DNA from: a virus | Taxonomy: Duplodnaviria; Caudoviricetes | Strand: one strand, 5' to 3' | DNA length: 64,000 nucleotides | Virus record (IMG/VR): IMGVR_UViG_3300005805_000059 | Location: 1 to 64,000 of that record | Shown: one piece after another, positions 1 to 64,000 of the stretch | Position numbering within the stretch: the stretch's first letter is position 1 | Layout of the letters: every line of letters starts with the position of its first letter | Program-made: the position numbers and the translations under genes | The notes under the pieces: generated by a model | Seen by the model: only the letters and a program-made list of their open reading frames with translations | Told to the model about the DNA's origin: nothing | Databases searched by the model: none

Positions 1-240
1 TGCAATTGTGTTTGGTCTTGTTGTTGCGTTGCGAATTCGTAAAGCAATTCAAAATCGTAAACGCAAATTCATAAACAAAACTGTTGTGAGTGATTTCTAA
101 ATGAGTGGGGTCTAGTACCCCCTCAAAAATCGCATGCAGCCAGGATCTGAGCATGCACCCTGTGACCTAAATCACATAAATTAGTTATGTCCGATTTGCC
201 CCAAAAAATAGGACAAATCAGGAAAATAGCCACTTTTCAA

Positions 241-262
241 TGTCAGACCCCTCTGCCATAAT
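241..262 (+). promoter_or_regulatory. Early promoter, TGTCAG-N10-CATAAT
   Basis: Repeated motif; ATG at 269 lies 7 nt past the -10 hexamer. Confidence 0.8.
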
Positions 263-304
263 AAGACTATGAAAGATAAAGAAAGTCTCTTGAAAGGAGA
301 ACTA

Positions 305-448
305 ATGTTTAGTTTCAAAGTTTATTTCGTAGATGGTTCTATTTGGTATCTTGATACCGATAAAGACCCATTAGAAGTTTGTGAAGTCGCAGGACTTCTT
401 GATGAGGTAGTTTCAGTTGAAACTATCGGAGAATTGGTAGGTGCTTGA
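305..448 (+). CDS. Small hypothetical protein, 47 aa (possible in-frame leaderless start at 269)
   Basis: Hand-read ORF with AAAGGAGA SD, below the ORF-track cutoff. Confidence 0.65.
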   Translation: MFSFKVYFVDGSIWYLDTDKDPLEVCEVAGLLDEVVSVETIGELVGA

Positions 449-612
449 TGTTTGCAGTAAGTGTCTATCCTCATAATGATAATGCTATGCCTTTCAAATT
501 ACTTTTCAATGAGTATGCTGAAATGCGTGAGTATTGTGATGCTCTTGAAAATAAAAAATGCGATTTCTTTGTTATGGAATTTCCAAACGAAGTTCGTGGA
601 AAATTAGACTAG
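448..612 (+). CDS. Small hypothetical protein, 54 aa
   Basis: Hand-read ORF, TGATG coupling to upstream gene. Confidence 0.65.
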   Translation: MFAVSVYPHNDNAMPFKLLFNEYAEMREYCDALENKKCDFFVMEFPNEVRGKLD

Positions 613-623
613 AAAGGTAAACT

Positions 624-809
624 ATGTTAGATAAAATTATTTTGTCAATCGTGTTTGCAATGTTTGCAATCGTTACATTTTTTGTATTCGATTTTATTCG
701 TCTCGCATACAATAGTGATGTGTACAGTAACGCATTGCTAGTTGTGTTAGGTGTGTTGATGATTTTTGCAAATTTGCTAATCGGCATCCTCGTGAAGTCC
801 CTAAAATAA
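624..809 (+). CDS. Small membrane protein (2 TM)
   Basis: ORF with AAAGG SD and two hydrophobic stretches. Confidence 0.7.
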   Translation: MLDKIILSIVFAMFAIVTFFVFDFIRLAYNSDVYSNALLVVLGVLMIFANLLIGILVKSLK

Positions 810-877
810 AAAGGGACTAATCGGGCAGGGTGCATGCATTTTGCATGGATCGGATCTGCATGGCGTGAGCATGCACC

Positions 878-941
878 TGTGGATAACTTTGTGGATAAGT
901 CTGGGTATCCTGTGGACAGCCTGTGGATAGTGTGTGGATAA
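878..941 (-). promoter_or_regulatory. Array of five same-orientation DnaA boxes
   Basis: TGTGGATAA (rc TTATCCACA) at 878, 890, 933; TGTGGACAG at 911; TGTGGATAG at 922. Confidence 0.8.
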
Positions 942-1017
942 GTTTACGAGGAGCCTTACGAAAGCCCTGAAAATTTTCCCCGAAATTTGAAATAGGACAA
1001 AATAGGACAAAGAGCGA

Positions 1018-1039
1018 TGTCAGACCCTAGTGCTATCAT
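1018..1039 (+). promoter_or_regulatory. Early promoter, TGTCAG-N10-TATCAT
   Basis: Repeated motif; leaderless ATG at 1046. Confidence 0.8.
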
Positions 1040-1045
1040 AATCCT

Positions 1046-1168
1046 ATGAAAAATAAAAGAACAGCCGAACACCAGCGAAGGGTCTTGGAACTTCGCAGGT
1101 CTAATGCTAGTACCCCTATTCAATCCAAGAAGGCTTACAAGCGTAAGTCAAAATACCCTCAATGGTGA
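1046..1168 (+). CDS. Leaderless 40 aa basic peptide
   Basis: Hand-read ORF MKNKRTAEHQRRVLELRRSNASTPIQSKKAYKRKSKYPQW. Confidence 0.65.
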   Translation: MKNKRTAEHQRRVLELRRSNASTPIQSKKAYKRKSKYPQW

Positions 1169-1190
1169 TGTCAGACCCTCGTGGTAAAAT
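1169..1190 (+). promoter_or_regulatory. Early promoter, TGTCAG-N10-TAAAAT
   Basis: Repeated motif. Confidence 0.8.
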
Positions 1191-1218
1191 AGCACTACCC
1201 AAAACAGAAAGGCAACAA

Positions 1219-1359
1219 ATGGCAAAAAAAACATTCACAGTTTCGTTTGAAGGCTACACATTCGTAGAAGCCTATGACGAAGACCACGCAAAGCAATTAG
1301 TAGATGAAATTCTAATTGACGCAGTACACGAATTCGCAATTCTAGATGTAGAGGAATAA
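1219..1359 (+). CDS. Small hypothetical protein
   Basis: ORF 1162..1359; start moved to the ATG after GAAAGG SD. Confidence 0.7.
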   Translation: MAKKTFTVSFEGYTFVEAYDEDHAKQLVDEILIDAVHEFAILDVEE

Positions 1360-1360
1360 A

Positions 1361-1483
1361 ATGGAATATCAAGTAACAGTAATTTCTACCTATTGGGTAG
1401 ATGCAGAAACACCCGAACAAGCAAGACGAATTGTAAAGCAAGGCAAAGTAAAGCCTGAAGATGTAACAGTAGAGGTGAACTAA
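1361..1483 (+). CDS. Small hypothetical protein, 40 aa
   Basis: Hand-read ORF with GAGG SD filling the operon gap. Confidence 0.6.
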   Translation: MEYQVTVISTYWVDAETPEQARRIVKQGKVKPEDVTVEVN

Positions 1484-1788
1484 TGGGAGCAAACTTTGCA
1501 CACGAAATGGCAAGTGGAGAGTTAGACTTTCTAAACCTTCCACTAGAAGCACAAATGGAAATTCACCTTCGTGGTAATTTCTATCCACCAATTCCACTTT
1601 CAATGGTTACCCCTTGCGTAGAGGCTATCCAAGCGTATTGGGAAGATGACTATCAGAGAATGATTAGTCTGCCTTCGCCTGTACAATGGCGTGGTCAAGA
1701 TGAAGCACCTGCAAGTGCAATTATTGACGGACACAAACTCTATGAGTGGACAGTTGAATACGACTATGATGCAGAAATTGAGGAATAA
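1483..1788 (+). CDS. Hypothetical protein
   Basis: ORF with GAGGTG SD, coupled to neighbours. Confidence 0.8.
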   Translation: MGANFAHEMASGELDFLNLPLEAQMEIHLRGNFYPPIPLSMVTPCVEAIQAYWEDDYQRMISLPSPVQWRGQDEAPASAIIDGHKLYEWTVEYDYDAEIEE

Positions 1789-1959
1789 ATGAAAGTAACA
1801 ATAGTACAAGCACTAAATGAACAATTCAAGAAAGTACAAGAAGAACTCGCAGAAAATGGTGCAGAGTTATCTGACTATGATATGGGCTTTGAGGAAGGCT
1901 ATCTCGCAGGTCTGATGTACGCAATTCAGTTTGTCAAAGAAATAGTAGATGGAGAATAA
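1789..1959 (+). CDS. Small hypothetical protein, 56 aa
   Basis: Hand-read ORF abutting upstream stop. Confidence 0.65.
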   Translation: MKVTIVQALNEQFKKVQEELAENGAELSDYDMGFEEGYLAGLMYAIQFVKEIVDGE

Positions 1960-1960
1960 A

Positions 1961-2116
1961 ATGAAAAGATACACAGTTTGGGTGGGTGGCTCAGAGGTAA
2001 ACTCTAGCCTACTCTCCAAAAAGCAAGCAACTGAGATCGCATCTGAATGGTGGACTAATGGCTATGAAGATGTAGAAATTGAGAAAGTTTCTTTATTTAG
2101 TTTAATAAAGAAGTAG
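1961..2116 (+). CDS. Small hypothetical protein, 51 aa
   Basis: Hand-read ORF with GGAG SD. Confidence 0.6.
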   Translation: MKRYTVWVGGSEVNSSLLSKKQATEIASEWWTNGYEDVEIEKVSLFSLIKK

Positions 2117-2129
2117 CAGGATTTGACAA

Positions 2130-2151
2130 TGTCAGACCCCTGTGGTAAGAT
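2130..2151 (+). promoter_or_regulatory. Early promoter, TGTCAG-N10-TAAGAT, with TTGACA -35 at 2123
   Basis: TTGACA-17 nt-TAAGAT with the conserved motif in the spacer. Confidence 0.85.
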
Positions 2152-2199
2152 ACTCGTATTGAGAAAGTCTCAATCGTAATAACAAAGATAGGAAGCAAA

Positions 2200-2385
2200 A
2201 TGACACAAAAAACTCTAAATGTTGGAGATACCTTCAAGACCTTGAAGAGTGGTGTTACAGGAGTAATCAAAGAAATTATTCCAAATCAGTCTGGCTCGGC
2301 TCGTATTCTTTTAGATGTAAAAGGAAAAGACCGTTGGACTACTTACAAGCCTTCAGTAGAGGTCTTGTCCGTTGCTGTAAAGTAA
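2200..2385 (+). CDS. Small hypothetical protein (SH3/KOW-like size and composition)
   Basis: ORF with AGGAAG SD. Confidence 0.7.
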   Translation: MTQKTLNVGDTFKTLKSGVTGVIKEIIPNQSGSARILLDVKGKDRWTTYKPSVEVLSVAVK

Positions 2386-2395
2386 CTTCATAGAG

Positions 2396-2478
2396 GGTGT
2401 GGAGAGATTGCGTACTCTCTCTCCACCCCACTCCTTTCTGATAGACCCCCCTCGGGAGTAATATCCTGGTGGGGGGTC
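2396..2478 (+). terminator. Two GC-rich hairpins after the gene (putative terminator or structured RNA)
   Basis: GGGTGTGGAGAGA...TCTCTCCACCCC and GACCCCCC...GGGGGGTC followed by ACTTTT. Confidence 0.45.
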
Positions 2479-2558
2479 ACTTTTATATCGGTGGGGGATC
2501 ATATCCTGGTGAGGGATGAAATGTGCATGCAGCGGGGGACAAATCGGACACGCAGCCG

Positions 2559-2580
2559 TGTCAGACCCCTATGCTAAAGT
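2559..2580 (+). promoter_or_regulatory. Early promoter, TGTCAG-N10-TAAAGT
   Basis: Repeated motif; ATG at 2587 is 7 nt downstream. Confidence 0.8.
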
Positions 2581-2586
2581 ATCCCT

Positions 2587-3048
2587 ATGAAAACAATGAA
2601 AGGTATCAAAATGAATCACTCCTCAGAAGCAATCGAATCAGCAAAAGCAACAGCAGACTTTACAGGCTGGAATTTAGATGAATACGCAAGTGCAAGAAAT
2701 TGGACAGGTGTAGGATTAGTTGGAATTTCTCAACATCGTGATAGTGACGCAGTTGAACGCTCTAACTTTGATGCAGTACGACAAGCAATTGAAAATTTGT
2801 ATGGCGAAGACTCAGTAGATGTAGTATCTTTTGGTCATTGGGCTTTTGGTTGGGTTGAAATACTTGCGTATGACTATGAAAATGTAGAATTATCATTCAT
2901 TGAGAGTATTCACAAATCACTTCAAGACTATGCAATCTATGATGAATTTCTATGGTCTGAGTATGAGTGGGCAGACAACCATCCAGCAGAGGATAATGTT
3001 TGCTACTCCGATGATGTATGCCCCTGCGAATTAGAAAAGGCTTGGTAG
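2587..3048 (+). CDS. Hypothetical phage protein
   Basis: 153 aa ORF; alternative SD-led start at 2611. Confidence 0.8.
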   Translation: MKTMKGIKMNHSSEAIESAKATADFTGWNLDEYASARNWTGVGLVGISQHRDSDAVERSNFDAVRQAIENLYGEDSVDVVSFGHWAFGWVEILAYDYENVELSFIESIHKSLQDYAIYDEFLWSEYEWADNHPAEDNVCYSDDVCPCELEKAW

Positions 3049-3073
3049 ATCGGACAAATCGGACATTTCCGTA

Positions 3074-3095
3074 TGTCAGACCCTACTGCTAAAAT
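3074..3095 (+). promoter_or_regulatory. Early promoter, TGTCAG-N10-TAAAAT
   Basis: Repeated motif. Confidence 0.8.
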
Positions 3096-3129
3096 AGTAA
3101 CACAAACCCAAACCCGAAAGGAAAAACAA

Positions 3130-3507
3130 ATGGCAGATTATTCTCCCGACCTAACAACAGAACTACACAAGAAAGTTGCATCTCTGCAAGCAGAAGTTGA
3201 TGTTCTAAAATCAGTTGCAAACAATTACAAGACTAAGATAGATAAAACTAAATTTATCTTGAAGTCACTTATTGAAATGGCTGAAATTGACAATGATGAA
3301 GCAATTACTGAACTCAATCAAATTCTTGACTTGGAACTCAATAGAGAAGTTACCTATGAAATTCACGCTGTTGTTCAGGTAACAGTTGAATTACCTTATG
3401 GCGAACACCCATCAGAATACGACTTTGACATTACCGAAGTGCAATACAACGGAGACAGTCTAGAAATCGTATCCTCAGACATTAGCCATCTAGAACTTCT
3501 AGACTAA
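3130..3507 (+). CDS. Hypothetical protein, N-terminal coiled coil
   Basis: ORF 3073..3507; start moved to the ATG after GAAAGGA SD. Confidence 0.8.
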   Translation: MADYSPDLTTELHKKVASLQAEVDVLKSVANNYKTKIDKTKFILKSLIEMAEIDNDEAITELNQILDLELNREVTYEIHAVVQVTVELPYGEHPSEYDFDITEVQYNGDSLEIVSSDISHLELLD

Positions 3508-3529
3508 TGTCAGACCCTACTGCTAGAAT
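3508..3529 (+). promoter_or_regulatory. Early promoter, TGTCAG-N10-TAGAAT
   Basis: Repeated motif. Confidence 0.8.
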
Positions 3530-3558
3530 AAATCCACTCACTAACGAAAGGCAATAAA

Positions 3559-3870
3559 ATGGATAAATTCACCCCCACCCTAGAAACTGTATTCCTTATG
3601 CAAGAGGCTTGTCAAGAAGGATTACACGACCTCAATGTCAAAGACGCTGTTGTTGATGTGTTGCAAAACTATCAAGAACTTACAGTAGATGAAATGGCTG
3701 TAATGTTGTTCAATGTTTGTGCAAATGTCTCTGCAAGTGTTGGCTCTGCACTCGCTGTTGCTCTGTTTGATACCGACAAATTAGACGAAGTAGTGCTTGA
3801 ACTCAATGAGCAAGAGAAAAATGCTATGGACGCAGAACTACAACACATAATTGAAAACTTTCACGAATAG
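3559..3870 (+). CDS. Hypothetical helical protein
   Basis: ORF with GAAAGG SD. Confidence 0.8.
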   Translation: MDKFTPTLETVFLMQEACQEGLHDLNVKDAVVDVLQNYQELTVDEMAVMLFNVCANVSASVGSALAVALFDTDKLDEVVLELNEQEKNAMDAELQHIIENFHE

Positions 3871-3883
3871 AGGGTGAATGGGT

Positions 3884-3910
3884 ACACCTGAGCAAGTGTC
3901 TAAACTGCTC
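3884..3910 (+). ncRNA. Putative H-type pseudoknot, copy 1
   Basis: ACAC/GTGT stem, loop CTGAGCAA, GAGCA/TGCTC second stem; second copy at 5605. Confidence 0.55.
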
Positions 3911-3921
3911 CCTTTCAAAAA

Positions 3922-3993
3922 GGTCTGTTAGTTAAGTGGTTATAACTTATGCTTGTCACGCATAGATCACGAGTTCGATTCTCGTACAGACCG
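3922..3993 (+). tRNA. tRNA-Asp(GUC)
   Basis: Acceptor GGTCTGT/ACAGACC, anticodon arm TATGC-TTGTCAC-GCATA, GTTCGATTC T-loop, G73. Confidence 0.9.
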
Positions 3994-4057
3994 CCCAGGA
4001 TCGGTGCATGGTGTGCATGCCCGCCCCCAGGAATCGGACAAATCAGGCAAATCTCAA

Positions 4058-4079
4058 TGTCAGACCTATGGTCTAAAAT
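4058..4079 (+). promoter_or_regulatory. Early promoter, TGTCAG-N10-TAAAAT
   Basis: Repeated motif. Confidence 0.8.
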
Positions 4080-4109
4080 AAGCCTAACAAATAAACTGAA
4101 AGGAAAAAA

Positions 4110-4547
4110 ATGGGTTCAAGAGTAAATTTTGCATTCAAAACAGAAAATAAAAACTATGTCGTATTGTATTCACATTGGGGTGGAGAAGATAGGTTCAATT
4201 TATTATCCAATGCCCTTGAAGCATCACGCCCACGCTGGAATGATAATTCATACGCAATTCGTATCGCCATCTCATCTATCGTTGGAAACAATTGGAATTC
4301 TGAAACAGGCTTTGGAATTTATGTCAATGAAATTGGAGACTACAACTATGAAACTTTTGTAGTTGATTTTGAAAATAAAACTATCGGAATTCACGAGAGT
4401 GGTCTTTACATAAATCACACAGTCAAGCACATTGAAGAATACCCTGTAATCTCAATGACATTTGATGAATTCCTAAATAGTAATCACGACTTCGAAGGTC
4501 TGATTGAGGGCATTCGTGAGATTTGGGAACAGACATCTCCAAAATAG
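4110..4547 (+). CDS. Hypothetical phage protein
   Basis: ORF with GAAAGGA SD; N-terminal MGSR..VVLYSHWGG pattern. Confidence 0.8.
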   Translation: MGSRVNFAFKTENKNYVVLYSHWGGEDRFNLLSNALEASRPRWNDNSYAIRIAISSIVGNNWNSETGFGIYVNEIGDYNYETFVVDFENKTIGIHESGLYINHTVKHIEEYPVISMTFDEFLNSNHDFEGLIEGIREIWEQTSPK

Positions 4548-4568
4548 GACATTTCGGGCATTTGACTA

Positions 4569-4590
4569 TGTCAGACCCTAATGATAAAAT
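4569..4590 (+). promoter_or_regulatory. Early promoter, TGTCAG-N10-TAAAAT, with TTGACT -35
   Basis: TTGACT-17 nt-TAAAAT. Confidence 0.85.
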
Positions 4591-4621
4591 AGTTTAGTAA
4601 AACATAAACGAAAGGTAATAA

Positions 4622-5599
4622 ATGCATAATCTAGAAATGATAAATGGCAATGCAAGTTTCGTATCTCTGCGAGAACCTGCTTGGCATAACTTAGGCACAG
4701 TAATTCAAAATGAAGTAACTACATCAGAAATGTTGGAACTTGCAAATCTTGATAACTGGAATGTCCGAGTTGAAGAAATCCCAATGCCTGATAACTACAC
4801 TACAAAAAACCCATCATTTTGGGTAGTGCGTAATCACCCTGCAAATAATAATCCTGACATTCTTGCAACTGTTGGTAAGCGTTACACAGCATTTCAGAAT
4901 GAAGAGTTATTTGCTTTTGGTGATACCCTGCTTGATGGTGGTCGTTGGGAAACTGCTGGCTCTATCAAAAATGGTCGTGTTGTCTTTGGCTCACTTGCAC
5001 TAGATAGAGAAATTGTCCTTGACCCAAATGGTGTTGAGGATAAAGTGAACACCTATCTTTTGGTTACTACATCTCACGATGGCTCATTGTCTATTCAGGC
5101 AATTACCACTCCTGTTCGTGTAGTTTGCCAAAACACTCACACAGTTGCTCTCAAGGGTGCAAAGCAAAGTTTCAAAGTGCGACACACTCAGACGCTTGAT
5201 GGTCGTGTACAAGAAGCACGAGAAGCATTAGGTCTTGCACACAAGTATCTTGACGCATTTGAGATTGAAGCACAGCAACTTATTCAAACTGAAATTACTA
5301 AAGCACAGTTTGATAAGATTGTAGAACTTGCTTATCCAATGCCTGAGAAAGATGTCAAGGGTGCAATGACTAAGTGGGCTAACAAGGTAGATGTTCTACA
5401 AGACTTGTATGTTGGTAGCACTAACCTAATGATTGCAGGAACAGCGTGGGGTGCTTACAATGCCCTCACCGAGCGTTTGGATTGGTTCAGAACAGCACGA
5501 GGTAACTCTGAGAAGCCTTATGTTTCTGCATCAGGTCTTGACCTTGCAACCAACAATGAGAAGCAGAGACTACTAGAGATTGTAAAATCGGTAGCGTAA
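4622..5599 (+). CDS. DUF932 / TIGR03299-like phage-plasmid protein
   Basis: Motifs REPAWHNLG, WETAGSIKNG, TTSHDGS, TPVRVVCQNT, HTQT, GTAWGAYNA. Confidence 0.85.
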   Translation: MHNLEMINGNASFVSLREPAWHNLGTVIQNEVTTSEMLELANLDNWNVRVEEIPMPDNYTTKNPSFWVVRNHPANNNPDILATVGKRYTAFQNEELFAFGDTLLDGGRWETAGSIKNGRVVFGSLALDREIVLDPNGVEDKVNTYLLVTTSHDGSLSIQAITTPVRVVCQNTHTVALKGAKQSFKVRHTQTLDGRVQEAREALGLAHKYLDAFEIEAQQLIQTEITKAQFDKIVELAYPMPEKDVKGAMTKWANKVDVLQDLYVGSTNLMIAGTAWGAYNALTERLDWFRTARGNSEKPYVSASGLDLATNNEKQRLLEIVKSVA

Positions 5600-5604
5600 C
5601 TGCG

Positions 5605-5632
5605 ACAACCTGAGCAAGTTGTAAAACTGCTC
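5605..5632 (+). ncRNA. Putative H-type pseudoknot, copy 2
   Basis: ACAAC/GTTGT stem (compensatory to copy 1), identical loop, GAGCA/TGCTC stem. Confidence 0.55.
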
Positions 5633-5660
5633 CCACCTCATCACGGAAAAGGAAAACACA

Positions 5661-5852
5661 ATGGATCAATTAAAAACATTTTACATCTTAATCGAATACT
5701 GCTGCAACCATTTTGAAGGTGTGTATTCAGAATGGGAATTTCCACAATTAGCAAAAAATATTTTGGGTGAGAATTTTAAATTTGATACATTCGAAGAATT
5801 GAATGCTGCACTTAATAAAGAAGGTTACACACTAAGTAAATACACAATTTAA
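5661..5852 (+). CDS. Small hypothetical protein
   Basis: ORF with AAGGA SD. Confidence 0.65.
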   Translation: MDQLKTFYILIEYCCNHFEGVYSEWEFPQLAKNILGENFKFDTFEELNAALNKEGYTLSKYTI

Positions 5853-5854
5853 AT

Positions 5855-6040
5855 CCCAGGATCCAGGGGCGGGCATGCTGTGCATGCACCCCCACCCCAT
5901 TTGTCCAAATTTATTTATTTAGTCATTTCAAATCAATTACGAACCTATCAAATTTTTCCCAGGAATTACGAAGGCAAAAAAAATTTCCCCAAAACCTATT
6001 TAAGATCTTAGGGAAATTACGATGGAGTTTATTTTATCCT
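5855..6040. repeat. Non-coding motif island at the convergence of the two early blocks
   Basis: CCAGGATCC, two GCATGC, rc-GGACAAAT, three TTACGA, AAATTTTTCCC tracts. Confidence 0.6.
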
Positions 6041-6044
6041 GGAA

Positions 6045-6320
6045 TTAGTCAGGATTATTTTCATTCCACCAATCAATGACTTCATCTAATGACTCAAATT
6101 CTGTATCATCTAATTGCATTGCTTGTGATAATACTTCCCAAGTTTCATTTATCCATCTATTTCCAGCATCTGTTAGTTCAACTAATTCTGATGATACAAA
6201 GTATGCAAGTGGTAAGCCAATGTCATTGTATTCTATGAATTCTTTGTATGTCTCATCTTGTTTGAACCTAATCCAAAATTCCCCTAGAATTTTACACTTA
6301 TTAGAAAAGGGTGTTGCCAT
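6045..6320 (-). CDS. Hypothetical protein
   Basis: ORF overlapping the upstream gene end. Confidence 0.8.
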   Translation of the reverse strand: MATPFSNKCKILGEFWIRFKQDETYKEFIEYNDIGLPLAYFVSSELVELTDAGNRWINETWEVLSQAMQLDDTEFESLDEVIDWWNENNPD

Positions 6321-6528
6321 TATTTTTATCCTCTCGTAGTTTTCTTACTTGTTCTATTCTATCACACTCTTGGTAAGCACTCTCTGCCACCTCGTGCATT
6401 CTAGTAATTATTGCTTGTGGTGCTACCCTTGCCAAATAGAAGCCTAGCATTCTCGTATCTAGCATAAAATCGGATAGCAATGAAATAACCTTTAGTGCTG
6501 CTTTTTCTTCATTAGTTTTACCAAACAT
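6301..6528 (-). CDS. Hypothetical protein
   Basis: ORF with GGAG SD. Confidence 0.75.
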   Translation of the reverse strand: MFGKTNEEKAALKVISLLSDFMLDTRMLGFYLARVAPQAIITRMHEVAESAYQECDRIEQVRKLREDKNNGNTLF

Positions 6529-6544
6529 TGTTTCTCCTATCCTC

Positions 6545-6573
6545 TATTGTATCAGAAAATGGGGGCAAAGTCA
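6545..6573 (-). promoter_or_regulatory. Approximate position of a sigma-A-type promoter TTGACT-17-TACAAT (spans about 6546-6574)
   Basis: rc TTGACTTTGCCCCCATTTTCTGATACAAT. Confidence 0.55.
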
Positions 6574-6601
6574 ATACCCTACCCCCACTCTCTTTCCCTA
6601 C

Positions 6602-7078
6602 CTACCAACTAGCCTGATAAATAAAACTGTCAATCTTATCGTTAGATAACAATCTAGTTAGTAATTCATAAGTGTACTTGAGGTCTTGTAGATACCACTC
6701 GTCAACATTTGTTGAGCCAAAGAAAAATCCTGACTGTGGTGGTAATAGTTCCAATGCCTTCTCTGGATGAGCAAGAACATTAGCACATAGAGTACGCAAC
6801 TCTTCCATACCTCCTCGTGGTATGAAAATTTGCTGGCAAACATCTTCGCCATCTGCAAATGTATCTACAATCCAAGCGTGAATTGCATTTGCTTTACGCC
6901 AATAGCCAACTGGAATTTGAACAGTAAGTCCTGTCCAACTATCAGGCTCAACAACATCAGCAAGTTTTAGAGATGACACAATGTCACTAAAGGCTTGATT
7001 ATCCTTATCTCTATCAGCATCTGACCAATCTTTGCGTGAGACATACTCCTCAACATAAAGATACATATCTAGTCCCAT
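6602..7078 (-). CDS. Conserved phage hypothetical protein (MGLDMYL / YWRKANAIH type)
   Basis: Motifs MGLDMYL, YWRKANAIHAW, LPPQSGFFFGST, YQASW. Confidence 0.8.
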   Translation of the reverse strand: MGLDMYLYVEEYVSRKDWSDADRDKDNQAFSDIVSSLKLADVVEPDSWTGLTVQIPVGYWRKANAIHAWIVDTFADGEDVCQQIFIPRGGMEELRTLCANVLAHPEKALELLPPQSGFFFGSTNVDEWYLQDLKYTYELLTRLLSNDKIDSFIYQASW

Positions 7079-7114
7079 TTTTGTTTCCTTTCGTTAGTAG
7101 TTGTAGGGATAGTA

Positions 7115-7136
7115 ATAATAGCACAGGGGTCTGACA
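7115..7136 (-). promoter_or_regulatory. Early promoter, TGTCAG-N10-TATTAT
   Basis: Repeated motif on the minus strand. Confidence 0.8.
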
Positions 7137-7166
7137 TACCCCCGATCAATGGGTAGGATGTACCCC

Positions 7167-7856
7167 CTAAACTTGGGGGCAATCCTCATAAACCTCATCA
7201 TCAGACCAACTGCAAACACACTCTCTGTCTCTGTCCACATAGTCTTGATGACAAGATGGTTCTTCGTATTCTGAGAATGATGTCATAACACCATTTTGGA
7301 ATACTGCACTTCCACCCCACCCTGTTTCTTCTTCGTATTCTAAATCAAATACAAGTTCAGGAAATTGGAAGGATAGGATAGCGATTACTTCTAGTGGTGG
7401 TGACCAAGCAGTATCAAAGCGATAAACAATGTGTCCATCTTCTCTATGTACTATCTCGGTACATCTACCCCTATCATCATCAGGAAGAGCAACATCCCAC
7501 TTAGTTCCCCAATTAGTAATGTTCCAATCGTACCAATGATTAGATACCTTACGCTTTGCTTCTACATCTGCCCACCAATTAGGGTCAGTATGAGTAAGTT
7601 CACTTTTTACTTTTGGTTGAACACCAAAGTATTCATCAAATAGATTTTCTGATGGTCGGTAGCAATTCCAAAAAGCAAACACAGGATTACTGTAAGTAAT
7701 AGTTCCTGCATTTACAACTTCCCACTTCTCAGTTTCTTTGTTGTACTCACTTCTAATGTGAGGCTGAGTAAATGGTGCATTGACTTGTTCCATCATCCGT
7801 TGAATTTCAAGTTCGTCACCTGAGACGGACAATGAAGAGAATACCCAATTAGGCAT
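7167..7856 (-). CDS. YubB/Api92-like ferredoxin-fold protein (DUF1281-like)
   Basis: MPNW start, WYDWNITNWGTKWD, FDTAWSPP motifs. Confidence 0.75.
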   Translation of the reverse strand: MPNWVFSSLSVSGDELEIQRMMEQVNAPFTQPHIRSEYNKETEKWEVVNAGTITYSNPVFAFWNCYRPSENLFDEYFGVQPKVKSELTHTDPNWWADVEAKRKVSNHWYDWNITNWGTKWDVALPDDDRGRCTEIVHREDGHIVYRFDTAWSPPLEVIAILSFQFPELVFDLEYEEETGWGGSAVFQNGVMTSFSEYEEPSCHQDYVDRDRECVCSWSDDEVYEDCPQV

Positions 7857-8131
7857 TAGTTTCCTTTCGTAGTAGGTGGGGTAATACTAGCATAAGGGTC
7901 TGACATCCCTCGTAAAACCTCTTGTAACTGTATGTACAGTTCAAGGTCAATGTTTGTTAGTTCTCTTAGTAATGGGGCATCTACATCATCTAGCCTTATC
8001 CACTCATAGTCTGTGTAACTGTAAATACTTCCATCTGCAAAGATTGCTGTATCAAGGTCTGCATTTGCATACCATCCATACCCTTTGCGATAAGAAACTA
8101 CAAAGTTATGTTCAAGGTCGTTATTCTCCAA
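7856..8131 (-). CDS. Hypothetical protein
   Basis: ORF coupled to neighbours. Confidence 0.7.
   Translation of the reverse strand: MENNDLEHNFVVSYRKGYGWYANADLDTAIFADGSIYSYTDYEWIRLDDVDAPLLRELTNIDLELYIQLQEVLRGMSDPYASITPPTTKGN
7884..7905 (-). promoter_or_regulatory. Early promoter, TGTCAG-N10-TAGTAT
   Basis: Repeated motif inside the 3' end of the upstream gene. Confidence 0.75.
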
Positions 8132-8375
8132 GTCCGTATCCTTCTCTAATCTGATTTGCTTTGTGTGCTATTTCTATGTTGCCATTGAAGTATGCACCTG
8201 CTTTGTGTTGAGCCGATAAGTATCTCAAGTAGGCAGTTGCAAACTCAAACACTCTCTCTTGTACCTCAAGTGGAGAGCGTGTCAGGCACTCTGCAAGACT
8301 TTCAGGACTAACCCGAAGGTCTGCAAAGACAGCCTCTAATTTAGAACATCCGTTTATGCTTTCGTTAGTAATCAT
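8121..8375 (-). CDS. Hypothetical protein (leaderless)
   Basis: ATG 7 nt from the -10 at 8382-8387. Confidence 0.75.
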   Translation of the reverse strand: MITNESINGCSKLEAVFADLRVSPESLAECLTRSPLEVQERVFEFATAYLRYLSAQHKAGAYFNGNIEIAHKANQIREGYGLGE

Positions 8376-8381
8376 AGGCGT

Positions 8382-8403
8382 ACCTTACCATAGGGGTATG
8401 ACA
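8382..8403 (-). promoter_or_regulatory. Early promoter variant, TGTCAT-N10-TAAGGT
   Basis: Repeated motif. Confidence 0.7.
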
Positions 8404-8864
8404 TTGTCAGGTAGTCCCTTTTGGGTGGGTTTTGGATCAGGTAGGATTTGCTGCAAAGCCTCTTCAATTCCTTCATCTACACTAAACCCAACAAAACTAG
8501 AATACTCATAGCCTTCTTCTGTCATTTCCCATAGTTCAAACCACGGATTGTGGATAGCATAATCGTGGTTAACAATTTCACAAGCCTTGACAATAGTATC
8601 AAAGTCGTGGTCATTGCGTACCCCCATCATCTCTAGGTCATCGGTAGTGTAAATAGTTTCATCAGTAAATGGAAATACATAACGCATCTCACCTACTGCT
8701 ACTACATCGAATTGTCTTTCTTCCTTAGTTTTATTATTGATAGTAATTGTAGCGACTACATCGGTCCCAGAGTGATTGCGATAAAACTCAGGGTATTGTC
8801 TATCCTCCTTGTAATGTGGAGCATACATAATCTCATAGTTACCAAATAGGGTTGCTTGCTGCAT
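8385..8864 (-). CDS. Hypothetical protein
   Basis: 159 aa ORF. Confidence 0.75.
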   Translation of the reverse strand: MQQATLFGNYEIMYAPHYKEDRQYPEFYRNHSGTDVVATITINNKTKEERQFDVVAVGEMRYVFPFTDETIYTTDDLEMMGVRNDHDFDTIVKACEIVNHDYAIHNPWFELWEMTEEGYEYSSFVGFSVDEGIEEALQQILPDPKPTQKGLPDNVIPLW

Positions 8865-9142
8865 TATTTATCTTCCATCCAAATGTTTACTATTTCTTCA
8901 TAAGAGCCAAGAATTTCGTCTTCTTGTATTAGTTCATTATCTACATTGTAGTCTAATTCTTCAATTGCTTCCCAAAAGCCTTGCCAATCTTTCTTAGTCC
9001 AATCATCTGTCTCAGACAAATCAATCTCAAACTCTGATGATAGTTGTGCTTTGAGTTCATCTGTAACCTCTACATAGTAGTGGTGTTGATAAACTGTGTG
9101 TTTTTCAATGTGTACTTGCATTATCCGTGTTCCCTTTCCCAC
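8864..9142 (-). CDS. Hypothetical acidic protein (start possibly 9121)
   Basis: ORF coupled to the downstream gene. Confidence 0.7.
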   Translation of the reverse strand: MGKGTRIMQVHIEKHTVYQHHYYVEVTDELKAQLSSEFEIDLSETDDWTKKDWQGFWEAIEELDYNVDNELIQEDEILGSYEEIVNIWMEDK

Positions 9143-9315
9143 GCCTCTAAGGAGTGAAATGTAAAGTTATCGCCTGTATTGTAGCAGTAGGCTATGACAT
9201 TGTCTAGGTATTCCGAAGAGAATAATGGATTTATTACATCTTCCCCATAAACTTCAAAATAGTTATTCTTTGTCTGTGGTATGACGGTATGGTCAAACTC
9301 ATAGATGTTCAACAA
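9121..9315 (-). CDS. Small hypothetical protein
   Basis: ORF track; start uncertain. Confidence 0.6.
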   Translation of the reverse strand: MLNIYEFDHTVIPQTKNNYFEVYGEDVINPLFSSEYLDNVIAYCYNTGDNFTFHSLEAWEREHG

Positions 9316-9466
9316 AACTAACTCCTATCATATCTCCTTCTTCACCAAACATAATAATATCGTGTCCGTCAATAAAGTATTCTCCATTTTCGTACATTTC
9401 TTCAGCCTCTTGATAAGACTTAGGCTCTCGTGTAAAGAAGGCTGAAATTTGTATTTCGTAAAACAT
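9299..9466 (-). CDS. Small hypothetical protein, 55 aa
   Basis: Hand-read ORF MFYEIQISAFF... with GAGGT SD. Confidence 0.6.
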   Translation of the reverse strand: MFYEIQISAFFTREPKSYQEAEEMYENGEYFIDGHDIIMFGEEGDMIGVSFVEHL

Positions 9467-9636
9467 TAGAAATCTACCTCAATTTCATTAGCAAAGTCTT
9501 GTGGACTAAATCCATAAGCCTCTTTGATTATTTCATTAGCAACATTTGTTATGTATGTTGCGTCATCAACATCAGGCTCTCCAACCTGAACAGTAACCAC
9601 CATATGGTCACAAACAAAGTGAACATTTGCTGTCAT
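9466..9636 (-). CDS. Small hypothetical protein
   Basis: ORF 9466..9699; start moved to MTANVHF after GAAAGGA. Confidence 0.7.
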   Translation of the reverse strand: MTANVHFVCDHMVVTVQVGEPDVDDATYITNVANEIIKEAYGFSPQDFANEIEVDF

Positions 9637-9806
9637 TATTTTCCTTTCGGGGTAGGTGTAAATGTTGCATTGTTGATTGTATCTATTACTATCTGACATA
9701 GACTATCTTTGATGTCACCCTCACCAAATCCGTTGAAGGAGTTAGTCTCGTCCACATAGTTACAGATGTTGTTTTGTATTTGTTGTGATATTTCGTAAAT
9801 GTTCAT
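9636..9806 (-). CDS. Small leaderless hypothetical protein, 56 aa
   Basis: Hand-read ORF; ATG 7 nt from the -10 at 9813-9818. Confidence 0.65.
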   Translation of the reverse strand: MNIYEISQQIQNNICNYVDETNSFNGFGEGDIKDSLCQIVIDTINNATFTPTPKGK

Positions 9807-9812
9807 AGGGTC

Positions 9813-9834
9813 ACCTTATCATAGGGGTCTGACA
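9813..9834 (-). promoter_or_regulatory. Early promoter, TGTCAG-N10-TAAGGT
   Basis: Repeated motif. Confidence 0.8.
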
Positions 9835-10061
9835 TCAGGGGTAGGCAGCCCAAAGATGAAGCCACCCCCATTGCCCTCGGGATCTTGTGATATCTCAATA
9901 ATCCCAATTTCACCGTTAGCAAATTTCACGGTAAAAGTAGGAAACCCTCCATAGGGGTTAAACTCATCTGCTACCATACCATTAAACTTGATAATAGTAG
10001 CACCATCAAGAGATGAGTAATAATCTTGCCATACATTATTCATATTGGAAGTCATCATCAT
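9819..10061 (-). CDS. Hypothetical protein
   Basis: ORF; contains DPEGNGGGF motif. Confidence 0.7.
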   Translation of the reverse strand: MMMTSNMNNVWQDYYSSLDGATIIKFNGMVADEFNPYGGFPTFTVKFANGEIGIIEISQDPEGNGGGFIFGLPTPDVRPL

Positions 10062-10257
10062 CCTTTACATCATAACTAGAAGTGAGGGTATCAAGAACTT
10101 CCCACCCTAATTCAATTTGCCTATCATTGAAATATCCTGCAATGGCATCAAGAACATTGGCACATTGTTCATCTGTCCAATGTGGGTACATACTCTTGAC
10201 ATCAGCAGGACACCAACTGACCTCTACATACTTTTCATACATATCTATTTTTTCCAT
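10036..10257 (-). CDS. Hypothetical protein
   Basis: ORF 10036..10329; start moved to MEKID just past the promoter. Confidence 0.7.
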   Translation of the reverse strand: MEKIDMYEKYVEVSWCPADVKSMYPHWTDEQCANVLDAIAGYFNDRQIELGWEVLDTLTSSYDVKDDDDFQYE

Positions 10258-10264
10258 AGGGCGA

Positions 10265-10286
10265 AACCTACCATAATAGTCTGACA
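10265..10286 (-). promoter_or_regulatory. Early promoter, TGTCAG-N10-TAGGTT
   Basis: Repeated motif. Confidence 0.7.
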
Positions 10287-10427
10287 TTGTCAAATCAGAA
10301 TCCCCCATAAAAAATGTGATGTTCGTCACACGGCTGCATGAATTTCTAAATAATTAGACATGCAGCAATGTCGGATTTGTCCAAATTGCCCTATTCCCAA
10401 ATTGGGGTATCCTTTTTAAAAATACCT

Positions 10428-10806
10428 TTACGATCCCCAAATAAAAAATCCCAGGAATCCTATTACGATCCCAAAATATTTTTTCCCAGAAAGTCTTTAC
10501 GATCCCAAATCAAAAAATCGCTGAAAGTTATTTGTTATTTATACTATAGGTATTACGATCCTCCTTTACGATCCCCCCAGAAAATCGGGCGGGATCCAGA
10601 GATGCCCTGACAAATAAAGGTATTACGAACACCAAATATTTTTTCCCAGAATATCGTACAAATTGAAATATTTTTAAAACAAATTCGGACAAATTGGATA
10701 TTTTATTTGACAAATTTGGATATTTTTGGTAGGGATATTTGGGCATATTTTGGATATTTGGATTTGACAATTTGGGTATTTTGTGCTAGGAAAAGATTAC
10801 GATCCC
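10428..10806 (+). repeat. TTACGATCC(C) direct-repeat array in non-coding DNA
   Basis: Copies start at 10428, 10463, 10497, 10553, 10566, 10623 (TTACGAAC) and 10797. Confidence 0.85.
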
Positions 10807-10886
10807 CTCGCTCAGATGTTCTGTTCTCCACTATCCTCCACTTTACTCCATTCCAATCCATTTCTAAAAAATAACAGTAAGATCTA

Positions 10887-10913
10887 AAATCAGACAAATC
10901 GTACAAATCAGAC
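10887..10913 (+). repeat. Three tandem 9-mers AAATC(A/G)(G/T)AC
   Basis: AAATCAGAC AAATCGTAC AAATCAGAC. Confidence 0.75.
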
Positions 10914-10950
10914 AAAAAAGGGGTATATAAAATCAGGATATACTTGTCCT

Positions 10951-11118
10951 ATGAGTGAACAAATCAAAGCAGATTTGGCACAGTATCTCTCTCAATTCCT
11001 ATCAGGCAAACACCGTATCGGCAAAGCACATAAAATCATTAATATGATATGGGACATAGCCTATGAACAAGGTAAAGACTCTTGTTGTTCTACTAGGGAT
11101 TGTTGTAGTCATTCTTGA
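10951..11118 (+). CDS. Small leaderless protein, Cys-rich C-terminus, 55 aa
   Basis: Hand-read ORF; TATACT -10 lies 7 nt upstream. Confidence 0.55.
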   Translation: MSEQIKADLAQYLSQFLSGKHRIGKAHKIINMIWDIAYEQGKDSCCSTRDCCSHS

Positions 11119-11149
11119 TACCCCGCCAAATTTGTGATACAATTAGGGT

Positions 11150-11413
11150 ATGATTTATACACTTTCATCCGATGCAGTTACTGCAATTACTCCCAATGGG
11201 ACTCACTCAGGAATGGACATTACGATCCAAAATGTTAATTCCTCTGGGTATATTTACATAGGTACTGACAATACAGTATCTTCATCCAACTATGGATATA
11301 GGCTTGCCCCTGGAGCAGCATTCTCTGTTGAACTCGCTGGCAAGGATGACCTATATCTTATTGGCTCTACTAATGACCTTGACGCAGCAGTGCTGATTGT
11401 AGGTCTTGAATAA
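11150..11413 (+). CDS. Small putative virion protein
   Basis: Beta-rich ORF; TACAAT -10 lies 7 nt upstream; coupled to the next gene. Confidence 0.7.
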   Translation: MIYTLSSDAVTAITPNGTHSGMDITIQNVNSSGYIYIGTDNTVSSSNYGYRLAPGAAFSVELAGKDDLYLIGSTNDLDAAVLIVGLE

Positions 11414-12444
11414 TGGCTAGGTTTACTAATGGTTCTAGTGGTACAGGTGCTAACTATGATGAAGTAGGTTGCCTAAACTTTCCAGCGTCTGGTGAAATCT
11501 GCAATATTCCTAATAGTTCTGGTGATGGCTATGGTTATTCTACATTTGAGGTACGACCAGATACTACACTTGAAACTGATCAATACTTAATCATTGACCC
11601 TACCGCCCCAAATCACATACATATTCGTGCTGGTGGAGACATTGATGCTTCTACAGGACAATTGTTTTTAGGTGGAGAACTTGCCAATGTCTCAATCTGG
11701 GATGGTGCACACGAAGTTTATATCTCATCATATGATTCAACTAATGACTATTATTACGCTTGGAACTTTGGTAATGAAGGTATTCTTTATGGTCCTGCTA
11801 TGGGTGGATTGTGGGTTACAGGAATTTCTGGAAAGAGTGATCAAGATCCACTCTACATTACTTCAGCGGATTCTGTTTTATTAGATGGTGTTAATGGAGA
11901 GTTTCTTAATGATGCATCCAATCCCTCAAATCAAATAGCCACTATCGGGGATGTAGATACTGCTAACGATATGGGATATATTTCTGTATATAGTACTGCC
12001 GATCAAGGTCCTTTTACAGCCAATACAATTCAGGCATTTACCTTTACTAATACAGATTTTTCAAATGACATTACCCTCGTAGATGGGTCTAAGATTAGAA
12101 TGGAAAAGGCAGGTAAATATAACATTGCATTTTCTGCTCAACTTCATCAGACCAACTCTTCAGGTATAGTAAATATTTGGCTTAGAAAAAATGGTAACAA
12201 TATGGCAGCAACAAACACCAAAGTATCCATTACATCAAATAATCCTTATTATGTTGCTGCGTGGAACTTGTTTGTAGATGCTGCCGAAGATGATTATTTC
12301 GAACTTATATGGTCATCAGATAGTCCAAATACTAAAATAGAATATGAAGCACCCACAGGATCTGGAGCAACCGAGCATCCATCTGTTCCTTCAATTATTC
12401 TTACTGCTAACCAAATTGCAGGAACTGGTCTTACCCCTCCATAA
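11413..12444 (+). CDS. Putative tail fibre / receptor-binding protein with C-terminal C1q-like jelly-roll
   Basis: G/S/T/D-rich; C-terminal KAGKYNIAFSAQL...NIWLRKNG pattern. Confidence 0.6.
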   Translation: MARFTNGSSGTGANYDEVGCLNFPASGEICNIPNSSGDGYGYSTFEVRPDTTLETDQYLIIDPTAPNHIHIRAGGDIDASTGQLFLGGELANVSIWDGAHEVYISSYDSTNDYYYAWNFGNEGILYGPAMGGLWVTGISGKSDQDPLYITSADSVLLDGVNGEFLNDASNPSNQIATIGDVDTANDMGYISVYSTADQGPFTANTIQAFTFTNTDFSNDITLVDGSKIRMEKAGKYNIAFSAQLHQTNSSGIVNIWLRKNGNNMAATNTKVSITSNNPYYVAAWNLFVDAAEDDYFELIWSSDSPNTKIEYEAPTGSGATEHPSVPSIILTANQIAGTGLTPP

Positions 12445-12565
12445 TAATATGCTAATATAGTCTGTGCGTATTTTAGAAGGCGATTTTTTTGTATATGTCA
12501 TCCCTAGCACTTGTGTCAAGTGTGGGGGGATGAATACTTCTAGTACCCCCGCCGAAACTTGCGAA

Positions 12566-12587
12566 TGTCAGACCCATCCTGTATAAT
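12566..12587 (+). promoter_or_regulatory. Early-type promoter, TGTCAG-N10-TATAAT
   Basis: Repeated motif; leaderless ATG at 12594. Confidence 0.8.
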
Positions 12588-12593
12588 ATATGT

Positions 12594-12749
12594 ATGACCA
12601 CAGACGAACGAGATTTTTACACAAATCAGATAATTGACGCTATTATCGCTGCGGTGCGATTTGGCGACCCGAAGAATTTGAGGAACGACCTCAACGCTAT
12701 AATAGAACTATATGCGGAACATATAAAAGATAAGGAAAACAATGGCTAA
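12594..12749 (+). CDS. Small leaderless hypothetical protein, 51 aa
   Basis: Hand-read ORF. Confidence 0.6.
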   Translation: MTTDERDFYTNQIIDAIIAAVRFGDPKNLRNDLNAIIELYAEHIKDKENNG

Positions 12750-12984
12750 AGGAACAAACAAGGGCGACCTAATGTGGCAGACACCATATAAAGAAGGTCG
12801 CTGGTGGATTAACATTTATTATTTTGGACCATACAAGGGTGAACTTGTAGTTAAAGATGCAAACTTAGATACTCAGTACAGCGAGATTGTCGATCTCTAT
12901 TACGAAGATAATCCGACAGTCAAACAAGTAATGCAGTATCTACGAACTGGATTCGATTGGGTAGATAGGAACGACAATGTTTAG
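12742..12984 (+). CDS. Hypothetical protein
   Basis: ORF with AAGGA SD. Confidence 0.7.
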   Translation: MAKGTNKGDLMWQTPYKEGRWWINIYYFGPYKGELVVKDANLDTQYSEIVDLYYEDNPTVKQVMQYLRTGFDWVDRNDNV

Positions 12985-13102
12985 ATATGCAACTGAACAA
13001 TACTATAAAAATAAGATAGATAAACTTGAGGCAAAAATTGCTATTCTCAAGGAAAAGATTGCTCAACTTGAGAGCGACAATTATATGAACAGAGATAAGT
13101 AG
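12977..13102 (+). CDS. Small coiled-coil peptide, 41 aa
   Basis: Hand-read ORF filling the gap. Confidence 0.5.
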   Translation: MFRYATEQYYKNKIDKLEAKIAILKEKIAQLESDNYMNRDK

Positions 13103-14100
13103 TGATTCCATATACTACTAAGGAAGCATTATCTTTTGATGACATAATGCTAGTGCCACAAGAATCTGATATATACAGTAGGCATAAGATTAATTTAACA
13201 ATGACATTTGGTAAGCATAATCCTATTGGATTAACTATGCCTATATTTGCTGCCCCTATGGATACCGTTTGCGAATACGATATGGCTTTCAACTTAGGAC
13301 TTCTTGGTGGAGTTGGAGTTGTCCATAGGTATATGTCTTACGATAAACAATTAGAGATTGCTGCTAAATTACAAGACCACGAGTTGCTTTCATTCTTTGC
13401 CATTGGATCTAGCATAGAAGATTACGAACACGCACAAAAACTCCTGGATCTTGGCGTTGCTGGCTTGGTTGTTGATACAGCAAATGGTCATAGCAAATTA
13501 GCAATAGATGCAGTAGATAGATTACGAAAACACCCTGTACACATTATGGCTGGCAATGTATCTACTTGGGAAGGCTATAAGCGTTTATCTGATGCAGGTG
13601 CTGACTCTGTTCGTGTAGGTATTGGTGGAGGTGCTGCTTGCACTACCCGCACAGTTACAGGACACGGAATCCCTACGCTTGCTTCTATTATGGACATTAT
13701 GGAAAAGGGTAGGACTGATACAGGAATCATTGCAGATGGTGGTATTCGCAATAGTGGAGATGCTGTAAAAGCAATTGCTGCTGGTGCTGATGCAGTTATG
13801 TTAGGTTCAGTATTAGCAGGACATTACGAATCTCCTGGTCATATGATAGGTGACAGAAAAGAGTTTCGTGGTATGGCATCAAAGGATGCACAAATAAGTC
13901 GTGGAAAAGTTTCAGTAATTGAAGGAATATCCACAACAGTTCCATTTAGAGGATTTGTAGCAGACACACTCAATGACTTTACAAATGGAATTAAGTCTGG
14001 TTGTTCTTATACAGGAGTAGACAGACTTGAAGATCTAAGCAAAGAAGCAATATATGTTAGAGTATCTACTCTATCAAACAACGAAACAAAGAAAGGATAA
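13102..14100 (+). CDS. guaB: IMP dehydrogenase / GMP reductase family protein, no CBS subdomain
   Basis: LSFDDIMLVP, AAPMDTV, VDTANGHS, AGNV, catalytic VGIGGGAACTTR, IADGGI, FRGMAS. Confidence 0.9.
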   Translation: MIPYTTKEALSFDDIMLVPQESDIYSRHKINLTMTFGKHNPIGLTMPIFAAPMDTVCEYDMAFNLGLLGGVGVVHRYMSYDKQLEIAAKLQDHELLSFFAIGSSIEDYEHAQKLLDLGVAGLVVDTANGHSKLAIDAVDRLRKHPVHIMAGNVSTWEGYKRLSDAGADSVRVGIGGGAACTTRTVTGHGIPTLASIMDIMEKGRTDTGIIADGGIRNSGDAVKAIAAGADAVMLGSVLAGHYESPGHMIGDRKEFRGMASKDAQISRGKVSVIEGISTTVPFRGFVADTLNDFTNGIKSGCSYTGVDRLEDLSKEAIYVRVSTLSNNETKKG

Positions 14101-14102
14101 AG

Positions 14103-14285
14103 ATGAAAGCAGTTGAATTTGTAGCAAACAAAGTCTTGTCTGGTGCAGTCTGGGTAGTTGAAAAAGTAGTCCCATATGTATCACAAGAAAAGGTAGAATT
14201 TGTAGATGATCAGACATTACGAATTGATAGCAAGGCTACCCCACAGGATGCAATTCTCTGGGATGATGAAGATTTTGAGGTATAA
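14103..14285 (+). CDS. Small hypothetical protein
   Basis: ORF with AAAGGA SD. Confidence 0.6.
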   Translation: MKAVEFVANKVLSGAVWVVEKVVPYVSQEKVEFVDDQTLRIDSKATPQDAILWDDEDFEV

Positions 14286-14294
14286 TAGTACTAT

Positions 14295-15248
14295 ATGAAA
14301 ATTCTTGCGATAGTACATGGATACTTTCCTAACCACAATGCTGGTGCTGAGGCTATGCTGCATCAAATTCTTGTTGACCTTAAAAATAAGGGTCATGATC
14401 CCTTAGTTCTTACACTCCATCCTGGTGCTGAAGAGTATGAAGGTATTCCAATTCACAAACTTGATAGCAAGAATGAAAGAAAATATTTGTCCTGGTGTGA
14501 CATGATATTTACTCACCTAGATCTAACAAGGCATTGTGTACCATTATCACAAAGATATGATAAACCATTAGTGCATTTAGTACATAATGATAAACAACTT
14601 AGATATAATAAAATTAGAAGTAAGAAAAATGCTGACTTAGTTATATCTAATTCAGATTGGATTGACAAAACTGTTCCAAATGAAATACCATCAGTAGTTG
14701 TGTATCCACCAACAATACCTGAACGATATGCTGTTAAAACTAATAAAAAATACATTGCACTTATTAATATGAATGAGGCTAAAGGTGGTAAAATATTTTG
14801 GCAATTAGCCAGAATTTTTCCAGACAAACAATTCTTAGGTGTTAAGGGTGCGTATGGAAATCAAATTATAGAAAATAGAAATCTTCCAAATGTGACCATT
14901 TTAGAAAATACTCCTAATATTCAAGAAGTATATAAGCAGTGTGGAATAGTCCTAATGCCTTCATCTTATGAGAGTTGGGGTAGAGTTGCTATGGAAGCAT
15001 CTTGTTCTGGTATTCCAGTTATTGCTGCACCTACCCCTGGATTAAAGGAATCACTTGACTATGCAGGTATCTTTGCAGAACATGACAATGTTGCAGATTG
15101 GGTAGAAGCAATTAAGTTTTTAGATAATCCTAAAGTTTATGAAAAGTATTCTAAACTAACCAAAGAAAGATCTAAAGAAGTTGCAGATAAGTTTGCAGAA
15201 CAAATGATAATACTTGAAAAAGAATTACTTTCTCTTCTCAAACCTTGA
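14295..15248 (+). CDS. Glycosyltransferase, GT-B fold (GT4-like)
   Basis: GAE N-terminal motif, KGG, LMPSSYESWGRVAMEASCSGIPVI (EX7E). Confidence 0.85.
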   Translation: MKILAIVHGYFPNHNAGAEAMLHQILVDLKNKGHDPLVLTLHPGAEEYEGIPIHKLDSKNERKYLSWCDMIFTHLDLTRHCVPLSQRYDKPLVHLVHNDKQLRYNKIRSKKNADLVISNSDWIDKTVPNEIPSVVVYPPTIPERYAVKTNKKYIALINMNEAKGGKIFWQLARIFPDKQFLGVKGAYGNQIIENRNLPNVTILENTPNIQEVYKQCGIVLMPSSYESWGRVAMEASCSGIPVIAAPTPGLKESLDYAGIFAEHDNVADWVEAIKFLDNPKVYEKYSKLTKERSKEVADKFAEQMIILEKELLSLLKP

Positions 15249-15920
15249 TTTACTTTTAAATTTTGAACTTAAGATTGGCTCTAACAGTGGAAAAGAATTT
15301 TCTTCAGTAGATAAAAATACACTATCTTCTGTATACTGATAACTTATTCTTTTTAAATTTCCAGTGTTGTACACTTTAACATCTTTTATTTGTTCCCCAC
15401 CAATTTTATAATAGTTACCATAATAGGATCGCCACAACATATTAGTGTTTTTAATATTAAAAATCTTTCCTAATTTTTCTTTATTTACATTGAATGGCAC
15501 ATGTAAATCATAATCAAGTGGATTGTTTATGCCAAATTTTAACAACTTATTGTGGGTATAATGAAGTTTGGTAGCATAGGTTGATCTATTTGTTAAATCT
15601 AAATAAGTCATAACCCTGTTATATAAAATACCACCATTATAAATTGGAATGGTATCTAAAGGTTTAAGAATAAAAAAATCATCATTCATAAATACAAAGT
15701 CTTCTGGTATTTCTGGAGACTCTATGGCTGTCATAATGTTATAGGCAGCATTTTGATATCTAGATTTGTCTTGAGGAACAGGAATATAATGCCCTTTAAA
15801 CCACTCTGGACAGCCTCCTACGACACTTATTTCAGCGTCTGGTACATTTTTGACCACTGATCTTATAGAGTACCTTAATTCTTCGTTTTTGCCGTTTCTA
15901 CATATATATACGAAATGCAT
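15225..15920 (-). CDS. Stealth-family-like hexose-1-phosphotransferase
   Basis: FVY, NEELRYSIRS, FVFMNDDFF and LHVP motifs resemble Stealth CR1-CR3; start moved to MHFVY. Confidence 0.65.
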   Translation of the reverse strand: MHFVYICRNGKNEELRYSIRSVVKNVPDAEISVVGGCPEWFKGHYIPVPQDKSRYQNAAYNIMTAIESPEIPEDFVFMNDDFFILKPLDTIPIYNGGILYNRVMTYLDLTNRSTYATKLHYTHNKLLKFGINNPLDYDLHVPFNVNKEKLGKIFNIKNTNMLWRSYYGNYYKIGGEQIKDVKVYNTGNLKRISYQYTEDSVFLSTEENSFPLLEPILSSKFKSKSRFEKRK

Positions 15921-15930
15921 ACCTTTTCCT

Positions 15931-15963
15931 AAAATAAGGGGCGAGCCAGTTACGACCCGCCCC
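15931..15963 (-). terminator. Intrinsic terminator after holin
   Basis: GGGGCGGGTC...GGCTCGCCCC followed by TTATTTT. Confidence 0.65.
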
Positions 15964-15979
15964 AAATCATTATTTAGTT

Positions 15980-16273
15980 TTACTTCGCTGTTCGCTTAGT
16001 TGTTTTCTTAGCAGGGGCTTTCTTGACAGCCTTCTTCTTTGCAACAGAAGTTGTTGTCTTCTTAACAGCCTTATCTACTACCTTTGGACTTGGCATACGA
16101 CCAAATGCTGGATCGTTTGGATCAAGTGCTCGCAAGAATGGAGGCAGGACTGCTGCAATCATTGCGAAGGTTAGCAACTTCCAATCAGTGATACCTGACA
16201 GCCAAAGTGTTGCTACACCTGCTAATAGTGACCGACCATATGAAGCCAGTACATTTTTGAGTTCTCTACTCAT
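15980..16273 (-). CDS. Putative holin with Lys/Ala-rich tail
   Basis: Two TM segments, ASYGRS and LRALDP motifs; start MSRELK. Confidence 0.65.
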   Translation of the reverse strand: MSRELKNVLASYGRSLLAGVATLWLSGITDWKLLTFAMIAAVLPPFLRALDPNDPAFGRMPSPKVVDKAVKKTTTSVAKKKAVKKAPAKKTTKRTAK

Positions 16274-16640
16274 CTTTTTTCCTTTCGTTATCAATCAGTG
16301 TTTCTAGTCTTGATTTGATACCATCTATTATACCAGGATCTCCTGGTCTGGATTCAATTAATGCTAGAATCCCCTTTACCTCTTTCATTGAGTTTTCAAT
16401 ATAATCGAAAGCCCACTCTCTTGAGTCAGAGAGGAATTTGATAAAGTTTTCTGTATGAACTGTTTGCTCATCTTTCTCTTCAACTATTTCTCCTTGTTCA
16501 AGATATTCTCTTAAAACAATATAGTCTCTGATCATCATGTTCGTCAGTTCAATGCTTTTCCATAATTTGAATGTTGCGTGAACATATCCAACAAACATAG
16601 ATATGGTTGCAACAAGCAAAACTATTTCTAGAGTTGTCAT
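16266..16640 (-). CDS. Membrane-anchored hypothetical protein
   Basis: N-terminal TM; overlapped with neighbours. Confidence 0.75.
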   Translation of the reverse strand: MTTLEIVLLVATISMFVGYVHATFKLWKSIELTNMMIRDYIVLREYLEQGEIVEEKDEQTVHTENFIKFLSDSREWAFDYIENSMKEVKGILALIESRPGDPGIIDGIKSRLETLIDNERKKDE

Positions 16641-16897
16641 TTCTTATCTCCTAATGGTTCTCTAGTTACTAATACAATAGCACCATTTTGTTCTAGTGCA
16701 TTTTTTACTTTTGCTACATATTGTACCGCTTCAATTTTTTCATCATGTGTTAAATGTAGAAAACTTTTCTCATCTAACTTGATTGTAATAAAATGCTCAC
16801 TGTCTATGAGATTTATTCCAAACCGTTTTGGCGGTGTAATAGAATGAAATGCTCTACGCATTGCATCTGTATAATACATTATTCTTCTCTCTTCCAA
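16637..16897 (-). CDS. Hypothetical protein
   Basis: ORF in operon. Confidence 0.75.
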   Translation of the reverse strand: MEERRIMYYTDAMRRAFHSITPPKRFGINLIDSEHFITIKLDEKSFLHLTHDEKIEAVQYVAKVKNALEQNGAIVLVTREPLGDKK

Positions 16898-17094
16898 TGT
16901 ATATAAGATCTAATATATACTGCTGCATATGCTGCTGCAGAAATAATAAATCCATACTGTTTGGTGCTGAGTGCATATGCAATCCATATACATTCGTTAG
17001 CCAATAGAATTAGCCATCCCCAAACGGTTTTCTTGCCAACAAAAAATATACCTGTGATACCAATAGCAGCAAGTATCCATGACCAATATTCCAT
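16879..17094 (-). CDS. Small 3-TM PnuC-like membrane protein
   Basis: W-rich three-helix pattern GKKTVWGW...WIAYA...YGF...YIHW. Confidence 0.6.
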   Translation of the reverse strand: MEYWSWILAAIGITGIFFVGKKTVWGWLILLANECIWIAYALSTKQYGFIISAAAYAAVYIRSYIHWKREE

Positions 17095-17095
17095 C

Positions 17096-17374
17096 TTAAT
17101 CCAATGTTAGTGATTTCCAGACTTCAGCCCACTCAGGCTTTTTTCTGTGCTTATTAAATTCTCTTGAGATGTTTCCATTTTCCAAATAGACACCACCCCA
17201 TACTCCCCATTCTTTGTTAGATACTCCAACAGCAAAACACATTTTTCTAACAGGACATTGAGCACATAATGCATCAATGGCATGTCGTTTGCTGATGTCT
17301 TCTTCGTATGTATCAAAGAATAAGTTGATATCATAACCTACACACGATCCTTTAAGTTTCCAGTCATCTTTCAT
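17096..17374 (-). CDS. whiB: WhiB-family transcription factor
   Basis: C-x(n)-CxxCPVRxxC and G(V)WGG motif. Confidence 0.9.
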   Translation of the reverse strand: MKDDWKLKGSCVGYDINLFFDTYEEDISKRHAIDALCAQCPVRKMCFAVGVSNKEWGVWGGVYLENGNISREFNKHRKKPEWAEVWKSLTLD

Positions 17375-17588
17375 TTTCTTTCCCTAGATATTTGGAAGGT
17401 AACTTCCAGCCTTTCTCAGTTGGCTCAAATCGCTTTTGCATATGCCATTTACCATTTGCAAACGCACCAAACTTGCTAGTCATACCCTTCTTATTAGGAA
17501 TACGCTCTACTACAGTCCATCCATCCCAATGCAAATCCTTGTTTGCAGAGACGATAGACTCCATTTGTTCTAGTGTTGTAATATACAT
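17364..17588 (-). CDS. Hypothetical protein
   Basis: ORF in operon. Confidence 0.75.
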   Translation of the reverse strand: MYITTLEQMESIVSANKDLHWDGWTVVERIPNKKGMTSKFGAFANGKWHMQKRFEPTEKGWKLPSKYLGKENER

Positions 17589-17596
17589 ACTATTCC

Positions 17597-17947
17597 TTAG
17601 TATTGAAATATTCCGACTTCAATATTAGCATCTTCTGCTAATTTTGTCAATCTCGAAACAGGTTGTTTTGGTTTAGATAAAAACGCAAAGTAATCAATGT
17701 TACCTATTTGTTCCTCTACAAATGACTGGGGAACTTTAAAGTATTTGACTTTCTTACCCCTAGCCTTAAAACTTCGCTCACTAATATTTGAAAACTGTGA
17801 CACGAAAGAATTAATATTCGCTGGTCCAACTGAATAGATGACGACTTGTTTATCATCATCTGCCATATCGGACAACGCTACACTGATAGCACGAAGAAAT
17901 ACATTATAATCATCAAAATCATTTGTACCCTGTACTGCCACAATCAT
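17597..17947 (-). CDS. SLOG/YspA-like protein
   Basis: IVAVQGTNDFDDY N-terminal SLOG-like loop, Rossmannoid pattern. Confidence 0.55.
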   Translation of the reverse strand: MIVAVQGTNDFDDYNVFLRAISVALSDMADDDKQVVIYSVGPANINSFVSQFSNISERSFKARGKKVKYFKVPQSFVEEQIGNIDYFAFLSKPKQPVSRLTKLAEDANIEVGIFQY

Positions 17948-17949
17948 TT

Positions 17950-18348
17950 TTATTCCTTTAATGCGTCTAATATAAATAACATTTTTTCTAATTCAGACTT
18001 TGACATAGACTCTGTATTGATTGGTTGAATACTATCTTGATCCACTTCATCACCAATTACTTGTGCTGTATAGAAGATATTGTCCTGTACCCAATAGATA
18101 CTATCGCCTTCCATAACAACATTGACTGCGTTTTCCTCAAGGTATTCTTCAATTTCATCTTCTATATCAAATTCTTCATCATCTTCTTGAATAGATGCTG
18201 GCTGTGGTAGATATGGTCTCACCAACTCATACCGTTCGCTTTGTGACAAATAGTTAAAAGATGTTTTAAATCTATTTGTGATCTTATTCATAAAGAAGAA
18301 AAGCGGTAGTATGCAAACAAAAGTAACAAATGCCACCAAGTATGACAT
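17950..18348 (-). CDS. Membrane-anchored acidic hypothetical protein
   Basis: N-terminal TM. Confidence 0.75.
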   Translation of the reverse strand: MSYLVAFVTFVCILPLFFFMNKITNRFKTSFNYLSQSERYELVRPYLPQPASIQEDDEEFDIEDEIEEYLEENAVNVVMEGDSIYWVQDNIFYTAQVIGDEVDQDSIQPINTESMSKSELEKMLFILDALKE

Positions 18349-18367
18349 ACTACCACCTCCGAATTAT

Positions 18368-18535
18368 TTATTCTTTAGTTTTTTTATTAGATAACTTATC
18401 TTCTACAGGAGATTCCACCACTGGTGGTCTACTCAATTTGAGTTGTACTGACAGAAGTTGAGTTTCTAATTCAACTGAACGATTACGATAAAATGCGACT
18501 AACTGTTTTAGTTCATCTACGGTTAGATCTTCCAT
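18368..18535 (-). CDS. Small coiled-coil protein, 55 aa
   Basis: Hand-read ORF MEDLTVDELKQ... with AAAGGGA SD. Confidence 0.6.
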   Translation of the reverse strand: MEDLTVDELKQLVAFYRNRSVELETQLLSVQLKLSRPPVVESPVEDKLSNKKTKE

Positions 18536-18537
18536 TG

Positions 18538-19608
18538 TTATCCCTTTCTAATTTGAAATGGTGTACCGTCCCAGACCTTCTGAGACTTGTTTTTCTCTCT
18601 ATTAACGATTGCACGACTCCAAGAGAATCCTGCATCGCCACCCCATGCTAACCACATTATTTTGCCATTAGATGGGTTCTCACTATTATCCCAGTCTTTT
18701 CCTTTTTTGTCAACTTCGTGACGAGAAAAGTAGGAATACATTCTCTTAACTGTGCTAAGAGACAGCGGTTCCTTATTTGCTAACTGACGAGCACGAGTCC
18801 AACCAACTGCAGTACCTGCACCTGTTGCCTTGCCGTCTTCTTTATATTTGATAGCCCTACGAGCAGCAGAAGCCATAGCATCAGTAGGTGTAAATGTTTC
18901 TGCTTTTTCAAACTTATCCATATCCATATCGTCATCTTCATCATCCATCATATGACCTTCAAGACTATCTAGTCTCTCTGCATCTTGATACATCATACCA
19001 ATGCTATATGGTGTTGCCATCCATTCGCCATCTTCTTCTTCGTATAAACGAACAGACATTGCTGGATTTTCTGGTGGCATTGATTCAAGTGCGAATTCAT
19101 CTCCTGGAGTTCCGAGAGTTCCACCTTCCCACATAATATGTTCTACTCTACCGTGAGCCATACCATCGACTGTCATACCCATTACGAAGTCACCTTCTTT
19201 AATCTCTTGAACAGCCTTTTCTTTTTCTTCTTCGTGGTAAGCCTTCTCTGCCCTGTATGTTCCACCTCTACGCTTATATTCTTGGACTACCCAAGAGTTA
19301 GCAACAGCAGATGGATATACATCAAACTTACGCTTTGCTTCTGCAACAATTCTATTATAGAGTTCTCTATTAGTTGGCTCTCCTCGTCTACCAGACAAGA
19401 ATGAACCATAGTTAGGTTTCTTAGCCTTACCAAATGCTGAACCATCCCAAATGTCTTTATCTATGTTACCTTCAGACTGATTAATTGCATAGATCTGGGC
19501 AGCAGCCTCTTCTTTAGTTTTGTGGCAACCCATTACAGTACCGTCATCTTTTACGGCAGGGTAGCCTGAGCAACCGTATGAACCTTTTTTACCTACACTA
19601 TATGGCAT
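18538..19608 (-). CDS. Multi-domain putative head-associated protein (DUF5872-like, Tudor-like and C-terminal WGG domain)
   Basis: YPSAVANSWVVQEYKRRGG; EIKEGDFV..HGRVE; GWTRARQLA..MYSYFSRH..WLAWGGDAG. Confidence 0.6.
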   Translation of the reverse strand: MPYSVGKKGSYGCSGYPAVKDDGTVMGCHKTKEEAAAQIYAINQSEGNIDKDIWDGSAFGKAKKPNYGSFLSGRRGEPTNRELYNRIVAEAKRKFDVYPSAVANSWVVQEYKRRGGTYRAEKAYHEEEKEKAVQEIKEGDFVMGMTVDGMAHGRVEHIMWEGGTLGTPGDEFALESMPPENPAMSVRLYEEEDGEWMATPYSIGMMYQDAERLDSLEGHMMDDEDDDMDMDKFEKAETFTPTDAMASAARRAIKYKEDGKATGAGTAVGWTRARQLANKEPLSLSTVKRMYSYFSRHEVDKKGKDWDNSENPSNGKIMWLAWGGDAGFSWSRAIVNREKNKSQKVWDGTPFQIRKG

Positions 19609-19624
19609 ACTACTATTATACCAC

Positions 19625-19963
19625 CTAATCTAATCTACTTATGCGTTTAATTTCCTCAAGATGGAATCTATAGTCTTTATCCAAATTGGCTAGTTCTTCG
19701 GGATCAAGAGCCTTTTCAGTAATCCTAATCTTCATATCTCCATCTTCATCATTTCTAATATCTACAAAGCCTAAGTTCCATAGTTCTAAAACTGCAATCT
19801 CAATATGCTCTTTGTGGATATCTACCATATCTGGGAACATCTCTGCCATCTTGGGTGTAAAGTTATATAAGAACTCTCCTGATTCAGTTAGCCCACCAAT
19901 TTCTACTGCCCCATTAAGAATAAGAAATTCTAGAAAATCGTCTTCTCTATTTTCTTCGCTCAT
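19625..19963 (-). CDS. Hypothetical protein
   Basis: ORF in operon. Confidence 0.75.
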   Translation of the reverse strand: MSEENREDDFLEFLILNGAVEIGGLTESGEFLYNFTPKMAEMFPDMVDIHKEHIEIAVLELWNLGFVDIRNDEDGDMKIRITEKALDPEELANLDKDYRFHLEEIKRISRLD

Positions 19964-20181
19964 TTGATAAATTCTCTTTCATCTAATACCTGATATGCAA
20001 ACTCAGTTAACTTCTTTGCACCTTCAGGATCATTTATAATTTTATTATAGTGGTGTCCACAAAATAATAGTTCACCTGTCATACCCTTTACTAACACAAA
20101 CGCCTGAGCATCACATCTGTCACAACGATCTGCAACCTTTAGTATTTGCTCTTTCTTATCTTCAATCACTTCTTCAGTCAT
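19960..20181 (-). CDS. Small Zn-binding actinobacterial-type protein (DRCDRC...FCGHH)
   Basis: CxxC and CxHH motifs; start moved to MTEEV. Confidence 0.7.
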   Translation of the reverse strand: MTEEVIEDKKEQILKVADRCDRCDAQAFVLVKGMTGELLFCGHHYNKIINDPEGAKKLTEFAYQVLDEREFIK

Positions 20182-20182
20182 C

Positions 20183-20368
20183 TCACTTCTTCCTGTTATC
20201 TGTCGAATAAAAACCATTACCATTAAATTGTATACCAACATTGCCCCATTGTCTAATCATAACAGTGTGACACTTATCACAAAGTGCTTCTAATGAAGAT
20301 TCATCAAATGATCTTTTAATATCAAACACCTCATTACAAGTGCCACACTTATATGAATAGACTGGCAT
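20183..20368 (-). CDS. FmdB-family zinc-ribbon protein
   Basis: MPVYSYKC..C ... C..C ... FNGNGFYSTD. Confidence 0.85.
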   Translation of the reverse strand: MPVYSYKCGTCNEVFDIKRSFDESSLEALCDKCHTVMIRQWGNVGIQFNGNGFYSTDNRKK

Positions 20369-21156
20369 TATAAAGCCTTTGCTCCAAACAATCCACCACT
20401 GGTTTCAGTAGCAGTTAATTTATCCCATTGCTTTTTAGTAATAACGCCATCGGCTTCTGGGGCAAGTTTCTTATGTTCCTTTTGCCAAGCAATTACAGCC
20501 TTTTTAGTTACTGGACCATACTGACCATCAACTAACTTACCTCTAAATCCAAGTGCTTTTTGAATTACTTTAATGTATTCTCCAACTTCACCTGGTTGAA
20601 TTGGTATTCCTGGAAATGCTTTTGGATCAATTGGTTTTTCTTGTTTTGGTACAGAAGGTTTAAAGTTTGGACGACCAAACCCAACAACACTTACTGTAAT
20701 ACCACGCTTATTTTTCTTATAAGCACGAACCTTTACAAGAACCATACCACCATTTCGCTGGTCTCCTGTAACACCTGCTGTGTTTCCTTCAATAGTGGTT
20801 ACAGTACCGTCACCATTATTTTTAACAACAATTCCAACATGAGAAACACGGTCAACACCGTCTCCAGGAAAGTCCATATAGCATATATCTCCTGGTTGTG
20901 GATTTGCAACTGATGCATCTTCCCAACGCTTTACTCGCTTAAAGTGTGCTACACCAGCAGGTGTATAAACAGTAGAGCCTGGAAGTTTAACTCCAGCCTT
21001 ATTTGCACACCACATAATGAATGAGCCACACCACGGTAAAAAGTTATATCCTGTAAAAGCACCATACTTAGTTTGGTTGTCTTTTGGACCTTCTACAGTA
21101 CCAACTTCTTTTTTAGCAACCTCAATTAATCTGGCTGCTGTTCCTAGTTTTGCCAT
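20368..21156 (-). CDS. Endolysin (CHAP amidase plus peptidoglycan-binding domain)
   Basis: PWCGSF, PQPGD, HVGIV, TIEGNT; C-terminal DGQYGPVT..AVIAWQ. Confidence 0.9.
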   Translation of the reverse strand: MAKLGTAARLIEVAKKEVGTVEGPKDNQTKYGAFTGYNFLPWCGSFIMWCANKAGVKLPGSTVYTPAGVAHFKRVKRWEDASVANPQPGDICYMDFPGDGVDRVSHVGIVVKNNGDGTVTTIEGNTAGVTGDQRNGGMVLVKVRAYKKNKRGITVSVVGFGRPNFKPSVPKQEKPIDPKAFPGIPIQPGEVGEYIKVIQKALGFRGKLVDGQYGPVTKKAVIAWQKEHKKLAPEADGVITKKQWDKLTATETSGGLFGAKAL

Positions 21157-21183
21157 TTTATCCTCCTTAGATAATTATAGCAG

Positions 21184-21254
21184 AGCCTCCTGACAGAATC
21201 GAACTGTCACTTACGCATTACAAGTGCGTTACACTACCATTATGTTAAGGAGGC
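21184..21254 (-). tRNA. tRNA-Thr(UGU), CCA not encoded
   Basis: Acceptor GCCTCCT/AGGAGGC, anticodon loop CTTGTAA, GACAG-TTCGATT-CTGTC T-arm. Confidence 0.9.
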
Positions 21255-21740
21255 AACTGGCTGACTATGTGTTACCCAAAAATAGGTACAGCCCTTATCT
21301 GGGCAACAGACATACTCCATAAAGTATTGACCCTCATCCCTATACTGTGCGTAATGGTCTGGATCTTTCTGCCATAGTCTGCCACGATGAGTAATGATAA
21401 TGCGTTCTGCTAACTCTGAGTCTTGCATCCATACAGGCATTGTGTATGGTTGATCAACAAAGTTACGCTGGTATGTATCTTTGATTACTGCCCAGTTGTT
21501 TTCCCACTTATACTTACGATGTTGCATCTCATTGCGAATAGCCTTGAGATAAAAATACAAATCGTGTTCAGCACCCTCAAACATTTTGACTGCTGGATGA
21601 TTACGCCACGCATTGCTAGGAGACTCCTTTGCTAACACTGACATAATCTGACGACCTTCTAGCAACTGCTTGACAAGTCGTTTGTAATCTAATACTTCAG
21701 CACACAGACTAAAGTCTGACTCTGGAATAAATACCTGCAT
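21240..21740 (-). CDS. Pyrimidine-dimer DNA glycosylase / endonuclease V-like
   Basis: MQVF..LDYKRLVKQLLEGRQI, WRNHPAVKMF, THRGRL..KDPDHY. Confidence 0.85.
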   Translation of the reverse strand: MQVFIPESDFSLCAEVLDYKRLVKQLLEGRQIMSVLAKESPSNAWRNHPAVKMFEGAEHDLYFYLKAIRNEMQHRKYKWENNWAVIKDTYQRNFVDQPYTMPVWMQDSELAERIIITHRGRLWQKDPDHYAQYRDEGQYFMEYVCCPDKGCTYFWVTHSQPVASLT

Positions 21741-21781
21741 TATTTTCCTTACTATCGTTTATACAATTATAGTAAATAAAA

Positions 21782-21809
21782 GAGGGGATGTCAAATCGAC
21801 ACCCCCCTC
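21782..21809 (-). terminator. Intrinsic terminator overlapping a TTGACA-17-TATAAT promoter
   Basis: GAGGGGGGTGTC-GATTT-GACATCCCCTC then TTTT; TTGACA lies in the stem. Confidence 0.7.
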
Positions 21810-21813
21810 AATT

Positions 21814-22245
21814 TTAATATGAACCTGAATCAATATCATCAATTAGATATGAATATTCAGGACAGAGATAGACAATGGCTGCACCTGTGATTGAACCCCA
21901 AGCACCTGCTTCTTCTTCAGTAACTGCATTTTCTACAACTACTTCAACGATATCAGCAATACCGTATCCATCATCAAATAAACCACAGATAGTCCATCCA
22001 TAGTCTAGTAATTCTGAGTCTGATGTACTCAGAATGTATGAGTTTCCAGTACCATTTACAGCATCAAGATAAAGTTCTTCATCTGAATATGATGGAACAT
22101 CTGGAGTATCTGGTGTCCAAGTATTAGTTGGTTCTGGTGCTGGATTAGTATTGTTACTTGAGTTACCTACGCTACCTGCAAAAAATGCTCCAACGAGCAA
22201 TGCAACTACACCAGCAATAATTAGTACATTTTTATTGTTTTTCAT
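21814..22245 (-). CDS. Membrane-anchored DUF732-like protein
   Basis: N-terminal TM, P/T linker, G..IC..FDDG ... AIVYLCP. Confidence 0.7.
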   Translation of the reverse strand: MKNNKNVLIIAGVVALLVGAFFAGSVGNSSNNTNPAPEPTNTWTPDTPDVPSYSDEELYLDAVNGTGNSYILSTSDSELLDYGWTICGLFDDGYGIADIVEVVVENAVTEEEAGAWGSITGAAIVYLCPEYSYLIDDIDSGSY

Positions 22246-22419
22246 TTATATCCTTATTTTAAATACATGAGAACAGGGATCTCCCCCTGCTTCCCACTCG
22301 GCTTCATCTTCTTCACTCATATATGGATCGCCATCATGAGTCGTGCAAAATGGTTCTGTTATCCAACCATTATCTATACCCTGTTTTACCCAGGCATAGA
22401 ATTCTTCTTCTTTTTCCAT
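22246..22419 (-). CDS. Small leaderless hypothetical protein, 57 aa
   Basis: Hand-read ORF MEKEEEFY...FCTTHDGDP...DPCSHV. Confidence 0.65.
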   Translation of the reverse strand: MEKEEEFYAWVKQGIDNGWITEPFCTTHDGDPYMSEEDEAEWEAGGDPCSHVFKIRI

Positions 22420-22423
22420 ATTA

Positions 22424-22942
22424 CTATCCTACCACATCAATCGGTTCTTGGCAAGTTGTGCTATATTTTGTCGCACACTCTAATGCAATCTTTAACCTAC
22501 GCTTTGGGTCTTTATAGTTTTGTGTAGAGAATAAAGAACCAATTGCATATGAACTACCACTTCCTACTGCTAGAAAGTCTGTGTCATATGATGTGATACT
22601 CATATCAGAAATATTATGTTCAAATATTTTTCCACCCACACAAATGAGCATTCCAAATTCATTGCTATCAGACATTGGAATATCCCACTCACTATAAAAT
22701 TCTTTTAATGCTTTACGAAAAGTAGTTTGCATAAATCTATCAACATTGCCTACTACTCGTGGTGGTATAAAATTATGTTTTACTATCTCACCATTAAGAC
22801 GACCATAGTAACCAAATAAATATTCGCCACTACTCCACACCTTTGGACTATCTAATGATAATATGATATCGTCCTCAGATGCAGCACGATCTCCTGCAAT
22901 GTACATTTCCCCATTTTGTACTACTGCTGCTATGCAAGTCAT
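22424..22942 (-). CDS. Ntn-hydrolase, HslV / proteasome beta-subunit-like peptidase
   Basis: MTCIAA with N-terminal Thr, AGD, KV, AVGSGSSYAIG. Confidence 0.8.
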   Translation of the reverse strand: MTCIAAVVQNGEMYIAGDRAASEDDIILSLDSPKVWSSGEYLFGYYGRLNGEIVKHNFIPPRVVGNVDRFMQTTFRKALKEFYSEWDIPMSDSNEFGMLICVGGKIFEHNISDMSITSYDTDFLAVGSGSSYAIGSLFSTQNYKDPKRRLKIALECATKYSTTCQEPIDVVG

Positions 22943-22968
22943 TTTTACCCTTCTCTTTTCGTACCACA

Positions 22969-22990
22969 ATTATACCATCTAGGTATGACA
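22969..22990 (-). promoter_or_regulatory. Promoter variant TGTCAT-N10-TATAAT with TTGACC -35
   Basis: rc CTTGACCGATGTCATACCTAGATGGTATAAT. Confidence 0.7.
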
Positions 22991-23006
22991 TCGGTCAAGT
23001 CCGACA

Positions 23007-24785
23007 CTACAAAAGTCCCAAATCGTCCAAAAAATCCTTTACTTCCTTAGACATGTCCTTTTTGGGTGTATTTTCTGCTTCTCTCTTTAATCTATTTAAC
23101 TTATCTGCTGTACCCCAAGTATGTATCTGAATAACTACATTAGTATCTTTCTCAGTATGTGAGATAGCCCCAAACACAGCACCTGTCACAGCATCAGCCA
23201 AGTCTTTAGATTTCTTTCTTGGGTGGTCAACCTTCTTACCATTATTAGTGATCTTAAGTTCTGACATTTCTTCAAGTAGCAATGGAATATGTGGCATTGC
23301 AACACGCTCTTCATAAATCATCATTGCTAAATCTTCATAGTGTTTCTTTGCTACTGAAACTGTATCTGTTCTAATTCCTACTGCTTTTAATTCTTGCTGG
23401 ATGTCATAAGATTGCCAACGGTCAAATGTAACCATACCAATGTTAAAACCTTCTCTGCGTAGATTAATAATCCATTGCTTGACTTCGGATAGGTTAACTG
23501 GACCTTCTGCTCTTGGCTCCCACCAAGCAACTGCATCGACAACCACAATGGGTGCAACTTGTTCGTAATCTTTAATCACCTCAATGTTTACCCACTTCTC
23601 CACATGAGCAATTGCGACAGCACACTTATCGTGCTTTTGTGCAAGGTCGGCGTGAATAAAATAAGTCTTGTCTGGATCTGGTTTGAATGATGGATCAAAT
23701 CTACGGAAACTATCTACTGGATTACGAAGACTCATTGCTCGTTCCACTTTATCTATCTGCTTAAAAAATGCATCTGAGGCATAGGTAGGAACACAGGCAA
23801 AACGCATCATTGCATCACCTAAGTCTGTAATAAATGCAATCTTAAAATCATCTACTTTTCTTGTAGGATTTACAATCCAAGTAGGTCGTTTCAGTGCAAA
23901 GATGCCAGGGAATTTATATGACTTGATATGGTCTTCATCCCAAGTAATTGTAAATTGATTCTCTGGATCATCTGCATTTAGTTCTGGGTTAATAATAAAT
24001 GTATGTGTTCTTTCTAATACTTCTTTTTCTGCGATTACATCTTCATACCGTTTTGAAATAAAGTCACCTACATATCGGGGGAAGGAAAGTAATGCAACCT
24101 TTCCAAGATCTGGGAAACGAGAATCTACAGAGCCACGAAATGCTTTATAAATATTATCAGCAGTCTTACCTTGTTCGTTACCAGATGTTACCTCACTAGC
24201 AAAACCAGAAATCTCGTCAAGCACTGCAAGAATCAAGTTCAAACCCTCGTGTGATTCTCGTTCTGAGTGACCAGAATAAACTGTAATCGATTTGTCAAAT
24301 GTAATAGAATCTACTTTAGATTCATACTTACCTGCAAACCATTTGGACTTTTCAATCTTTGTTTTAAAACCTTTAAAGAAAACATTCTTAGCCTGTTGTG
24401 CGTTGATAGCCACATTGATAATATCAATAGCATCCCCACTAGGTTTTCCATAATAACGAGCAGGATCTTTCAGACACAACAATTTGTACACAATGTATGC
24501 ACACGCTACTGTGGATGTGAAATCTTTGCCACTACCCTTGCCAAGTTGTAAAATGATTTCGTTCTTTGTATATTTCTTGTAATGTTTTTCACCTTCTGCT
24601 GTACCCATAATTTTTTGTAAGTCAGACATTTTATAGACCTGACTCATTGCTTCAACGATGTCATACTGTACATCAGAAAGTGGTGGCTGATTAAGATAAT
24701 CTTCACCCTCAACAAATGTCTTAGCATCTACTGGGTTTTCTTCAAATGGATTATCTTCTAGTGCTTCTAGAAAATCATTGAACAT
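23007..24785 (-). CDS. terL: Terminase large subunit
   Basis: Walker A LGKGSGKD, Walker B AVLDEISGF, nuclease HADLA and SKDLADAV. Confidence 0.9.
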   Translation of the reverse strand: MFNDFLEALEDNPFEENPVDAKTFVEGEDYLNQPPLSDVQYDIVEAMSQVYKMSDLQKIMGTAEGEKHYKKYTKNEIILQLGKGSGKDFTSTVACAYIVYKLLCLKDPARYYGKPSGDAIDIINVAINAQQAKNVFFKGFKTKIEKSKWFAGKYESKVDSITFDKSITVYSGHSERESHEGLNLILAVLDEISGFASEVTSGNEQGKTADNIYKAFRGSVDSRFPDLGKVALLSFPRYVGDFISKRYEDVIAEKEVLERTHTFIINPELNADDPENQFTITWDEDHIKSYKFPGIFALKRPTWIVNPTRKVDDFKIAFITDLGDAMMRFACVPTYASDAFFKQIDKVERAMSLRNPVDSFRRFDPSFKPDPDKTYFIHADLAQKHDKCAVAIAHVEKWVNIEVIKDYEQVAPIVVVDAVAWWEPRAEGPVNLSEVKQWIINLRREGFNIGMVTFDRWQSYDIQQELKAVGIRTDTVSVAKKHYEDLAMMIYEERVAMPHIPLLLEEMSELKITNNGKKVDHPRKKSKDLADAVTGAVFGAISHTEKDTNVVIQIHTWGTADKLNRLKREAENTPKKDMSKEVKDFLDDLGLL

Positions 24786-25308
24786 TGTGGACAATCGTGA
24801 TCGCCTCATCCTTTGAAACATTAGACAGTCGTCTCATAATTTCATCTCGTACTTCAGGATATTGTGCAGCAATGTCTTTAAGAATACCAATCAAAACTTG
24901 CTGACGATTTTCAATCTCAATCATTTCTTCTGCAAGTTCTTTGTTCTCAAGTAAACCTGCCTTCTGCAACATTTCAATACGAGCCTTCTCAATGTCAACA
25001 ACAAGTTTAATTGCTTGTGTCTTTGCAGTTAGGTTACTGTTTGCACCTGCTTCTTCAATAACTTCATACGCCTTTGTAATTAATTTAGAGTAGTGCGTAT
25101 CCATACCAGCAAGTGCTTCTTTAGCCCTCGCTCTAATTGCATCATTTGCAGATGCTAAAACTTTCCATTCATTAATAAAGTTAACAACTCTAGTTCTAGG
25201 CATATCAAGTTCTTTAGAGATCCTTGTTGGGTCGCTGCCCTTTAGATACTCTGTAACAACTTTGTTCATCGTGTCAAGATGTTTTACTACATCTTCTTCA
25301 GTTGACAT
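24775..25308 (-). CDS. Putative terminase small subunit (HTH plus coiled coil)
   Basis: Directly upstream of terL; N-terminal HTH-like segment. Confidence 0.6.
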   Translation of the reverse strand: MSTEEDVVKHLDTMNKVVTEYLKGSDPTRISKELDMPRTRVVNFINEWKVLASANDAIRARAKEALAGMDTHYSKLITKAYEVIEEAGANSNLTAKTQAIKLVVDIEKARIEMLQKAGLLENKELAEEMIEIENRQQVLIGILKDIAAQYPEVRDEIMRRLSNVSKDEAITIVHNVQ

Positions 25309-25561
25309 TTTTCTTCTTCGCCTTTCGTGGTCGCTTCTTTGGTATTCGTTTTATATCATCTACAGGAAATGATCGATACCTTGCAACGACTCCTCTGTCC
25401 AACTCAAAACAATCTACCCAAGTAGAACCTGTTTCTGGGTTGGTAGTAATACAGTCAAACTTGAATTTAAGTCCATACTGTCCTACTATCTTAATTATAT
25501 CACCTGGCTGGATTACAAATCCATCATTAGTGGTATATTCGTAGGTGCGTTCAAATTGCAT
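25298..25561 (-). CDS. Hypothetical SH3-like protein with basic tail
   Basis: ORF 25298..25648; start moved to MQFER. Confidence 0.65.
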   Translation of the reverse strand: MQFERTYEYTTNDGFVIQPGDIIKIVGQYGLKFKFDCITTNPETGSTWVDCFELDRGVVARYRSFPVDDIKRIPKKRPRKAKKKNVN

Positions 25562-25565
25562 AGGC

Positions 25566-25799
25566 TTAATATTCTCCTTGAAGCCTCTTGATTTCGTCTT
25601 GGATATAGAAGATCGCTTTCTTGAGGTCTTCGATGTGCTTATCTTCATTCTTTAATCCTGCTCTCCATAGGTACTTAATTGCGTTTCCAATATTGTAGTT
25701 TCTATGTCTGACAATTTGAATACACTCTACTCCACTAGGATCTGATGTATAGTGCATTGGGTGATTAACCATATCTGATGCATCATATCCTACACTCAT
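25566..25799 (-). CDS. DUF3310 / SaV-like protein
   Basis: DMVNHPMHY, GNAIKYLWRAGLK, EDLKKAIFY. Confidence 0.85.
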   Translation of the reverse strand: MSVGYDASDMVNHPMHYTSDPSGVECIQIVRHRNYNIGNAIKYLWRAGLKNEDKHIEDLKKAIFYIQDEIKRLQGEY

Positions 25800-25884
25800 A
25801 AGTTAACCAACTGCCCAAATGAAAATCCCCAAATAAACACTACTACATACATCCAGTTTTCTTCAAACCATTGAAATATATCCA

Positions 25885-26040
25885 TTACCTTTTACTCTTT
25901 CTTAGTCCAAATTTTGCCAGATAGACATAAACAGTTTCTACGGTACATCCTGCTTCCTTCGCAATCTCTTCTGGACTCTTCTTATCGATTAAGAATCTTT
26001 TTCTTAACCAAACTTCATTACTATACAGTTTACCAGACAT
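25885..26040 (-). CDS. Small HTH DNA-binding protein, 51 aa
   Basis: Hand-read ORF with KSPEEIAKEAGCTVETVYVYLAKFG. Confidence 0.7.
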   Translation of the reverse strand: MSGKLYSNEVWLRKRFLIDKKSPEEIAKEAGCTVETVYVYLAKFGLRKSKR

Positions 26041-26041
26041 C

Positions 26042-26635
26042 TTACTCCTTGTCAAATCTTACGGCTTTTGTCCAATTATTTAATGCCCAATGTCCAATAC
26101 CACAGGCATCTGCAATGTCATTATCAGTAACTACTTTATCATAGTAAACTTCTACAAGTTTAATTGTTCTTTCTTTTCTTACATTACGCTCGTATGTTTT
26201 ATACCACGAATTTGATTTGCCAGGATGTTGCTTTCTAATTTCTAGTTGCTCATCCTTGCTTAACTTCTTGTTACCAAGATAATTCTGCCAAGTGATTGGA
26301 GATACCCTGCCAATTTCTACAATACCTGCAATACCTGCAGCACCTATGATAGCCCCTTGAACCAATGCAAGATCGGCAGCAGTCTTAGGACTATTCATAA
26401 ATACTGTGTGTTCTATAATTAAAGAGTGTGTATCTGAAAAGGTGGGGTGTCTAAAGAATGCCGATATCTTCTTAGATGCATCAATACACTTCTCATATAT
26501 AGTGTCGCCAAGAAAGACTATCTTTCCAGTAAACACAATCTTGTCTGAATCAAACAAAGCAAATGCAAGATTATTAGTACTAGCATCAACAGATATAAAC
26601 TTTGTAGGTTTATTCGTCAGTGGTATTTTTGCCAT
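26042..26635 (-). CDS. RuvC-like Holliday junction resolvase
   Basis: ISVDAST, IIE, ITWQ, DNDIADACGIG. Confidence 0.8.
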   Translation of the reverse strand: MAKIPLTNKPTKFISVDASTNNLAFALFDSDKIVFTGKIVFLGDTIYEKCIDASKKISAFFRHPTFSDTHSLIIEHTVFMNSPKTAADLALVQGAIIGAAGIAGIVEIGRVSPITWQNYLGNKKLSKDEQLEIRKQHPGKSNSWYKTYERNVRKERTIKLVEVYYDKVVTDNDIADACGIGHWALNNWTKAVRFDKE

Positions 26636-26909
26636 TCATAAATCCTTTCAGTTGTTTCATTTGTTTATCTAATTCTTTTTTATTGATGTTACAAGCATTA
26701 CACAGAACATCATCATTATAGATAGATAGTTTCTTACCACAGCCACCTGCACAAATTTTTGGTTTAGAAAGTCTTTTCCTTCTTTGATTAGCGACATATC
26801 TTTCTGCAATCTTTATCTTAGTTGCTTCTGTCCTACACTCAGGACTGCAATATACCTGATATGTTACTTTAGGTTGAAATGTATTGTCACACCACTCACA
26901 AGGCTTCAC
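26610..26909 (-). CDS. Zn-finger protein
   Basis: CxxC, CxxxC, CxxxC, CxxC motifs. Confidence 0.75.
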   Translation of the reverse strand: MKPCEWCDNTFQPKVTYQVYCSPECRTEATKIKIAERYVANQRRKRLSKPKICAGGCGKKLSIYNDDVLCNACNINKKELDKQMKQLKGFMNGKNTTDE

Positions 26910-27681
26910 TTAAATCCTCCAGGGACTTGATAGTAATCTGCCCTGCTCCTGCTAATTCACAAGTTTTTGAAATAGGACAAGTCTTACAGATCTTTGAGTT
27001 AGACCTATAATTTTTCTTAGGTAACTTTTTATCTACCCAAGCCTTTCGTACTTCTCTCATCCACTCTAGTGAATTATCTACCCATTTAACATACTCTGCC
27101 TTTACTTCTACTGGATACAAAAATAACTCGTGAGTATTTTTGTTTTCATAAATAAGGACACCCTTTTCCCTATTTAATAACTTCATGTATAGAAGTAGTT
27201 GCTTTAGATGATCTTTCTTTGGTGTATTAGTCTTCTTACGATACTCAAATGCTTCCATGTTAGAAGTTTTAATTTCACCAACGATTACTTCACCTTCCCA
27301 TTTAATGAGAACATCTCCGAAACCAAAGATTGGTGGATCATCACAAACAATTTTGAATTCTTTATCAATAAGAATTCCAGAACCTTCAATAGCCTTTTCA
27401 ATACGAGTATGTGATAGTGTTCCACTGCTCATATTTGCTGCACCATATGGATCTGTATTATCTTCAAAGTCTGCACCTTCAAATGCAAGATACCAATATC
27501 TTGGACATTCTCCGTGACTATAAACAATTGTTGATGGTGCAAATGTTTTCTTTGTCGTAAACTTTGTTCCTCTATCAGCAAGATAACCTGATTCAATCTT
27601 TTCGATAAGAGCCTTTGTATCTAAAGAACTCTTTTTCTCAGCAGGTTTCATCATAACTTGCTGTAATAAACTTTTTGCCAT
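26896..27681 (-). CDS. Cas4-like PD-(D/E)XK exonuclease
   Basis: CPR, GFGD..GEIKT, QLLLYM, CKTCPISKTC. Confidence 0.8.
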   Translation of the reverse strand: MAKSLLQQVMMKPAEKKSSLDTKALIEKIESGYLADRGTKFTTKKTFAPSTIVYSHGECPRYWYLAFEGADFEDNTDPYGAANMSSGTLSHTRIEKAIEGSGILIDKEFKIVCDDPPIFGFGDVLIKWEGEVIVGEIKTSNMEAFEYRKKTNTPKKDHLKQLLLYMKLLNREKGVLIYENKNTHELFLYPVEVKAEYVKWVDNSLEWMREVRKAWVDKKLPKKNYRSNSKICKTCPISKTCELAGAGQITIKSLEDLSEAL

Positions 27682-27713
27682 TTTAGACCTTTCGTATCAT
27701 ACTATTATACCAT

Positions 27714-28016
27714 CTATCGCATGATATATTTGAGTGCAGCAACTAAATTGTTGACTGCTTCTGCTGCAGTATAATAAATATTCTTCTTAGATCTATTTGA
27801 TTTATCAACATTAGCATACCAAGTTGCCATAAAAGCCATCTTAGAAGCGATAGCCTGTAGCCTTACAATTTCAAGACTAGCAACATGAGGTGGAATATCT
27901 GGCTTAACTATAAGTTTAGCAATCATAGTCAATGCTGTTGTAAGTTCTTCATCTTCCATAAACTCAGCAATCTCAGCCAAACCATTTATTTGTTCAAGTG
28001 TTGTTTTGTCTTCCAT
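27714..28016 (-). CDS. Hypothetical helical protein
   Basis: ORF; leaderless after GGTATAAT upstream region. Confidence 0.75.
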   Translation of the reverse strand: MEDKTTLEQINGLAEIAEFMEDEELTTALTMIAKLIVKPDIPPHVASLEIVRLQAIASKMAFMATWYANVDKSNRSKKNIYYTAAEAVNNLVAALKYIMR

Positions 28017-28306
28017 TATTCTTCCTCCATTAGTTGTTCAAGCAATGCTAATTCTACAACTGCAAGTCGAACCTTTTTATTACCCTCTCCAATTACCACA
28101 ATAATTGCTGGAGACTTATCCTTACCTGCTTTGATAGCATCAGTAGTAGCCTTAGCCCACACATCTTGATTAAGTGTAAATGACTTTGATACTTCTTTGA
28201 AGTCAACAACAAACAATTCCCAAGTCGCATCACCTTTTACAGTACCACGACCAGAATTTTTATGTTGTCTAGCCCCTATTCTCTTGCTCTCGCTCTTCTC
28301 GCTCAT
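28016..28306 (-). CDS. Small PD-(D/E)XK endonuclease (Hjc-like resolvase)
   Basis: HKNSGRG..KGD..VDFKE. Confidence 0.7.
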   Translation of the reverse strand: MSEKSESKRIGARQHKNSGRGTVKGDATWELFVVDFKEVSKSFTLNQDVWAKATTDAIKAGKDKSPAIIVVIGEGNKKVRLAVVELALLEQLMEEE

Positions 28307-28475
28307 AATCTCTCTTTGTCTTTTTTATAGGTGTCAACTGCACCTCTGATATGTGTCCTTGTTTACATCTCCAAGATGAAAGACCAGACTCTTTCCATAC
28401 ACGCATTGACCCAACATTTTCTTTACAAGTCTTGCAAGGAAAAATTCCTGGGTATACAGAATATGATTTAGACAC
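28269..28475 (-). CDS. Small Zn-ribbon protein
   Basis: CKTC ... CxxxH. Confidence 0.65.
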   Translation of the reverse strand: MSKSYSVYPGIFPCKTCKENVGSMRVWKESGLSSWRCKQGHISEVQLTPIKKTKRDYEREEREQENRG

Positions 28476-29475
28476 TTAGTACCTTTGCCTTAATCTGATC
28501 TTGTAGGTCAAGGTCTTCTCTTACACGAGCAACAAATGCATCTCTACCCTGAACCTTTGTGCCATCATCTAATTGATACCAAGCACCTGTTCTAGTAACG
28601 ATACCAAGCATTTCTGCTGTATCTACAAGATCACCAATCTCATCTACACCTACATCATTACCTCTAAAGTAAAAGTCATACTCTCCACTTTGGAATGCTG
28701 GAGATGTCTTTGAGAACTGTAATTCCCAACGAACCTTACGACCAATCTTTTCTTCAATTAGTTTATCACCAACTGCAATCTTGCCTTTTAGTGCTTGGTT
28801 GTCAGACTCAGAGGAGAACAACTTAATAATACTTGACGAGTAGAACTTGGTTGCTTGTCCACCTGATGGTTGCTGACTTGTATACATAGCACTGATATTA
28901 TTTCGTGACTGACTAATTAAAATAATCAATGTTGGCTTTACTTTATTATTTGCATAATTAAGCATCTTCCAAGCATTACTAAAGTCACGAGACTCTGCAC
29001 CAATCTGTTTAGTGTTCTCTAATTCCTTTAGTTCGTCTGTACCCTTCTCAAAATAAATAGCAGGTAATAGTGATGTGATCGAATCAACCACAATAATATC
29101 TACACCAGCATTAAGAAGATTAGTGCCAACATCAACCATATCGTTAATAGTGCGAGCCTCAGAATAAATTAACTTATCTGTGTCTACACCAAGACGAGTA
29201 GCCCAATCAGCAGAGAAAGACATCTCAGCATCAATCCAAGCACATACTTTGCCTTCTTTCTGAGCCAATCCAATAGTCTGGAGACACAAGGATGATTTAG
29301 CACTAGACTTACTACCCCAAATCAATACTTGCCTTCCATATGGCAATCCACCATTCATAGCCCTATTAAGACCATAACTAGGTGTTGGCTGATATTCCAC
29401 ATGAATACCAGTTCCTGTTCCAAGACGCTTACGAATCTTTGGGTCTAACTGTGCTAATACATCATCTACTGACAT
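28468..29475 (-). CDS. recA: RecA recombinase
   Basis: GGLPYGR, Walker A variant GSKSSAKS, WIDAE, VVDSI, QPSGGQATKFYSS. Confidence 0.9.
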   Translation of the reverse strand: MSVDDVLAQLDPKIRKRLGTGTGIHVEYQPTPSYGLNRAMNGGLPYGRQVLIWGSKSSAKSSLCLQTIGLAQKEGKVCAWIDAEMSFSADWATRLGVDTDKLIYSEARTINDMVDVGTNLLNAGVDIIVVDSITSLLPAIYFEKGTDELKELENTKQIGAESRDFSNAWKMLNYANNKVKPTLIILISQSRNNISAMYTSQQPSGGQATKFYSSSIIKLFSSESDNQALKGKIAVGDKLIEEKIGRKVRWELQFSKTSPAFQSGEYDFYFRGNDVGVDEIGDLVDTAEMLGIVTRTGAWYQLDDGTKVQGRDAFVARVREDLDLQDQIKAKVLSV

Positions 29476-29477
29476 TG

Positions 29478-29681
29478 TCAATTTTCTATCCAACCTTTCA
29501 CTATTGCTGCATCCTCTTCGTGTGTACAATCACTGTAACAACAAGGAGTTGTATTATCGTTTGGCGTATGCCATTTCAAAATATCTTGTGCAATCTTTGC
29601 TCTAACTTTTTGTACAACCTTGTGAGTGCCATTGCAATCACCATCTGGATCAGTTGTAAATCCACAACCACACTTAGCCAT
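29478..29681 (-). CDS. CDGSH-like iron-sulfur domain protein
   Basis: CGCGFTTDPDGDCNGTH. Confidence 0.6.
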   Translation of the reverse strand: MAKCGCGFTTDPDGDCNGTHKVVQKVRAKIAQDILKWHTPNDNTTPCCYSDCTHEEDAAIVKGWIEN

Positions 29682-29998
29682 TAGAATCGTACTCCGTGTT
29701 TCTCTGGTCGCTCTGTATTCTTTTGCATTTTATTAATGACAGCCCAATCTAAAGATATTGAAGTATATTTGTTTTCTACTAATCCTGCATACAAATCAAG
29801 TACACGGATAATAATATCTGCAAACTCAAAGGCTATCTCTTCTTCGCCCTTTTCTTTTCTAATCGCTTCCATTGCTTCTACAACTTCTGACACAATCATC
29901 ATCAACTGTTTAGCAATAAAAATATCATCAACTTCTTCGTGCCAGAAACCTTTTTCTGTAGCAATGGCATGAACTTGTTCTGCTAACTCATCAAACAT
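29681..29998 (-). CDS. MazG-like NTP pyrophosphohydrolase
   Basis: SEVVEAMEA..E..FEFADIIIRVLD. Confidence 0.85.
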   Translation of the reverse strand: MFDELAEQVHAIATEKGFWHEEVDDIFIAKQLMMIVSEVVEAMEAIRKEKGEEEIAFEFADIIIRVLDLYAGLVENKYTSISLDWAVINKMQKNTERPEKHGVRF

Positions 29999-32900
29999 TT
30001 TCTATATCCTCCAATATCGGTGTTCCATCTTTAGTCTTACCAAAGACAAACTTATAAACATTTCCCTCTTTAATATGCATATACGCTTTAGCAAAAGCAG
30101 TTGGGAATACTGTGATAGAGTGTAATTCTCTACCAGCATCTGCTACTGTAAGCGAAGCCATTTTCTTACCTGTCTTAGTGACTCGTGGCTTAAACGAGAC
30201 TACATAATGCTCACCTTCTTTGTATGGCAACATCTTGTAGTTCAGGAATTTAACTAATGCTTCTTTAGATTCTTTGACTTCATCAACAGGAATATAAGAA
30301 ACAATTCTATTATCTGATGCAAGAATAATATATGTTCTACCAGACTCAATCTGTGTATTCTCTTCATCAAAGATACCGATAGATCCTGTCTTGTCTAGAA
30401 CTTCCACTCTTGACCAACCCTTTGCCCTCTTAATCGATTTTACCATACCCATTACGATAAATGCACCTTTCTCTTCATACTCATCAATATCATTGATGTA
30501 TGCGTGATAGTGTTGTGGTACGGTCATATTGAACTCAGGCAAATTAAGATATTCATATAGATTTTCTTTTACCTTATCCTGATTGAGAGGATTGTCGGGG
30601 AACGATAATGCACCAATTGCATTCATTGCTTGCAATGCACGACTATTCACTCCATTACCCTTTGTAAAAGTAAACTCTTCTACTTCTTTGTAAGACTTAA
30701 ATGGTCGTCCAGCAATGTATCGCTCTGCAATCTTGTCTGAAATATATTTAATTGCAGAGAGACCGAATCGAATACCCTTGCCCTCAATCTTAAAATCAAT
30801 ATCTGATTCATTGATATGTGGCAACTTGATTGCAATGCCCATACGCTTTGCTTCAATAAGATACTCTGTGCGAGCATCCTTATCCTTTTCATTCTTTAGG
30901 ATTGAATACATAAACTCAAGTGGGTAGTAATACTTCAACCAAGCAGTCCAATAGGATAGAGTTGAGTATGCTACTGCGTGAGACTTATTGAATGAATACC
31001 CTGCGTGTGCTTCAAAGTCGTGCCATAGATCATTAGCCTGACCTGGCAAGATGTGTTCTGATGCACCCTTTACGAATCTATCTCTAAACTCATTAAATTC
31101 TTTTGCATCTTTCTTCTTACCAATAATCTTACGAACCTTGTCTGCTTCTGCCATTGACATACCACCAAGTTTTACGCAAGCAAGCATAACTTGTTCTTGG
31201 TATAAAACTAGACCATAGGTTTCTTCTGTGAACTCTTTAATAATTGGATGTAAGTAACTAATCTTTGATCGTCCGTGTTTACGGTCAAGATAAAGTTTAC
31301 CAATGGTATTCATAGCACCAGGACGAACGAGTGCATTAGAAGCAGCAAGTTCATCAAGATTCTTTACACCCATCTTTACAAGAAGGTTTGTGTATGGTGT
31401 GGCTTCACATTGGAACACACCTTTTGTGTATCCGTCTGACAACATCTGATAAACATTTGCATCGTCCATCTTGATGTCAAGCAAGTTAATCTTTTTACCT
31501 TCTCGCTTTTCAATAATATCTACGGTGTCTTTGATGACTGATAAGGTTTTGAGTCCAAGAGCATCAATTTTGATGAGTCCGATTTGTGCAGCCTCTTCCA
31601 TATCAACCGCCACAACAGGTATACGCTCATCGCTACCAGTAGAAGACCGTGTTTCCAACGGTGCGTATTTAAAAATAGGATCTTTAGAAGTAACAACGCC
31701 AGCAGCGTGTATGCCAGTACCTCTAATACGACCACGAAGTTGTTCTCCATATTTCTCCACTTCAGGGTATTTATCTCTAAACCATTGAGCATTCTTTGAT
31801 GTGCAATACTCATCCCAAGTATCTACACTCTTCAAGACTTTATTTACATCTGGAAGTGGAATATTCAATGCACGACTAACATCTCGCACTACACCCTTAT
31901 CCTTAAACTGTAGGAAGGTAGCAATAGATGCAACATTCTTATATTCTTTTACAAGATAATCTTTTACTTCATCTCTGCGTGAGTCCTGAATATCTGAATC
32001 AATATCAGGGAAGTCATTACGCTCTGGATTAATAAATCGGAAGAATAGCAATCCGTGTTCAATAGGATCAATATCTGTAATACCAAGTGCATAGCAAAGC
32101 AAAGACCCTGCAGACGAACCACGACCTGGACCGACCATAATGTCATTTTCCTTAGCCCAGTTCAACATATTACGAACAACCAAGAAGTAAGCCCCGAAGT
32201 TTTTATCTTTAATGATTTCTAGTTCTTCTTTGAGCCTGTCCTCATAGACAGTATCACCAGTGTGCTTACTTGTAAGTTTGCGTTGTTCTAAACCATCAAT
32301 TGCTAACTTGTGCAATTGTGCTTGTGGATCATCATATTGAACAGGTAGTAAGTCAAGGTTTTCCTTGATATCATACTGCTCAATCTTATCTGCAATCTCA
32401 AGCGTAGACTCAAACATATCTTGTCTGTCGAATCCTTGCTTTGCCATAGCCTCTTTCATTTGCTCGTATGACAATAGATGAATATCAAATCGATTAAACG
32501 ACATCATTCTATCTTTGCCATACAAGTAGTCTAGGCGTTCCATCATATCTTCATACTTCTTAGACTTCTCAAATGTCACACCCTTTTCTAGTTTAGCGTG
32601 AGTGTTGAGAATAAGCATCATCTCTTGGATTACTTTTTGATCTACATCAGAATGATGACAATCAGGAGTAACTACAGGTTTAACACCAAATGCGTCTGCT
32701 AGTTCAAGAATACCCCTGTTTACTTCTGGTGGATTATGTGGCATAACTTCCAAATAATAATCATCACCAAATACATCCTTGAACCAACTAATCTTTTCTT
32801 TGGCTACTGCTAGTTCGCCTAGTTCTACAGCCTTTGCTACCCAACCACTTAAACAAGCAGAAGTAACAATAAGACCTTCGCTATACTTTTCTAATACCTC

Positions 32901-33278
32901 AAAATCAAATCGTGGCTTAGAAAAGAAACCTTCTGTCCAAGCAATCTCATTAATCTTGTTGAGATTTTCTAGACCTGCCTGGTTCTTGGCTAGAAGAATT
33001 ATATGATGATAGTTTTGATCTAATGGGTCAGTGCGGTCTGCTTTCTGCCTATTATCAAACCTATTCGTGGTCATATAACCTTCTACACCAAGAATCGGCT
33101 TTATGCCAGCCTGTGTAGCAATTCTATGCATTTCTCTATGACCAGATAAAGAACCGTGGTCAGTGATAGCCAATGCTGGCATACCAAGAGATAACGCTCT
33201 ATCCACATATTCTTGTGGAGTAGCAACTCCATCCATAAGTGAATAATGTGTGTGTACATGCAAGCCGACATAGTTCAT
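29991..33278 (-). CDS. dnaE: DNA polymerase III alpha subunit
   Basis: PHP HVHTHYSLMDG, GRGSSAGS, FPDIDSD, HAAGV, KIDALGL, YSFNKSHA, OB fold. Confidence 0.95.
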   Translation of the reverse strand: MNYVGLHVHTHYSLMDGVATPQEYVDRALSLGMPALAITDHGSLSGHREMHRIATQAGIKPILGVEGYMTTNRFDNRQKADRTDPLDQNYHHIILLAKNQAGLENLNKINEIAWTEGFFSKPRFDFEVLEKYSEGLIVTSACLSGWVAKAVELGELAVAKEKISWFKDVFGDDYYLEVMPHNPPEVNRGILELADAFGVKPVVTPDCHHSDVDQKVIQEMMLILNTHAKLEKGVTFEKSKKYEDMMERLDYLYGKDRMMSFNRFDIHLLSYEQMKEAMAKQGFDRQDMFESTLEIADKIEQYDIKENLDLLPVQYDDPQAQLHKLAIDGLEQRKLTSKHTGDTVYEDRLKEELEIIKDKNFGAYFLVVRNMLNWAKENDIMVGPGRGSSAGSLLCYALGITDIDPIEHGLLFFRFINPERNDFPDIDSDIQDSRRDEVKDYLVKEYKNVASIATFLQFKDKGVVRDVSRALNIPLPDVNKVLKSVDTWDEYCTSKNAQWFRDKYPEVEKYGEQLRGRIRGTGIHAAGVVTSKDPIFKYAPLETRSSTGSDERIPVVAVDMEEAAQIGLIKIDALGLKTLSVIKDTVDIIEKREGKKINLLDIKMDDANVYQMLSDGYTKGVFQCEATPYTNLLVKMGVKNLDELAASNALVRPGAMNTIGKLYLDRKHGRSKISYLHPIIKEFTEETYGLVLYQEQVMLACVKLGGMSMAEADKVRKIIGKKKDAKEFNEFRDRFVKGASEHILPGQANDLWHDFEAHAGYSFNKSHAVAYSTLSYWTAWLKYYYPLEFMYSILKNEKDKDARTEYLIEAKRMGIAIKLPHINESDIDFKIEGKGIRFGLSAIKYISDKIAERYIAGRPFKSYKEVEEFTFTKGNGVNSRALQAMNAIGALSFPDNPLNQDKVKENLYEYLNLPEFNMTVPQHYHAYINDIDEYEEKGAFIVMGMVKSIKRAKGWSRVEVLDKTGSIGIFDEENTQIESGRTYIILASDNRIVSYIPVDEVKESKEALVKFLNYKMLPYKEGEHYVVSFKPRVTKTGKKMASLTVADAGRELHSITVFPTAFAKAYMHIKEGNVYKFVFGKTKDGTPILEDIENV

Positions 33279-33285
33279 ACGGATC

Positions 33286-33933
33286 TTACCATTCCGTATT
33301 GGTGGTAGAAGCAGATGGAGTATCGAAGCCGAAATAAAACGCTTCTTGCTCAGTATAATCTACTTCACGAACTACCTTTTCAAGATTGAAAAGTTCTAGT
33401 TCTTCCCACTTGTATTCTGACTTGTCAGGTGTTGGAATCAAGGTATAGTTAGTTTCTGTACCAAGTCCATTACGCTTAATCTTCCACTGAAGATTTGAGA
33501 TGCTACCTGTTTCAAGTGCATATTCACGAATCGTGTTAAATGCTGATTGCTTGCTCACACCTTGTGACCAAACTGCAACATATGGATCTTCCAAACCATC
33601 ATCAACAAAAACATTGATGTAGAATCGAAGTCGTGCTCGCCAACCACTCTTAGGTTCTTTGCGAGCCATTTCACAACCATAGCATCGACCTTGCGACTCC
33701 ATTGTGCAAGCAGCCTTACGCTTATAGTCTTTTGGATTTGAATGTTCTGCAATCACAACTGCAAGACCACGAGACTCTGCATATGCTGGTGAGTCTGCAT
33801 CTAATTCGTTAATGAATCGAACTTTTGCAGCCTGTCCGTCAGTTAAGTTTAACCAGCGAACTTTAGGTGCATTACTATCTTTTGGTTTATCAAGCAGGGC
33901 GTTTATATTTTTTAATCCCTTTACTACGCTCAT
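33286..33933 (-). CDS. Single-stranded DNA-binding protein (gp32-like)
   Basis: Between primase and dnaE; KVRF, KRKAAC..C..C, IKRNG..TETNY, acidic/aromatic tail. Confidence 0.7.
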   Translation of the reverse strand: MSVVKGLKNINALLDKPKDSNAPKVRWLNLTDGQAAKVRFINELDADSPAYAESRGLAVVIAEHSNPKDYKRKAACTMESQGRCYGCEMARKEPKSGWRARLRFYINVFVDDGLEDPYVAVWSQGVSKQSAFNTIREYALETGSISNLQWKIKRNGLGTETNYTLIPTPDKSEYKWEELELFNLEKVVREVDYTEQEAFYFGFDTPSASTTNTEW

Positions 33934-33961
33934 ATTATTTTCCTATCTTTTTGTGTATACA

Positions 33962-34906
33962 CTATTTTAGCATAGACGATATAGCATTGTCAAATCGAAA
34001 CTCAATATTCCTGAGTTGGTCATTGTCCATATCACCTATATCCTTATATTTCTTATCTAACTTAACAATTGAAAGTTTTCTTGAAAGTCGTTCTTGTAAC
34101 TTAACAGACATACTTTCTCCTGCCTCATCATTATCTGCTATCAATACAATATTATTAAAGTATTTATCTAACAGATCTGTTTGCACCCTTGACACATTGG
34201 AGCCAAGAGTTGCAACTGCTGCAAGTCCAACTTGATCTAATCGAATAGCATCAAATGTAGACTCAACAACATATATTGTATTCTGATTCTTAACTCTATG
34301 CAAGTTGAACAGAATCTTAGATTTTGGAAGTCCTGGGGTATTCTTAAATTCTTTACCCTCTACAGACCTTCCAACAAAACCAATATCCATACCATCGGGA
34401 GACTGTACTGGAATAGTAACCATATCCTGATTTTCTGAATATCCTAAATTAAATTTATTAATTGATTGTACAGAAATCAAACGGCTTTCATAGTATCGTA
34501 ATGCTCTAGGTGATTCTAGTGCTTGATTGTTTAGTCGCTTTAATAGTACCTCGTCAAATTGAACAAAGTCTGGCTTAACATATAAAGCCTTATTGACAAT
34601 TTGTTCAATATTAGTTTTTCCTTCTTGGTTCTTAATAAATCGAACTGCCTCAAAGTATGATCGATTAGTTGTAAACATTACAAATTCAATTAAGGTTCTT
34701 ACTTCGTGACAAGAGAAGCAGAAGAATGTGCCGTTCTCTTTTGATATTTCTCCAGCAGGAGTTCTAGTATTATTGTGATAGGGGCAAAAAATTAGAAAGT
34801 CAGAATCTACTTCGCCCGCAATATCTATACCTGAGCCTTCGATGACTCGTTTAATTTGCTGTTCTGTATATAAATTGGTTGATATCTGTCTATTCCTTGT
34901 ATCCAT
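33962..34906 (-). CDS. dnaG: DNA primase
   Basis: Zn-binding CPYH...CFSC, TOPRIM VVESTFDA, DNDEAG. Confidence 0.9.
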   Translation of the reverse strand: MDTRNRQISTNLYTEQQIKRVIEGSGIDIAGEVDSDFLIFCPYHNNTRTPAGEISKENGTFFCFSCHEVRTLIEFVMFTTNRSYFEAVRFIKNQEGKTNIEQIVNKALYVKPDFVQFDEVLLKRLNNQALESPRALRYYESRLISVQSINKFNLGYSENQDMVTIPVQSPDGMDIGFVGRSVEGKEFKNTPGLPKSKILFNLHRVKNQNTIYVVESTFDAIRLDQVGLAAVATLGSNVSRVQTDLLDKYFNNIVLIADNDEAGESMSVKLQERLSRKLSIVKLDKKYKDIGDMDNDQLRNIEFRFDNAISSMLK

Positions 34907-35148
34907 TCGCTCTTTCTCTTTCCTACATACACTCCGTATACCGATAGGGTAAAACCAAATGTACTATTGCTTTCTATATATTCTATCGTAAAATCTGGGT
35001 CAATGTCAAATCTTGGTACATATCCATCGTGTTTCATTTCTAGTGTTAGTAAATTAATATATTCTTGTTTCATTCTTGGAATGAACCCATCATCATAGAT
35101 TACCCCCTCAAGGAAGAACCTTTTAACTGGTTTATGATGATAGTTCAT
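34825..35148 (-). CDS. Hypothetical protein
   Basis: Leaderless ORF after GGTATAAT. Confidence 0.75.
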   Translation of the reverse strand: MNYHHKPVKRFFLEGVIYDDGFIPRMKQEYINLLTLEMKHDGYVPRFDIDPDFTIEYIESNSTFGFTLSVYGVYVGKRKSEWIQGIDRYQPIYIQNSKLNESSKAQV

Positions 35149-35165
35149 ACACCAATTATACCAAT

Positions 35166-36380
35166 TTATTCATAATCCTTGTATCTGTAATAACCTCTGT
35201 CAAAGTCAACTTGAACCAAGAATTCACCCATAAATCCATTACGATTCTTACGAAACGCACACTCAATAATATCGCTGTTACTACTGCGACCAAGTGCCAT
35301 TACCCAGTCAGCATCGTATGCAATCTGTCGTGACCAAGCAGTTTGACCCAATGTTGGAACGGTACTTAAATCGGTCACATCATCAGGTGTTGCAGATGAA
35401 ATTGCAATGATAGGAACTTCATCTCTAATTGCCATAAGTTTAAGTTCTCGTGACAAGTTCTTCATACGAACAGTTTCATTGTCAGACTTTTGGTTTGGAC
35501 TCATCAACTGTAAATAGTCCACGATAACAAAGTCAGGCTTGTATTGGTCAATCTTACCACGCAATACTGACGGTGTAATTTCACCACCTTGATCATTAGA
35601 AATAATATGGAAAGGTGGTCTATTGGCAATCTCTTTACTATGCCACTTTTCCATCATTTCTACTTCTACTTCACCATTAGACAATTTTCTATGTGACCAT
35701 AGTCCATTTCCCATAATTGTTAGCACACGGTTACGCACCTCTGCCTCTGACATTTCAAGGCTTATGATCAATGGTGTACGACCCTGCTGCCAAGCCTGTA
35801 CAGCAAAATAGAGAGCCAACCACGACTTTCCTATACCTGGATATGCAAGGAACACTCCTAACTGTCCTGGAGCGATTCCAGACGGCATATAGTTATCGAA
35901 TCCTGGCAGACCTGTCCTGATACCAACAACACCCTCTTCTTTAAGTCTCTGTACATTTTGAAAGTGGGCAATAGTCGCATCTGTGTTAGTGACATCAATA
36001 TCTCTAATCATAGATGTATTCTTTTTAAGTTCTGAAGTTTGTGTAATTAGGTTATCAAGTGCTTCTATAGGTTTGCCACTCTGAACATCATATGCTGCAT
36101 CACGAAGAATACTTTTAACACTATCGTTAAGATAAGAATATTGTAGTTCTTCAAGATGATGTTTTGTACCACCAACATTTTGAACAGGAACAAAGTCAGA
36201 AAACTTTTCTGTTACTAATTCAATTGGTGGCAATGTGCTATTTTGTTCTGAGTAATGCCTAATAAATTTCCATACATCTGTATGCGTTTTTAATAGATTA
36301 TCAACATTTGCCTGTAACAAAACATGAATTTGTTTATCTTTTAATACAGCAGTTAAAACTCTTGCTTCTAGGTCATTCAT
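35166..36380 (-). CDS. dnaB: Replicative DNA helicase
   Basis: Walker A AYPGIGKS, ISLEM, VIVDYLQLM, SRELK, QIAYDAD, KNRNG. Confidence 0.92.
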   Translation of the reverse strand: MNDLEARVLTAVLKDKQIHVLLQANVDNLLKTHTDVWKFIRHYSEQNSTLPPIELVTEKFSDFVPVQNVGGTKHHLEELQYSYLNDSVKSILRDAAYDVQSGKPIEALDNLITQTSELKKNTSMIRDIDVTNTDATIAHFQNVQRLKEEGVVGIRTGLPGFDNYMPSGIAPGQLGVFLAYPGIGKSWLALYFAVQAWQQGRTPLIISLEMSEAEVRNRVLTIMGNGLWSHRKLSNGEVEVEMMEKWHSKEIANRPPFHIISNDQGGEITPSVLRGKIDQYKPDFVIVDYLQLMSPNQKSDNETVRMKNLSRELKLMAIRDEVPIIAISSATPDDVTDLSTVPTLGQTAWSRQIAYDADWVMALGRSSNSDIIECAFRKNRNGFMGEFLVQVDFDRGYYRYKDYE

Positions 36381-36682
36381 TTTAACCAATCCTTTGCTAA
36401 TTTTCTACGCATTAAGCGTTCTTGTATATCTTTTTCTTTTTCTAACATTGCTTTTCTTGCCTTGTCTGCATTATGTGCAAAATGTGACCAAGTAGGATTT
36501 TCTCTAACTTGAAAATAATAATCAATAATTTCTTGACATTCATATATGCCATATGATTCAAGCAGTGCATCTGCAGACCACTGTTCTGAATTAATATTAA
36601 TTATATATCTCTCATTAAACTTTTTCTTATACTTTTTTTTAAAGTAACTAATTAGTATCATACGATCTTTATATGATGCCAT
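36377..36682 (-). CDS. Hypothetical protein next to helicase (possible loader/initiator)
   Basis: ORF overlapping dnaB start; function inferred from position only. Confidence 0.65.
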   Translation of the reverse strand: MASYKDRMILISYFKKKYKKKFNERYIININSEQWSADALLESYGIYECQEIIDYYFQVRENPTWSHFAHNADKARKAMLEKEKDIQERLMRRKLAKDWLK

Positions 36683-36891
36683 TATTCACTGATTTCTGAC
36701 TTAGCCTCATTAATTTTTTCAGCAAGTTTAGACTCTACAAATGTATAGACTCGTTCCATAGCATCATTTACAGACTCACCATCTCGCCTTGCATCAACAA
36801 CACCAAGATCTAATCTTAGTGATTGAAAGTTACCCAAATTAAGGGTATATCCAAGTGTCACAGACACCTTTGTATCATTTCGCTCTTCCAC
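36682..36891 (-). CDS. Hypothetical protein
   Basis: ORF with GGAGG SD. Confidence 0.8.
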   Translation of the reverse strand: MEERNDTKVSVTLGYTLNLGNFQSLRLDLGVVDARRDGESVNDAMERVYTFVESKLAEKINEAKSEISE

Positions 36892-36906
36892 TGTTAACCT
36901 CCTAGG

Positions 36907-37449
36907 TTATATGCTCTCTGACCAGACTGGGATGTAGCGACCATCTTCAGTCCTTGTATATGTAAGTATACCATCTCCCATTTTTCTTGTCAACTCCTGG
37001 GAGGTAGGAGTCATATTATTAGTGACTAATCCATCTTTTCTTGGCTGCCCAATATGGATAGTAGCAAGTATATCACGAATCTCACGGATGTGGTCTTCAG
37101 AGTAGTAGGATCTTATCTGCCATCCCCTTTTACCGTCCTTACTGCACCCTACAGGGGGAGGAATGACCCCACGCTTAATCAGACTAGGGATATATTTTTT
37201 GTGCCTGTTAATCAACACAGCGGTCTCTCCTACGGTATAGGCTCTTTGTCTAAATTTCTTAAAATCGGACAAAAGGCAATTTTCTAATCTATCTTTATTT
37301 ATATTATAAAGAGATACCAAACCTGTTGATCTTGAGTGATGGTGGACACGCACTAGGTCTCCGTTAAGAAACCACACCTTCTGACTACCCTTGATTACAG
37401 AGGAGTTATTGTATTCTTCGACCTCAAGATTTCTTTTTGAAGAATCCAC
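36907..37449 (-). CDS. MerR-like HTH DNA-binding protein
   Basis: YTVGETAVLINR..IKRGVIPPP..RSYYSEDHI; GTG start after GGGGAGG. Confidence 0.65.
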   Translation of the reverse strand: MDSSKRNLEVEEYNNSSVIKGSQKVWFLNGDLVRVHHHSRSTGLVSLYNINKDRLENCLLSDFKKFRQRAYTVGETAVLINRHKKYIPSLIKRGVIPPPVGCSKDGKRGWQIRSYYSEDHIREIRDILATIHIGQPRKDGLVTNNMTPTSQELTRKMGDGILTYTRTEDGRYIPVWSESI

Positions 37450-37586
37450 ATTCCCTCCCCAGTTTCTGTGGGTGGATGGAAAAACTTCCTCTCCCCACAT
37501 CTAATACAGAAAGTTTCAATGTGATCTATGGAGGAGTAGGCTCGATCAACCATTACTCTTCCTTCACACTTTTTACACATCAACAT
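37395..37586 (-). CDS. Small Zn-ribbon protein
   Basis: CKKC...CIRC. Confidence 0.7.
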   Translation of the reverse strand: MLMCKKCEGRVMVDRAYSSIDHIETFCIRCGERKFFHPPTETGEGMWILQKEILRSKNTITPL

Positions 37587-38029
37587 TAGTTTGGAATTCC
37601 TATCGCAATCAAATTAACTGCAAGAGACAAGTCTCCAGACGCACCGAAACGAACAACTCCTTCAATTCTAGAAGTTGTAATCGTCTTTAAAATGATTGTA
37701 ACATTCTGACCAGCAGGTGTGTTACCAATGTTCACTGGTGTTGCAGTAACAATTGGAGCATACTTAAAGTCTCCTGGAAAGTCATATGTAAATGGTTTTT
37801 CAGATGCTGCTTGAACAGTAGAGTTATTTGCAACCTCTACATAACCACCAATGACTCGGGCTTCAGATGTTTTAATGTTTTGTTTTCCAGCACTTACAGT
37901 ATCAACTGTTGTATAGTTGTATGTTGCTGATGATACTTGAGTTGATATATCGTTAACGCTTTCGGCTAACTTATAAATATAACCAACATCTAGTGGTTGT
38001 CCTCGTTCTGGTAGTGGTACTTTTGCCAT
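37586..38029 (-). CDS. Minor tail protein (H-type-lectin-like C-terminus)
   Basis: End of tail cluster; F.YAPIVTAT...IAIG pattern. Confidence 0.65.
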   Translation of the reverse strand: MAKVPLPERGQPLDVGYIYKLAESVNDISTQVSSATYNYTTVDTVSAGKQNIKTSEARVIGGYVEVANNSTVQAASEKPFTYDFPGDFKYAPIVTATPVNIGNTPAGQNVTIILKTITTSRIEGVVRFGASGDLSLAVNLIAIGIPN

Positions 38030-38038
38030 ATTTCCTCC

Positions 38039-38563
38039 TTATACCGCATGCCTTAGTTTAAATAAGGTTAGTCTGTTGTCTCTATTTTTTATTAATGTTG
38101 GAATTTGTACTTCAAAATCTATTGTTTTATATGTTGAACTTGGCAACTCAATAGAAAATGTATCAGCAGAGATCGTAGTAAAATAATTCCAAGATGTCCA
38201 AGTACTTGAATCAGTTGCATTGTTTTCAGTTGACCATCTAATATAAATATCAAACACAGTAGTTTGATCAAATATTTCTTCTAACTTAGATGCATATAAA
38301 TCTGGATGTGTCCAAGTAATTAAAAGTGTTTTTTCTCCTGTACCACCACCAATTTCTTTTAGACCAATTCTATTGGCTGCAGTGTATGGTAATCCAGCAC
38401 TAGATGTTGGAGGATAGTCCACACGAATAGTTGGAGACCAATGAGAAAATCTATTTCTGTCTTCTGATATTATACGATATCGAACAGCATAAAATAAACC
38501 ATCAGCATCAGTTTGTATATATGGTAATTCATTTGGTTCAATATTTACATATTTGGTAGCCAT
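38039..38563 (-). CDS. Minor tail protein
   Basis: Tail cluster; YAVRYRIISED.NRFSHWSP. Confidence 0.65.
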   Translation of the reverse strand: MATKYVNIEPNELPYIQTDADGLFYAVRYRIISEDRNRFSHWSPTIRVDYPPTSSAGLPYTAANRIGLKEIGGGTGEKTLLITWTHPDLYASKLEEIFDQTTVFDIYIRWSTENNATDSSTWTSWNYFTTISADTFSIELPSSTYKTIDFEVQIPTLIKNRDNRLTLFKLRHAV

Positions 38564-39873
38564 TATGTTACCCCTAGAACAAATCTAAACTCAACATAGT
38601 TGTTTGTATTTGGACTCTTAAGAACTGTTTCTCCATCAAAGTTCTTAACAACTGCGTATCCTGTCAATCCATATAGTGGATTTTGTGTAGATACATTTTC
38701 TAGCCTCATTGCATCAAGTGCTATGTAGTAGTTTTCTGAGGGAACTTCAATATAAGCACCGCCACCTGCAGCAGTTGTTTGATCACCTGCAGTTACAGGA
38801 AATGTAATTGTATTTGGGTTAGTTACAGTAACTGTTCTTACTCCAGATATTACTCCAAAAAGTGTTGAAGAGTCTACAACAGTAATTATATCTCCAGTTG
38901 TTAAATTATGTACAGAACTGAATGTTAATGTCGCAAGATTGTTAGTAATATTTTTACTTGCTATTAATTGTTTTTCCATAGCACAAGCATAAATTTTTGC
39001 TGCATTAACTGCTGACCAACTAAAGTTTTGAGAATAAACCAAGTTTTGTAGTTGTTTTGAAACTAATAAATATCTATTGGTTGCAAAGTTATAATCACTT
39101 GCACTTAACTTTACTTCAAATCTAGCATAGTTTGATGACGATGTTTGATCTCCAAACTCAACCATAAGTCGAACATTTTCTGGTTCTGGTGCTGTTGCTG
39201 ACTTATGTACTACAGAAAAGACAAGTCTTAATTCATCTGTTGGTGCGTTTTTACTAAAATCTGCACGAATACCACTTAAATTAATATGGCTTGATCCAGT
39301 TGCAATTCCTAAGTTTCCATTACTTAAATACAAATTAGATGTATCTCCACGCATTAAAATCATATTGTTATAAAATCTACCACGCTCAAACGGTCTCTGT
39401 GTTGATGTAAATGCAACATTATCAGCGTTTGCTTGAAATATAGGATTGGTAACTGTTATAACATCACCAGAATCTGTTAATGGAGTAGTGACTTGTGGAA
39501 TTAAACTAGCATTCTGAATTCTCCATTGTTCTGCTGTACTAAATCCAAATATAGTTCTACTATCAATAGATGCTGCTGAAGGATTAGAGCCAGCAGAATA
39601 AATTCCAATTTCAGATATTTCATACCTTTCTTCTGTTGGCAGTTCTGCTGTTAAAACAATCTTTGATACCCCATTTTCTTCAACAAACCCTTTAGACGAT
39701 ATTGGAACACGAAACATTTCAAAATCTAAAGATTGCTTTTCGCTATAGTCTCCAGGTGTTTCAAGATTTCCTAAAGGTTTTGGACCGCAACCAATAGCAA
39801 TATAAGAGGCATATGCTGGAGCCTGTCCTAGCAAATACTTGCCTATAATGCTTTTGCCTTTGTCTGTAATCAT
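38563..39873 (-). CDS. Minor tail / baseplate protein
   Basis: MITDKGKSII, YIAIGCG, ISEIGIYS pattern. Confidence 0.7.
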   Translation of the reverse strand: MITDKGKSIIGKYLLGQAPAYASYIAIGCGPKPLGNLETPGDYSEKQSLDFEMFRVPISSKGFVEENGVSKIVLTAELPTEERYEISEIGIYSAGSNPSAASIDSRTIFGFSTAEQWRIQNASLIPQVTTPLTDSGDVITVTNPIFQANADNVAFTSTQRPFERGRFYNNMILMRGDTSNLYLSNGNLGIATGSSHINLSGIRADFSKNAPTDELRLVFSVVHKSATAPEPENVRLMVEFGDQTSSSNYARFEVKLSASDYNFATNRYLLVSKQLQNLVYSQNFSWSAVNAAKIYACAMEKQLIASKNITNNLATLTFSSVHNLTTGDIITVVDSSTLFGVISGVRTVTVTNPNTITFPVTAGDQTTAAGGGAYIEVPSENYYIALDAMRLENVSTQNPLYGLTGYAVVKNFDGETVLKSPNTNNYVEFRFVLGVT

Positions 39874-40445
39874 ATCAAATCAACCTCCTCTATTATACCA
39901 TTAGTTGCTATCTGAACCTCTACTTCTTCGTCTTCGGCAATATCATTTAGTTCTATAATGATCCCGCCTGTTTGTGAATTACGATAAATCACTGTAGAGT
40001 CTGCCCTTAAATTAAGTTTAATTGGGAAATTATTAAAGTATTTGTCTGAAGTTTGCTGTAGGCTCAGGATATTATTTGGGTTGTATTGCTGCTGAATGAA
40101 AGATAAGTTTTTGATAAGTTGATAAGATATTGTTTCACCATTGATAATATCATTTCTTGAAATATCAATAAGTTCTTGACCACCAATATCTTCAAATATA
40201 AGATCTGTCATTATTTCAATTGGCAATGCTTCATCATCTATAAGTATGATTTCTGGAGTGGCAGACTTAATAGATTGAGTAATACTTGGTGGTGTTACAG
40301 GTATTACCTGATTAATTGGCTCTGGATCTACAACTAATATTGGATCTCTTTCCCATGCTCTTGGAACAGTTCCACTTGTATTTTTTTCTTTTCTTTTAGC
40401 CCTTCTTTTGTTGATAGGCTTTTTACTATTTTCATCTTTATCCAT
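39870..40445 (-). CDS. Minor tail protein
   Basis: Tail cluster position. Confidence 0.65.
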   Translation of the reverse strand: MDKDENSKKPINKRRAKRKEKNTSGTVPRAWERDPILVVDPEPINQVIPVTPPSITQSIKSATPEIILIDDEALPIEIMTDLIFEDIGGQELIDISRNDIINGETISYQLIKNLSFIQQQYNPNNILSLQQTSDKYFNNFPIKLNLRADSTVIYRNSQTGGIIIELNDIAEDEEVEVQIATNGIIEEVDLI

Positions 40446-40446
40446 A

Positions 40447-43400
40447 TTACACCTCACTCAAGTACAAAGTCATACTTGGACCTTCTGTACCTCTTTCATA
40501 TTCAATATTATATACAACAAATCTAACATCTTCTGGTGTCACTAAATCTAAACCATCTTTATCTTTGTAATTAACTGTGACTATATCTCCAAGTTGTATT
40601 GTTGGTATTGCAAATACCTTTACGCCAATTAGTTTTCTAGGCTTCATAATTTTATTAATAATCCACCCCATAAGTTCTTCTGCGTCATCTTGTGTTTGAA
40701 TATATGGAGTATCTAGTGTAAATTCATTCTTACCATATACCATTCTACTTAATTTAATTTCATCATATTTTGCTTTTTCAACAAGTGGTGATCTAAGCAA
40801 AGTACTATCAGAATTTAACTGTGGGCTTGAAAGATTGCCATTTTTCTTAAAGTATTGGTCTACTGTGTATTCATATGTAGTGTCTTGCGTAAATGTAATA
40901 CCCTGAATTCTTAGGTAGTTACCTGTTGTCTCGTCAAGATTGAGTGCTGAGTCTGTGGCATTAAATATTAAGAACTCTGCACCATATGAGTCTGCATAAA
41001 ATCCTGATGTGGTATATCCCTTAATCCTATTAAATGTAGGAGATAATTTTGCATATAAAGCAGGGTATGCCTTATCATACTTAATATCAAAGTACGCACA
41101 CTCACGCATAATGGTTCCAAATTCATCAAAGTACATCTTATATTCTGGTGGCTGTATTCCACTAATTCCAGATAAATATGTAGACTGTAAAATACCACTC
41201 ATAGAGTACTTACGCAATGCTTCATTAACATTTATTTCTTTATCACCGAAAACTTTAGATAATGGTTGACCAACAGTAAATACAGTGTTCTGTGAATAGT
41301 TTTCAGATAAAGCATATACATTTTCAAACATACATCGTGAAGCACCTCTTGTAAACAGTGCTATGCTTTGTCGAACTGGTAGTGGATTTGGATCATCTAC
41401 AGTTGCAATTAGTTTATTATTGATATATAGGTAAAATCTTAGTGAGCCACCGATTTTTTCATATTCAACAGCAAGGTCATAAACAGTTGGGTTTTCTTCT
41501 CCTGTTACACGATACTGACCTGTAAATTTACCATCATCAACTAGAATCTTTGTTAGTCCACCCCATAGTTTTACAGGTATAGCCTTGTCTGTATTAGAAG
41601 CACCCACCTTCTTCACTATTTTGTAAAAAACAACATTGTTAATGTAAACATTATTTTCTATATCGTTTGGTGAGTTTTGTCTCATATATGATTCAATATT
41701 GTTTTGAGTTAATGCAACAATTTCAAAATAATATCCATTATTAGTATTTGGATTTACCATAATGCCGATACCACCAGATCCACCGTCAATATTTAAAGAA
41801 ACATCTGGCTGTGTGGATGGCACTTGGAAATAAGATGTACTACCCACAGCATTTTGAAGTCTCGACAAACTGTTTTCAATTCTACCAACAATTCTCATTC
41901 TAGTTCCAAAATGCTTATAAGCACCATCAGTTAATGGTTTGTGAACATATGATATAAAATTAAGTGGCGATTGGAATGATTCAAATACAGGACCATTTAA
42001 AACTAAGGCTGATGATTGCACAGTTCCTGTTTGTGTTGTTCTCAAATAGTTTGTTTGAGTTTCAGTAATTTTAGCAGATGACAAAAAGTTTTTAATAATT
42101 CCATTTCTTGATGCTTGAGTATAAAATTGTCCAGAATCTATGCCAGCAGCCCCTGTTGTTGTATTAGGAAAATCAGTTCCTTCAACTAGCAATTCTGTGT
42201 CTTTAGTATTAAACAACAGGTTTGATTCCATAAAACATCCACGACTATTGTTTATATTATTCCAATGTGAATTTAGTCCAGCACTATGTGCCACTACTGG
42301 TGTTCCAAACTGACCTCTACCGTGTTCAAATACAGGACCATTCTGCAGCCTTGTAATTCCATCAATAGTCTCATAATATGGTGTGCTAAAAATTCTAACC
42401 AACCCTGTTGGATAAATTTTGCCATTAAATGGTAGTTTAGAAACATAGTTTTGATATTCTTGGTTATTTGTAATCCATACATTTCCAATACCTGTAACAT
42501 TGTATTCAACAGCATCATATCTAATTACTTCTCCGTTAGAATAAAAGTAGCCCTGATTTCTAGTAACCCAGTAAACATTTTCACCAAAGTCAATAACATT
42601 ATTTATAAGTTGATTAGAAACAACCTGTGGAACTTGATCAGTCAAATCAGAGTTCAATGGCATAGCACCTAAGACATATTGACCTTGTTGTGATGCTACC
42701 TCATTAATGGTTTTTGTCATTTCTGTTCCAGATACTTCCCAAAGTAGTGCTGGTTTATAAATCCAGTTTTTGTCATAATCTACCATTGTAGACTGTCTTA
42801 TGCTTCCATATGACCTTTGTATATATCGCTGAGTAAAGTTAATTTTGCCATCATTAAATACCTTTTTTTCTTTTGAAGATAAAGCAATAATATTGGGAAG
42901 CAGTGATGACTGAGAATAGTTTTTAATGACACCATTTTGAATCTGATTATTAGTTCCTATCAAAGCAAAATCAACATCTCTGGTTTCTTGAGTTGGCAAC
43001 ATATATTCTTTACTCATTACGACAAAGTTGTTGTACTCATCAAAAAACATTGCTGATTGTGTAGAAACAGCAAGTTGTGCTAAAACTTCAGCAACATTTT
43101 GATCTGGTCCAATAAAGAAATATGGAATTACAGGTTCTGTTTCATTTGGTGCTCTATAAAATGTATAGTTTGTAAATCCTATATAGTCTAGAAGTGTTGC
43201 AACAGCATAACTCAATGATGCGTTTGTTACTAATAATCTGGGTGCTGGCATTGACTCAAAATGAAAATACAAATCTCTCAAATCAATAGATATATTTACT
43301 GGATTGTCTCCAGACTGTGGAATACCTTCCGAATACAAGGTTTTAATTGGAACAAAATAATCATATGCATCTACCTCTTTGATGACTTCATAAAACATAA

Positions 43401-44802
43401 ATTTAATATTTTTTGAAATAAATCCATGAATAATACTATTTTCATTATACTCATTAAATGATTGATCATAATCAAATAACTCCATGCTTCCTGTTGAAGC
43501 AAGTAATTGACCAACTGGTAATGCACCTTGATTTAAATCTGAAAGAATCTTTTTTACATTATATGACTTTATACTATCGGTCATATCTACAATTAGTCGT
43601 GGGGACATTTCAATTAAATCGAAAGTTGAATCAAACTTGTTCATTGTTTCAACAACAATTCTAATGCCACGAAGATATGAAAATTCTCTATAAAATGTTT
43701 TATTGTTTATGTTGAATAGTTCTGGAGATGTTAAATCTGTAACAAAAAATGTTTTATCAGTAATACTTGAATCTCCTAATATCCAATTATATTCTGGTAC
43801 TGAAACTTGGTATTCTTCTGTATTACTATCCCATATATATAGTTGTCCAAGATCTCCCTCGTTAGGTACTACCAGGTATGCATATCCATTAATAGATTCT
43901 TCTGGAAGCAAGGATGCAGACGAAACTCTGTTAATAAACTTAAAGTCTTCTTGAAAATTTTGTGGTATTACTAATCCGTATTGTAGTTCTATATATCCAT
44001 CAGTACCAATAATTGGCTCTCCATTATTTCTAGTAGAGTTTTCATCAAAAGAATACGCATCTACCCAACTATTGTCGTCAAGATATTGAATCTTCCATCT
44101 TAATGGTGTTGTTTTATTTGCATCTCCGTAAAGTGGATCTTGAATATTTGATGCACCAATTCTAAAAGGACCTTGATCTATGTTACCAACATTTGTTTGC
44201 ATTTTAATAATAATTCTATTTGCTGGAACTTTATTTTTATATACTACAAATGGCACTGTATCATCTATATAAAATAAATTATTTTGTACTTTATTAGCAA
44301 TACCACGCTCGACATTGCCCTCTGTTCTGTATGATGTCCAATACTTAAATTGATCATACTTAGAAGCCATATAGTATCTTGGTCTACGAAACATATCTTG
44401 GTTTGTATTTGCTAAGTATTTTGTTGTAAAATATGTAGCCTTATTAATACCAGACCGTGGTCTAAATGGTTTCGTACAATCTTCTAATGAATAAATAGTT
44501 TTAAGTTTATCTTTGTTAAGAGTTATAAATTGTGGAGAAGGTGTAGCACCATTATCTACTCCAGAATCAACAACAATGTCTGCATCCGTTGCACCTGTGT
44601 AAAAATTACCAAAGTCGTATGGGTCATACTCGGTTGGCAAAAATCTATACTGTATTTCAGAATCTATAAGCCTTTGTCTATAGTTGCCAAGTTTTTCAAT
44701 ATTTTCAGGCATATTCATATTCCACTCAGCAAGAATTAATGCTTGAGTTTTTACTGTAGAAGATTCTTGAAAATGTTGCTTTAGTTCATCACTAATAAAC
44801 AT
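40447..44802 (-). CDS. Large minor tail protein (hub / central fibre)
   Basis: About 1450 aa downstream of TMP; C-terminal PYIQT..IQLGDIV hub motif. Confidence 0.75.
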   Translation of the reverse strand: MFISDELKQHFQESSTVKTQALILAEWNMNMPENIEKLGNYRQRLIDSEIQYRFLPTEYDPYDFGNFYTGATDADIVVDSGVDNGATPSPQFITLNKDKLKTIYSLEDCTKPFRPRSGINKATYFTTKYLANTNQDMFRRPRYYMASKYDQFKYWTSYRTEGNVERGIANKVQNNLFYIDDTVPFVVYKNKVPANRIIIKMQTNVGNIDQGPFRIGASNIQDPLYGDANKTTPLRWKIQYLDDNSWVDAYSFDENSTRNNGEPIIGTDGYIELQYGLVIPQNFQEDFKFINRVSSASLLPEESINGYAYLVVPNEGDLGQLYIWDSNTEEYQVSVPEYNWILGDSSITDKTFFVTDLTSPELFNINNKTFYREFSYLRGIRIVVETMNKFDSTFDLIEMSPRLIVDMTDSIKSYNVKKILSDLNQGALPVGQLLASTGSMELFDYDQSFNEYNENSIIHGFISKNIKFMFYEVIKEVDAYDYFVPIKTLYSEGIPQSGDNPVNISIDLRDLYFHFESMPAPRLLVTNASLSYAVATLLDYIGFTNYTFYRAPNETEPVIPYFFIGPDQNVAEVLAQLAVSTQSAMFFDEYNNFVVMSKEYMLPTQETRDVDFALIGTNNQIQNGVIKNYSQSSLLPNIIALSSKEKKVFNDGKINFTQRYIQRSYGSIRQSTMVDYDKNWIYKPALLWEVSGTEMTKTINEVASQQGQYVLGAMPLNSDLTDQVPQVVSNQLINNVIDFGENVYWVTRNQGYFYSNGEVIRYDAVEYNVTGIGNVWITNNQEYQNYVSKLPFNGKIYPTGLVRIFSTPYYETIDGITRLQNGPVFEHGRGQFGTPVVAHSAGLNSHWNNINNSRGCFMESNLLFNTKDTELLVEGTDFPNTTTGAAGIDSGQFYTQASRNGIIKNFLSSAKITETQTNYLRTTQTGTVQSSALVLNGPVFESFQSPLNFISYVHKPLTDGAYKHFGTRMRIVGRIENSLSRLQNAVGSTSYFQVPSTQPDVSLNIDGGSGGIGIMVNPNTNNGYYFEIVALTQNNIESYMRQNSPNDIENNVYINNVVFYKIVKKVGASNTDKAIPVKLWGGLTKILVDDGKFTGQYRVTGEENPTVYDLAVEYEKIGGSLRFYLYINNKLIATVDDPNPLPVRQSIALFTRGASRCMFENVYALSENYSQNTVFTVGQPLSKVFGDKEINVNEALRKYSMSGILQSTYLSGISGIQPPEYKMYFDEFGTIMRECAYFDIKYDKAYPALYAKLSPTFNRIKGYTTSGFYADSYGAEFLIFNATDSALNLDETTGNYLRIQGITFTQDTTYEYTVDQYFKKNGNLSSPQLNSDSTLLRSPLVEKAKYDEIKLSRMVYGKNEFTLDTPYIQTQDDAEELMGWIINKIMKPRKLIGVKVFAIPTIQLGDIVTVNYKDKDGLDLVTPEDVRFVVYNIEYERGTEGPSMTLYLSEV

Positions 44803-45494
44803 TATGCCTCTTCCAGCGTAAGAGAAATGTTCCATAAATCCATTGTTCCTCCACGCTTGACAACATCATATGTAAAACTAGAAAAATAAACTTCTATAAT
44901 TTCATTATATTGTGGAAGATGGTTATATCTATTAGAAGTAAAGTTAGTATATTTATCATATGCTAAAAATACCCAGAACGAACCAGGATGATTTTCGTAC
45001 CACTCAAGTAATTCAACTCCCCCTGCCCCACCATCTGCAGTATACTGTATATCATTTCCAGAACTTAATCCATAACCTTTTCTTATTGGTGGTGTACTAT
45101 TATTGTTATCATGATCTACTGCAGGAATAATTGCTGCTTCACCATTAGCATTAAAATTAGGATATCCTGAGTATGATCTTGATGGTAATAATGACCAGGA
45201 AGTGCTTATCTGTAACTTATCACCTATGTAGTATGAACGCATCCTGCCATTAATAGTACGCTCTCTTGTTTCAATTCTTTGTGGAGCCATAGAAATATCA
45301 GACCTATTATGATCTGAAAGAATTATAAATTGATCTAATAAATTAGGATCAGTAACCCCAGTAGTATTAGCACCTACTTCATATCCAGTTGGAACATATA
45401 AGCCATCTACCAATGTACCGCTATTTTCTGAAAACAATAATGCTTGAGGTCTTGCATAACGCTTACGACCAATCATATATTCATCTGTTGTCAT
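44802..45494 (-). CDS. Distal tail (Dit)-like protein
   Basis: Directly after TMP; RTINGRMRSY, WNISLTLEEA. Confidence 0.7.
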   Translation of the reverse strand: MTTDEYMIGRKRYARPQALLFSENSGTLVDGLYVPTGYEVGANTTGVTDPNLLDQFIILSDHNRSDISMAPQRIETRERTINGRMRSYYIGDKLQISTSWSLLPSRSYSGYPNFNANGEAAIIPAVDHDNNNSTPPIRKGYGLSSGNDIQYTADGGAGGVELLEWYENHPGSFWVFLAYDKYTNFTSNRYNHLPQYNEIIEVYFSSFTYDVVKRGGTMDLWNISLTLEEA

Positions 45495-48400
45495 ACTCTT
45501 TGACTCCTAATTTGCTGGTTATCGATTGCCTTAATTTGAGTAATAACTGCTCGTGCAATATCATTTGGATTACCATTTCCTGTCTCAACATTAACGCTGT
45601 AACTATTATACACTGTCTTGTTGTTTGGTGCAACAGGCTTTGACTCTATTCTGTCTGTTCGATACCGTGGCTGCATATCGTCAAATCTTGGTGGCTGATA
45701 TGGAGGAATAATTTTAGATAGTGGGCTTCTAAAGTTACCACTATTTAAATCATTAAAGAATCCAGAACCAAACTTGTCCACAATCTTTTTACGCATTACA
45801 AATTCCCCAGGGGTAAGCATAGTAGGAACTGTGTCACTACCAAATGGCTTCATACCACCATTAGCCATATAGTTAATCATTCCACCCATTGCACTATAGT
45901 TTGGCTTAAACCCAGGATCCCATGTAGCATCTGTTTCATCATAAGGTGATTTCACCCACTTATTAGTGTCTAAATCCCAGTATGCAAGTTTTTCAGTTCC
46001 ATCTTTATATTTAATTTTAATTGTTTGAACATGAGTATATGGTTCAATCTGTTCCATTACCGCTGATGCAACATCATCTGGTAATCCAGTAGTTGGAACT
46101 TCATTTCCTCCAGGAACTCCAGTACTGCCACCACTTCCACCACCGCCATCACCACCAGAAGGAGGAAGAACAGCATCTGGTCCAAGAGCAATAATTGCTT
46201 TCATTGCGTCAAGTGCTGCTTGCATATCATCTTTAAACTTTTTACTTTGTGTTACAGCAAGTGCAGCCTTTGCTTCAATTTCAACCCAAGCATCTTTTGT
46301 TAATCCACCAACAGTAATAGAGTCATTGATTGCATCGTAGTGCTCTTGTGCTGCATCTCTTGCTGCTGTTGCTTTATCAACAATATCTTGATACTTATCA
46401 ATTTGTGCCTGAATTGGTTCAATAACATCTTCATTGATTTGATAAATTTGATCTTCAAGATCTCTAATCCTAAGAATAACATCTTCTTTTTGTTCTTCAA
46501 GATTATAAATAACATCTTGAATTGCACGAATTTGTGCTTGTTTAGCCTCTTGCTGTTCTTGTAAATCATAAATTCTATCTTGTATTGCAAGAATTTGTTT
46601 ATCTACTGCTAGTTTTTGTTGTTCAAGTGCAAATGTTTCCTGACCAATTTGAAATTGACGCTCTTCAATTTGTTCTCTTGTCATACCGCTTGCTGAACGG
46701 AGTGAGTCAAGTTCAAGTTGTCGTGCTGCAGCAAGCATACCAGACTGCTGTCCTTGTGCAAACTGTGCAGACTGTGCTCGTAAATCTTGTGCTGCTTGGG
46801 CTGCTGCAGATATATCACCTTGTGTTAATGCATCAGCAAGACTAATTCTTGTCTTTTCTTGTGCAATAAGTTCATTATTGATTTCAGCAATCTTGTTAAG
46901 AGCCTCTTCTTGTTTATCATATTTTTCATTAATTGATTCTGCAGCCTTATCAAGAAGTGTTAAATCATTTGCAAGCCTTGTTGACTCTTCTTGTAAAGCC
47001 TTGATTGGTCTATCAAATTGTAATTCTGTTTGTCTTTGCAAATCATTTATTTGCTCTTGCAAAACTTCAATAGGACGAGTAAATTGCATTTCAATATCTC
47101 GTTGCAAATCACTAATTTGTTCTTGATATGCTTGAATAGGACGGTCAAAATTAATTTCCATCTCTCTATTCATATCATCAATTGTTTCTTGAATTGCATC
47201 TACTTGATCTTGAGCATCTTGCATTTTTTCTTGTTCGGCTTCAATTAACTTATTGTATTTATCAATAGCCTCATTTTGTGCTTCTACTTCTTTATATGCA
47301 CTTTGCATTGCTTTTAATGCATCGATGGTTGTCTGATCCATATTTTCTGTAATAGCACCGAGATCATCTATGTTTACCCCAGATTGTGCAATTTTTTCAT
47401 AAGCATCAAATGTTTGATTTGCAGCAGATATACCAGCCTGTACAAGTTCATTTCTACCTTCTGGTGTTAACATTTTAATTTGTATTTGAAGTTCTGCGTC
47501 CTTAGCAGCATTATCAAGTGCTTGTTGAAGTTTTTCTTTATCTACAACTGGTTGGTCAAGAATTAATTGTAATGCTTCACTATTTAAAATTGTATTAACT
47601 TGGTCTGGAGTTAATCCACCCAACTCTAATTGTGCTCTAGCAACAAGACTTGGAAGTTTCATTCTTTTTTCAAGATCTGCAGTTTCTTCATCAATTTGGA
47701 TTTTAGCCATAGCAAGTGCTGCTTCATCTGCTGCTTTCTTGATAGCCTTTAATTCTTTATCTGTTAATTGCTTACCTGCAATCGCTGCTGCTAAGGTTTT
47801 ATCTTCAAGAATTTTGTATGCATCTGCTGCTGACATACCAGCACCCATAAGTTTGTTCATTGCAATGGTTGTATTTTTTACATCAGCAACTACTCTTTCT
47901 TGTGCCACAGAAAAGTCTCCAGCAGAAAGTTCGTCAAGAGTATCACGAAGAGTCCTACCCTTATCACTTAATACTACTTTACCCTTCTTTGTTACCTTCA
48001 TAAACTTTGCTCGTTGCTTTGGATCCATACCAGAAATTTGATTTACAAAGTCTTCACTGTATCCTCGTCTTGTTAGTTGTTGTTCGATGCCTTCAAACTT
48101 TCCAACTTTACCAGGTTTGGCAACAAGTTTTTGCAATTCTTTCCAAGACAATGTTGCAGAAATAGTTGCATCACGAACTTGCTTAAGCCTATTAAGCAAC
48201 TCACTAAGCATATCATCACCTGCACCAGCACCGCCATCTTTAGTACCTTTATCTTTTGTACCGCCACCGCCATCTTTAGTGCCGTCACCAAACTTAATCT
48301 TGGTTGCTTCTGCAGCCATTTCTGCAGCAAGTTTGTTTCTTCCTTCTTGACTCTTGTATAAATCTAAAACATATCCACCACCAATACCAGCAGACTTTAC

Positions 48401-51400
48401 CCTACTTGCAATTTCAGCATCAATTTGATCTTCAGTAATAGTTCTATATACGCTAACAAAGTTTTGTACAGCATTTTTTTCAATATTATCTGGTAATGAT
48501 TTAATATAGTCCCAAAAACCTTTTACGCTTTCCATAGCAGCACCTTGTTCTTTTGTAAGAACATTTAAAACTGCTTTTTTAGTTAATGGATCTGGCAGTT
48601 CTTCAATTTGTTGCAACCTAGATGCCAACTGCTCCAAAAACTTTAGTGCATTCTTTTTAGTTTTTAATATTACTTCAAGGCTGATGTCTTTACCTGCAAG
48701 TTCTTGAATTAGTGTAATAGAAGAAGCAATTTGATCAAACTCTTCTGGATTCTTTTGAGAAATTCCAACAAGCAAATCTTTTGCAAGTTTTTTATTTTTA
48801 AAACCACCAAGAAGATTTGTTAATTGTCCAATTTTATCCATACCATGTGTTTTAACTCCAAGGTTTAAAACTTTATTTAATGCTTTGCCATCTTCACCAA
48901 AAGTATTTAATAAGTTAGTAACTGCTTGTGGATCAATTATTCCAGAAGCCATCATAGTATTAAGTGTTACCTCAATTTTTTGTGCCTTTTTCCCATCAAT
49001 GTTAGTTAAAGTTTCTTGTAACTTACTTGTTTTTCCTAATGCTTCATCTAAGAATAAGCCTAAAGGACTATCTTTCCATTTATTTCTAACCTGATCTTCA
49101 AGACTATCAAAAAATGCTGTAACTGCACCTCCACCTGGTAAAAGTTGGTTAGATTGTGCTTGAGCAGCATTAAAAGCCTTTAAAGTTGTTTTAAGTGTAT
49201 TTTGCATTTCATCTCTAATTGCTTGTTCTTGACTAGCAGACTTTTCTTTTAATTTTAATATTTGTTCTTCAATTTGTTTTCTTTGTTCTGCAGTTGTGGC
49301 ATTTTGCAATTGTATATTTAATTGTTTTAATTGTTCATCATTTTGTAATTTTAAAGAGTCTAACTGTGCCTGTGCTAATTCAATATTTTGTGCAGATTGT
49401 GCAGAAATAAAAGCAAATCTATCCATCAACCCTTGATCAAATACAGACTGAATAGCAGCACCAAAATCTCCTTGACTAAACTTATCAATATATTGTTTTT
49501 GTTCGTCTAGAGCACTCTGCAAAGCATTAGACATTGTTCCTTGTCCAGATTCAATAATGTCAAGTCTTACCTGCAATGGGTCTTGTTCAAGTCTTTCTCC
49601 ATTTGGACCTATAATTGTTGTCAATTGTCCACGAATTTGTGCAGATACTGACATATTATTAAGATCTCTACCAATTTGATCTGCAATACTTGTTGCTTGT
49701 TCTGCAGTTAAAACACCATCAGCAACATATGCAGATAATTCTGTAGCAAGCATAGTTGCTGCTTCACCTGCACCTCTATCTTTCATATTTTGTACAAATG
49801 AATCAACAATTCCTTTACCAACTTCAGACTCTACAAACTTAGTACCAAATTGACGACCTTTACGATCTGTTTTGTCGCCATACATATTAAAGCCAGTTTG
49901 ATCTTTTCTACGCCGAGCCATAATTTCAGAAGCCCCGACTTTGCCAGTAATTTCACCAATAGCCTTCATCTTTTCAGTTGTTGCATTCGTTGCATCAACA
50001 TTTCTAGATATAGCCTCTGCTTGTTCTTTTTGCTTATTATTTAAGTACCAAAGACTTCCAGCAAAAGCAGCAAGTGCTACACCTGCTAAAACCCAGGGGT
50101 TCATCAACATAGGAATCATTGGACCAATCATAGACAGTGCCATTAATGGACCCATAATTTTATTAGCAATTTCTCCTGCAGGTCCACCAACCATAGAAGC
50201 CATCATTGCTACTGATGAGGCTGCTGCAGCAGCACCACCAACCCTTGCACCCATTTGTGCCATTGCAAACTTTCGTTCTTCTGCAGTTGCATTTCTAAAT
50301 GATGCAATCTTTTCTCTTAACTTAGCACCTAAAGTTTGTTTTTGTGTTGCAAGTTGTGCATTCTTAATTGCAAGTTCTTGTTGTGCAAGATCTGCTAAAA
50401 GTTTTTCTCTTACAGCACTATTCTTAACATTATTAAGAATATATTGTCTTTGAGCATTAATTTGACTTAACTTATTATTTAAAAGTTCTTGCCCTACCGC
50501 CTCCTTATTAGAAGCATTTACAAGGCGTTTTTTAATTAGAATTTCTTCTTGTTGAAGTTTTTGTAATTGTCGTCTAAATGATTTATCAATTGCAGTTACT
50601 TGTGATGGATCCTTACCATAAAGACTCATAGCACTTTGCATAGATGCTTTTGGAAATGCCATTTGAGATGGTGTACTTGCTGCACCTGCAGCAGCATCAC
50701 CAAGAGTTGCTCCTGCATTAGTAACCTCATCAAGTTTATCTGTCATACCAAGAATAAGACCATCAGCAATATCGTTACCAGTTCTTTTTGTGCGTCTTGA
50801 TGGAGATTTAACTTCGGCTTCAACTTCACCAGCCGTAATTCCACTATCTACAACATTTGTCATTGCTGCATCTATTTCTTCTTGATTTTGTACAATTCCT
50901 TCTTTTACGCCCTGTGTTAATGCATCACCTAATTGAACACCCCGCAGTTTTGCCACATCTATGTCTTTTTGATCTACTATTGTTGCAATAGTTCCTTGAG
51001 CACCAGATGAACCAGATATCCTTGCATCATTTTGAGTAGCAAGATAACTATTTTCTAAAAGATCGCTTGTGTCAATGTTTACATCTGGACGATTACCAAT
51101 TTCAATAAGTTTTTCTCGTATTTCTTCTTTAGGCATTCCGCTAGTTCCAGAAGTAATACCACCTCTAAATTCTGCAATTTGTTTTGCAGCACTATCTATA
51201 ACATCTGCAAATTGTTGAACACTAACTCCAGTTTCTCTTTGAATTCTTGCTAATTCTTCTGTTTGTGTTGCAACTTCATTTATAGAATCTTGGAACACTT
51301 CTTCCATAATGACAGTTTTGCTTTGTACCTCTGGAGATAATTGATCAAATTCTGCTTGTGAATCTACTATATTTGTTTTACCTGCTGCTGCTAAATCTTG

Positions 51401-54322
51401 TAACTTTTTCTGCATTACACTATCAAGAAGATCCCAGTATTGTTTCATTGATTCATAACTACCCTTTTGAGTAGACTCTGCCATTTGTTTAAATTTTTCA
51501 GAACCTCTCATTGCAGCATCAGCAATTAACTTATTTAAGTCTGCACCTGAACCAGCCATTTTTCTATTAATTTCAGCAGTAGATGTAATTCCTAGTTTAC
51601 TTTTTGCTCTTATGTTTATAGGATTAAATCCATGTTCTTGTTCAAAGATATCTGAAATAGTTGCAACTTTTTGTAGTTTTGCAATTCTTCCTTCGCCTCG
51701 TACATCTACCATTTCACCAGAAAGTGCTTGTCTTGGTGTCATTACATTTATACCAGAGCCTATATGTGTGAATTCTTTTTGCTGTAACTTTGCTTCTCCT
51801 GTTGCACCTAATCGTCCTCTTTTTTCTTCAAACAAGCCCTTAAACTCTGCAGCGTTAATTGTTTCTTGTTGTGCAGTTTGTGTTGCTTCTCTTGCAATAT
51901 CAATAACATCATTAACAAACTGTTCTCTTTCTTTTTGATCTGTAATAATCTTGCTTGCAAAAATATCTTTTAATACAACTCCAAGTGTTGCTGCTGGAGT
52001 TTTTACTCTTCCGCTTACATTTGTCGTCTGAAAGTCCTGAAGAACTTTTTCTAACTCCAACAATTCTGTCTGTTGCTGTGGAGTTACATTTCCTTGTATA
52101 GATGGTCTTGCTAAAATTGCTGCCATACCGCCATTGTACCCAGGCAAATTACCAGCAATCATTGCCTCAATAAATGGAGCATATTTTTTAGCCATCTCTT
52201 TTGGAATGACTGCTTCACCAGGAGTCAGCAATGCGGGAACTGTATCTTGATTTCCTTTTCCTGGTACACTAAACGCACCTGAAGCGTATTTAAATACATT
52301 TCCTACCATTCCACCTTTATTGAATTTACGAGGTGCTACTTTAGGTGGCAAGAAAGCACCAGGATTTGCTGATGCAAAATTTCTACCTGCAATATTTGCT
52401 TGTTCATAAGCCTGTCGCAACTTATCAACGGCACTTGCTTCAATTGTAAATACTTGTGTTAAGTTAGAATGTGCTTGATCAAGTGATGCAGCAACCGTCT
52501 GTGCTTCAATTTGTTCTGAAGTCATATAGTTTGTTTGTAGACCAAGAATCTTAGATTGACCAGTTAGTGCATAATATCCATCTTTTAGTTTTAGAATAAA
52601 CTTAATTGCATTTGCAATACCGTTGGCTACAAGACCGAAAGCCATAAGAGCAACAGGAGCAATACCACCAACAACTGTAATGATGGTTGTAATTGTTGAC
52701 TTAACTCCGTCACTAAGTCCATTAAATCTATCAAGTAGTCCTGTAATAAAGTCGACAATAGGTGTAAGAATTTTTAGGAACTGTTCTCCAACTGGTGCAA
52801 GTGCTGCTTGCATTTTTTCTACTGCTGCAGTAAACTTAACACCCATTGAATCTTCTACAGCACCCAATTCTCGTTCTGCCAAAATTGCAAGTTCTTCTGT
52901 TGACTTACCAGCCAAATCTAGAACGGTAGCAGCCTGAGATCCATCTTTGATAACATTCTGAAAAAGAGTTGATAGACGAGAAAATTGGAACTTACCAAAT
53001 AGTTGTTCAATTGCTCTTGCTCTATTTAATGGATCAAGTTGGTCAAGTGATTGTGCAAATTCTACAACTAAGCCTTTAAGATTACCCTTGTTTCTTTGAA
53101 CAATTGCCTCAATATTAATACCAAAACCTTTAAGAAAATCTGATGCTGTTTTGGTTGGATTAATAAGAGATGCAAGACCAGACTTTAAAGCGTTAGCACC
53201 TTCAGATGCGTTAATACCGCCCTCTTTCATAGCAGTAAGGAAGAAGGCTAAGTCTCTTACATCGCCTCCGAGTTGTTTAACAACTGGACCTGCTTTTGGA
53301 ACTGCAATAGTTAAATCTTCAATTGCAGTAATAGTTTGGTTTTCAACTGCGTTCAAAAAGTTAATATCTGTAGCAAGATCTTGTGCTGCTACACCAAAAG
53401 CATTTGTAAGAGTAATTGTTGTTTGAAGTGCTTCACTTTGTTCTACCTGACCAAGAACTGCAAGTCGTGTTGCCTGTGCAACTTGTGCAGTAAGTTCAGC
53501 ACCTTGCTTACCCATTGCTGCTGCTTCTGCAGCCATATTCATAGTATCAACAATTGCTACACCGTATTTAGTAAACTCTTGAGCAAGAAGTCTAATATCT
53601 GTTAATGCTGTTTCTGTTTCTACAGGACTTGTCATTAAATCACCATAAACTCTGCGGAACTTAACAGCAGCCTTTTCAATTTCCATAAATGATTTAACTG
53701 CAACAGAACCCATCATAGACAATGGAACAGTAAAACCAACCATCAACTGACGACCAGCCCATTGTGTATTCTTACCAAAATTCAAAAGTTGTGTTGAACC
53801 CTGCTTCAAAAGTTCATTAAATATTTGTTGCTTTTGTGCAGAAACCATTAGTCTTGTGGTGTAATTATTTAAATCAACCATATTTGGTGTGACAGCAATA
53901 GCCTTCATTGCACCTTGTGCATCACGACCCAATTTAATATACTGAGTTTGAAGTTTTCTTACACGATCAATTGCTGTCTTCTCAATTGTATTCATTTCAG
54001 TTGAGAATAACTTGCCAAATGTTTTTGTTGCACCGCCAGCATATCTAAAATACTGACCCATAGTCAGTTTATTTTTTTCAAGAGCAGTTGTAAAAGATTC
54101 TGAAGCAGTCTGAATGCCAACAATTCTGGCTTCAAATGCACCAGTAGCATTAATAGAGTTTACAAGGTTACGCTGCATATTCTGTGCAGCAGCAGCAGCA
54201 GTAGCACTGCCTTTATTGATTGATGTATAGAAGAGTGATATCTCTCGTTGAAGCCTTTTTATTTCTGCAAGGGCTTCAGAGGAGTCAATATTAATATTAA
54301 TATTGGCATTGACATCACTCAT
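45491..54322 (-). CDS. Tape measure protein, 2943 aa
   Basis: TP901-type core (NQTITAIEDL..AGPV..LGG..NALKS), long helical repeats, C-terminal DTVPTMLTPGE. Confidence 0.92.
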   Translation of the reverse strand: MSDVNANININIDSSEALAEIKRLQREISLFYTSINKGSATAAAAAQNMQRNLVNSINATGAFEARIVGIQTASESFTTALEKNKLTMGQYFRYAGGATKTFGKLFSTEMNTIEKTAIDRVRKLQTQYIKLGRDAQGAMKAIAVTPNMVDLNNYTTRLMVSAQKQQIFNELLKQGSTQLLNFGKNTQWAGRQLMVGFTVPLSMMGSVAVKSFMEIEKAAVKFRRVYGDLMTSPVETETALTDIRLLAQEFTKYGVAIVDTMNMAAEAAAMGKQGAELTAQVAQATRLAVLGQVEQSEALQTTITLTNAFGVAAQDLATDINFLNAVENQTITAIEDLTIAVPKAGPVVKQLGGDVRDLAFFLTAMKEGGINASEGANALKSGLASLINPTKTASDFLKGFGINIEAIVQRNKGNLKGLVVEFAQSLDQLDPLNRARAIEQLFGKFQFSRLSTLFQNVIKDGSQAATVLDLAGKSTEELAILAERELGAVEDSMGVKFTAAVEKMQAALAPVGEQFLKILTPIVDFITGLLDRFNGLSDGVKSTITTIITVVGGIAPVALMAFGLVANGIANAIKFILKLKDGYYALTGQSKILGLQTNYMTSEQIEAQTVAASLDQAHSNLTQVFTIEASAVDKLRQAYEQANIAGRNFASANPGAFLPPKVAPRKFNKGGMVGNVFKYASGAFSVPGKGNQDTVPALLTPGEAVIPKEMAKKYAPFIEAMIAGNLPGYNGGMAAILARPSIQGNVTPQQQTELLELEKVLQDFQTTNVSGRVKTPAATLGVVLKDIFASKIITDQKEREQFVNDVIDIAREATQTAQQETINAAEFKGLFEEKRGRLGATGEAKLQQKEFTHIGSGINVMTPRQALSGEMVDVRGEGRIAKLQKVATISDIFEQEHGFNPINIRAKSKLGITSTAEINRKMAGSGADLNKLIADAAMRGSEKFKQMAESTQKGSYESMKQYWDLLDSVMQKKLQDLAAAGKTNIVDSQAEFDQLSPEVQSKTVIMEEVFQDSINEVATQTEELARIQRETGVSVQQFADVIDSAAKQIAEFRGGITSGTSGMPKEEIREKLIEIGNRPDVNIDTSDLLENSYLATQNDARISGSSGAQGTIATIVDQKDIDVAKLRGVQLGDALTQGVKEGIVQNQEEIDAAMTNVVDSGITAGEVEAEVKSPSRRTKRTGNDIADGLILGMTDKLDEVTNAGATLGDAAAGAASTPSQMAFPKASMQSAMSLYGKDPSQVTAIDKSFRRQLQKLQQEEILIKKRLVNASNKEAVGQELLNNKLSQINAQRQYILNNVKNSAVREKLLADLAQQELAIKNAQLATQKQTLGAKLREKIASFRNATAEERKFAMAQMGARVGGAAAAASSVAMMASMVGGPAGEIANKIMGPLMALSMIGPMIPMLMNPWVLAGVALAAFAGSLWYLNNKQKEQAEAISRNVDATNATTEKMKAIGEITGKVGASEIMARRRKDQTGFNMYGDKTDRKGRQFGTKFVESEVGKGIVDSFVQNMKDRGAGEAATMLATELSAYVADGVLTAEQATSIADQIGRDLNNMSVSAQIRGQLTTIIGPNGERLEQDPLQVRLDIIESGQGTMSNALQSALDEQKQYIDKFSQGDFGAAIQSVFDQGLMDRFAFISAQSAQNIELAQAQLDSLKLQNDEQLKQLNIQLQNATTAEQRKQIEEQILKLKEKSASQEQAIRDEMQNTLKTTLKAFNAAQAQSNQLLPGGGAVTAFFDSLEDQVRNKWKDSPLGLFLDEALGKTSKLQETLTNIDGKKAQKIEVTLNTMMASGIIDPQAVTNLLNTFGEDGKALNKVLNLGVKTHGMDKIGQLTNLLGGFKNKKLAKDLLVGISQKNPEEFDQIASSITLIQELAGKDISLEVILKTKKNALKFLEQLASRLQQIEELPDPLTKKAVLNVLTKEQGAAMESVKGFWDYIKSLPDNIEKNAVQNFVSVYRTITEDQIDAEIASRVKSAGIGGGYVLDLYKSQEGRNKLAAEMAAEATKIKFGDGTKDGGGGTKDKGTKDGGAGAGDDMLSELLNRLKQVRDATISATLSWKELQKLVAKPGKVGKFEGIEQQLTRRGYSEDFVNQISGMDPKQRAKFMKVTKKGKVVLSDKGRTLRDTLDELSAGDFSVAQERVVADVKNTTIAMNKLMGAGMSAADAYKILEDKTLAAAIAGKQLTDKELKAIKKAADEAALAMAKIQIDEETADLEKRMKLPSLVARAQLELGGLTPDQVNTILNSEALQLILDQPVVDKEKLQQALDNAAKDAELQIQIKMLTPEGRNELVQAGISAANQTFDAYEKIAQSGVNIDDLGAITENMDQTTIDALKAMQSAYKEVEAQNEAIDKYNKLIEAEQEKMQDAQDQVDAIQETIDDMNREMEINFDRPIQAYQEQISDLQRDIEMQFTRPIEVLQEQINDLQRQTELQFDRPIKALQEESTRLANDLTLLDKAAESINEKYDKQEEALNKIAEINNELIAQEKTRISLADALTQGDISAAAQAAQDLRAQSAQFAQGQQSGMLAAARQLELDSLRSASGMTREQIEERQFQIGQETFALEQQKLAVDKQILAIQDRIYDLQEQQEAKQAQIRAIQDVIYNLEEQKEDVILRIRDLEDQIYQINEDVIEPIQAQIDKYQDIVDKATAARDAAQEHYDAINDSITVGGLTKDAWVEIEAKAALAVTQSKKFKDDMQAALDAMKAIIALGPDAVLPPSGGDGGGGSGGSTGVPGGNEVPTTGLPDDVASAVMEQIEPYTHVQTIKIKYKDGTEKLAYWDLDTNKWVKSPYDETDATWDPGFKPNYSAMGGMINYMANGGMKPFGSDTVPTMLTPGEFVMRKKIVDKFGSGFFNDLNSGNFRSPLSKIIPPYQPPRFDDMQPRYRTDRIESKPVAPNNKTVYNSYSVNVETGNGNPNDIARAVITQIKAIDNQQIRSQRV
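46990..47150 (-). repeat. 66-nt (22 aa) tandem repeats in TMP
   Basis: F(D/T)RPI units at about 47135, 47069, 47003. Confidence 0.7.
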
Positions 54323-54342
54323 TCATATACACCTACCTTAAA

Positions 54343-54651
54343 TTAAATAAGACCTTTTTCACCAAGTTGTACACCTGATGCTGCTTCCACAATCTTATAG
54401 ACTGTAGGAAGGTCAATATTATCCTCCAATGCAACAAGATTTTCTGCTAAGTCTGGAGAGTATTGTTGCATTGCAATTCCAACACATTCCATAAGTACAC
54501 TCATAGACTTTTCATTGTTATCCGCTACCTTTGAAATTTCTTCAAATTTCTTCATAAATGGTTTTAGCAATGAAATTTTGAGAGGTCGCAACTCAATTTT
54601 TGTACCGTCAATAAGTTGTACGACTTCGGTTTCGTGCTTAGTTGTTGCCAT
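54343..54651 (-). CDS. Tail assembly chaperone, G-like (short paralogue)
   Basis: Directly upstream of TMP; LIDGTKIELRPLK. Confidence 0.7.
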   Translation of the reverse strand: MATTKHETEVVQLIDGTKIELRPLKISLLKPFMKKFEEISKVADNNEKSMSVLMECVGIAMQQYSPDLAENLVALEDNIDLPTVYKIVEAASGVQLGEKGLI

Positions 54652-54684
54652 ATTTTTCCTCCTATATAGGCTGTATTAATTATA

Positions 54685-55410
54685 TCATACCGTGTCCGAT
54701 TTTGTGGGTAATTGGTTATCATAATCAAGCCCAAAACCAATACCAAATCCAGCCTTTTGAGCAGTAACTCCTTGTAAACTTAATATGTCGTCTGGATCGC
54801 TAGTAGCACCTTTACTAAACACTCTAGCCTTCATTTCTTCCCATTTATTTTGTGCAGACTCTTTGTTCCCTTTATCAAGATCTACACCTTGAAGTGCTGC
54901 TAAAAATTTCTTTTCATTATACTCTAGTTCTCTTTTACTAGATAAAATAGCAAGTAATTCTGTTAAAGACAGGTTAGTTTCAAGTTCTTCAAAATCAGAC
55001 CATTTACCAATAATGAATACCTCTGCTTCTAAGACAGCCAAATCTAGATCGTCCCACCCATTACCTTTTTGTTGTGATCTAGACTCTTGTATATCTGGAT
55101 CTCCATTTGGGTCTTTTTTTAATTTTAGTCCCGCCCCATATTCTAGTAAATCATAAAGTGTATCCATATCAAAATTATCCTCAACATCTGCTATTGTTTT
55201 TATTTTGTCTGGCAAAAATTGTTGCATAGACTCATAGGCACAGGCTATGAATATGTCTAATGACTCTTCATTTGACAATGCTTTTGTAGCATCTCTATCA
55301 TGAAATATGTCCATTACTTTACGAAGATACTTTAATTTTAACGGCTTAATCTCTATTTGAGTACCGTCAATTAATGATATAATTTTGGTTTTATAAACTT
55401 GTGTAGCCAC
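54685..55410 (-). CDS. Tail assembly chaperone, GT-like (long paralogue)
   Basis: LIDGTQIEIKPLK N-terminus plus C-terminal W..F.ELE.NLSL.EL T-like domain. Confidence 0.7.
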   Translation of the reverse strand: MATQVYKTKIISLIDGTQIEIKPLKLKYLRKVMDIFHDRDATKALSNEESLDIFIACAYESMQQFLPDKIKTIADVEDNFDMDTLYDLLEYGAGLKLKKDPNGDPDIQESRSQQKGNGWDDLDLAVLEAEVFIIGKWSDFEELETNLSLTELLAILSSKRELEYNEKKFLAALQGVDLDKGNKESAQNKWEEMKARVFSKGATSDPDDILSLQGVTAQKAGFGIGFGLDYDNQLPTKSDTV

Positions 55411-55442
55411 GCTTCTCCTATTTGTACTATTTTACCATAAAA

Positions 55443-55471
55443 CAATGCCCCCCAGAGTATGGGAGGCATTG
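55443..55471 (-). terminator. Intrinsic terminator after major tail gene
   Basis: CAATGCCTCCCA...TGGGGGGCATTG then TTTT. Confidence 0.75.
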
Positions 55472-55493
55472 CACCAAGGTAGCGTAACCTTAA

Positions 55494-56138
55494 TTATGAG
55501 AGCGATGTTGTTGATCGGTCAATGATCTTACCATAAGAACCTGAAGTATCTTCTGGAAGTAGACGGAACGAAACTTCGAACATCGTTGCTTCATCACGCT
55601 TTGCAGATACAGTAACATTCTCAATTGACAATGCACGATATGCTACATAAACACGCTCAAATTCGGATGAGTTTGCACAGTCGCCTGTTCCTGGACCTAC
55701 AGCCACAAGACCACGCTCAACTGGACATTCACCGAGTTCACCTGCTGAGAGATTTAGAACCTCACCTGCAGACAATTCACGATCACCACTTCGTTGATTG
55801 TCATTGTATGCCAACGCAACAAGAAGGTTTTCAAGTGTTGCTTCTGCGAAAGCAGTAGCCAAGTTCACCTGCATACCTTGCTTGAAAAGTTTAGCCACAT
55901 CCAACAATTGGTCAACCTGCACCTCACCAAAATCTGGCTGGAACTGAAGTTCAAGACCGTTCATTGTATAACCAACATTGCGGAAATTTGCTGCGTAATC
56001 ACCACCAAGATCAAGAGTTGTCTTAACTGATTCTCCTGCCTTAATGATATCGCTATCTCCATCAAGGATGTCATCTGCAACAAACATTGCAGCAGCACCC
56101 ACGATGATATTCTTCGATTCACCACGCTTATATGCCAT
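55494..56138 (-). CDS. Major tail protein
   Basis: NIIVGAA, VGYTMNGLEL, VDQLLD, ATLENL, FEVSFRLLP. Confidence 0.85.
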   Translation of the reverse strand: MAYKRGESKNIIVGAAAMFVADDILDGDSDIIKAGESVKTTLDLGGDYAANFRNVGYTMNGLELQFQPDFGEVQVDQLLDVAKLFKQGMQVNLATAFAEATLENLLVALAYNDNQRSGDRELSAGEVLNLSAGELGECPVERGLVAVGPGTGDCANSSEFERVYVAYRALSIENVTVSAKRDEATMFEVSFRLLPEDTSGSYGKIIDRSTTSLS

Positions 56139-56208
56139 AATTTTCACCTCTTCTTTCGATTATGAAATTATAGGGCTTTGTTTCCTCACCCTAAGTATAT
56201 CATTATTT

Positions 56209-56772
56209 TTAAATATATCTTTGGGAGGATGTGCTATTATGATAATCATAATCAATAAGGAGTTTACTTACTGCATACCCCCTCAGAGTGTCTATTTCAC
56301 CTAAATCACGAACCTCTTCAAGTTGATAAACCTTGAAATCATGGAAAAATACATTATGCTCTAATATGTCTGAATTGGGCTTAGAAGGGTCTTTACGGAG
56401 TGGATTATTTCCAGCCTGTCTTTTTATAGCCCAGTCATTTAAATCCTGTGCAGCAGCGTCTGAGCGGTCTAGAAGTTCCCTTAAAATAGCCTCAGCCTGA
56501 TAAACTTTTTCTGGTAGTCCGTATAGATAAACTTGCATTTGTTCACACTTAATTGGATAAAATGGTCCTCTTCTAAGTTTAAATAATTTATCATATTGAA
56601 TCACAATGTCTGGGAATTTTTTATAATTTTTGAGTATATCTTGTATTGATGTTGCTGAGGCTGGAATTGCCACTACTGACTCAAACCCTTCATATTTTAA
56701 AAATTCCTCAATAAGATATTCTTTAATCCAAAATGGAGCATAGGGAATTTCTATAGGTTGTAATTTAGCCAT
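56209..56772 (-). CDS. Tail terminator-like protein
   Basis: Position before major tail gene. Confidence 0.6.
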   Translation of the reverse strand: MAKLQPIEIPYAPFWIKEYLIEEFLKYEGFESVVAIPASATSIQDILKNYKKFPDIVIQYDKLFKLRRGPFYPIKCEQMQVYLYGLPEKVYQAEAILRELLDRSDAAAQDLNDWAIKRQAGNNPLRKDPSKPNSDILEHNVFFHDFKVYQLEEVRDLGEIDTLRGYAVSKLLIDYDYHNSTSSQRYI

Positions 56773-56776
56773 AAGA

Positions 56777-57454
56777 CTATTCTACCTCAACCTTTATACT
56801 TGTTATCCATTTTGTTCCAGCCTTTACTCCAGCAGCCTTACCCTGCTTACCTCCAGCACCAAATGATTCCTCAAATGCTCTTGGATTTTCTAACTTTTGC
56901 TTAACTCCACTTGACATTAAAAATGCTTGAGAAAAGTATCTTTGAAAAAATTGGTTAAATATTGTTTGGTATTGTCCAGCAGTCGCTCCACCAGGATTAT
57001 CTACTCTGACAGGATTTGGAGTAAATACCTGTTCTCCATTAACTTCAAATGCAAGAACACGAGATGTTCTAGGAGCAATAACTACTGACATACCACTTTC
57101 CATTACTCTGGCTTTATCAAAAAATGGGGTATTAGATCCTTGTTGAATACTTGTTGACTGCTTAAAGTTAGACATAAAATTAATTGTATCTTCAGAAGCC
57201 TTGAACTGTATATCAAATAGTCTAGCATCTGGACTACCTGTTCTATACCACTCATAAATATGATGCAATAAATCTGGATTGCTTCTAGCAGCAGCATCTA
57301 TATACTTATCTGCCATATCCTTAACTGATTCACCAAGATTATTCATAAACATCTTTTTCCCCTGCTTTGTTCCGTCAAGGAATCCAATTGAATAATTTAT
57401 AACATTATTCATTGTTTTATTAAATTCTTTAGTATTAAATTTTACTTTTATCAA
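56777..57454 (-). CDS. Neck / tail-completion protein
   Basis: Position in head-tail module. Confidence 0.6.
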   Translation of the reverse strand: MIKVKFNTKEFNKTMNNVINYSIGFLDGTKQGKKMFMNNLGESVKDMADKYIDAAARSNPDLLHHIYEWYRTGSPDARLFDIQFKASEDTINFMSNFKQSTSIQQGSNTPFFDKARVMESGMSVVIAPRTSRVLAFEVNGEQVFTPNPVRVDNPGGATAGQYQTIFNQFFQRYFSQAFLMSSGVKQKLENPRAFEESFGAGGKQGKAAGVKAGTKWITSIKVEVE

Positions 57455-57894
57455 TCGTCAACACCTTGATTCTCAGTTCTACGCAAGGTTAAATTATAAT
57501 ACTCAATATTTCCAAATGGACCAACAAATGGATCAAAGGCAACAACTTCAAATAGTGTTCCTTTTCCTTCTCGCTCACCAGAAGTTTCCATATAAATTAA
57601 ATCATCATAGGCATTACGAATGTTTGCAAATAAAATATTTGATATAGGATATTTTTCTCCAGTTCTAGATGTTCTTACATCAATTTGAATTCTACCAACT
57701 AAACGATCTTTGGGATGAACATATGCATCTACAGGAATATCTTCTTTAGATAAATTATCTTGAAGAAAACTACAGTTAATTGTTCTTTCAAAAGACCAAT
57801 CTTTTTTAATTTGACCATACATATTTTGTTCTACTTGTGGATAGTAAATATCTACTTTCATTGGAAACAAAAAGTCGGAACCGCAGCACCCCAT
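57451..57894 (-). CDS. Head-closure / stopper protein
   Basis: Position; NQYGQIKKDW-like pattern. Confidence 0.6.
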   Translation of the reverse strand: MGCCGSDFLFPMKVDIYYPQVEQNMYGQIKKDWSFERTINCSFLQDNLSKEDIPVDAYVHPKDRLVGRIQIDVRTSRTGEKYPISNILFANIRNAYDDLIYMETSGEREGKGTLFEVVAFDPFVGPFGNIEYYNLTLRRTENQGVDD

Positions 57895-58809
57895 TTATAG
57901 CACCCCAAATTTATGAATTGCTGGAGTATATTTTGCTAGAATTTTGTCAACAATTAAATTACCTGTTCCATTCATCATCTTGGGATCATATTCTAATTTA
58001 AATTGATCTGTGCTATATGATTTTACATATCGTTTATAGTAGTCTATCTTGCCACACTTGATATCTTCAATTAACAAATCTGTTGCTCGTTTAATATCAG
58101 AAGGTACTACTTGATACCCTGTTTCTAAATAGAATATGTAATCATAATCTTTTGGAAACATTGTGCTTGCTCTTCCATAGATATCTAATGTATCTGAAAC
58201 ACCTGCAGGGAAAGCAAGGGCTGCTGCTTGCCTACGATTATAATCATTTTCTACATGGCGTGTAATTGCAGTTTTATCTTCAGTAACATGGAAGGTTGCA
58301 CCTTCAAGACCTGGGTTGTGATCAATATGATCAAATACAATTACATTGTTTTCAACAACAGTTAAAATTTTATGTGGCTTATACCAAATAGGAATATAGT
58401 CTGCACCAAGCCCTACTGTTTCCACAACTGTCTTTTTGTAATAGAATCCACCTGTAATAGCATCAATGAGGAGTCGTGCTAGTTCTTCATATGACTGATT
58501 TTGTGCGAACTCTGAAGCGGTATCTCCAGTAATTGTAGTATATGGTCTAACTATTTCTAGTCTATCTTCTACTACCTTGTCACCATCAATACCATCGTCA
58601 CTTTCATAAATTCCTACAGAGTATGTCTCATCATATAAATAAGCATCTTCTGGTAGTTCTACAACAATTTGTAAATTAGATGGCTCAACTATAGTATCTA
58701 TTAATAGATCTCCAATTGAGTCTTGTATATAAATACTATAAAGTGTCTCATTGGATGGTACATCAAAAGTTACAGTTAGTGGAAATGGTGGTACTCGTAA
58801 AATAATCAT
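57895..58809 (-). CDS. Head-tail adaptor protein
   Basis: VPSDIKRAT..LIED, GTGNLIVDKIL. Confidence 0.7.
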   Translation of the reverse strand: MIILRVPPFPLTVTFDVPSNETLYSIYIQDSIGDLLIDTIVEPSNLQIVVELPEDAYLYDETYSVGIYESDDGIDGDKVVEDRLEIVRPYTTITGDTASEFAQNQSYEELARLLIDAITGGFYYKKTVVETVGLGADYIPIWYKPHKILTVVENNVIVFDHIDHNPGLEGATFHVTEDKTAITRHVENDYNRRQAAALAFPAGVSDTLDIYGRASTMFPKDYDYIFYLETGYQVVPSDIKRATDLLIEDIKCGKIDYYKRYVKSYSTDQFKLEYDPKMMNGTGNLIVDKILAKYTPAIHKFGVL

Positions 58810-58813
58810 ATTG

Positions 58814-59143
58814 TTATCCGTAATAGTTGGCTACTTCTGCTGGTGATGCTTCTCGTACCGCTTTATGTTGTAGCCACTTTTCGGATGCCTCCTTCGTTAC
58901 AATGTTGTAACCTTTTTGTAATGAACCCACACCATTCCAAGTTAGGTTTTTCTCTGAAAAAACTGCAACCTTTTCTCCAGAGTTTTCTTTCTTAATCTCT
59001 TCTTTCTTTTCAGGATTGAAACTAGAAATAACTTCTAGAATTTCTGCCTTTTTAGAAACGCCTTCTAAATTGATATTATGCTCTTTGGCATAAGATCGCA
59101 ATTCAAGAACTGTCTTTTTAGACATTTCTTCCATAAAAGACAT
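58814..59143 (-). CDS. Rho-N/HeH-like domain protein
   Basis: KKTVLELRSYAKEHNINLEGVSKKAEIL. Confidence 0.7.
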   Translation of the reverse strand: MSFMEEMSKKTVLELRSYAKEHNINLEGVSKKAEILEVISSFNPEKKEEIKKENSGEKVAVFSEKNLTWNGVGSLQKGYNIVTKEASEKWLQHKAVREASPAEVANYYG

Positions 59144-59151
59144 TTTTCCTC

Positions 59152-59457
59152 CTAGGGTAGATATTTCTTAACTTCATCTTCTGAAGCAAATCTTACTTTT
59201 TTATGCTTCGTTACAATTTCTGCTACATCTTCTGAAACCTTAGAATATCCATTTTTTACTGCAATGCCATCTACTGTTACTTGTTTTGCTGCATAGATTG
59301 CCACATCATTTTTAGCCTTCTTTTTTACTACTGGCTTTTCAACAATTTCTTCTTTAACTGCTGGCTCTTCTGCTACCTTTTCAGCCTTTGGTTCTTCATC
59401 TAATACAAAAAAGTCTTTATCTTCAAAGACTTCTTCTTTGTCATAAAAGTTTTCCAT
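59152..59457 (-). CDS. Hypothetical protein, C-terminal domain paralogous to 58814-59143
   Basis: VAIYA..GYSKV..HKKVRFAS..EV; start moved to MENFY. Confidence 0.7.
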   Translation of the reverse strand: MENFYDKEEVFEDKDFFVLDEEPKAEKVAEEPAVKEEIVEKPVVKKKAKNDVAIYAAKQVTVDGIAVKNGYSKVSEDVAEIVTKHKKVRFASEDEVKKYLP

Positions 59458-59492
59458 TATTACCTCCACATATATTATACCAGAATATGACG

Positions 59493-59520
59493 AAGAGGAG
59501 TGGTATTTCACACTCCTCTT
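59493..59520 (-). terminator. Hairpin terminator after major capsid gene
   Basis: AAGAGGAGTG-...-CACTCCTCTT perfect 10-bp stem. Confidence 0.7.
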
Positions 59521-59538
59521 GCCATATCAAAGATCAGA

Positions 59539-60600
59539 TTATGAATCTGCTCCTGCATCAGCGTAAGCGACTGCATCCAATTCTTCCCATTGGATACCAA
59601 ATCGGACGAATACTGTGTATTCAATTGTGTCCTTCTTTGGCTTGTACTCACGGTTGACGGTGATGTCACGCTGGAAGCCCCATACACGGTTCTGTGGGAA
59701 TGTCAAATCGACATAACCTTCAGGGTAGTAAGGAACTTCAAGAACATCAATACCCAATACACGAGTTGTTCGTGCATTGCCTACTGTCTGTGCTGCACCG
59801 TTAAGGTATGCTGCACGAGAAGCATCGGTTGAACCGACTGCATCCCAGTATGTACCATTGTTCTTTACGATACCAGCAAATACATCTGTACCTGCGTAGA
59901 ACTTCATTCCAGATCGCAAAGCACGATACTTTCGTGGCATTGCAAGGATGATGTCCTGCATAACTTCTGGTGTCCATGCATTATCAGCAACTGTAACGAC
60001 TGCTTCATGAGCATCGCCATCAAGTGCCTTTGGCACGAAACCTTCCATAATAGAAAGGAAGTCGCCTGTAGATCCATCACCATTGATAGCCAAATCTTCT
60101 AGGTCATTACCAAAAGCATTGGTCATCAAACGGACTAGATGGTCTTCAAGAGCACCTCCTTCAATATTATCTTCAAGAGCCTCGGTGGAGACTTCCCAGT
60201 CAAGACGAATCTTCTTGGTTGTCAATTCCACCTTGGTGAAGGTAGCACCAGCGTTTGTATAATCGCCGTCTGCCTGATTAGCAGCACGAATCACACGCTC
60301 GCCCACATTAACTTTTTCAAGTTCCATTGTGTTCGCTCGCATTGTAACTCTACGACCATCTTTGGCGAGAACTGTTGCGTCCCACACATAGTCGATGAAA
60401 CGGCGAGCCTGTTCTGGTCCTAAAATACCACCAGCAACACCTGTTGGGTTGACAGCGTTTGGTCCTGTTGTTACACCATACTCAGCATCTGGAATATTTC
60501 CCAGAGTGTCAAGTGCAGGGTTAGTGACTCCACCAACTCCACCTGATGCAAACGGACCTTCAGCAGCAGCCTTCAGGATCTCTTTTTCTTGTTCCGACAT
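59539..60600 (-). CDS. Major capsid protein (HK97 fold)
   Basis: GGILGPEQARRFID, EVSTEALEDNIEG, FGNDLEDLAINGD; GGAGGTG SD. Confidence 0.92.
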   Translation of the reverse strand: MSEQEKEILKAAAEGPFASGGVGGVTNPALDTLGNIPDAEYGVTTGPNAVNPTGVAGGILGPEQARRFIDYVWDATVLAKDGRRVTMRANTMELEKVNVGERVIRAANQADGDYTNAGATFTKVELTTKKIRLDWEVSTEALEDNIEGGALEDHLVRLMTNAFGNDLEDLAINGDGSTGDFLSIMEGFVPKALDGDAHEAVVTVADNAWTPEVMQDIILAMPRKYRALRSGMKFYAGTDVFAGIVKNNGTYWDAVGSTDASRAAYLNGAAQTVGNARTTRVLGIDVLEVPYYPEGYVDLTFPQNRVWGFQRDITVNREYKPKKDTIEYTVFVRFGIQWEELDAVAYADAGADS

Positions 60601-60623
60601 ATTGTTCACCTCCTATAGTGTTT

Positions 60624-61874
60624 TTATTTGAATAGGTCGGCAGTTTTGAGGAAACGCCCGCCCCATAGGGATTTTTGAACCACTTCGGGTTCCTGCACGA
60701 TCTCGCCAAGATCGCCAGACTTGCGGAAAGCAGTATCGAGTTCAACTGCGTCTACTCGCTTTCCAAACTCATTAAAGTTACCCTTAACTTCACTCAATTC
60801 CTGAGTAACGGCTTCAAGGGACTTTGATAGTGCAACAACTTGCTCGTGAAGTGATTTCACGGTTGTTGCAAGATCGCCAAAGGCATTAGTTACTGTTTCT
60901 TTGATTTCGGAGACTGACTTTTCTAGATTATCTTCGACTACAACTTCTTCAGCAACAACTGGTTCAGAAGGAACATCTTCAGGAGAAACTGACTTTTCAA
61001 CTTCTACTGGGGCTTCTTCTGCGACTACGGCTTCTTCAACCAAAACTTCTGGCTGTGCCTCTGGAGCGACCTCAACATTTTCAACTGCAGTTACCTCAAC
61101 AACTGCTTCTTGATTTTCTGTCATAGGACTTACCTCCTCATTCTTCTTAATTGTCACAATGCCTTTAGCACTATCAACTAAGAACTTTACTATTTCTGCA
61201 TCATTGTTTTCTACAAAACCAATATTCTGCATTGTGGTATCACAGGATGGACAATACGCACTCTCTTCTTCTGTAAGTTGAACAATATCATCAGACTTGC
61301 AGTAGTAAACATTATCGATAACAGCCTTTGACAAATATCCACCAAGGACATCTTGTCCGTTTACCTTTTCGATAGAAATTACATTTGCAAACTGATTTGC
61401 AGGATTATCAACGAGTGATAGTTCGTGCAGTTCATATTGCTTAATGATACGGATTGATTTATCTAACTTAGCGTCATATCCGTCATCATATTTTTGGATG
61501 CTTCCCCCTATTGAGAAACCTGTGTATGTTCCGTCTAAAACCTTCTCCCAAGCATCCTGAGCACCCTTCGACACATACGCAGATACAAAAACACCTTTAT
61601 AGAATTGCTTGGTTTCTGGATCGAAATAACGATCCTCTTTGAAGGAAACTACTTTTCCTACTGCACTTGGGGTGTGCATTTCACGCAAATTACCACGAAA
61701 CTTTTTGAATGCATCAAGACTAGCGTCTGCTGTAATAATGTCGCCTTGCTTATCAATGTTGTCCAAAGTAGCAAAGCCTGATACTAATCTACGCTCTACA
61801 TCAACCTTGTTGATGGGCATAGAGAAACGCACATTGTCTCCGTCAGTGACGAAGTTAGCCTTGTTGATAATCAT
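60624..61874 (-). CDS. Prohead protease with acidic scaffold domain
   Basis: SGFATLDNIDKQGD, REMH, GFSIGG, ELSLVDNPAN; E/V/A-rich C-terminus. Confidence 0.9.
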   Translation of the reverse strand: MIINKANFVTDGDNVRFSMPINKVDVERRLVSGFATLDNIDKQGDIITADASLDAFKKFRGNLREMHTPSAVGKVVSFKEDRYFDPETKQFYKGVFVSAYVSKGAQDAWEKVLDGTYTGFSIGGSIQKYDDGYDAKLDKSIRIIKQYELHELSLVDNPANQFANVISIEKVNGQDVLGGYLSKAVIDNVYYCKSDDIVQLTEEESAYCPSCDTTMQNIGFVENNDAEIVKFLVDSAKGIVTIKKNEEVSPMTENQEAVVEVTAVENVEVAPEAQPEVLVEEAVVAEEAPVEVEKSVSPEDVPSEPVVAEEVVVEDNLEKSVSEIKETVTNAFGDLATTVKSLHEQVVALSKSLEAVTQELSEVKGNFNEFGKRVDAVELDTAFRKSGDLGEIVQEPEVVQKSLWGGRFLKTADLFK

Positions 61875-61918
61875 CCCTTATATTATACCAAACTTTTTTA
61901 CAAATATCCGATTTGTCC

Positions 61919-63514
61919 TTATTCGGATGATCTGCCTTCACCTTGAGGATTCCTACCACTAATTGTAGCAGGACTATCAGATGAATTGTTTGCCCTTTCT
62001 GCATCTCGTTCTCTGTTACCAGCCAAATTTGCCCTAGCGTCAGTTGCTTGTCGTGGAGACATTACAAATGGCTCATCACCATCTGGTCTTTGTGGCAATC
62101 CTACCTTTTCACGAGCCTCATTTGGTGTCATAACCTGAGTCTTTACATATCGTTCTATAATTTGTGATTGTGCAACTTCATCAGTCAATGTCATTTCATT
62201 GAATCGAAGTTCAAGAATGTCTGTCTTTTCACGGACAATCTTGTTAACCACTTTTTCTAGGTGTCTTTGAGCAGGTCGTGCAACTTGCTCTTTGAATGTG
62301 CGATCTGCTGCTAATGCTGACGCAACTTGGGAAGATTCTAGACCACCCAACTTTGAAATAGGAACTTGATGTGCAATCAAAATATCATCACGGTTTTGCT
62401 TACGATATTCTTTAAATGAACTATCTTGTATTCCATTTTCAATAGCCTTCATCTCAAACTCTACCTTCCGAGTATCAGTATCTCCTGGAAGTGGAATGTA
62501 GAGAGTTCTATGTGATTGTGCCTTTAGTCCTGTTTGTAGGAATCGGAACATCTTGTCTTCTGAGTCAGGATGTAATTCTGCACCCTTGAGAGTTACGATA
62601 TATCGTGGCACTGCTTTGTTTTCAAAATAATCAATGTTATATTGTGATGCTAGTTGGTCTCCAACAAGTGAAGGCATAGCAGCAACAATATCAGGAACAC
62701 CGTAGTATGTATTTAGTGGTGAGTATTCCTTGATGTGGATAATTTCATTAGGTCGTGGATCATTAGTAATTGGGTTTGGATTCTTTGCCCCGAAGTTTCT
62801 AAAATAAACTACTCGTTCACCAATGATTTGAACATAACCGTCACGAATTCTACGCACACGCATAGTGATTGATGGAATATGTCCTACATATCCAATTTCT
62901 CCAGTTACAGTTCTACCTACCTCAAGATACGCATTTCCTGTTGACTGAAGATCGATATAAATTTTTTCCATTGTTTTAATAAATGAGTCATCATCATTAA
63001 GTGATTCAAGCCATTCTTCAAGTTCCATCTTGGCTCGTTCAATTCTGTTTCTTGCTCTTCCTAGTGCAGCAGTGTCTTCAACCATTTCAAGACGCATAGC
63101 AGTTCGATCTGTAACCTCAAAGTGGTATCCAAGACTTACGATATTTTCTACCTTAGCATCAATGGCTGCGTGATTGGCAAAAGATGTGTCATAAAAGTTA
63201 GCCAATTCATAAAGATTATATGGTGGCGTAATTACATCAAAAAGACCGTAGCCATTACGAAATACCATTCCTGGCTGCAAAGCCTTTGATTCTGCATCAT
63301 CACGACCACCCTGAACAGCATTTGCTGCGTCTAAATATGCTGCTGTTGGTTGAGCCTTATTTAGTTTACGAGTTTCTCGTCTTTTAAAATTTGTGTCAAT
63401 ACCGTTAAATTCTTTTAGTGAGTCCCAAGATTTTGTGAATGGGTCTTTATCTCTAAATGGATTGTCATCACGCTCTTGCGTATTAAGACTAGCCTTTACA
63501 TATTCCTCAGTCAT
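61919..63514 (-). CDS. Portal protein
   Basis: GNAYLEV, EIIHIK.YSP...YYGVPD, YFENKAVP, MTPNEARE. Confidence 0.92.
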   Translation of the reverse strand: MTEEYVKASLNTQERDDNPFRDKDPFTKSWDSLKEFNGIDTNFKRRETRKLNKAQPTAAYLDAANAVQGGRDDAESKALQPGMVFRNGYGLFDVITPPYNLYELANFYDTSFANHAAIDAKVENIVSLGYHFEVTDRTAMRLEMVEDTAALGRARNRIERAKMELEEWLESLNDDDSFIKTMEKIYIDLQSTGNAYLEVGRTVTGEIGYVGHIPSITMRVRRIRDGYVQIIGERVVYFRNFGAKNPNPITNDPRPNEIIHIKEYSPLNTYYGVPDIVAAMPSLVGDQLASQYNIDYFENKAVPRYIVTLKGAELHPDSEDKMFRFLQTGLKAQSHRTLYIPLPGDTDTRKVEFEMKAIENGIQDSSFKEYRKQNRDDILIAHQVPISKLGGLESSQVASALAADRTFKEQVARPAQRHLEKVVNKIVREKTDILELRFNEMTLTDEVAQSQIIERYVKTQVMTPNEAREKVGLPQRPDGDEPFVMSPRQATDARANLAGNRERDAERANNSSDSPATISGRNPQGEGRSSE

Positions 63515-63914
63515 CTAGTGCCTCCTTACCATAAACATCTACTGTGTCTTGGGCTGCTTTCCAAGCACCTAAGTCATTCATAGAAGGAATAAGTCCTTCC
63601 TTCATTCTGTCAAACTGTTCTGTATATTCTTCTTCAGTAATTCTGGTTAACCCAGGTACAAAAACAGCCTGTCCATCTCCAGGATCGCCAAAGTACATTG
63701 CTGCTTGCTTAAGTTTAAGCATTTGATTTAAGTCTCCACGCATAGAAGGAATATTAAGAACATTGCCCTCTCCGTCTGTAAACCATTTACCATTTGCTTT
63801 TTTCCATACATATAGTCCCCAGTCATAATTCTTTTCAATTACCTTTTTACGGACATTGCTGACAATTGGCTTACCTGTTTTTGGGTTTATTGGTGTTTCT
63901 TTTGGTGGTTTCAT
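63507..63914 (-). CDS. Hypothetical protein upstream of portal (leaderless)
   Basis: ATG 7 nt after GGTATAAT. Confidence 0.75.
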   Translation of the reverse strand: MKPPKETPINPKTGKPIVSNVRKKVIEKNYDWGLYVWKKANGKWFTDGEGNVLNIPSMRGDLNQMLKLKQAAMYFGDPGDGQAVFVPGLTRITEEEYTEQFDRMKEGLIPSMNDLGAWKAAQDTVDVYGKEALDD

Positions 63915-64000
63915 GTATCAATTATACCACATTAAACGGCAGATTCGGTTCTTCTTAACCACTTGATGTCAGAATATGTGTTAATCTTTTCACTATTAAG

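Follow-up and report, generated by a model that had tools for sequence, protein, structure and literature searches.

The early region of this lake-water phage (90 kb, 37% GC) raises the question of what reads a short box, TGTCA(G/T), that recurs upstream of its small genes, and whether the early programme may be wired to a DNA-damage switch of the host. An earlier note on this DNA had likened the box to PafBC-dependent (RecA-NDp) promoters, which are known in Mycobacterium and other actinobacteria and work by sigma adaptation (PMC8635444, PMC6789036, PMC11804915). The consensus and spacing on which that comparison drew agree with the published motif, tGTCgg(N10)tA(N3)T, with PafB contact at -23..-28 and no -35 element (PMC8635444). 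Taking promoter architecture, related phages and candidate host genomes together, the phage probably draws on the host switch to set off or strengthen its own programme.

A recurrent box upstream of small early genes

The pattern TGTCA(G/T)-N10-(T/C)ANNNT has 23 matches in the window (the whole stretch of 64,000 nt that was analysed), against 4.98 +/- 2.34 expected, with a maximum of 10, from 100 dinucleotide-preserving shuffles. About 18 of these are, by their context, probably true promoters (Table 1), and five inside genes (25713, 26116, 33423, 53630 and 59439) look like chance matches. The genome has four further copies outside the window, at 86252(-), 86372(+), 87616(+) and 88545(+), and the strict form of the box, with an extended -10 TGn, occurs 14 times in the 90 kb. 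All 16 sites of the earlier list are real and lie where they had been placed (minus-strand sites being given by their 5' end); two more, 9199(-) and 21195(-), had been overlooked.

Among 21 copies the box reads TGTCAG in 18 and TGTCAT in three, and in all copies a gap of exactly 10 nt leads to a -10 of the sigma-A type, TANNNT. The impression that most boxes continue ACCC was borne out by TGTCAGACCC, present in 13 copies in the genome as against none for the reversed control, and TGn is indeed found in 14 of the 16 listed sites, 4058 and 12566 being the exceptions. Every site is co-oriented with a downstream ORF, as had been claimed for the small genes. This ORF is either leaderless or preceded by a leader of 17-56 nt, or of 141 nt at 87616, in which a ribosome site of the GAAAGG type is found. 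An ATG 7 nt past the -10 occurs in seven cases rather than six (241, 1018, 2559, 8403, 9834, 10286 and 12566), each starting an ORF of 40-153 codons; taking these leaderless ATGs as +1 fixes the box at -28..-23, the register of the PafB contact.

A -35 element was correctly described as confined to a minority, although six promoters (2130, 4569, 8403, 9199, 10286 and 22990), not about four, match TTGACA in at least 5/6 positions at a spacer of 17-18 bp; the remaining 15 of the 21 match in at most 4/6. All three weakened TGTCAT boxes are accompanied by a -35 that matches in 5/6 positions or more, and none occurs among the 15 promoters that lack one. Together the boxed promoters head about twenty small early genes in both arms of the early region. 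The late promoters have extended -10 elements and work without the box, so that the box marks a promoter class. Recent duplication of a single cassette was considered as the origin of the copies and rejected because their flanks vary, except in three cassettes at 86-89 kb.

Table 1. Candidate boxed promoters, contrasting promoters and the WhiB-like gene in the window
Feature	Position	Strand	Remarks
PafBC-type early promoter	241..262	+	TGTCAGACCC..TGc CATAAT; leaderless ATG 269
PafBC-type early promoter	1018..1039	+	two upstream GGACA repeats; leaderless ATG 1046
PafBC-type early promoter	1169..1190	+	leader 28 nt, GAAAGG
PafBC-type box within promoter with perfect -35	2130..2151	+	TTGACA, spacer 17 bp
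PafBC-type early promoter	2559..2580	+	without -35; leaderless ATG 2587, ORF 153 codons
PafBC-type early promoter	3074..3095	+	without -35; GGACA repeats 3052-3056, 3061-3065
PafBC-type early promoter	3508..3529	+	
PafBC-type early promoter	4058..4079	+	without TGn
PafBC-type promoter of DUF932 gene	4569..4590	+	-35 TTGACT
PafBC-type early promoter	7115..7136	-	without -35
PafBC-type early promoter	7884..7905	-	without -35; RNA-library contig end 13 nt past -10
Weakened box TGTCAT with -35 CTGACA	8382..8403	-	leaderless ATG 8375
Weakened box TGTCAT with -35 TAGACA	9178..9199	-	absent from the earlier list
PafBC-type early promoter	9813..9834	-	without -35; leaderless ATG 9806
Box with perfect -35 TTGACA	10265..10286	-	leaderless ATG 10257; upstream TGTGA-N6-TCACA palindrome 10315-10330
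PafBC-type promoter with TATAAT	12566..12587	+	leaderless ATG 12594
Doubtful member	21174..21195	-	box in tRNA-Thr 3' end; TGcTATAAT before CHAP endolysin gene
Weakened box TGTCAT with -35 TTGACC	22969..22990	-	spacer 18 bp; downstream of terminase gene
Contrast: ordinary box-free promoter	11115..11143	+	TTGATA-17-TGnTACAAT; leaderless ATG 11150
Contrast: box-free late promoter	59458..59538	-	TGGTATAAT; precedes major capsid gene
WhiB-like gene	17096..17374	-	actinobacterial-host marker; sole recognisable transcription factor in phage

Diverged relatives and the search for a phage activator

A WhiB-like protein (above the Pfam cut-off), DUF732 and kinship with Streptomyces phages mark this genome as that of an actinophage despite its 37% GC, and its ribosome sites of the GAAAGG type and leaderless ATG starts, seven in number, are further marks of the kind. 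Its closest cultured kin are LukeCage and BillNye (capsid 46%, DnaE 55%); the box is not in excess in these two Streptomyces phages, which shows that the lineage as a whole does not share the trait. A search of cultured phages for near-identical DNA gave zero matches, and a protein search with DUF932 returned only three viral loci, all distant. In public metagenomes, close relatives of the capsid protein number in the thousands, and this genome turns up again in runs of lake and other freshwater or aquatic origin that come from five or more studies. Contigs from RNA libraries (X19, X20) span portions of the early genes, although DNA carry-over is possible, and they speak of occurrence in lake RNA libraries only, being uninformative on starts, strand or level. 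No tyrosine integrase was found in the phage genome, which looks strictly lytic, and a temperate-phage induction switch was rejected on that ground; the LexA box TCGAAC-N4-GTTCGA has no match in the 90 kb at up to one mismatch.

Of 12 related phage records, seven have the box in clusters, frequently in the form TGTC(A/G)GTGG, and these include all five that are at least 84% complete. Strict copies with TGn number two to seven in each of seven relatives, against 0-1 reversed-control hits. In relatives with a capsid identity of 72-80%, the boxes take the RecA-NDp form (TGTCAGTGG, TGTCGGTGG and TGTCAGCCC) and keep the 10-nt spacing to the -10. At the orthologous DUF932 promoters of three relatives (protein identity 59%), TGTCAG is kept and the next 7 nt differ. 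By this comparison, diverged relatives have conserved the box while its flanks have drifted.

Such a box could in principle be read by a phage-encoded or virion-delivered factor, much as MotA/AsiA act at the -30 box of T4, in which case the likeness to PafBC would reflect convergence or spacing mimicry only. We regard this as unlikely. Since it is the early genes that stand behind the box, a factor made by the phage would be unable to start them, and the WhiB-like protein, which is encoded by all six phages examined and belongs to a family that binds sigma domain 4, comes from a gene inside a long operon with no box of its own. Searches found no WYL domain in six phages (the whole 90-kb genome and five relatives), no sigma region 2 (Sigma70_r2) in this phage genome, and no Pfam HTH, sigma, MotA or AsiA family among 53 early ORFs. 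The core of the box is that of host recA, and the variation among relatives, A/G at position 5 followed by GTG, is of the kind seen in actinobacteria. What keeps a phage factor in consideration, besides WhiB, is that over 50 of the small early ORFs are without an assigned family or known function, any of which could bind DNA, together with the precedent of T4, cited in PMC8635444 as a case of a phage-specific box replacing the -35.

The candidate host order and its damage switch

The host is presumably a low-GC freshwater actinobacterium, and not a mycobacterium. Its assignment to an order of Actinomycetota with genomes of 1.2-2.2 Mb (41 sampled) is inferred from phage contigs binned with an Actinomycetota MAG and from generic actinobacterial marks. 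When 151 candidate host genomes were searched at the DNA level, the result, itself weak as host evidence, was only a tRNA-Thr (79%), an IMPDH-like patch and further phage-like contigs in one MAG, and the phage GMP reductase found no relative among genome contigs. The cultured Planktophila phages were rejected as a host link, being a different 39-kb family with its own sigma factor (PMC10202952).

Two checks that the earlier note had called for, on pafBC and on the motif in candidate hosts, both came out in its favour. Tandem WYL genes are present in all 41 genomes of the order. In the one pair checked, PafB matches 7P5X (E 1e-38) and PafC is also matched (E 2e-22; structures 7P5X, 6SJ9), and the pair keeps RMFER, with its two guanine-reading arginines. 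In 26 of 30 genomes recA is preceded by TGTC(A/G)G-N10-TANNNT, mostly with TGn, and then a LexA box. Host box promoters are leaderless too, with an ATG 6 nt after the -10.

It is very improbable, in our view, that PafBC is uninvolved and some other host component reads the box, be it another regulator or a feature of sigma A, RbpA or CarD peculiar to the lineage. Further contacts are indeed suggested by the 7 nt that follow the box and by GGACA/GACAC repeats upstream, and the true host may have a promoter grammar of its own. Loose matches number 12-18 per candidate host genome, however, near the control count, which speaks against a feature of promoters in general, and a general sigma-A element was likewise rejected given the few boxes in host genomes; moreover, those boxes precede recA and repair-type genes (e.g. 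an OGG-like glycosylase), as PafBC predicts.

Host boxes are also grouped in an island of ~50 kb with a C5 methylase, TPR proteins and a trypsin-like protease, and strict boxes number 0-3 per whole candidate host genome of 1.3-1.5 Mb versus 14 in the phage. Both observations would suit a decoy, in which the promoters run on the extended -10 alone and the replicated boxes soak up PafBC-polymerase, blunting the host damage response and any PafBC-controlled defence genes. This seems improbable: every box is placed exactly as a promoter requires and is followed by a gene, seven of them leaderless, which a decoy would not need; the box-free late promoters argue that the box marks a class; and PafBC binds its own site poorly without polymerase. 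The decoy does gain from a reported influence of PafBC on mycobacteriophage resistance (Rafique 2025, as cited in PMC12848934). Decoy and promoter roles are mutually compatible.

A proposed host-driven early programme and its place among known systems

We hold with moderate confidence that the boxes form hybrid PafBC-class promoters and that host PafBC drives the phage early genes, a reading that came through all the computational checks able to sink it; PafBC binding, PafBC dependence and timing are, like host identity, inferred rather than shown. Each promoter would join a housekeeping sigma-A -10 (TANNNT, usually extended by TGn) to a -26 element, TGTCAG. The HTH of PafB would read this element and PafC would hold sigma domain 4, the sigma adaptation of actinobacteria. 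Always present and activated by single-stranded DNA, host PafBC would then recruit or stabilise host RNA polymerase at ~21 phage promoters of small early genes, the trigger being single-stranded DNA from infection, host DNA breakdown or UV damage. The six or so promoters with a -35 can probably fire free of PafBC and may begin the programme; dependence would be expected of the fifteen or so without. Since about a third of the promoters have a usable -35, PafBC may be a booster of these and not a strict requirement.

Several features count against a role for PafBC. Firstly, the -10 is extended in nearly every copy, and in many bacteria such an element functions without a -35 or an activator. 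Secondly, a requirement for single-stranded DNA is odd for the very first phage genes. Thirdly, a -35 in about a third of copies is unlike the described PafBC promoters. More tentatively still, one can envisage a very abundant, world-wide family of lytic lake actinophages that runs its whole early programme off the host PafBC alarm with no activator of its own, whose conserved WhiB-like protein, expected to dock on sigma domain 4 as PafC does, might later displace PafBC, switching polymerase from boxed early to box-free late promoters, and whose replicated boxes might starve the PafBC-controlled, repair- and defence-like island of the host.

To our knowledge, PafBC and sigma adaptation are known solely as a host repair switch, and no phage PafBC regulon is described in the literature searched, as the earlier note had supposed. 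If correct, this would be the first virus to set off its own programme through a WYL-type single-stranded DNA sensor, giving the classical LexA route a counterpart that works by an activator. The phage family is common in lakes, where its likely hosts rank with the most abundant of freshwater bacteria; such wiring could thus, if real, tie the natural success of the phage to sunlight and DNA damage. The phage box is the box read by the purified mycobacterial system, and the idea is directly testable.

The closest parallel is with PafBC promoters themselves, which share TGTC(A/G)G at -28..-23, the exact 10 nt to TANNNT, the absence of a -35 from most copies, some leaderless transcripts (the phage starts being predicted from sequence) and the same box ahead of recA in the candidate order. 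They differ in that the phage boxes sit on a lytic phage, at ~21 in 90 kb more than in a whole candidate host genome; favour A at position 5, where the mycobacterial logo has G, and then ACCC; nearly always have TGn; have a -35 in about a third of cases; and lack an adjoining LexA box. In the middle promoters of T4, where sigma appropriation acts through AsiA and a MotA box at -30, a box likewise replaces the -35 beside a normal -10 and marks a temporal class, but the activator is encoded by T4 itself, sigma domain 4 is remodelled and the genes are of the middle class; in the lake phage the class is presumably early, no activator was detected and the box is that of the host. Phage and prophage genes wired to LexA/RecA SOS also tie expression to a host DNA-damage signal, yet through loss of a repressor (lambda-type cleavage) and mostly for prophage induction, whereas the proposed route here is an activator, in a phage with neither LexA box nor tyrosine integrase. 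Finally, the defence-island WYL regulators BrxR and CapW, and Caulobacter DriD, are WYL single-stranded DNA sensors that link DNA damage or phage attack to transcription; there the regulated genes belong to the host, whereas the lake phage appears to borrow the sensor for genes of its own.

The boxed promoters of the early region

The window contains 23 matches to TGTCAK-N10-YANNNT, the PafBC-type box TGTCA(G/T) set 10 nt ahead of the -10 element (T/C)ANNNT; shuffled sequence gives 4.98 ± 2.34. The sixteen sites of an earlier note are all present, two were added within the window and others lie outside it (promoters are named by the 5' end of the box and strand); about 21 members in the genome are clear. 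These fall in one contiguous early region provided that the genome is closed: the record (90,046 bp, 37% GC, the window being its first 64 kb) carries a 99-bp terminal repeat that may not mark a true end but, as the simplest inference, result from assembler overlap in a genome that is circular or permuted, so that the early region probably runs uninterrupted across coordinate 1.

Every copy faces an ORF, in line with the co-orientation first described. The leaderless starts, originally put at six with the ATG 7 nt past the -10, do exist; there are seven, at 6–7 nt, each opening an ORF of 40–153 codons, and the remaining copies have a leader that bears a GAAAGG-type ribosome site and measures 17–56 nt, or 141 nt at 87616. 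Conserved information is concentrated in TGTCAG, TGn and TA...T, and the unconserved flanks indicate selection on a signal, not recent duplication. A -35 is indeed recognisable in a minority only, namely six promoters (at least 5/6, with a 17–18 bp spacer) and not about four, leaving fifteen without. All three weakened boxes (TGTCAT) belong to the six and none to the fifteen (Fisher probability ~0.015), a pattern that fits box and -35 as alternative means of holding polymerase. Because strong extended -10 promoters of middle and late intergenic regions (TGGTATAAT and similar) are free of the box, as are two ordinary early promoters, the box is the mark of one promoter class.

Features of the phage, its relatives and candidate host loci (phage record positions unless a locus is named)
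Feature	Position	Strand	Remark
Terminal repeat	1-99 = 89948-90046		99 bp
Rightward box block	from 86.3 kb, across record end, to 5.9 kb		
Leftward box block	10.3 to 6.0 kb		
Isolated box copies	12566 and 22990		
Added window sites	9199; 21195	-; -	21195 doubtful
Copies outside window	86252; 86372; 87616; 88545	-; +; +; +	
Ordinary -35/-10 promoter, no box	6546-6574	-	early region
Ordinary -35/-10 promoter, no box	11115-11143	+	early region
GMP-reductase/IMPDH-family gene	13102-14100		ordinary promoter at 11115-11143
WhiB-like gene	17096-17374	-	score above Pfam cut-off
RecA, Cas4-like nuclease, glycosylase	15200-38100; 21240-21740		one ORF each
CHAP endolysin promoter	21174-21254		TGcTATAAT
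GGACA pairs	3052-3065; upstream of 1018, 2559, 4058, 4569, 86252, 86372, 88545		last three outside window
TGTGA-N6-TCACA palindrome	10315-10330		44 nt upstream of 10286 box
GACAC, related phages	L152 ~8340; L153 ~8470		
GACAC, host recA	L125 ~1236 and other recA loci		
Clustered host boxes	G013:C1:439000-490000; L163-L165		~50 kb

Register and reader of the box

With the A of the leaderless ATG taken as +1, the -10 lies at -12 to -7 and TGTCAG at -28 to -23. The cryo-EM study of PafBC reports the motif tGTCgg(N10)tA(N3)T without a -35 element; the PafB HTH sits over positions -23 to -28, where its R46 and R50 recognise both guanines of GTC (PMC8635444). As the box occupies this contact region, the geometry agrees to the base, just as the earlier note had it.

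A phage-made or injected factor reading the box is unlikely; the proposed search for a phage activator found neither a WYL domain (the domain of the host pair PafB and PafC) nor sigma region 2 in the whole phage genome, and among 53 early ORFs no Pfam HTH, sigma, MotA or AsiA family and no annotated PHROG regulator. LexA boxes, at up to one mismatch, are likewise absent from the genome.

PafBC is activated by single-stranded DNA (PMC11804915). Host PafBC, so switched on, would read the box and adapt sigma A to the phage promoters: those with a -35 may initiate expression, and the remainder would fire later, when single-stranded DNA has formed, or would have the advantage in cells damaged by UV. 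That host PafBC drives the boxed promoters seems to us fairly probable, binding, dependence and timing being inferred from sequence, and that another host component reads the box very improbable; the reading first offered, of host PafBC promoters co-opted by the phage, is supported as far as sequence analysis goes.

The phage and its candidate host

A WhiB-like gene, a DUF732 protein, DnaE polymerase (55% identity) and capsid protein (46%) akin to those of Streptomyces phages of Stanwilliamsviridae, GAAAGG-type ribosome sites and several leaderless starts identify the record as a tailed phage of actinobacteria. It further encodes a class II ribonucleotide reductase, RecA, DnaB, primase, pyrimidine-dimer glycosylase, GMP-reductase-like enzyme and CHAP endolysin; no tyrosine integrase was found in the genome. 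RecA, a Cas4-like PD-(D/E)XK nuclease and the glycosylase make up a small DNA-damage kit beside promoters of damage-responsive appearance. The endolysin's boxed promoter overlaps the 3' end of tRNA-Thr, its TGTCAG lying inside the last 13 nt of that predicted gene, and the GMP-reductase/IMPDH-family gene holds a ~110-nt patch with 70–78% DNA identity to candidate host genes.

Lake water and other aquatic samples yielded near-identical DNA, in runs of several studies, and public metagenomes hold thousands of capsid relatives at 75–97% identity. Lake MAGs from a wide range of phyla contain capsid-bearing contigs through mis-binning, among them an Aquiluna MAG and a 1.3-Mb Actinomycetota MAG with a second related phage contig. 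Such contigs weakly suggest as host an Actinomycetota order with genomes of 1.1–2.2 Mb, a size typical of 'Ca. Nanopelagicales', which may be its name.

The suggested check of hosts for pafBC found an adjacent WYL gene pair in all 41 sampled genomes of this order; the pair examined in one of them matches PafB (E 1e-38 to 7P5X, with RMFER, the R46/R50 helix, conserved) and PafC (E 2e-22). TGTC(A/G)G-N10-TANNNT precedes recA in 26/30 genomes, most commonly as TGTCAGTGGCGCCTGCTACCTT with TGn, and a LexA box (TCGAACAGATGTTCG) follows directly in 24 of the 26 and 22 nt further in two. CCC variants also occur in the order. Host promoters with the box often lack a leader, their ATG lying 6 nt past the -10, as in the phage. 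Each genome holds 12–18 loose boxes, too few for a general promoter feature, and 0–3 strict ones (with TGn), so that strict copies are more numerous in the phage than in its likely host; the boxes might be mainly decoys, a role that we think doubtful and that is compatible with PafBC-driven expression. Most boxes of the candidate host genomes cluster in one region that has the look of a repair or defence island under PafBC control, ahead of genes, several leaderless, for a C5 DNA methylase, two TPR proteins, a trypsin-like protease, an OGG-like glycosylase, a LysM protein and orphans.

Related phages, upstream motifs and known systems

Eighty related viral loci were reached via the capsid protein and the larger records then searched whole. 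Box clusters occur in all five relatives at least 84% complete, with 3–10 loose and 2–7 strict matches each against none for the reversed-motif control, and strict matches also in 2/7 fragmentary relatives. The classical RecA-NDp form of host damage promoters is frequent among their boxes, as TGTCAGTGG or TGTCGGTGG; others are TGTCAGCCC or TGTCAGACCC. These phages share orthologous early genes; in four of them the promoter of the DUF932 gene (59% protein identity) carries the box and keeps TTGnnT, TGTCAG, TGn and -10, whilst the 7 nt past the box diverge. None of the five relatives has a WYL domain and all have WhiB, which is thus encoded by 6/6 phages examined.

Paired direct GGACA repeats begin 22–23 and 13 nt ahead of the box, near -50 and -41 relative to the start site. 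The 70 nt preceding the boxes hold 15 GGACA where 1.06 would be expected; the leftward block (6–10.3 kb) lacks the repeats. A perfect palindrome of CRP/GlxR type stands upstream of 10286(-). GACAC, often CGACACGCC or its complement, precedes the box by 8–13 nt both in host recA promoters and in the early promoters of relatives; GACAC is the published site of WhiA, which acts together with WhiB (PMC4850268).

As the earlier note anticipated, no phage PafBC regulon is described in the literature searched (PafBC, RecA-NDp or sigma adaptation with phage or mycobacteriophage; Nanopelagicales phages), and mycobacteriophage resistance is reportedly influenced by pafBC (as cited in PMC12848934). The box excess sets the lake phage apart from its closest cultured kin, two Streptomyces phages that have none.
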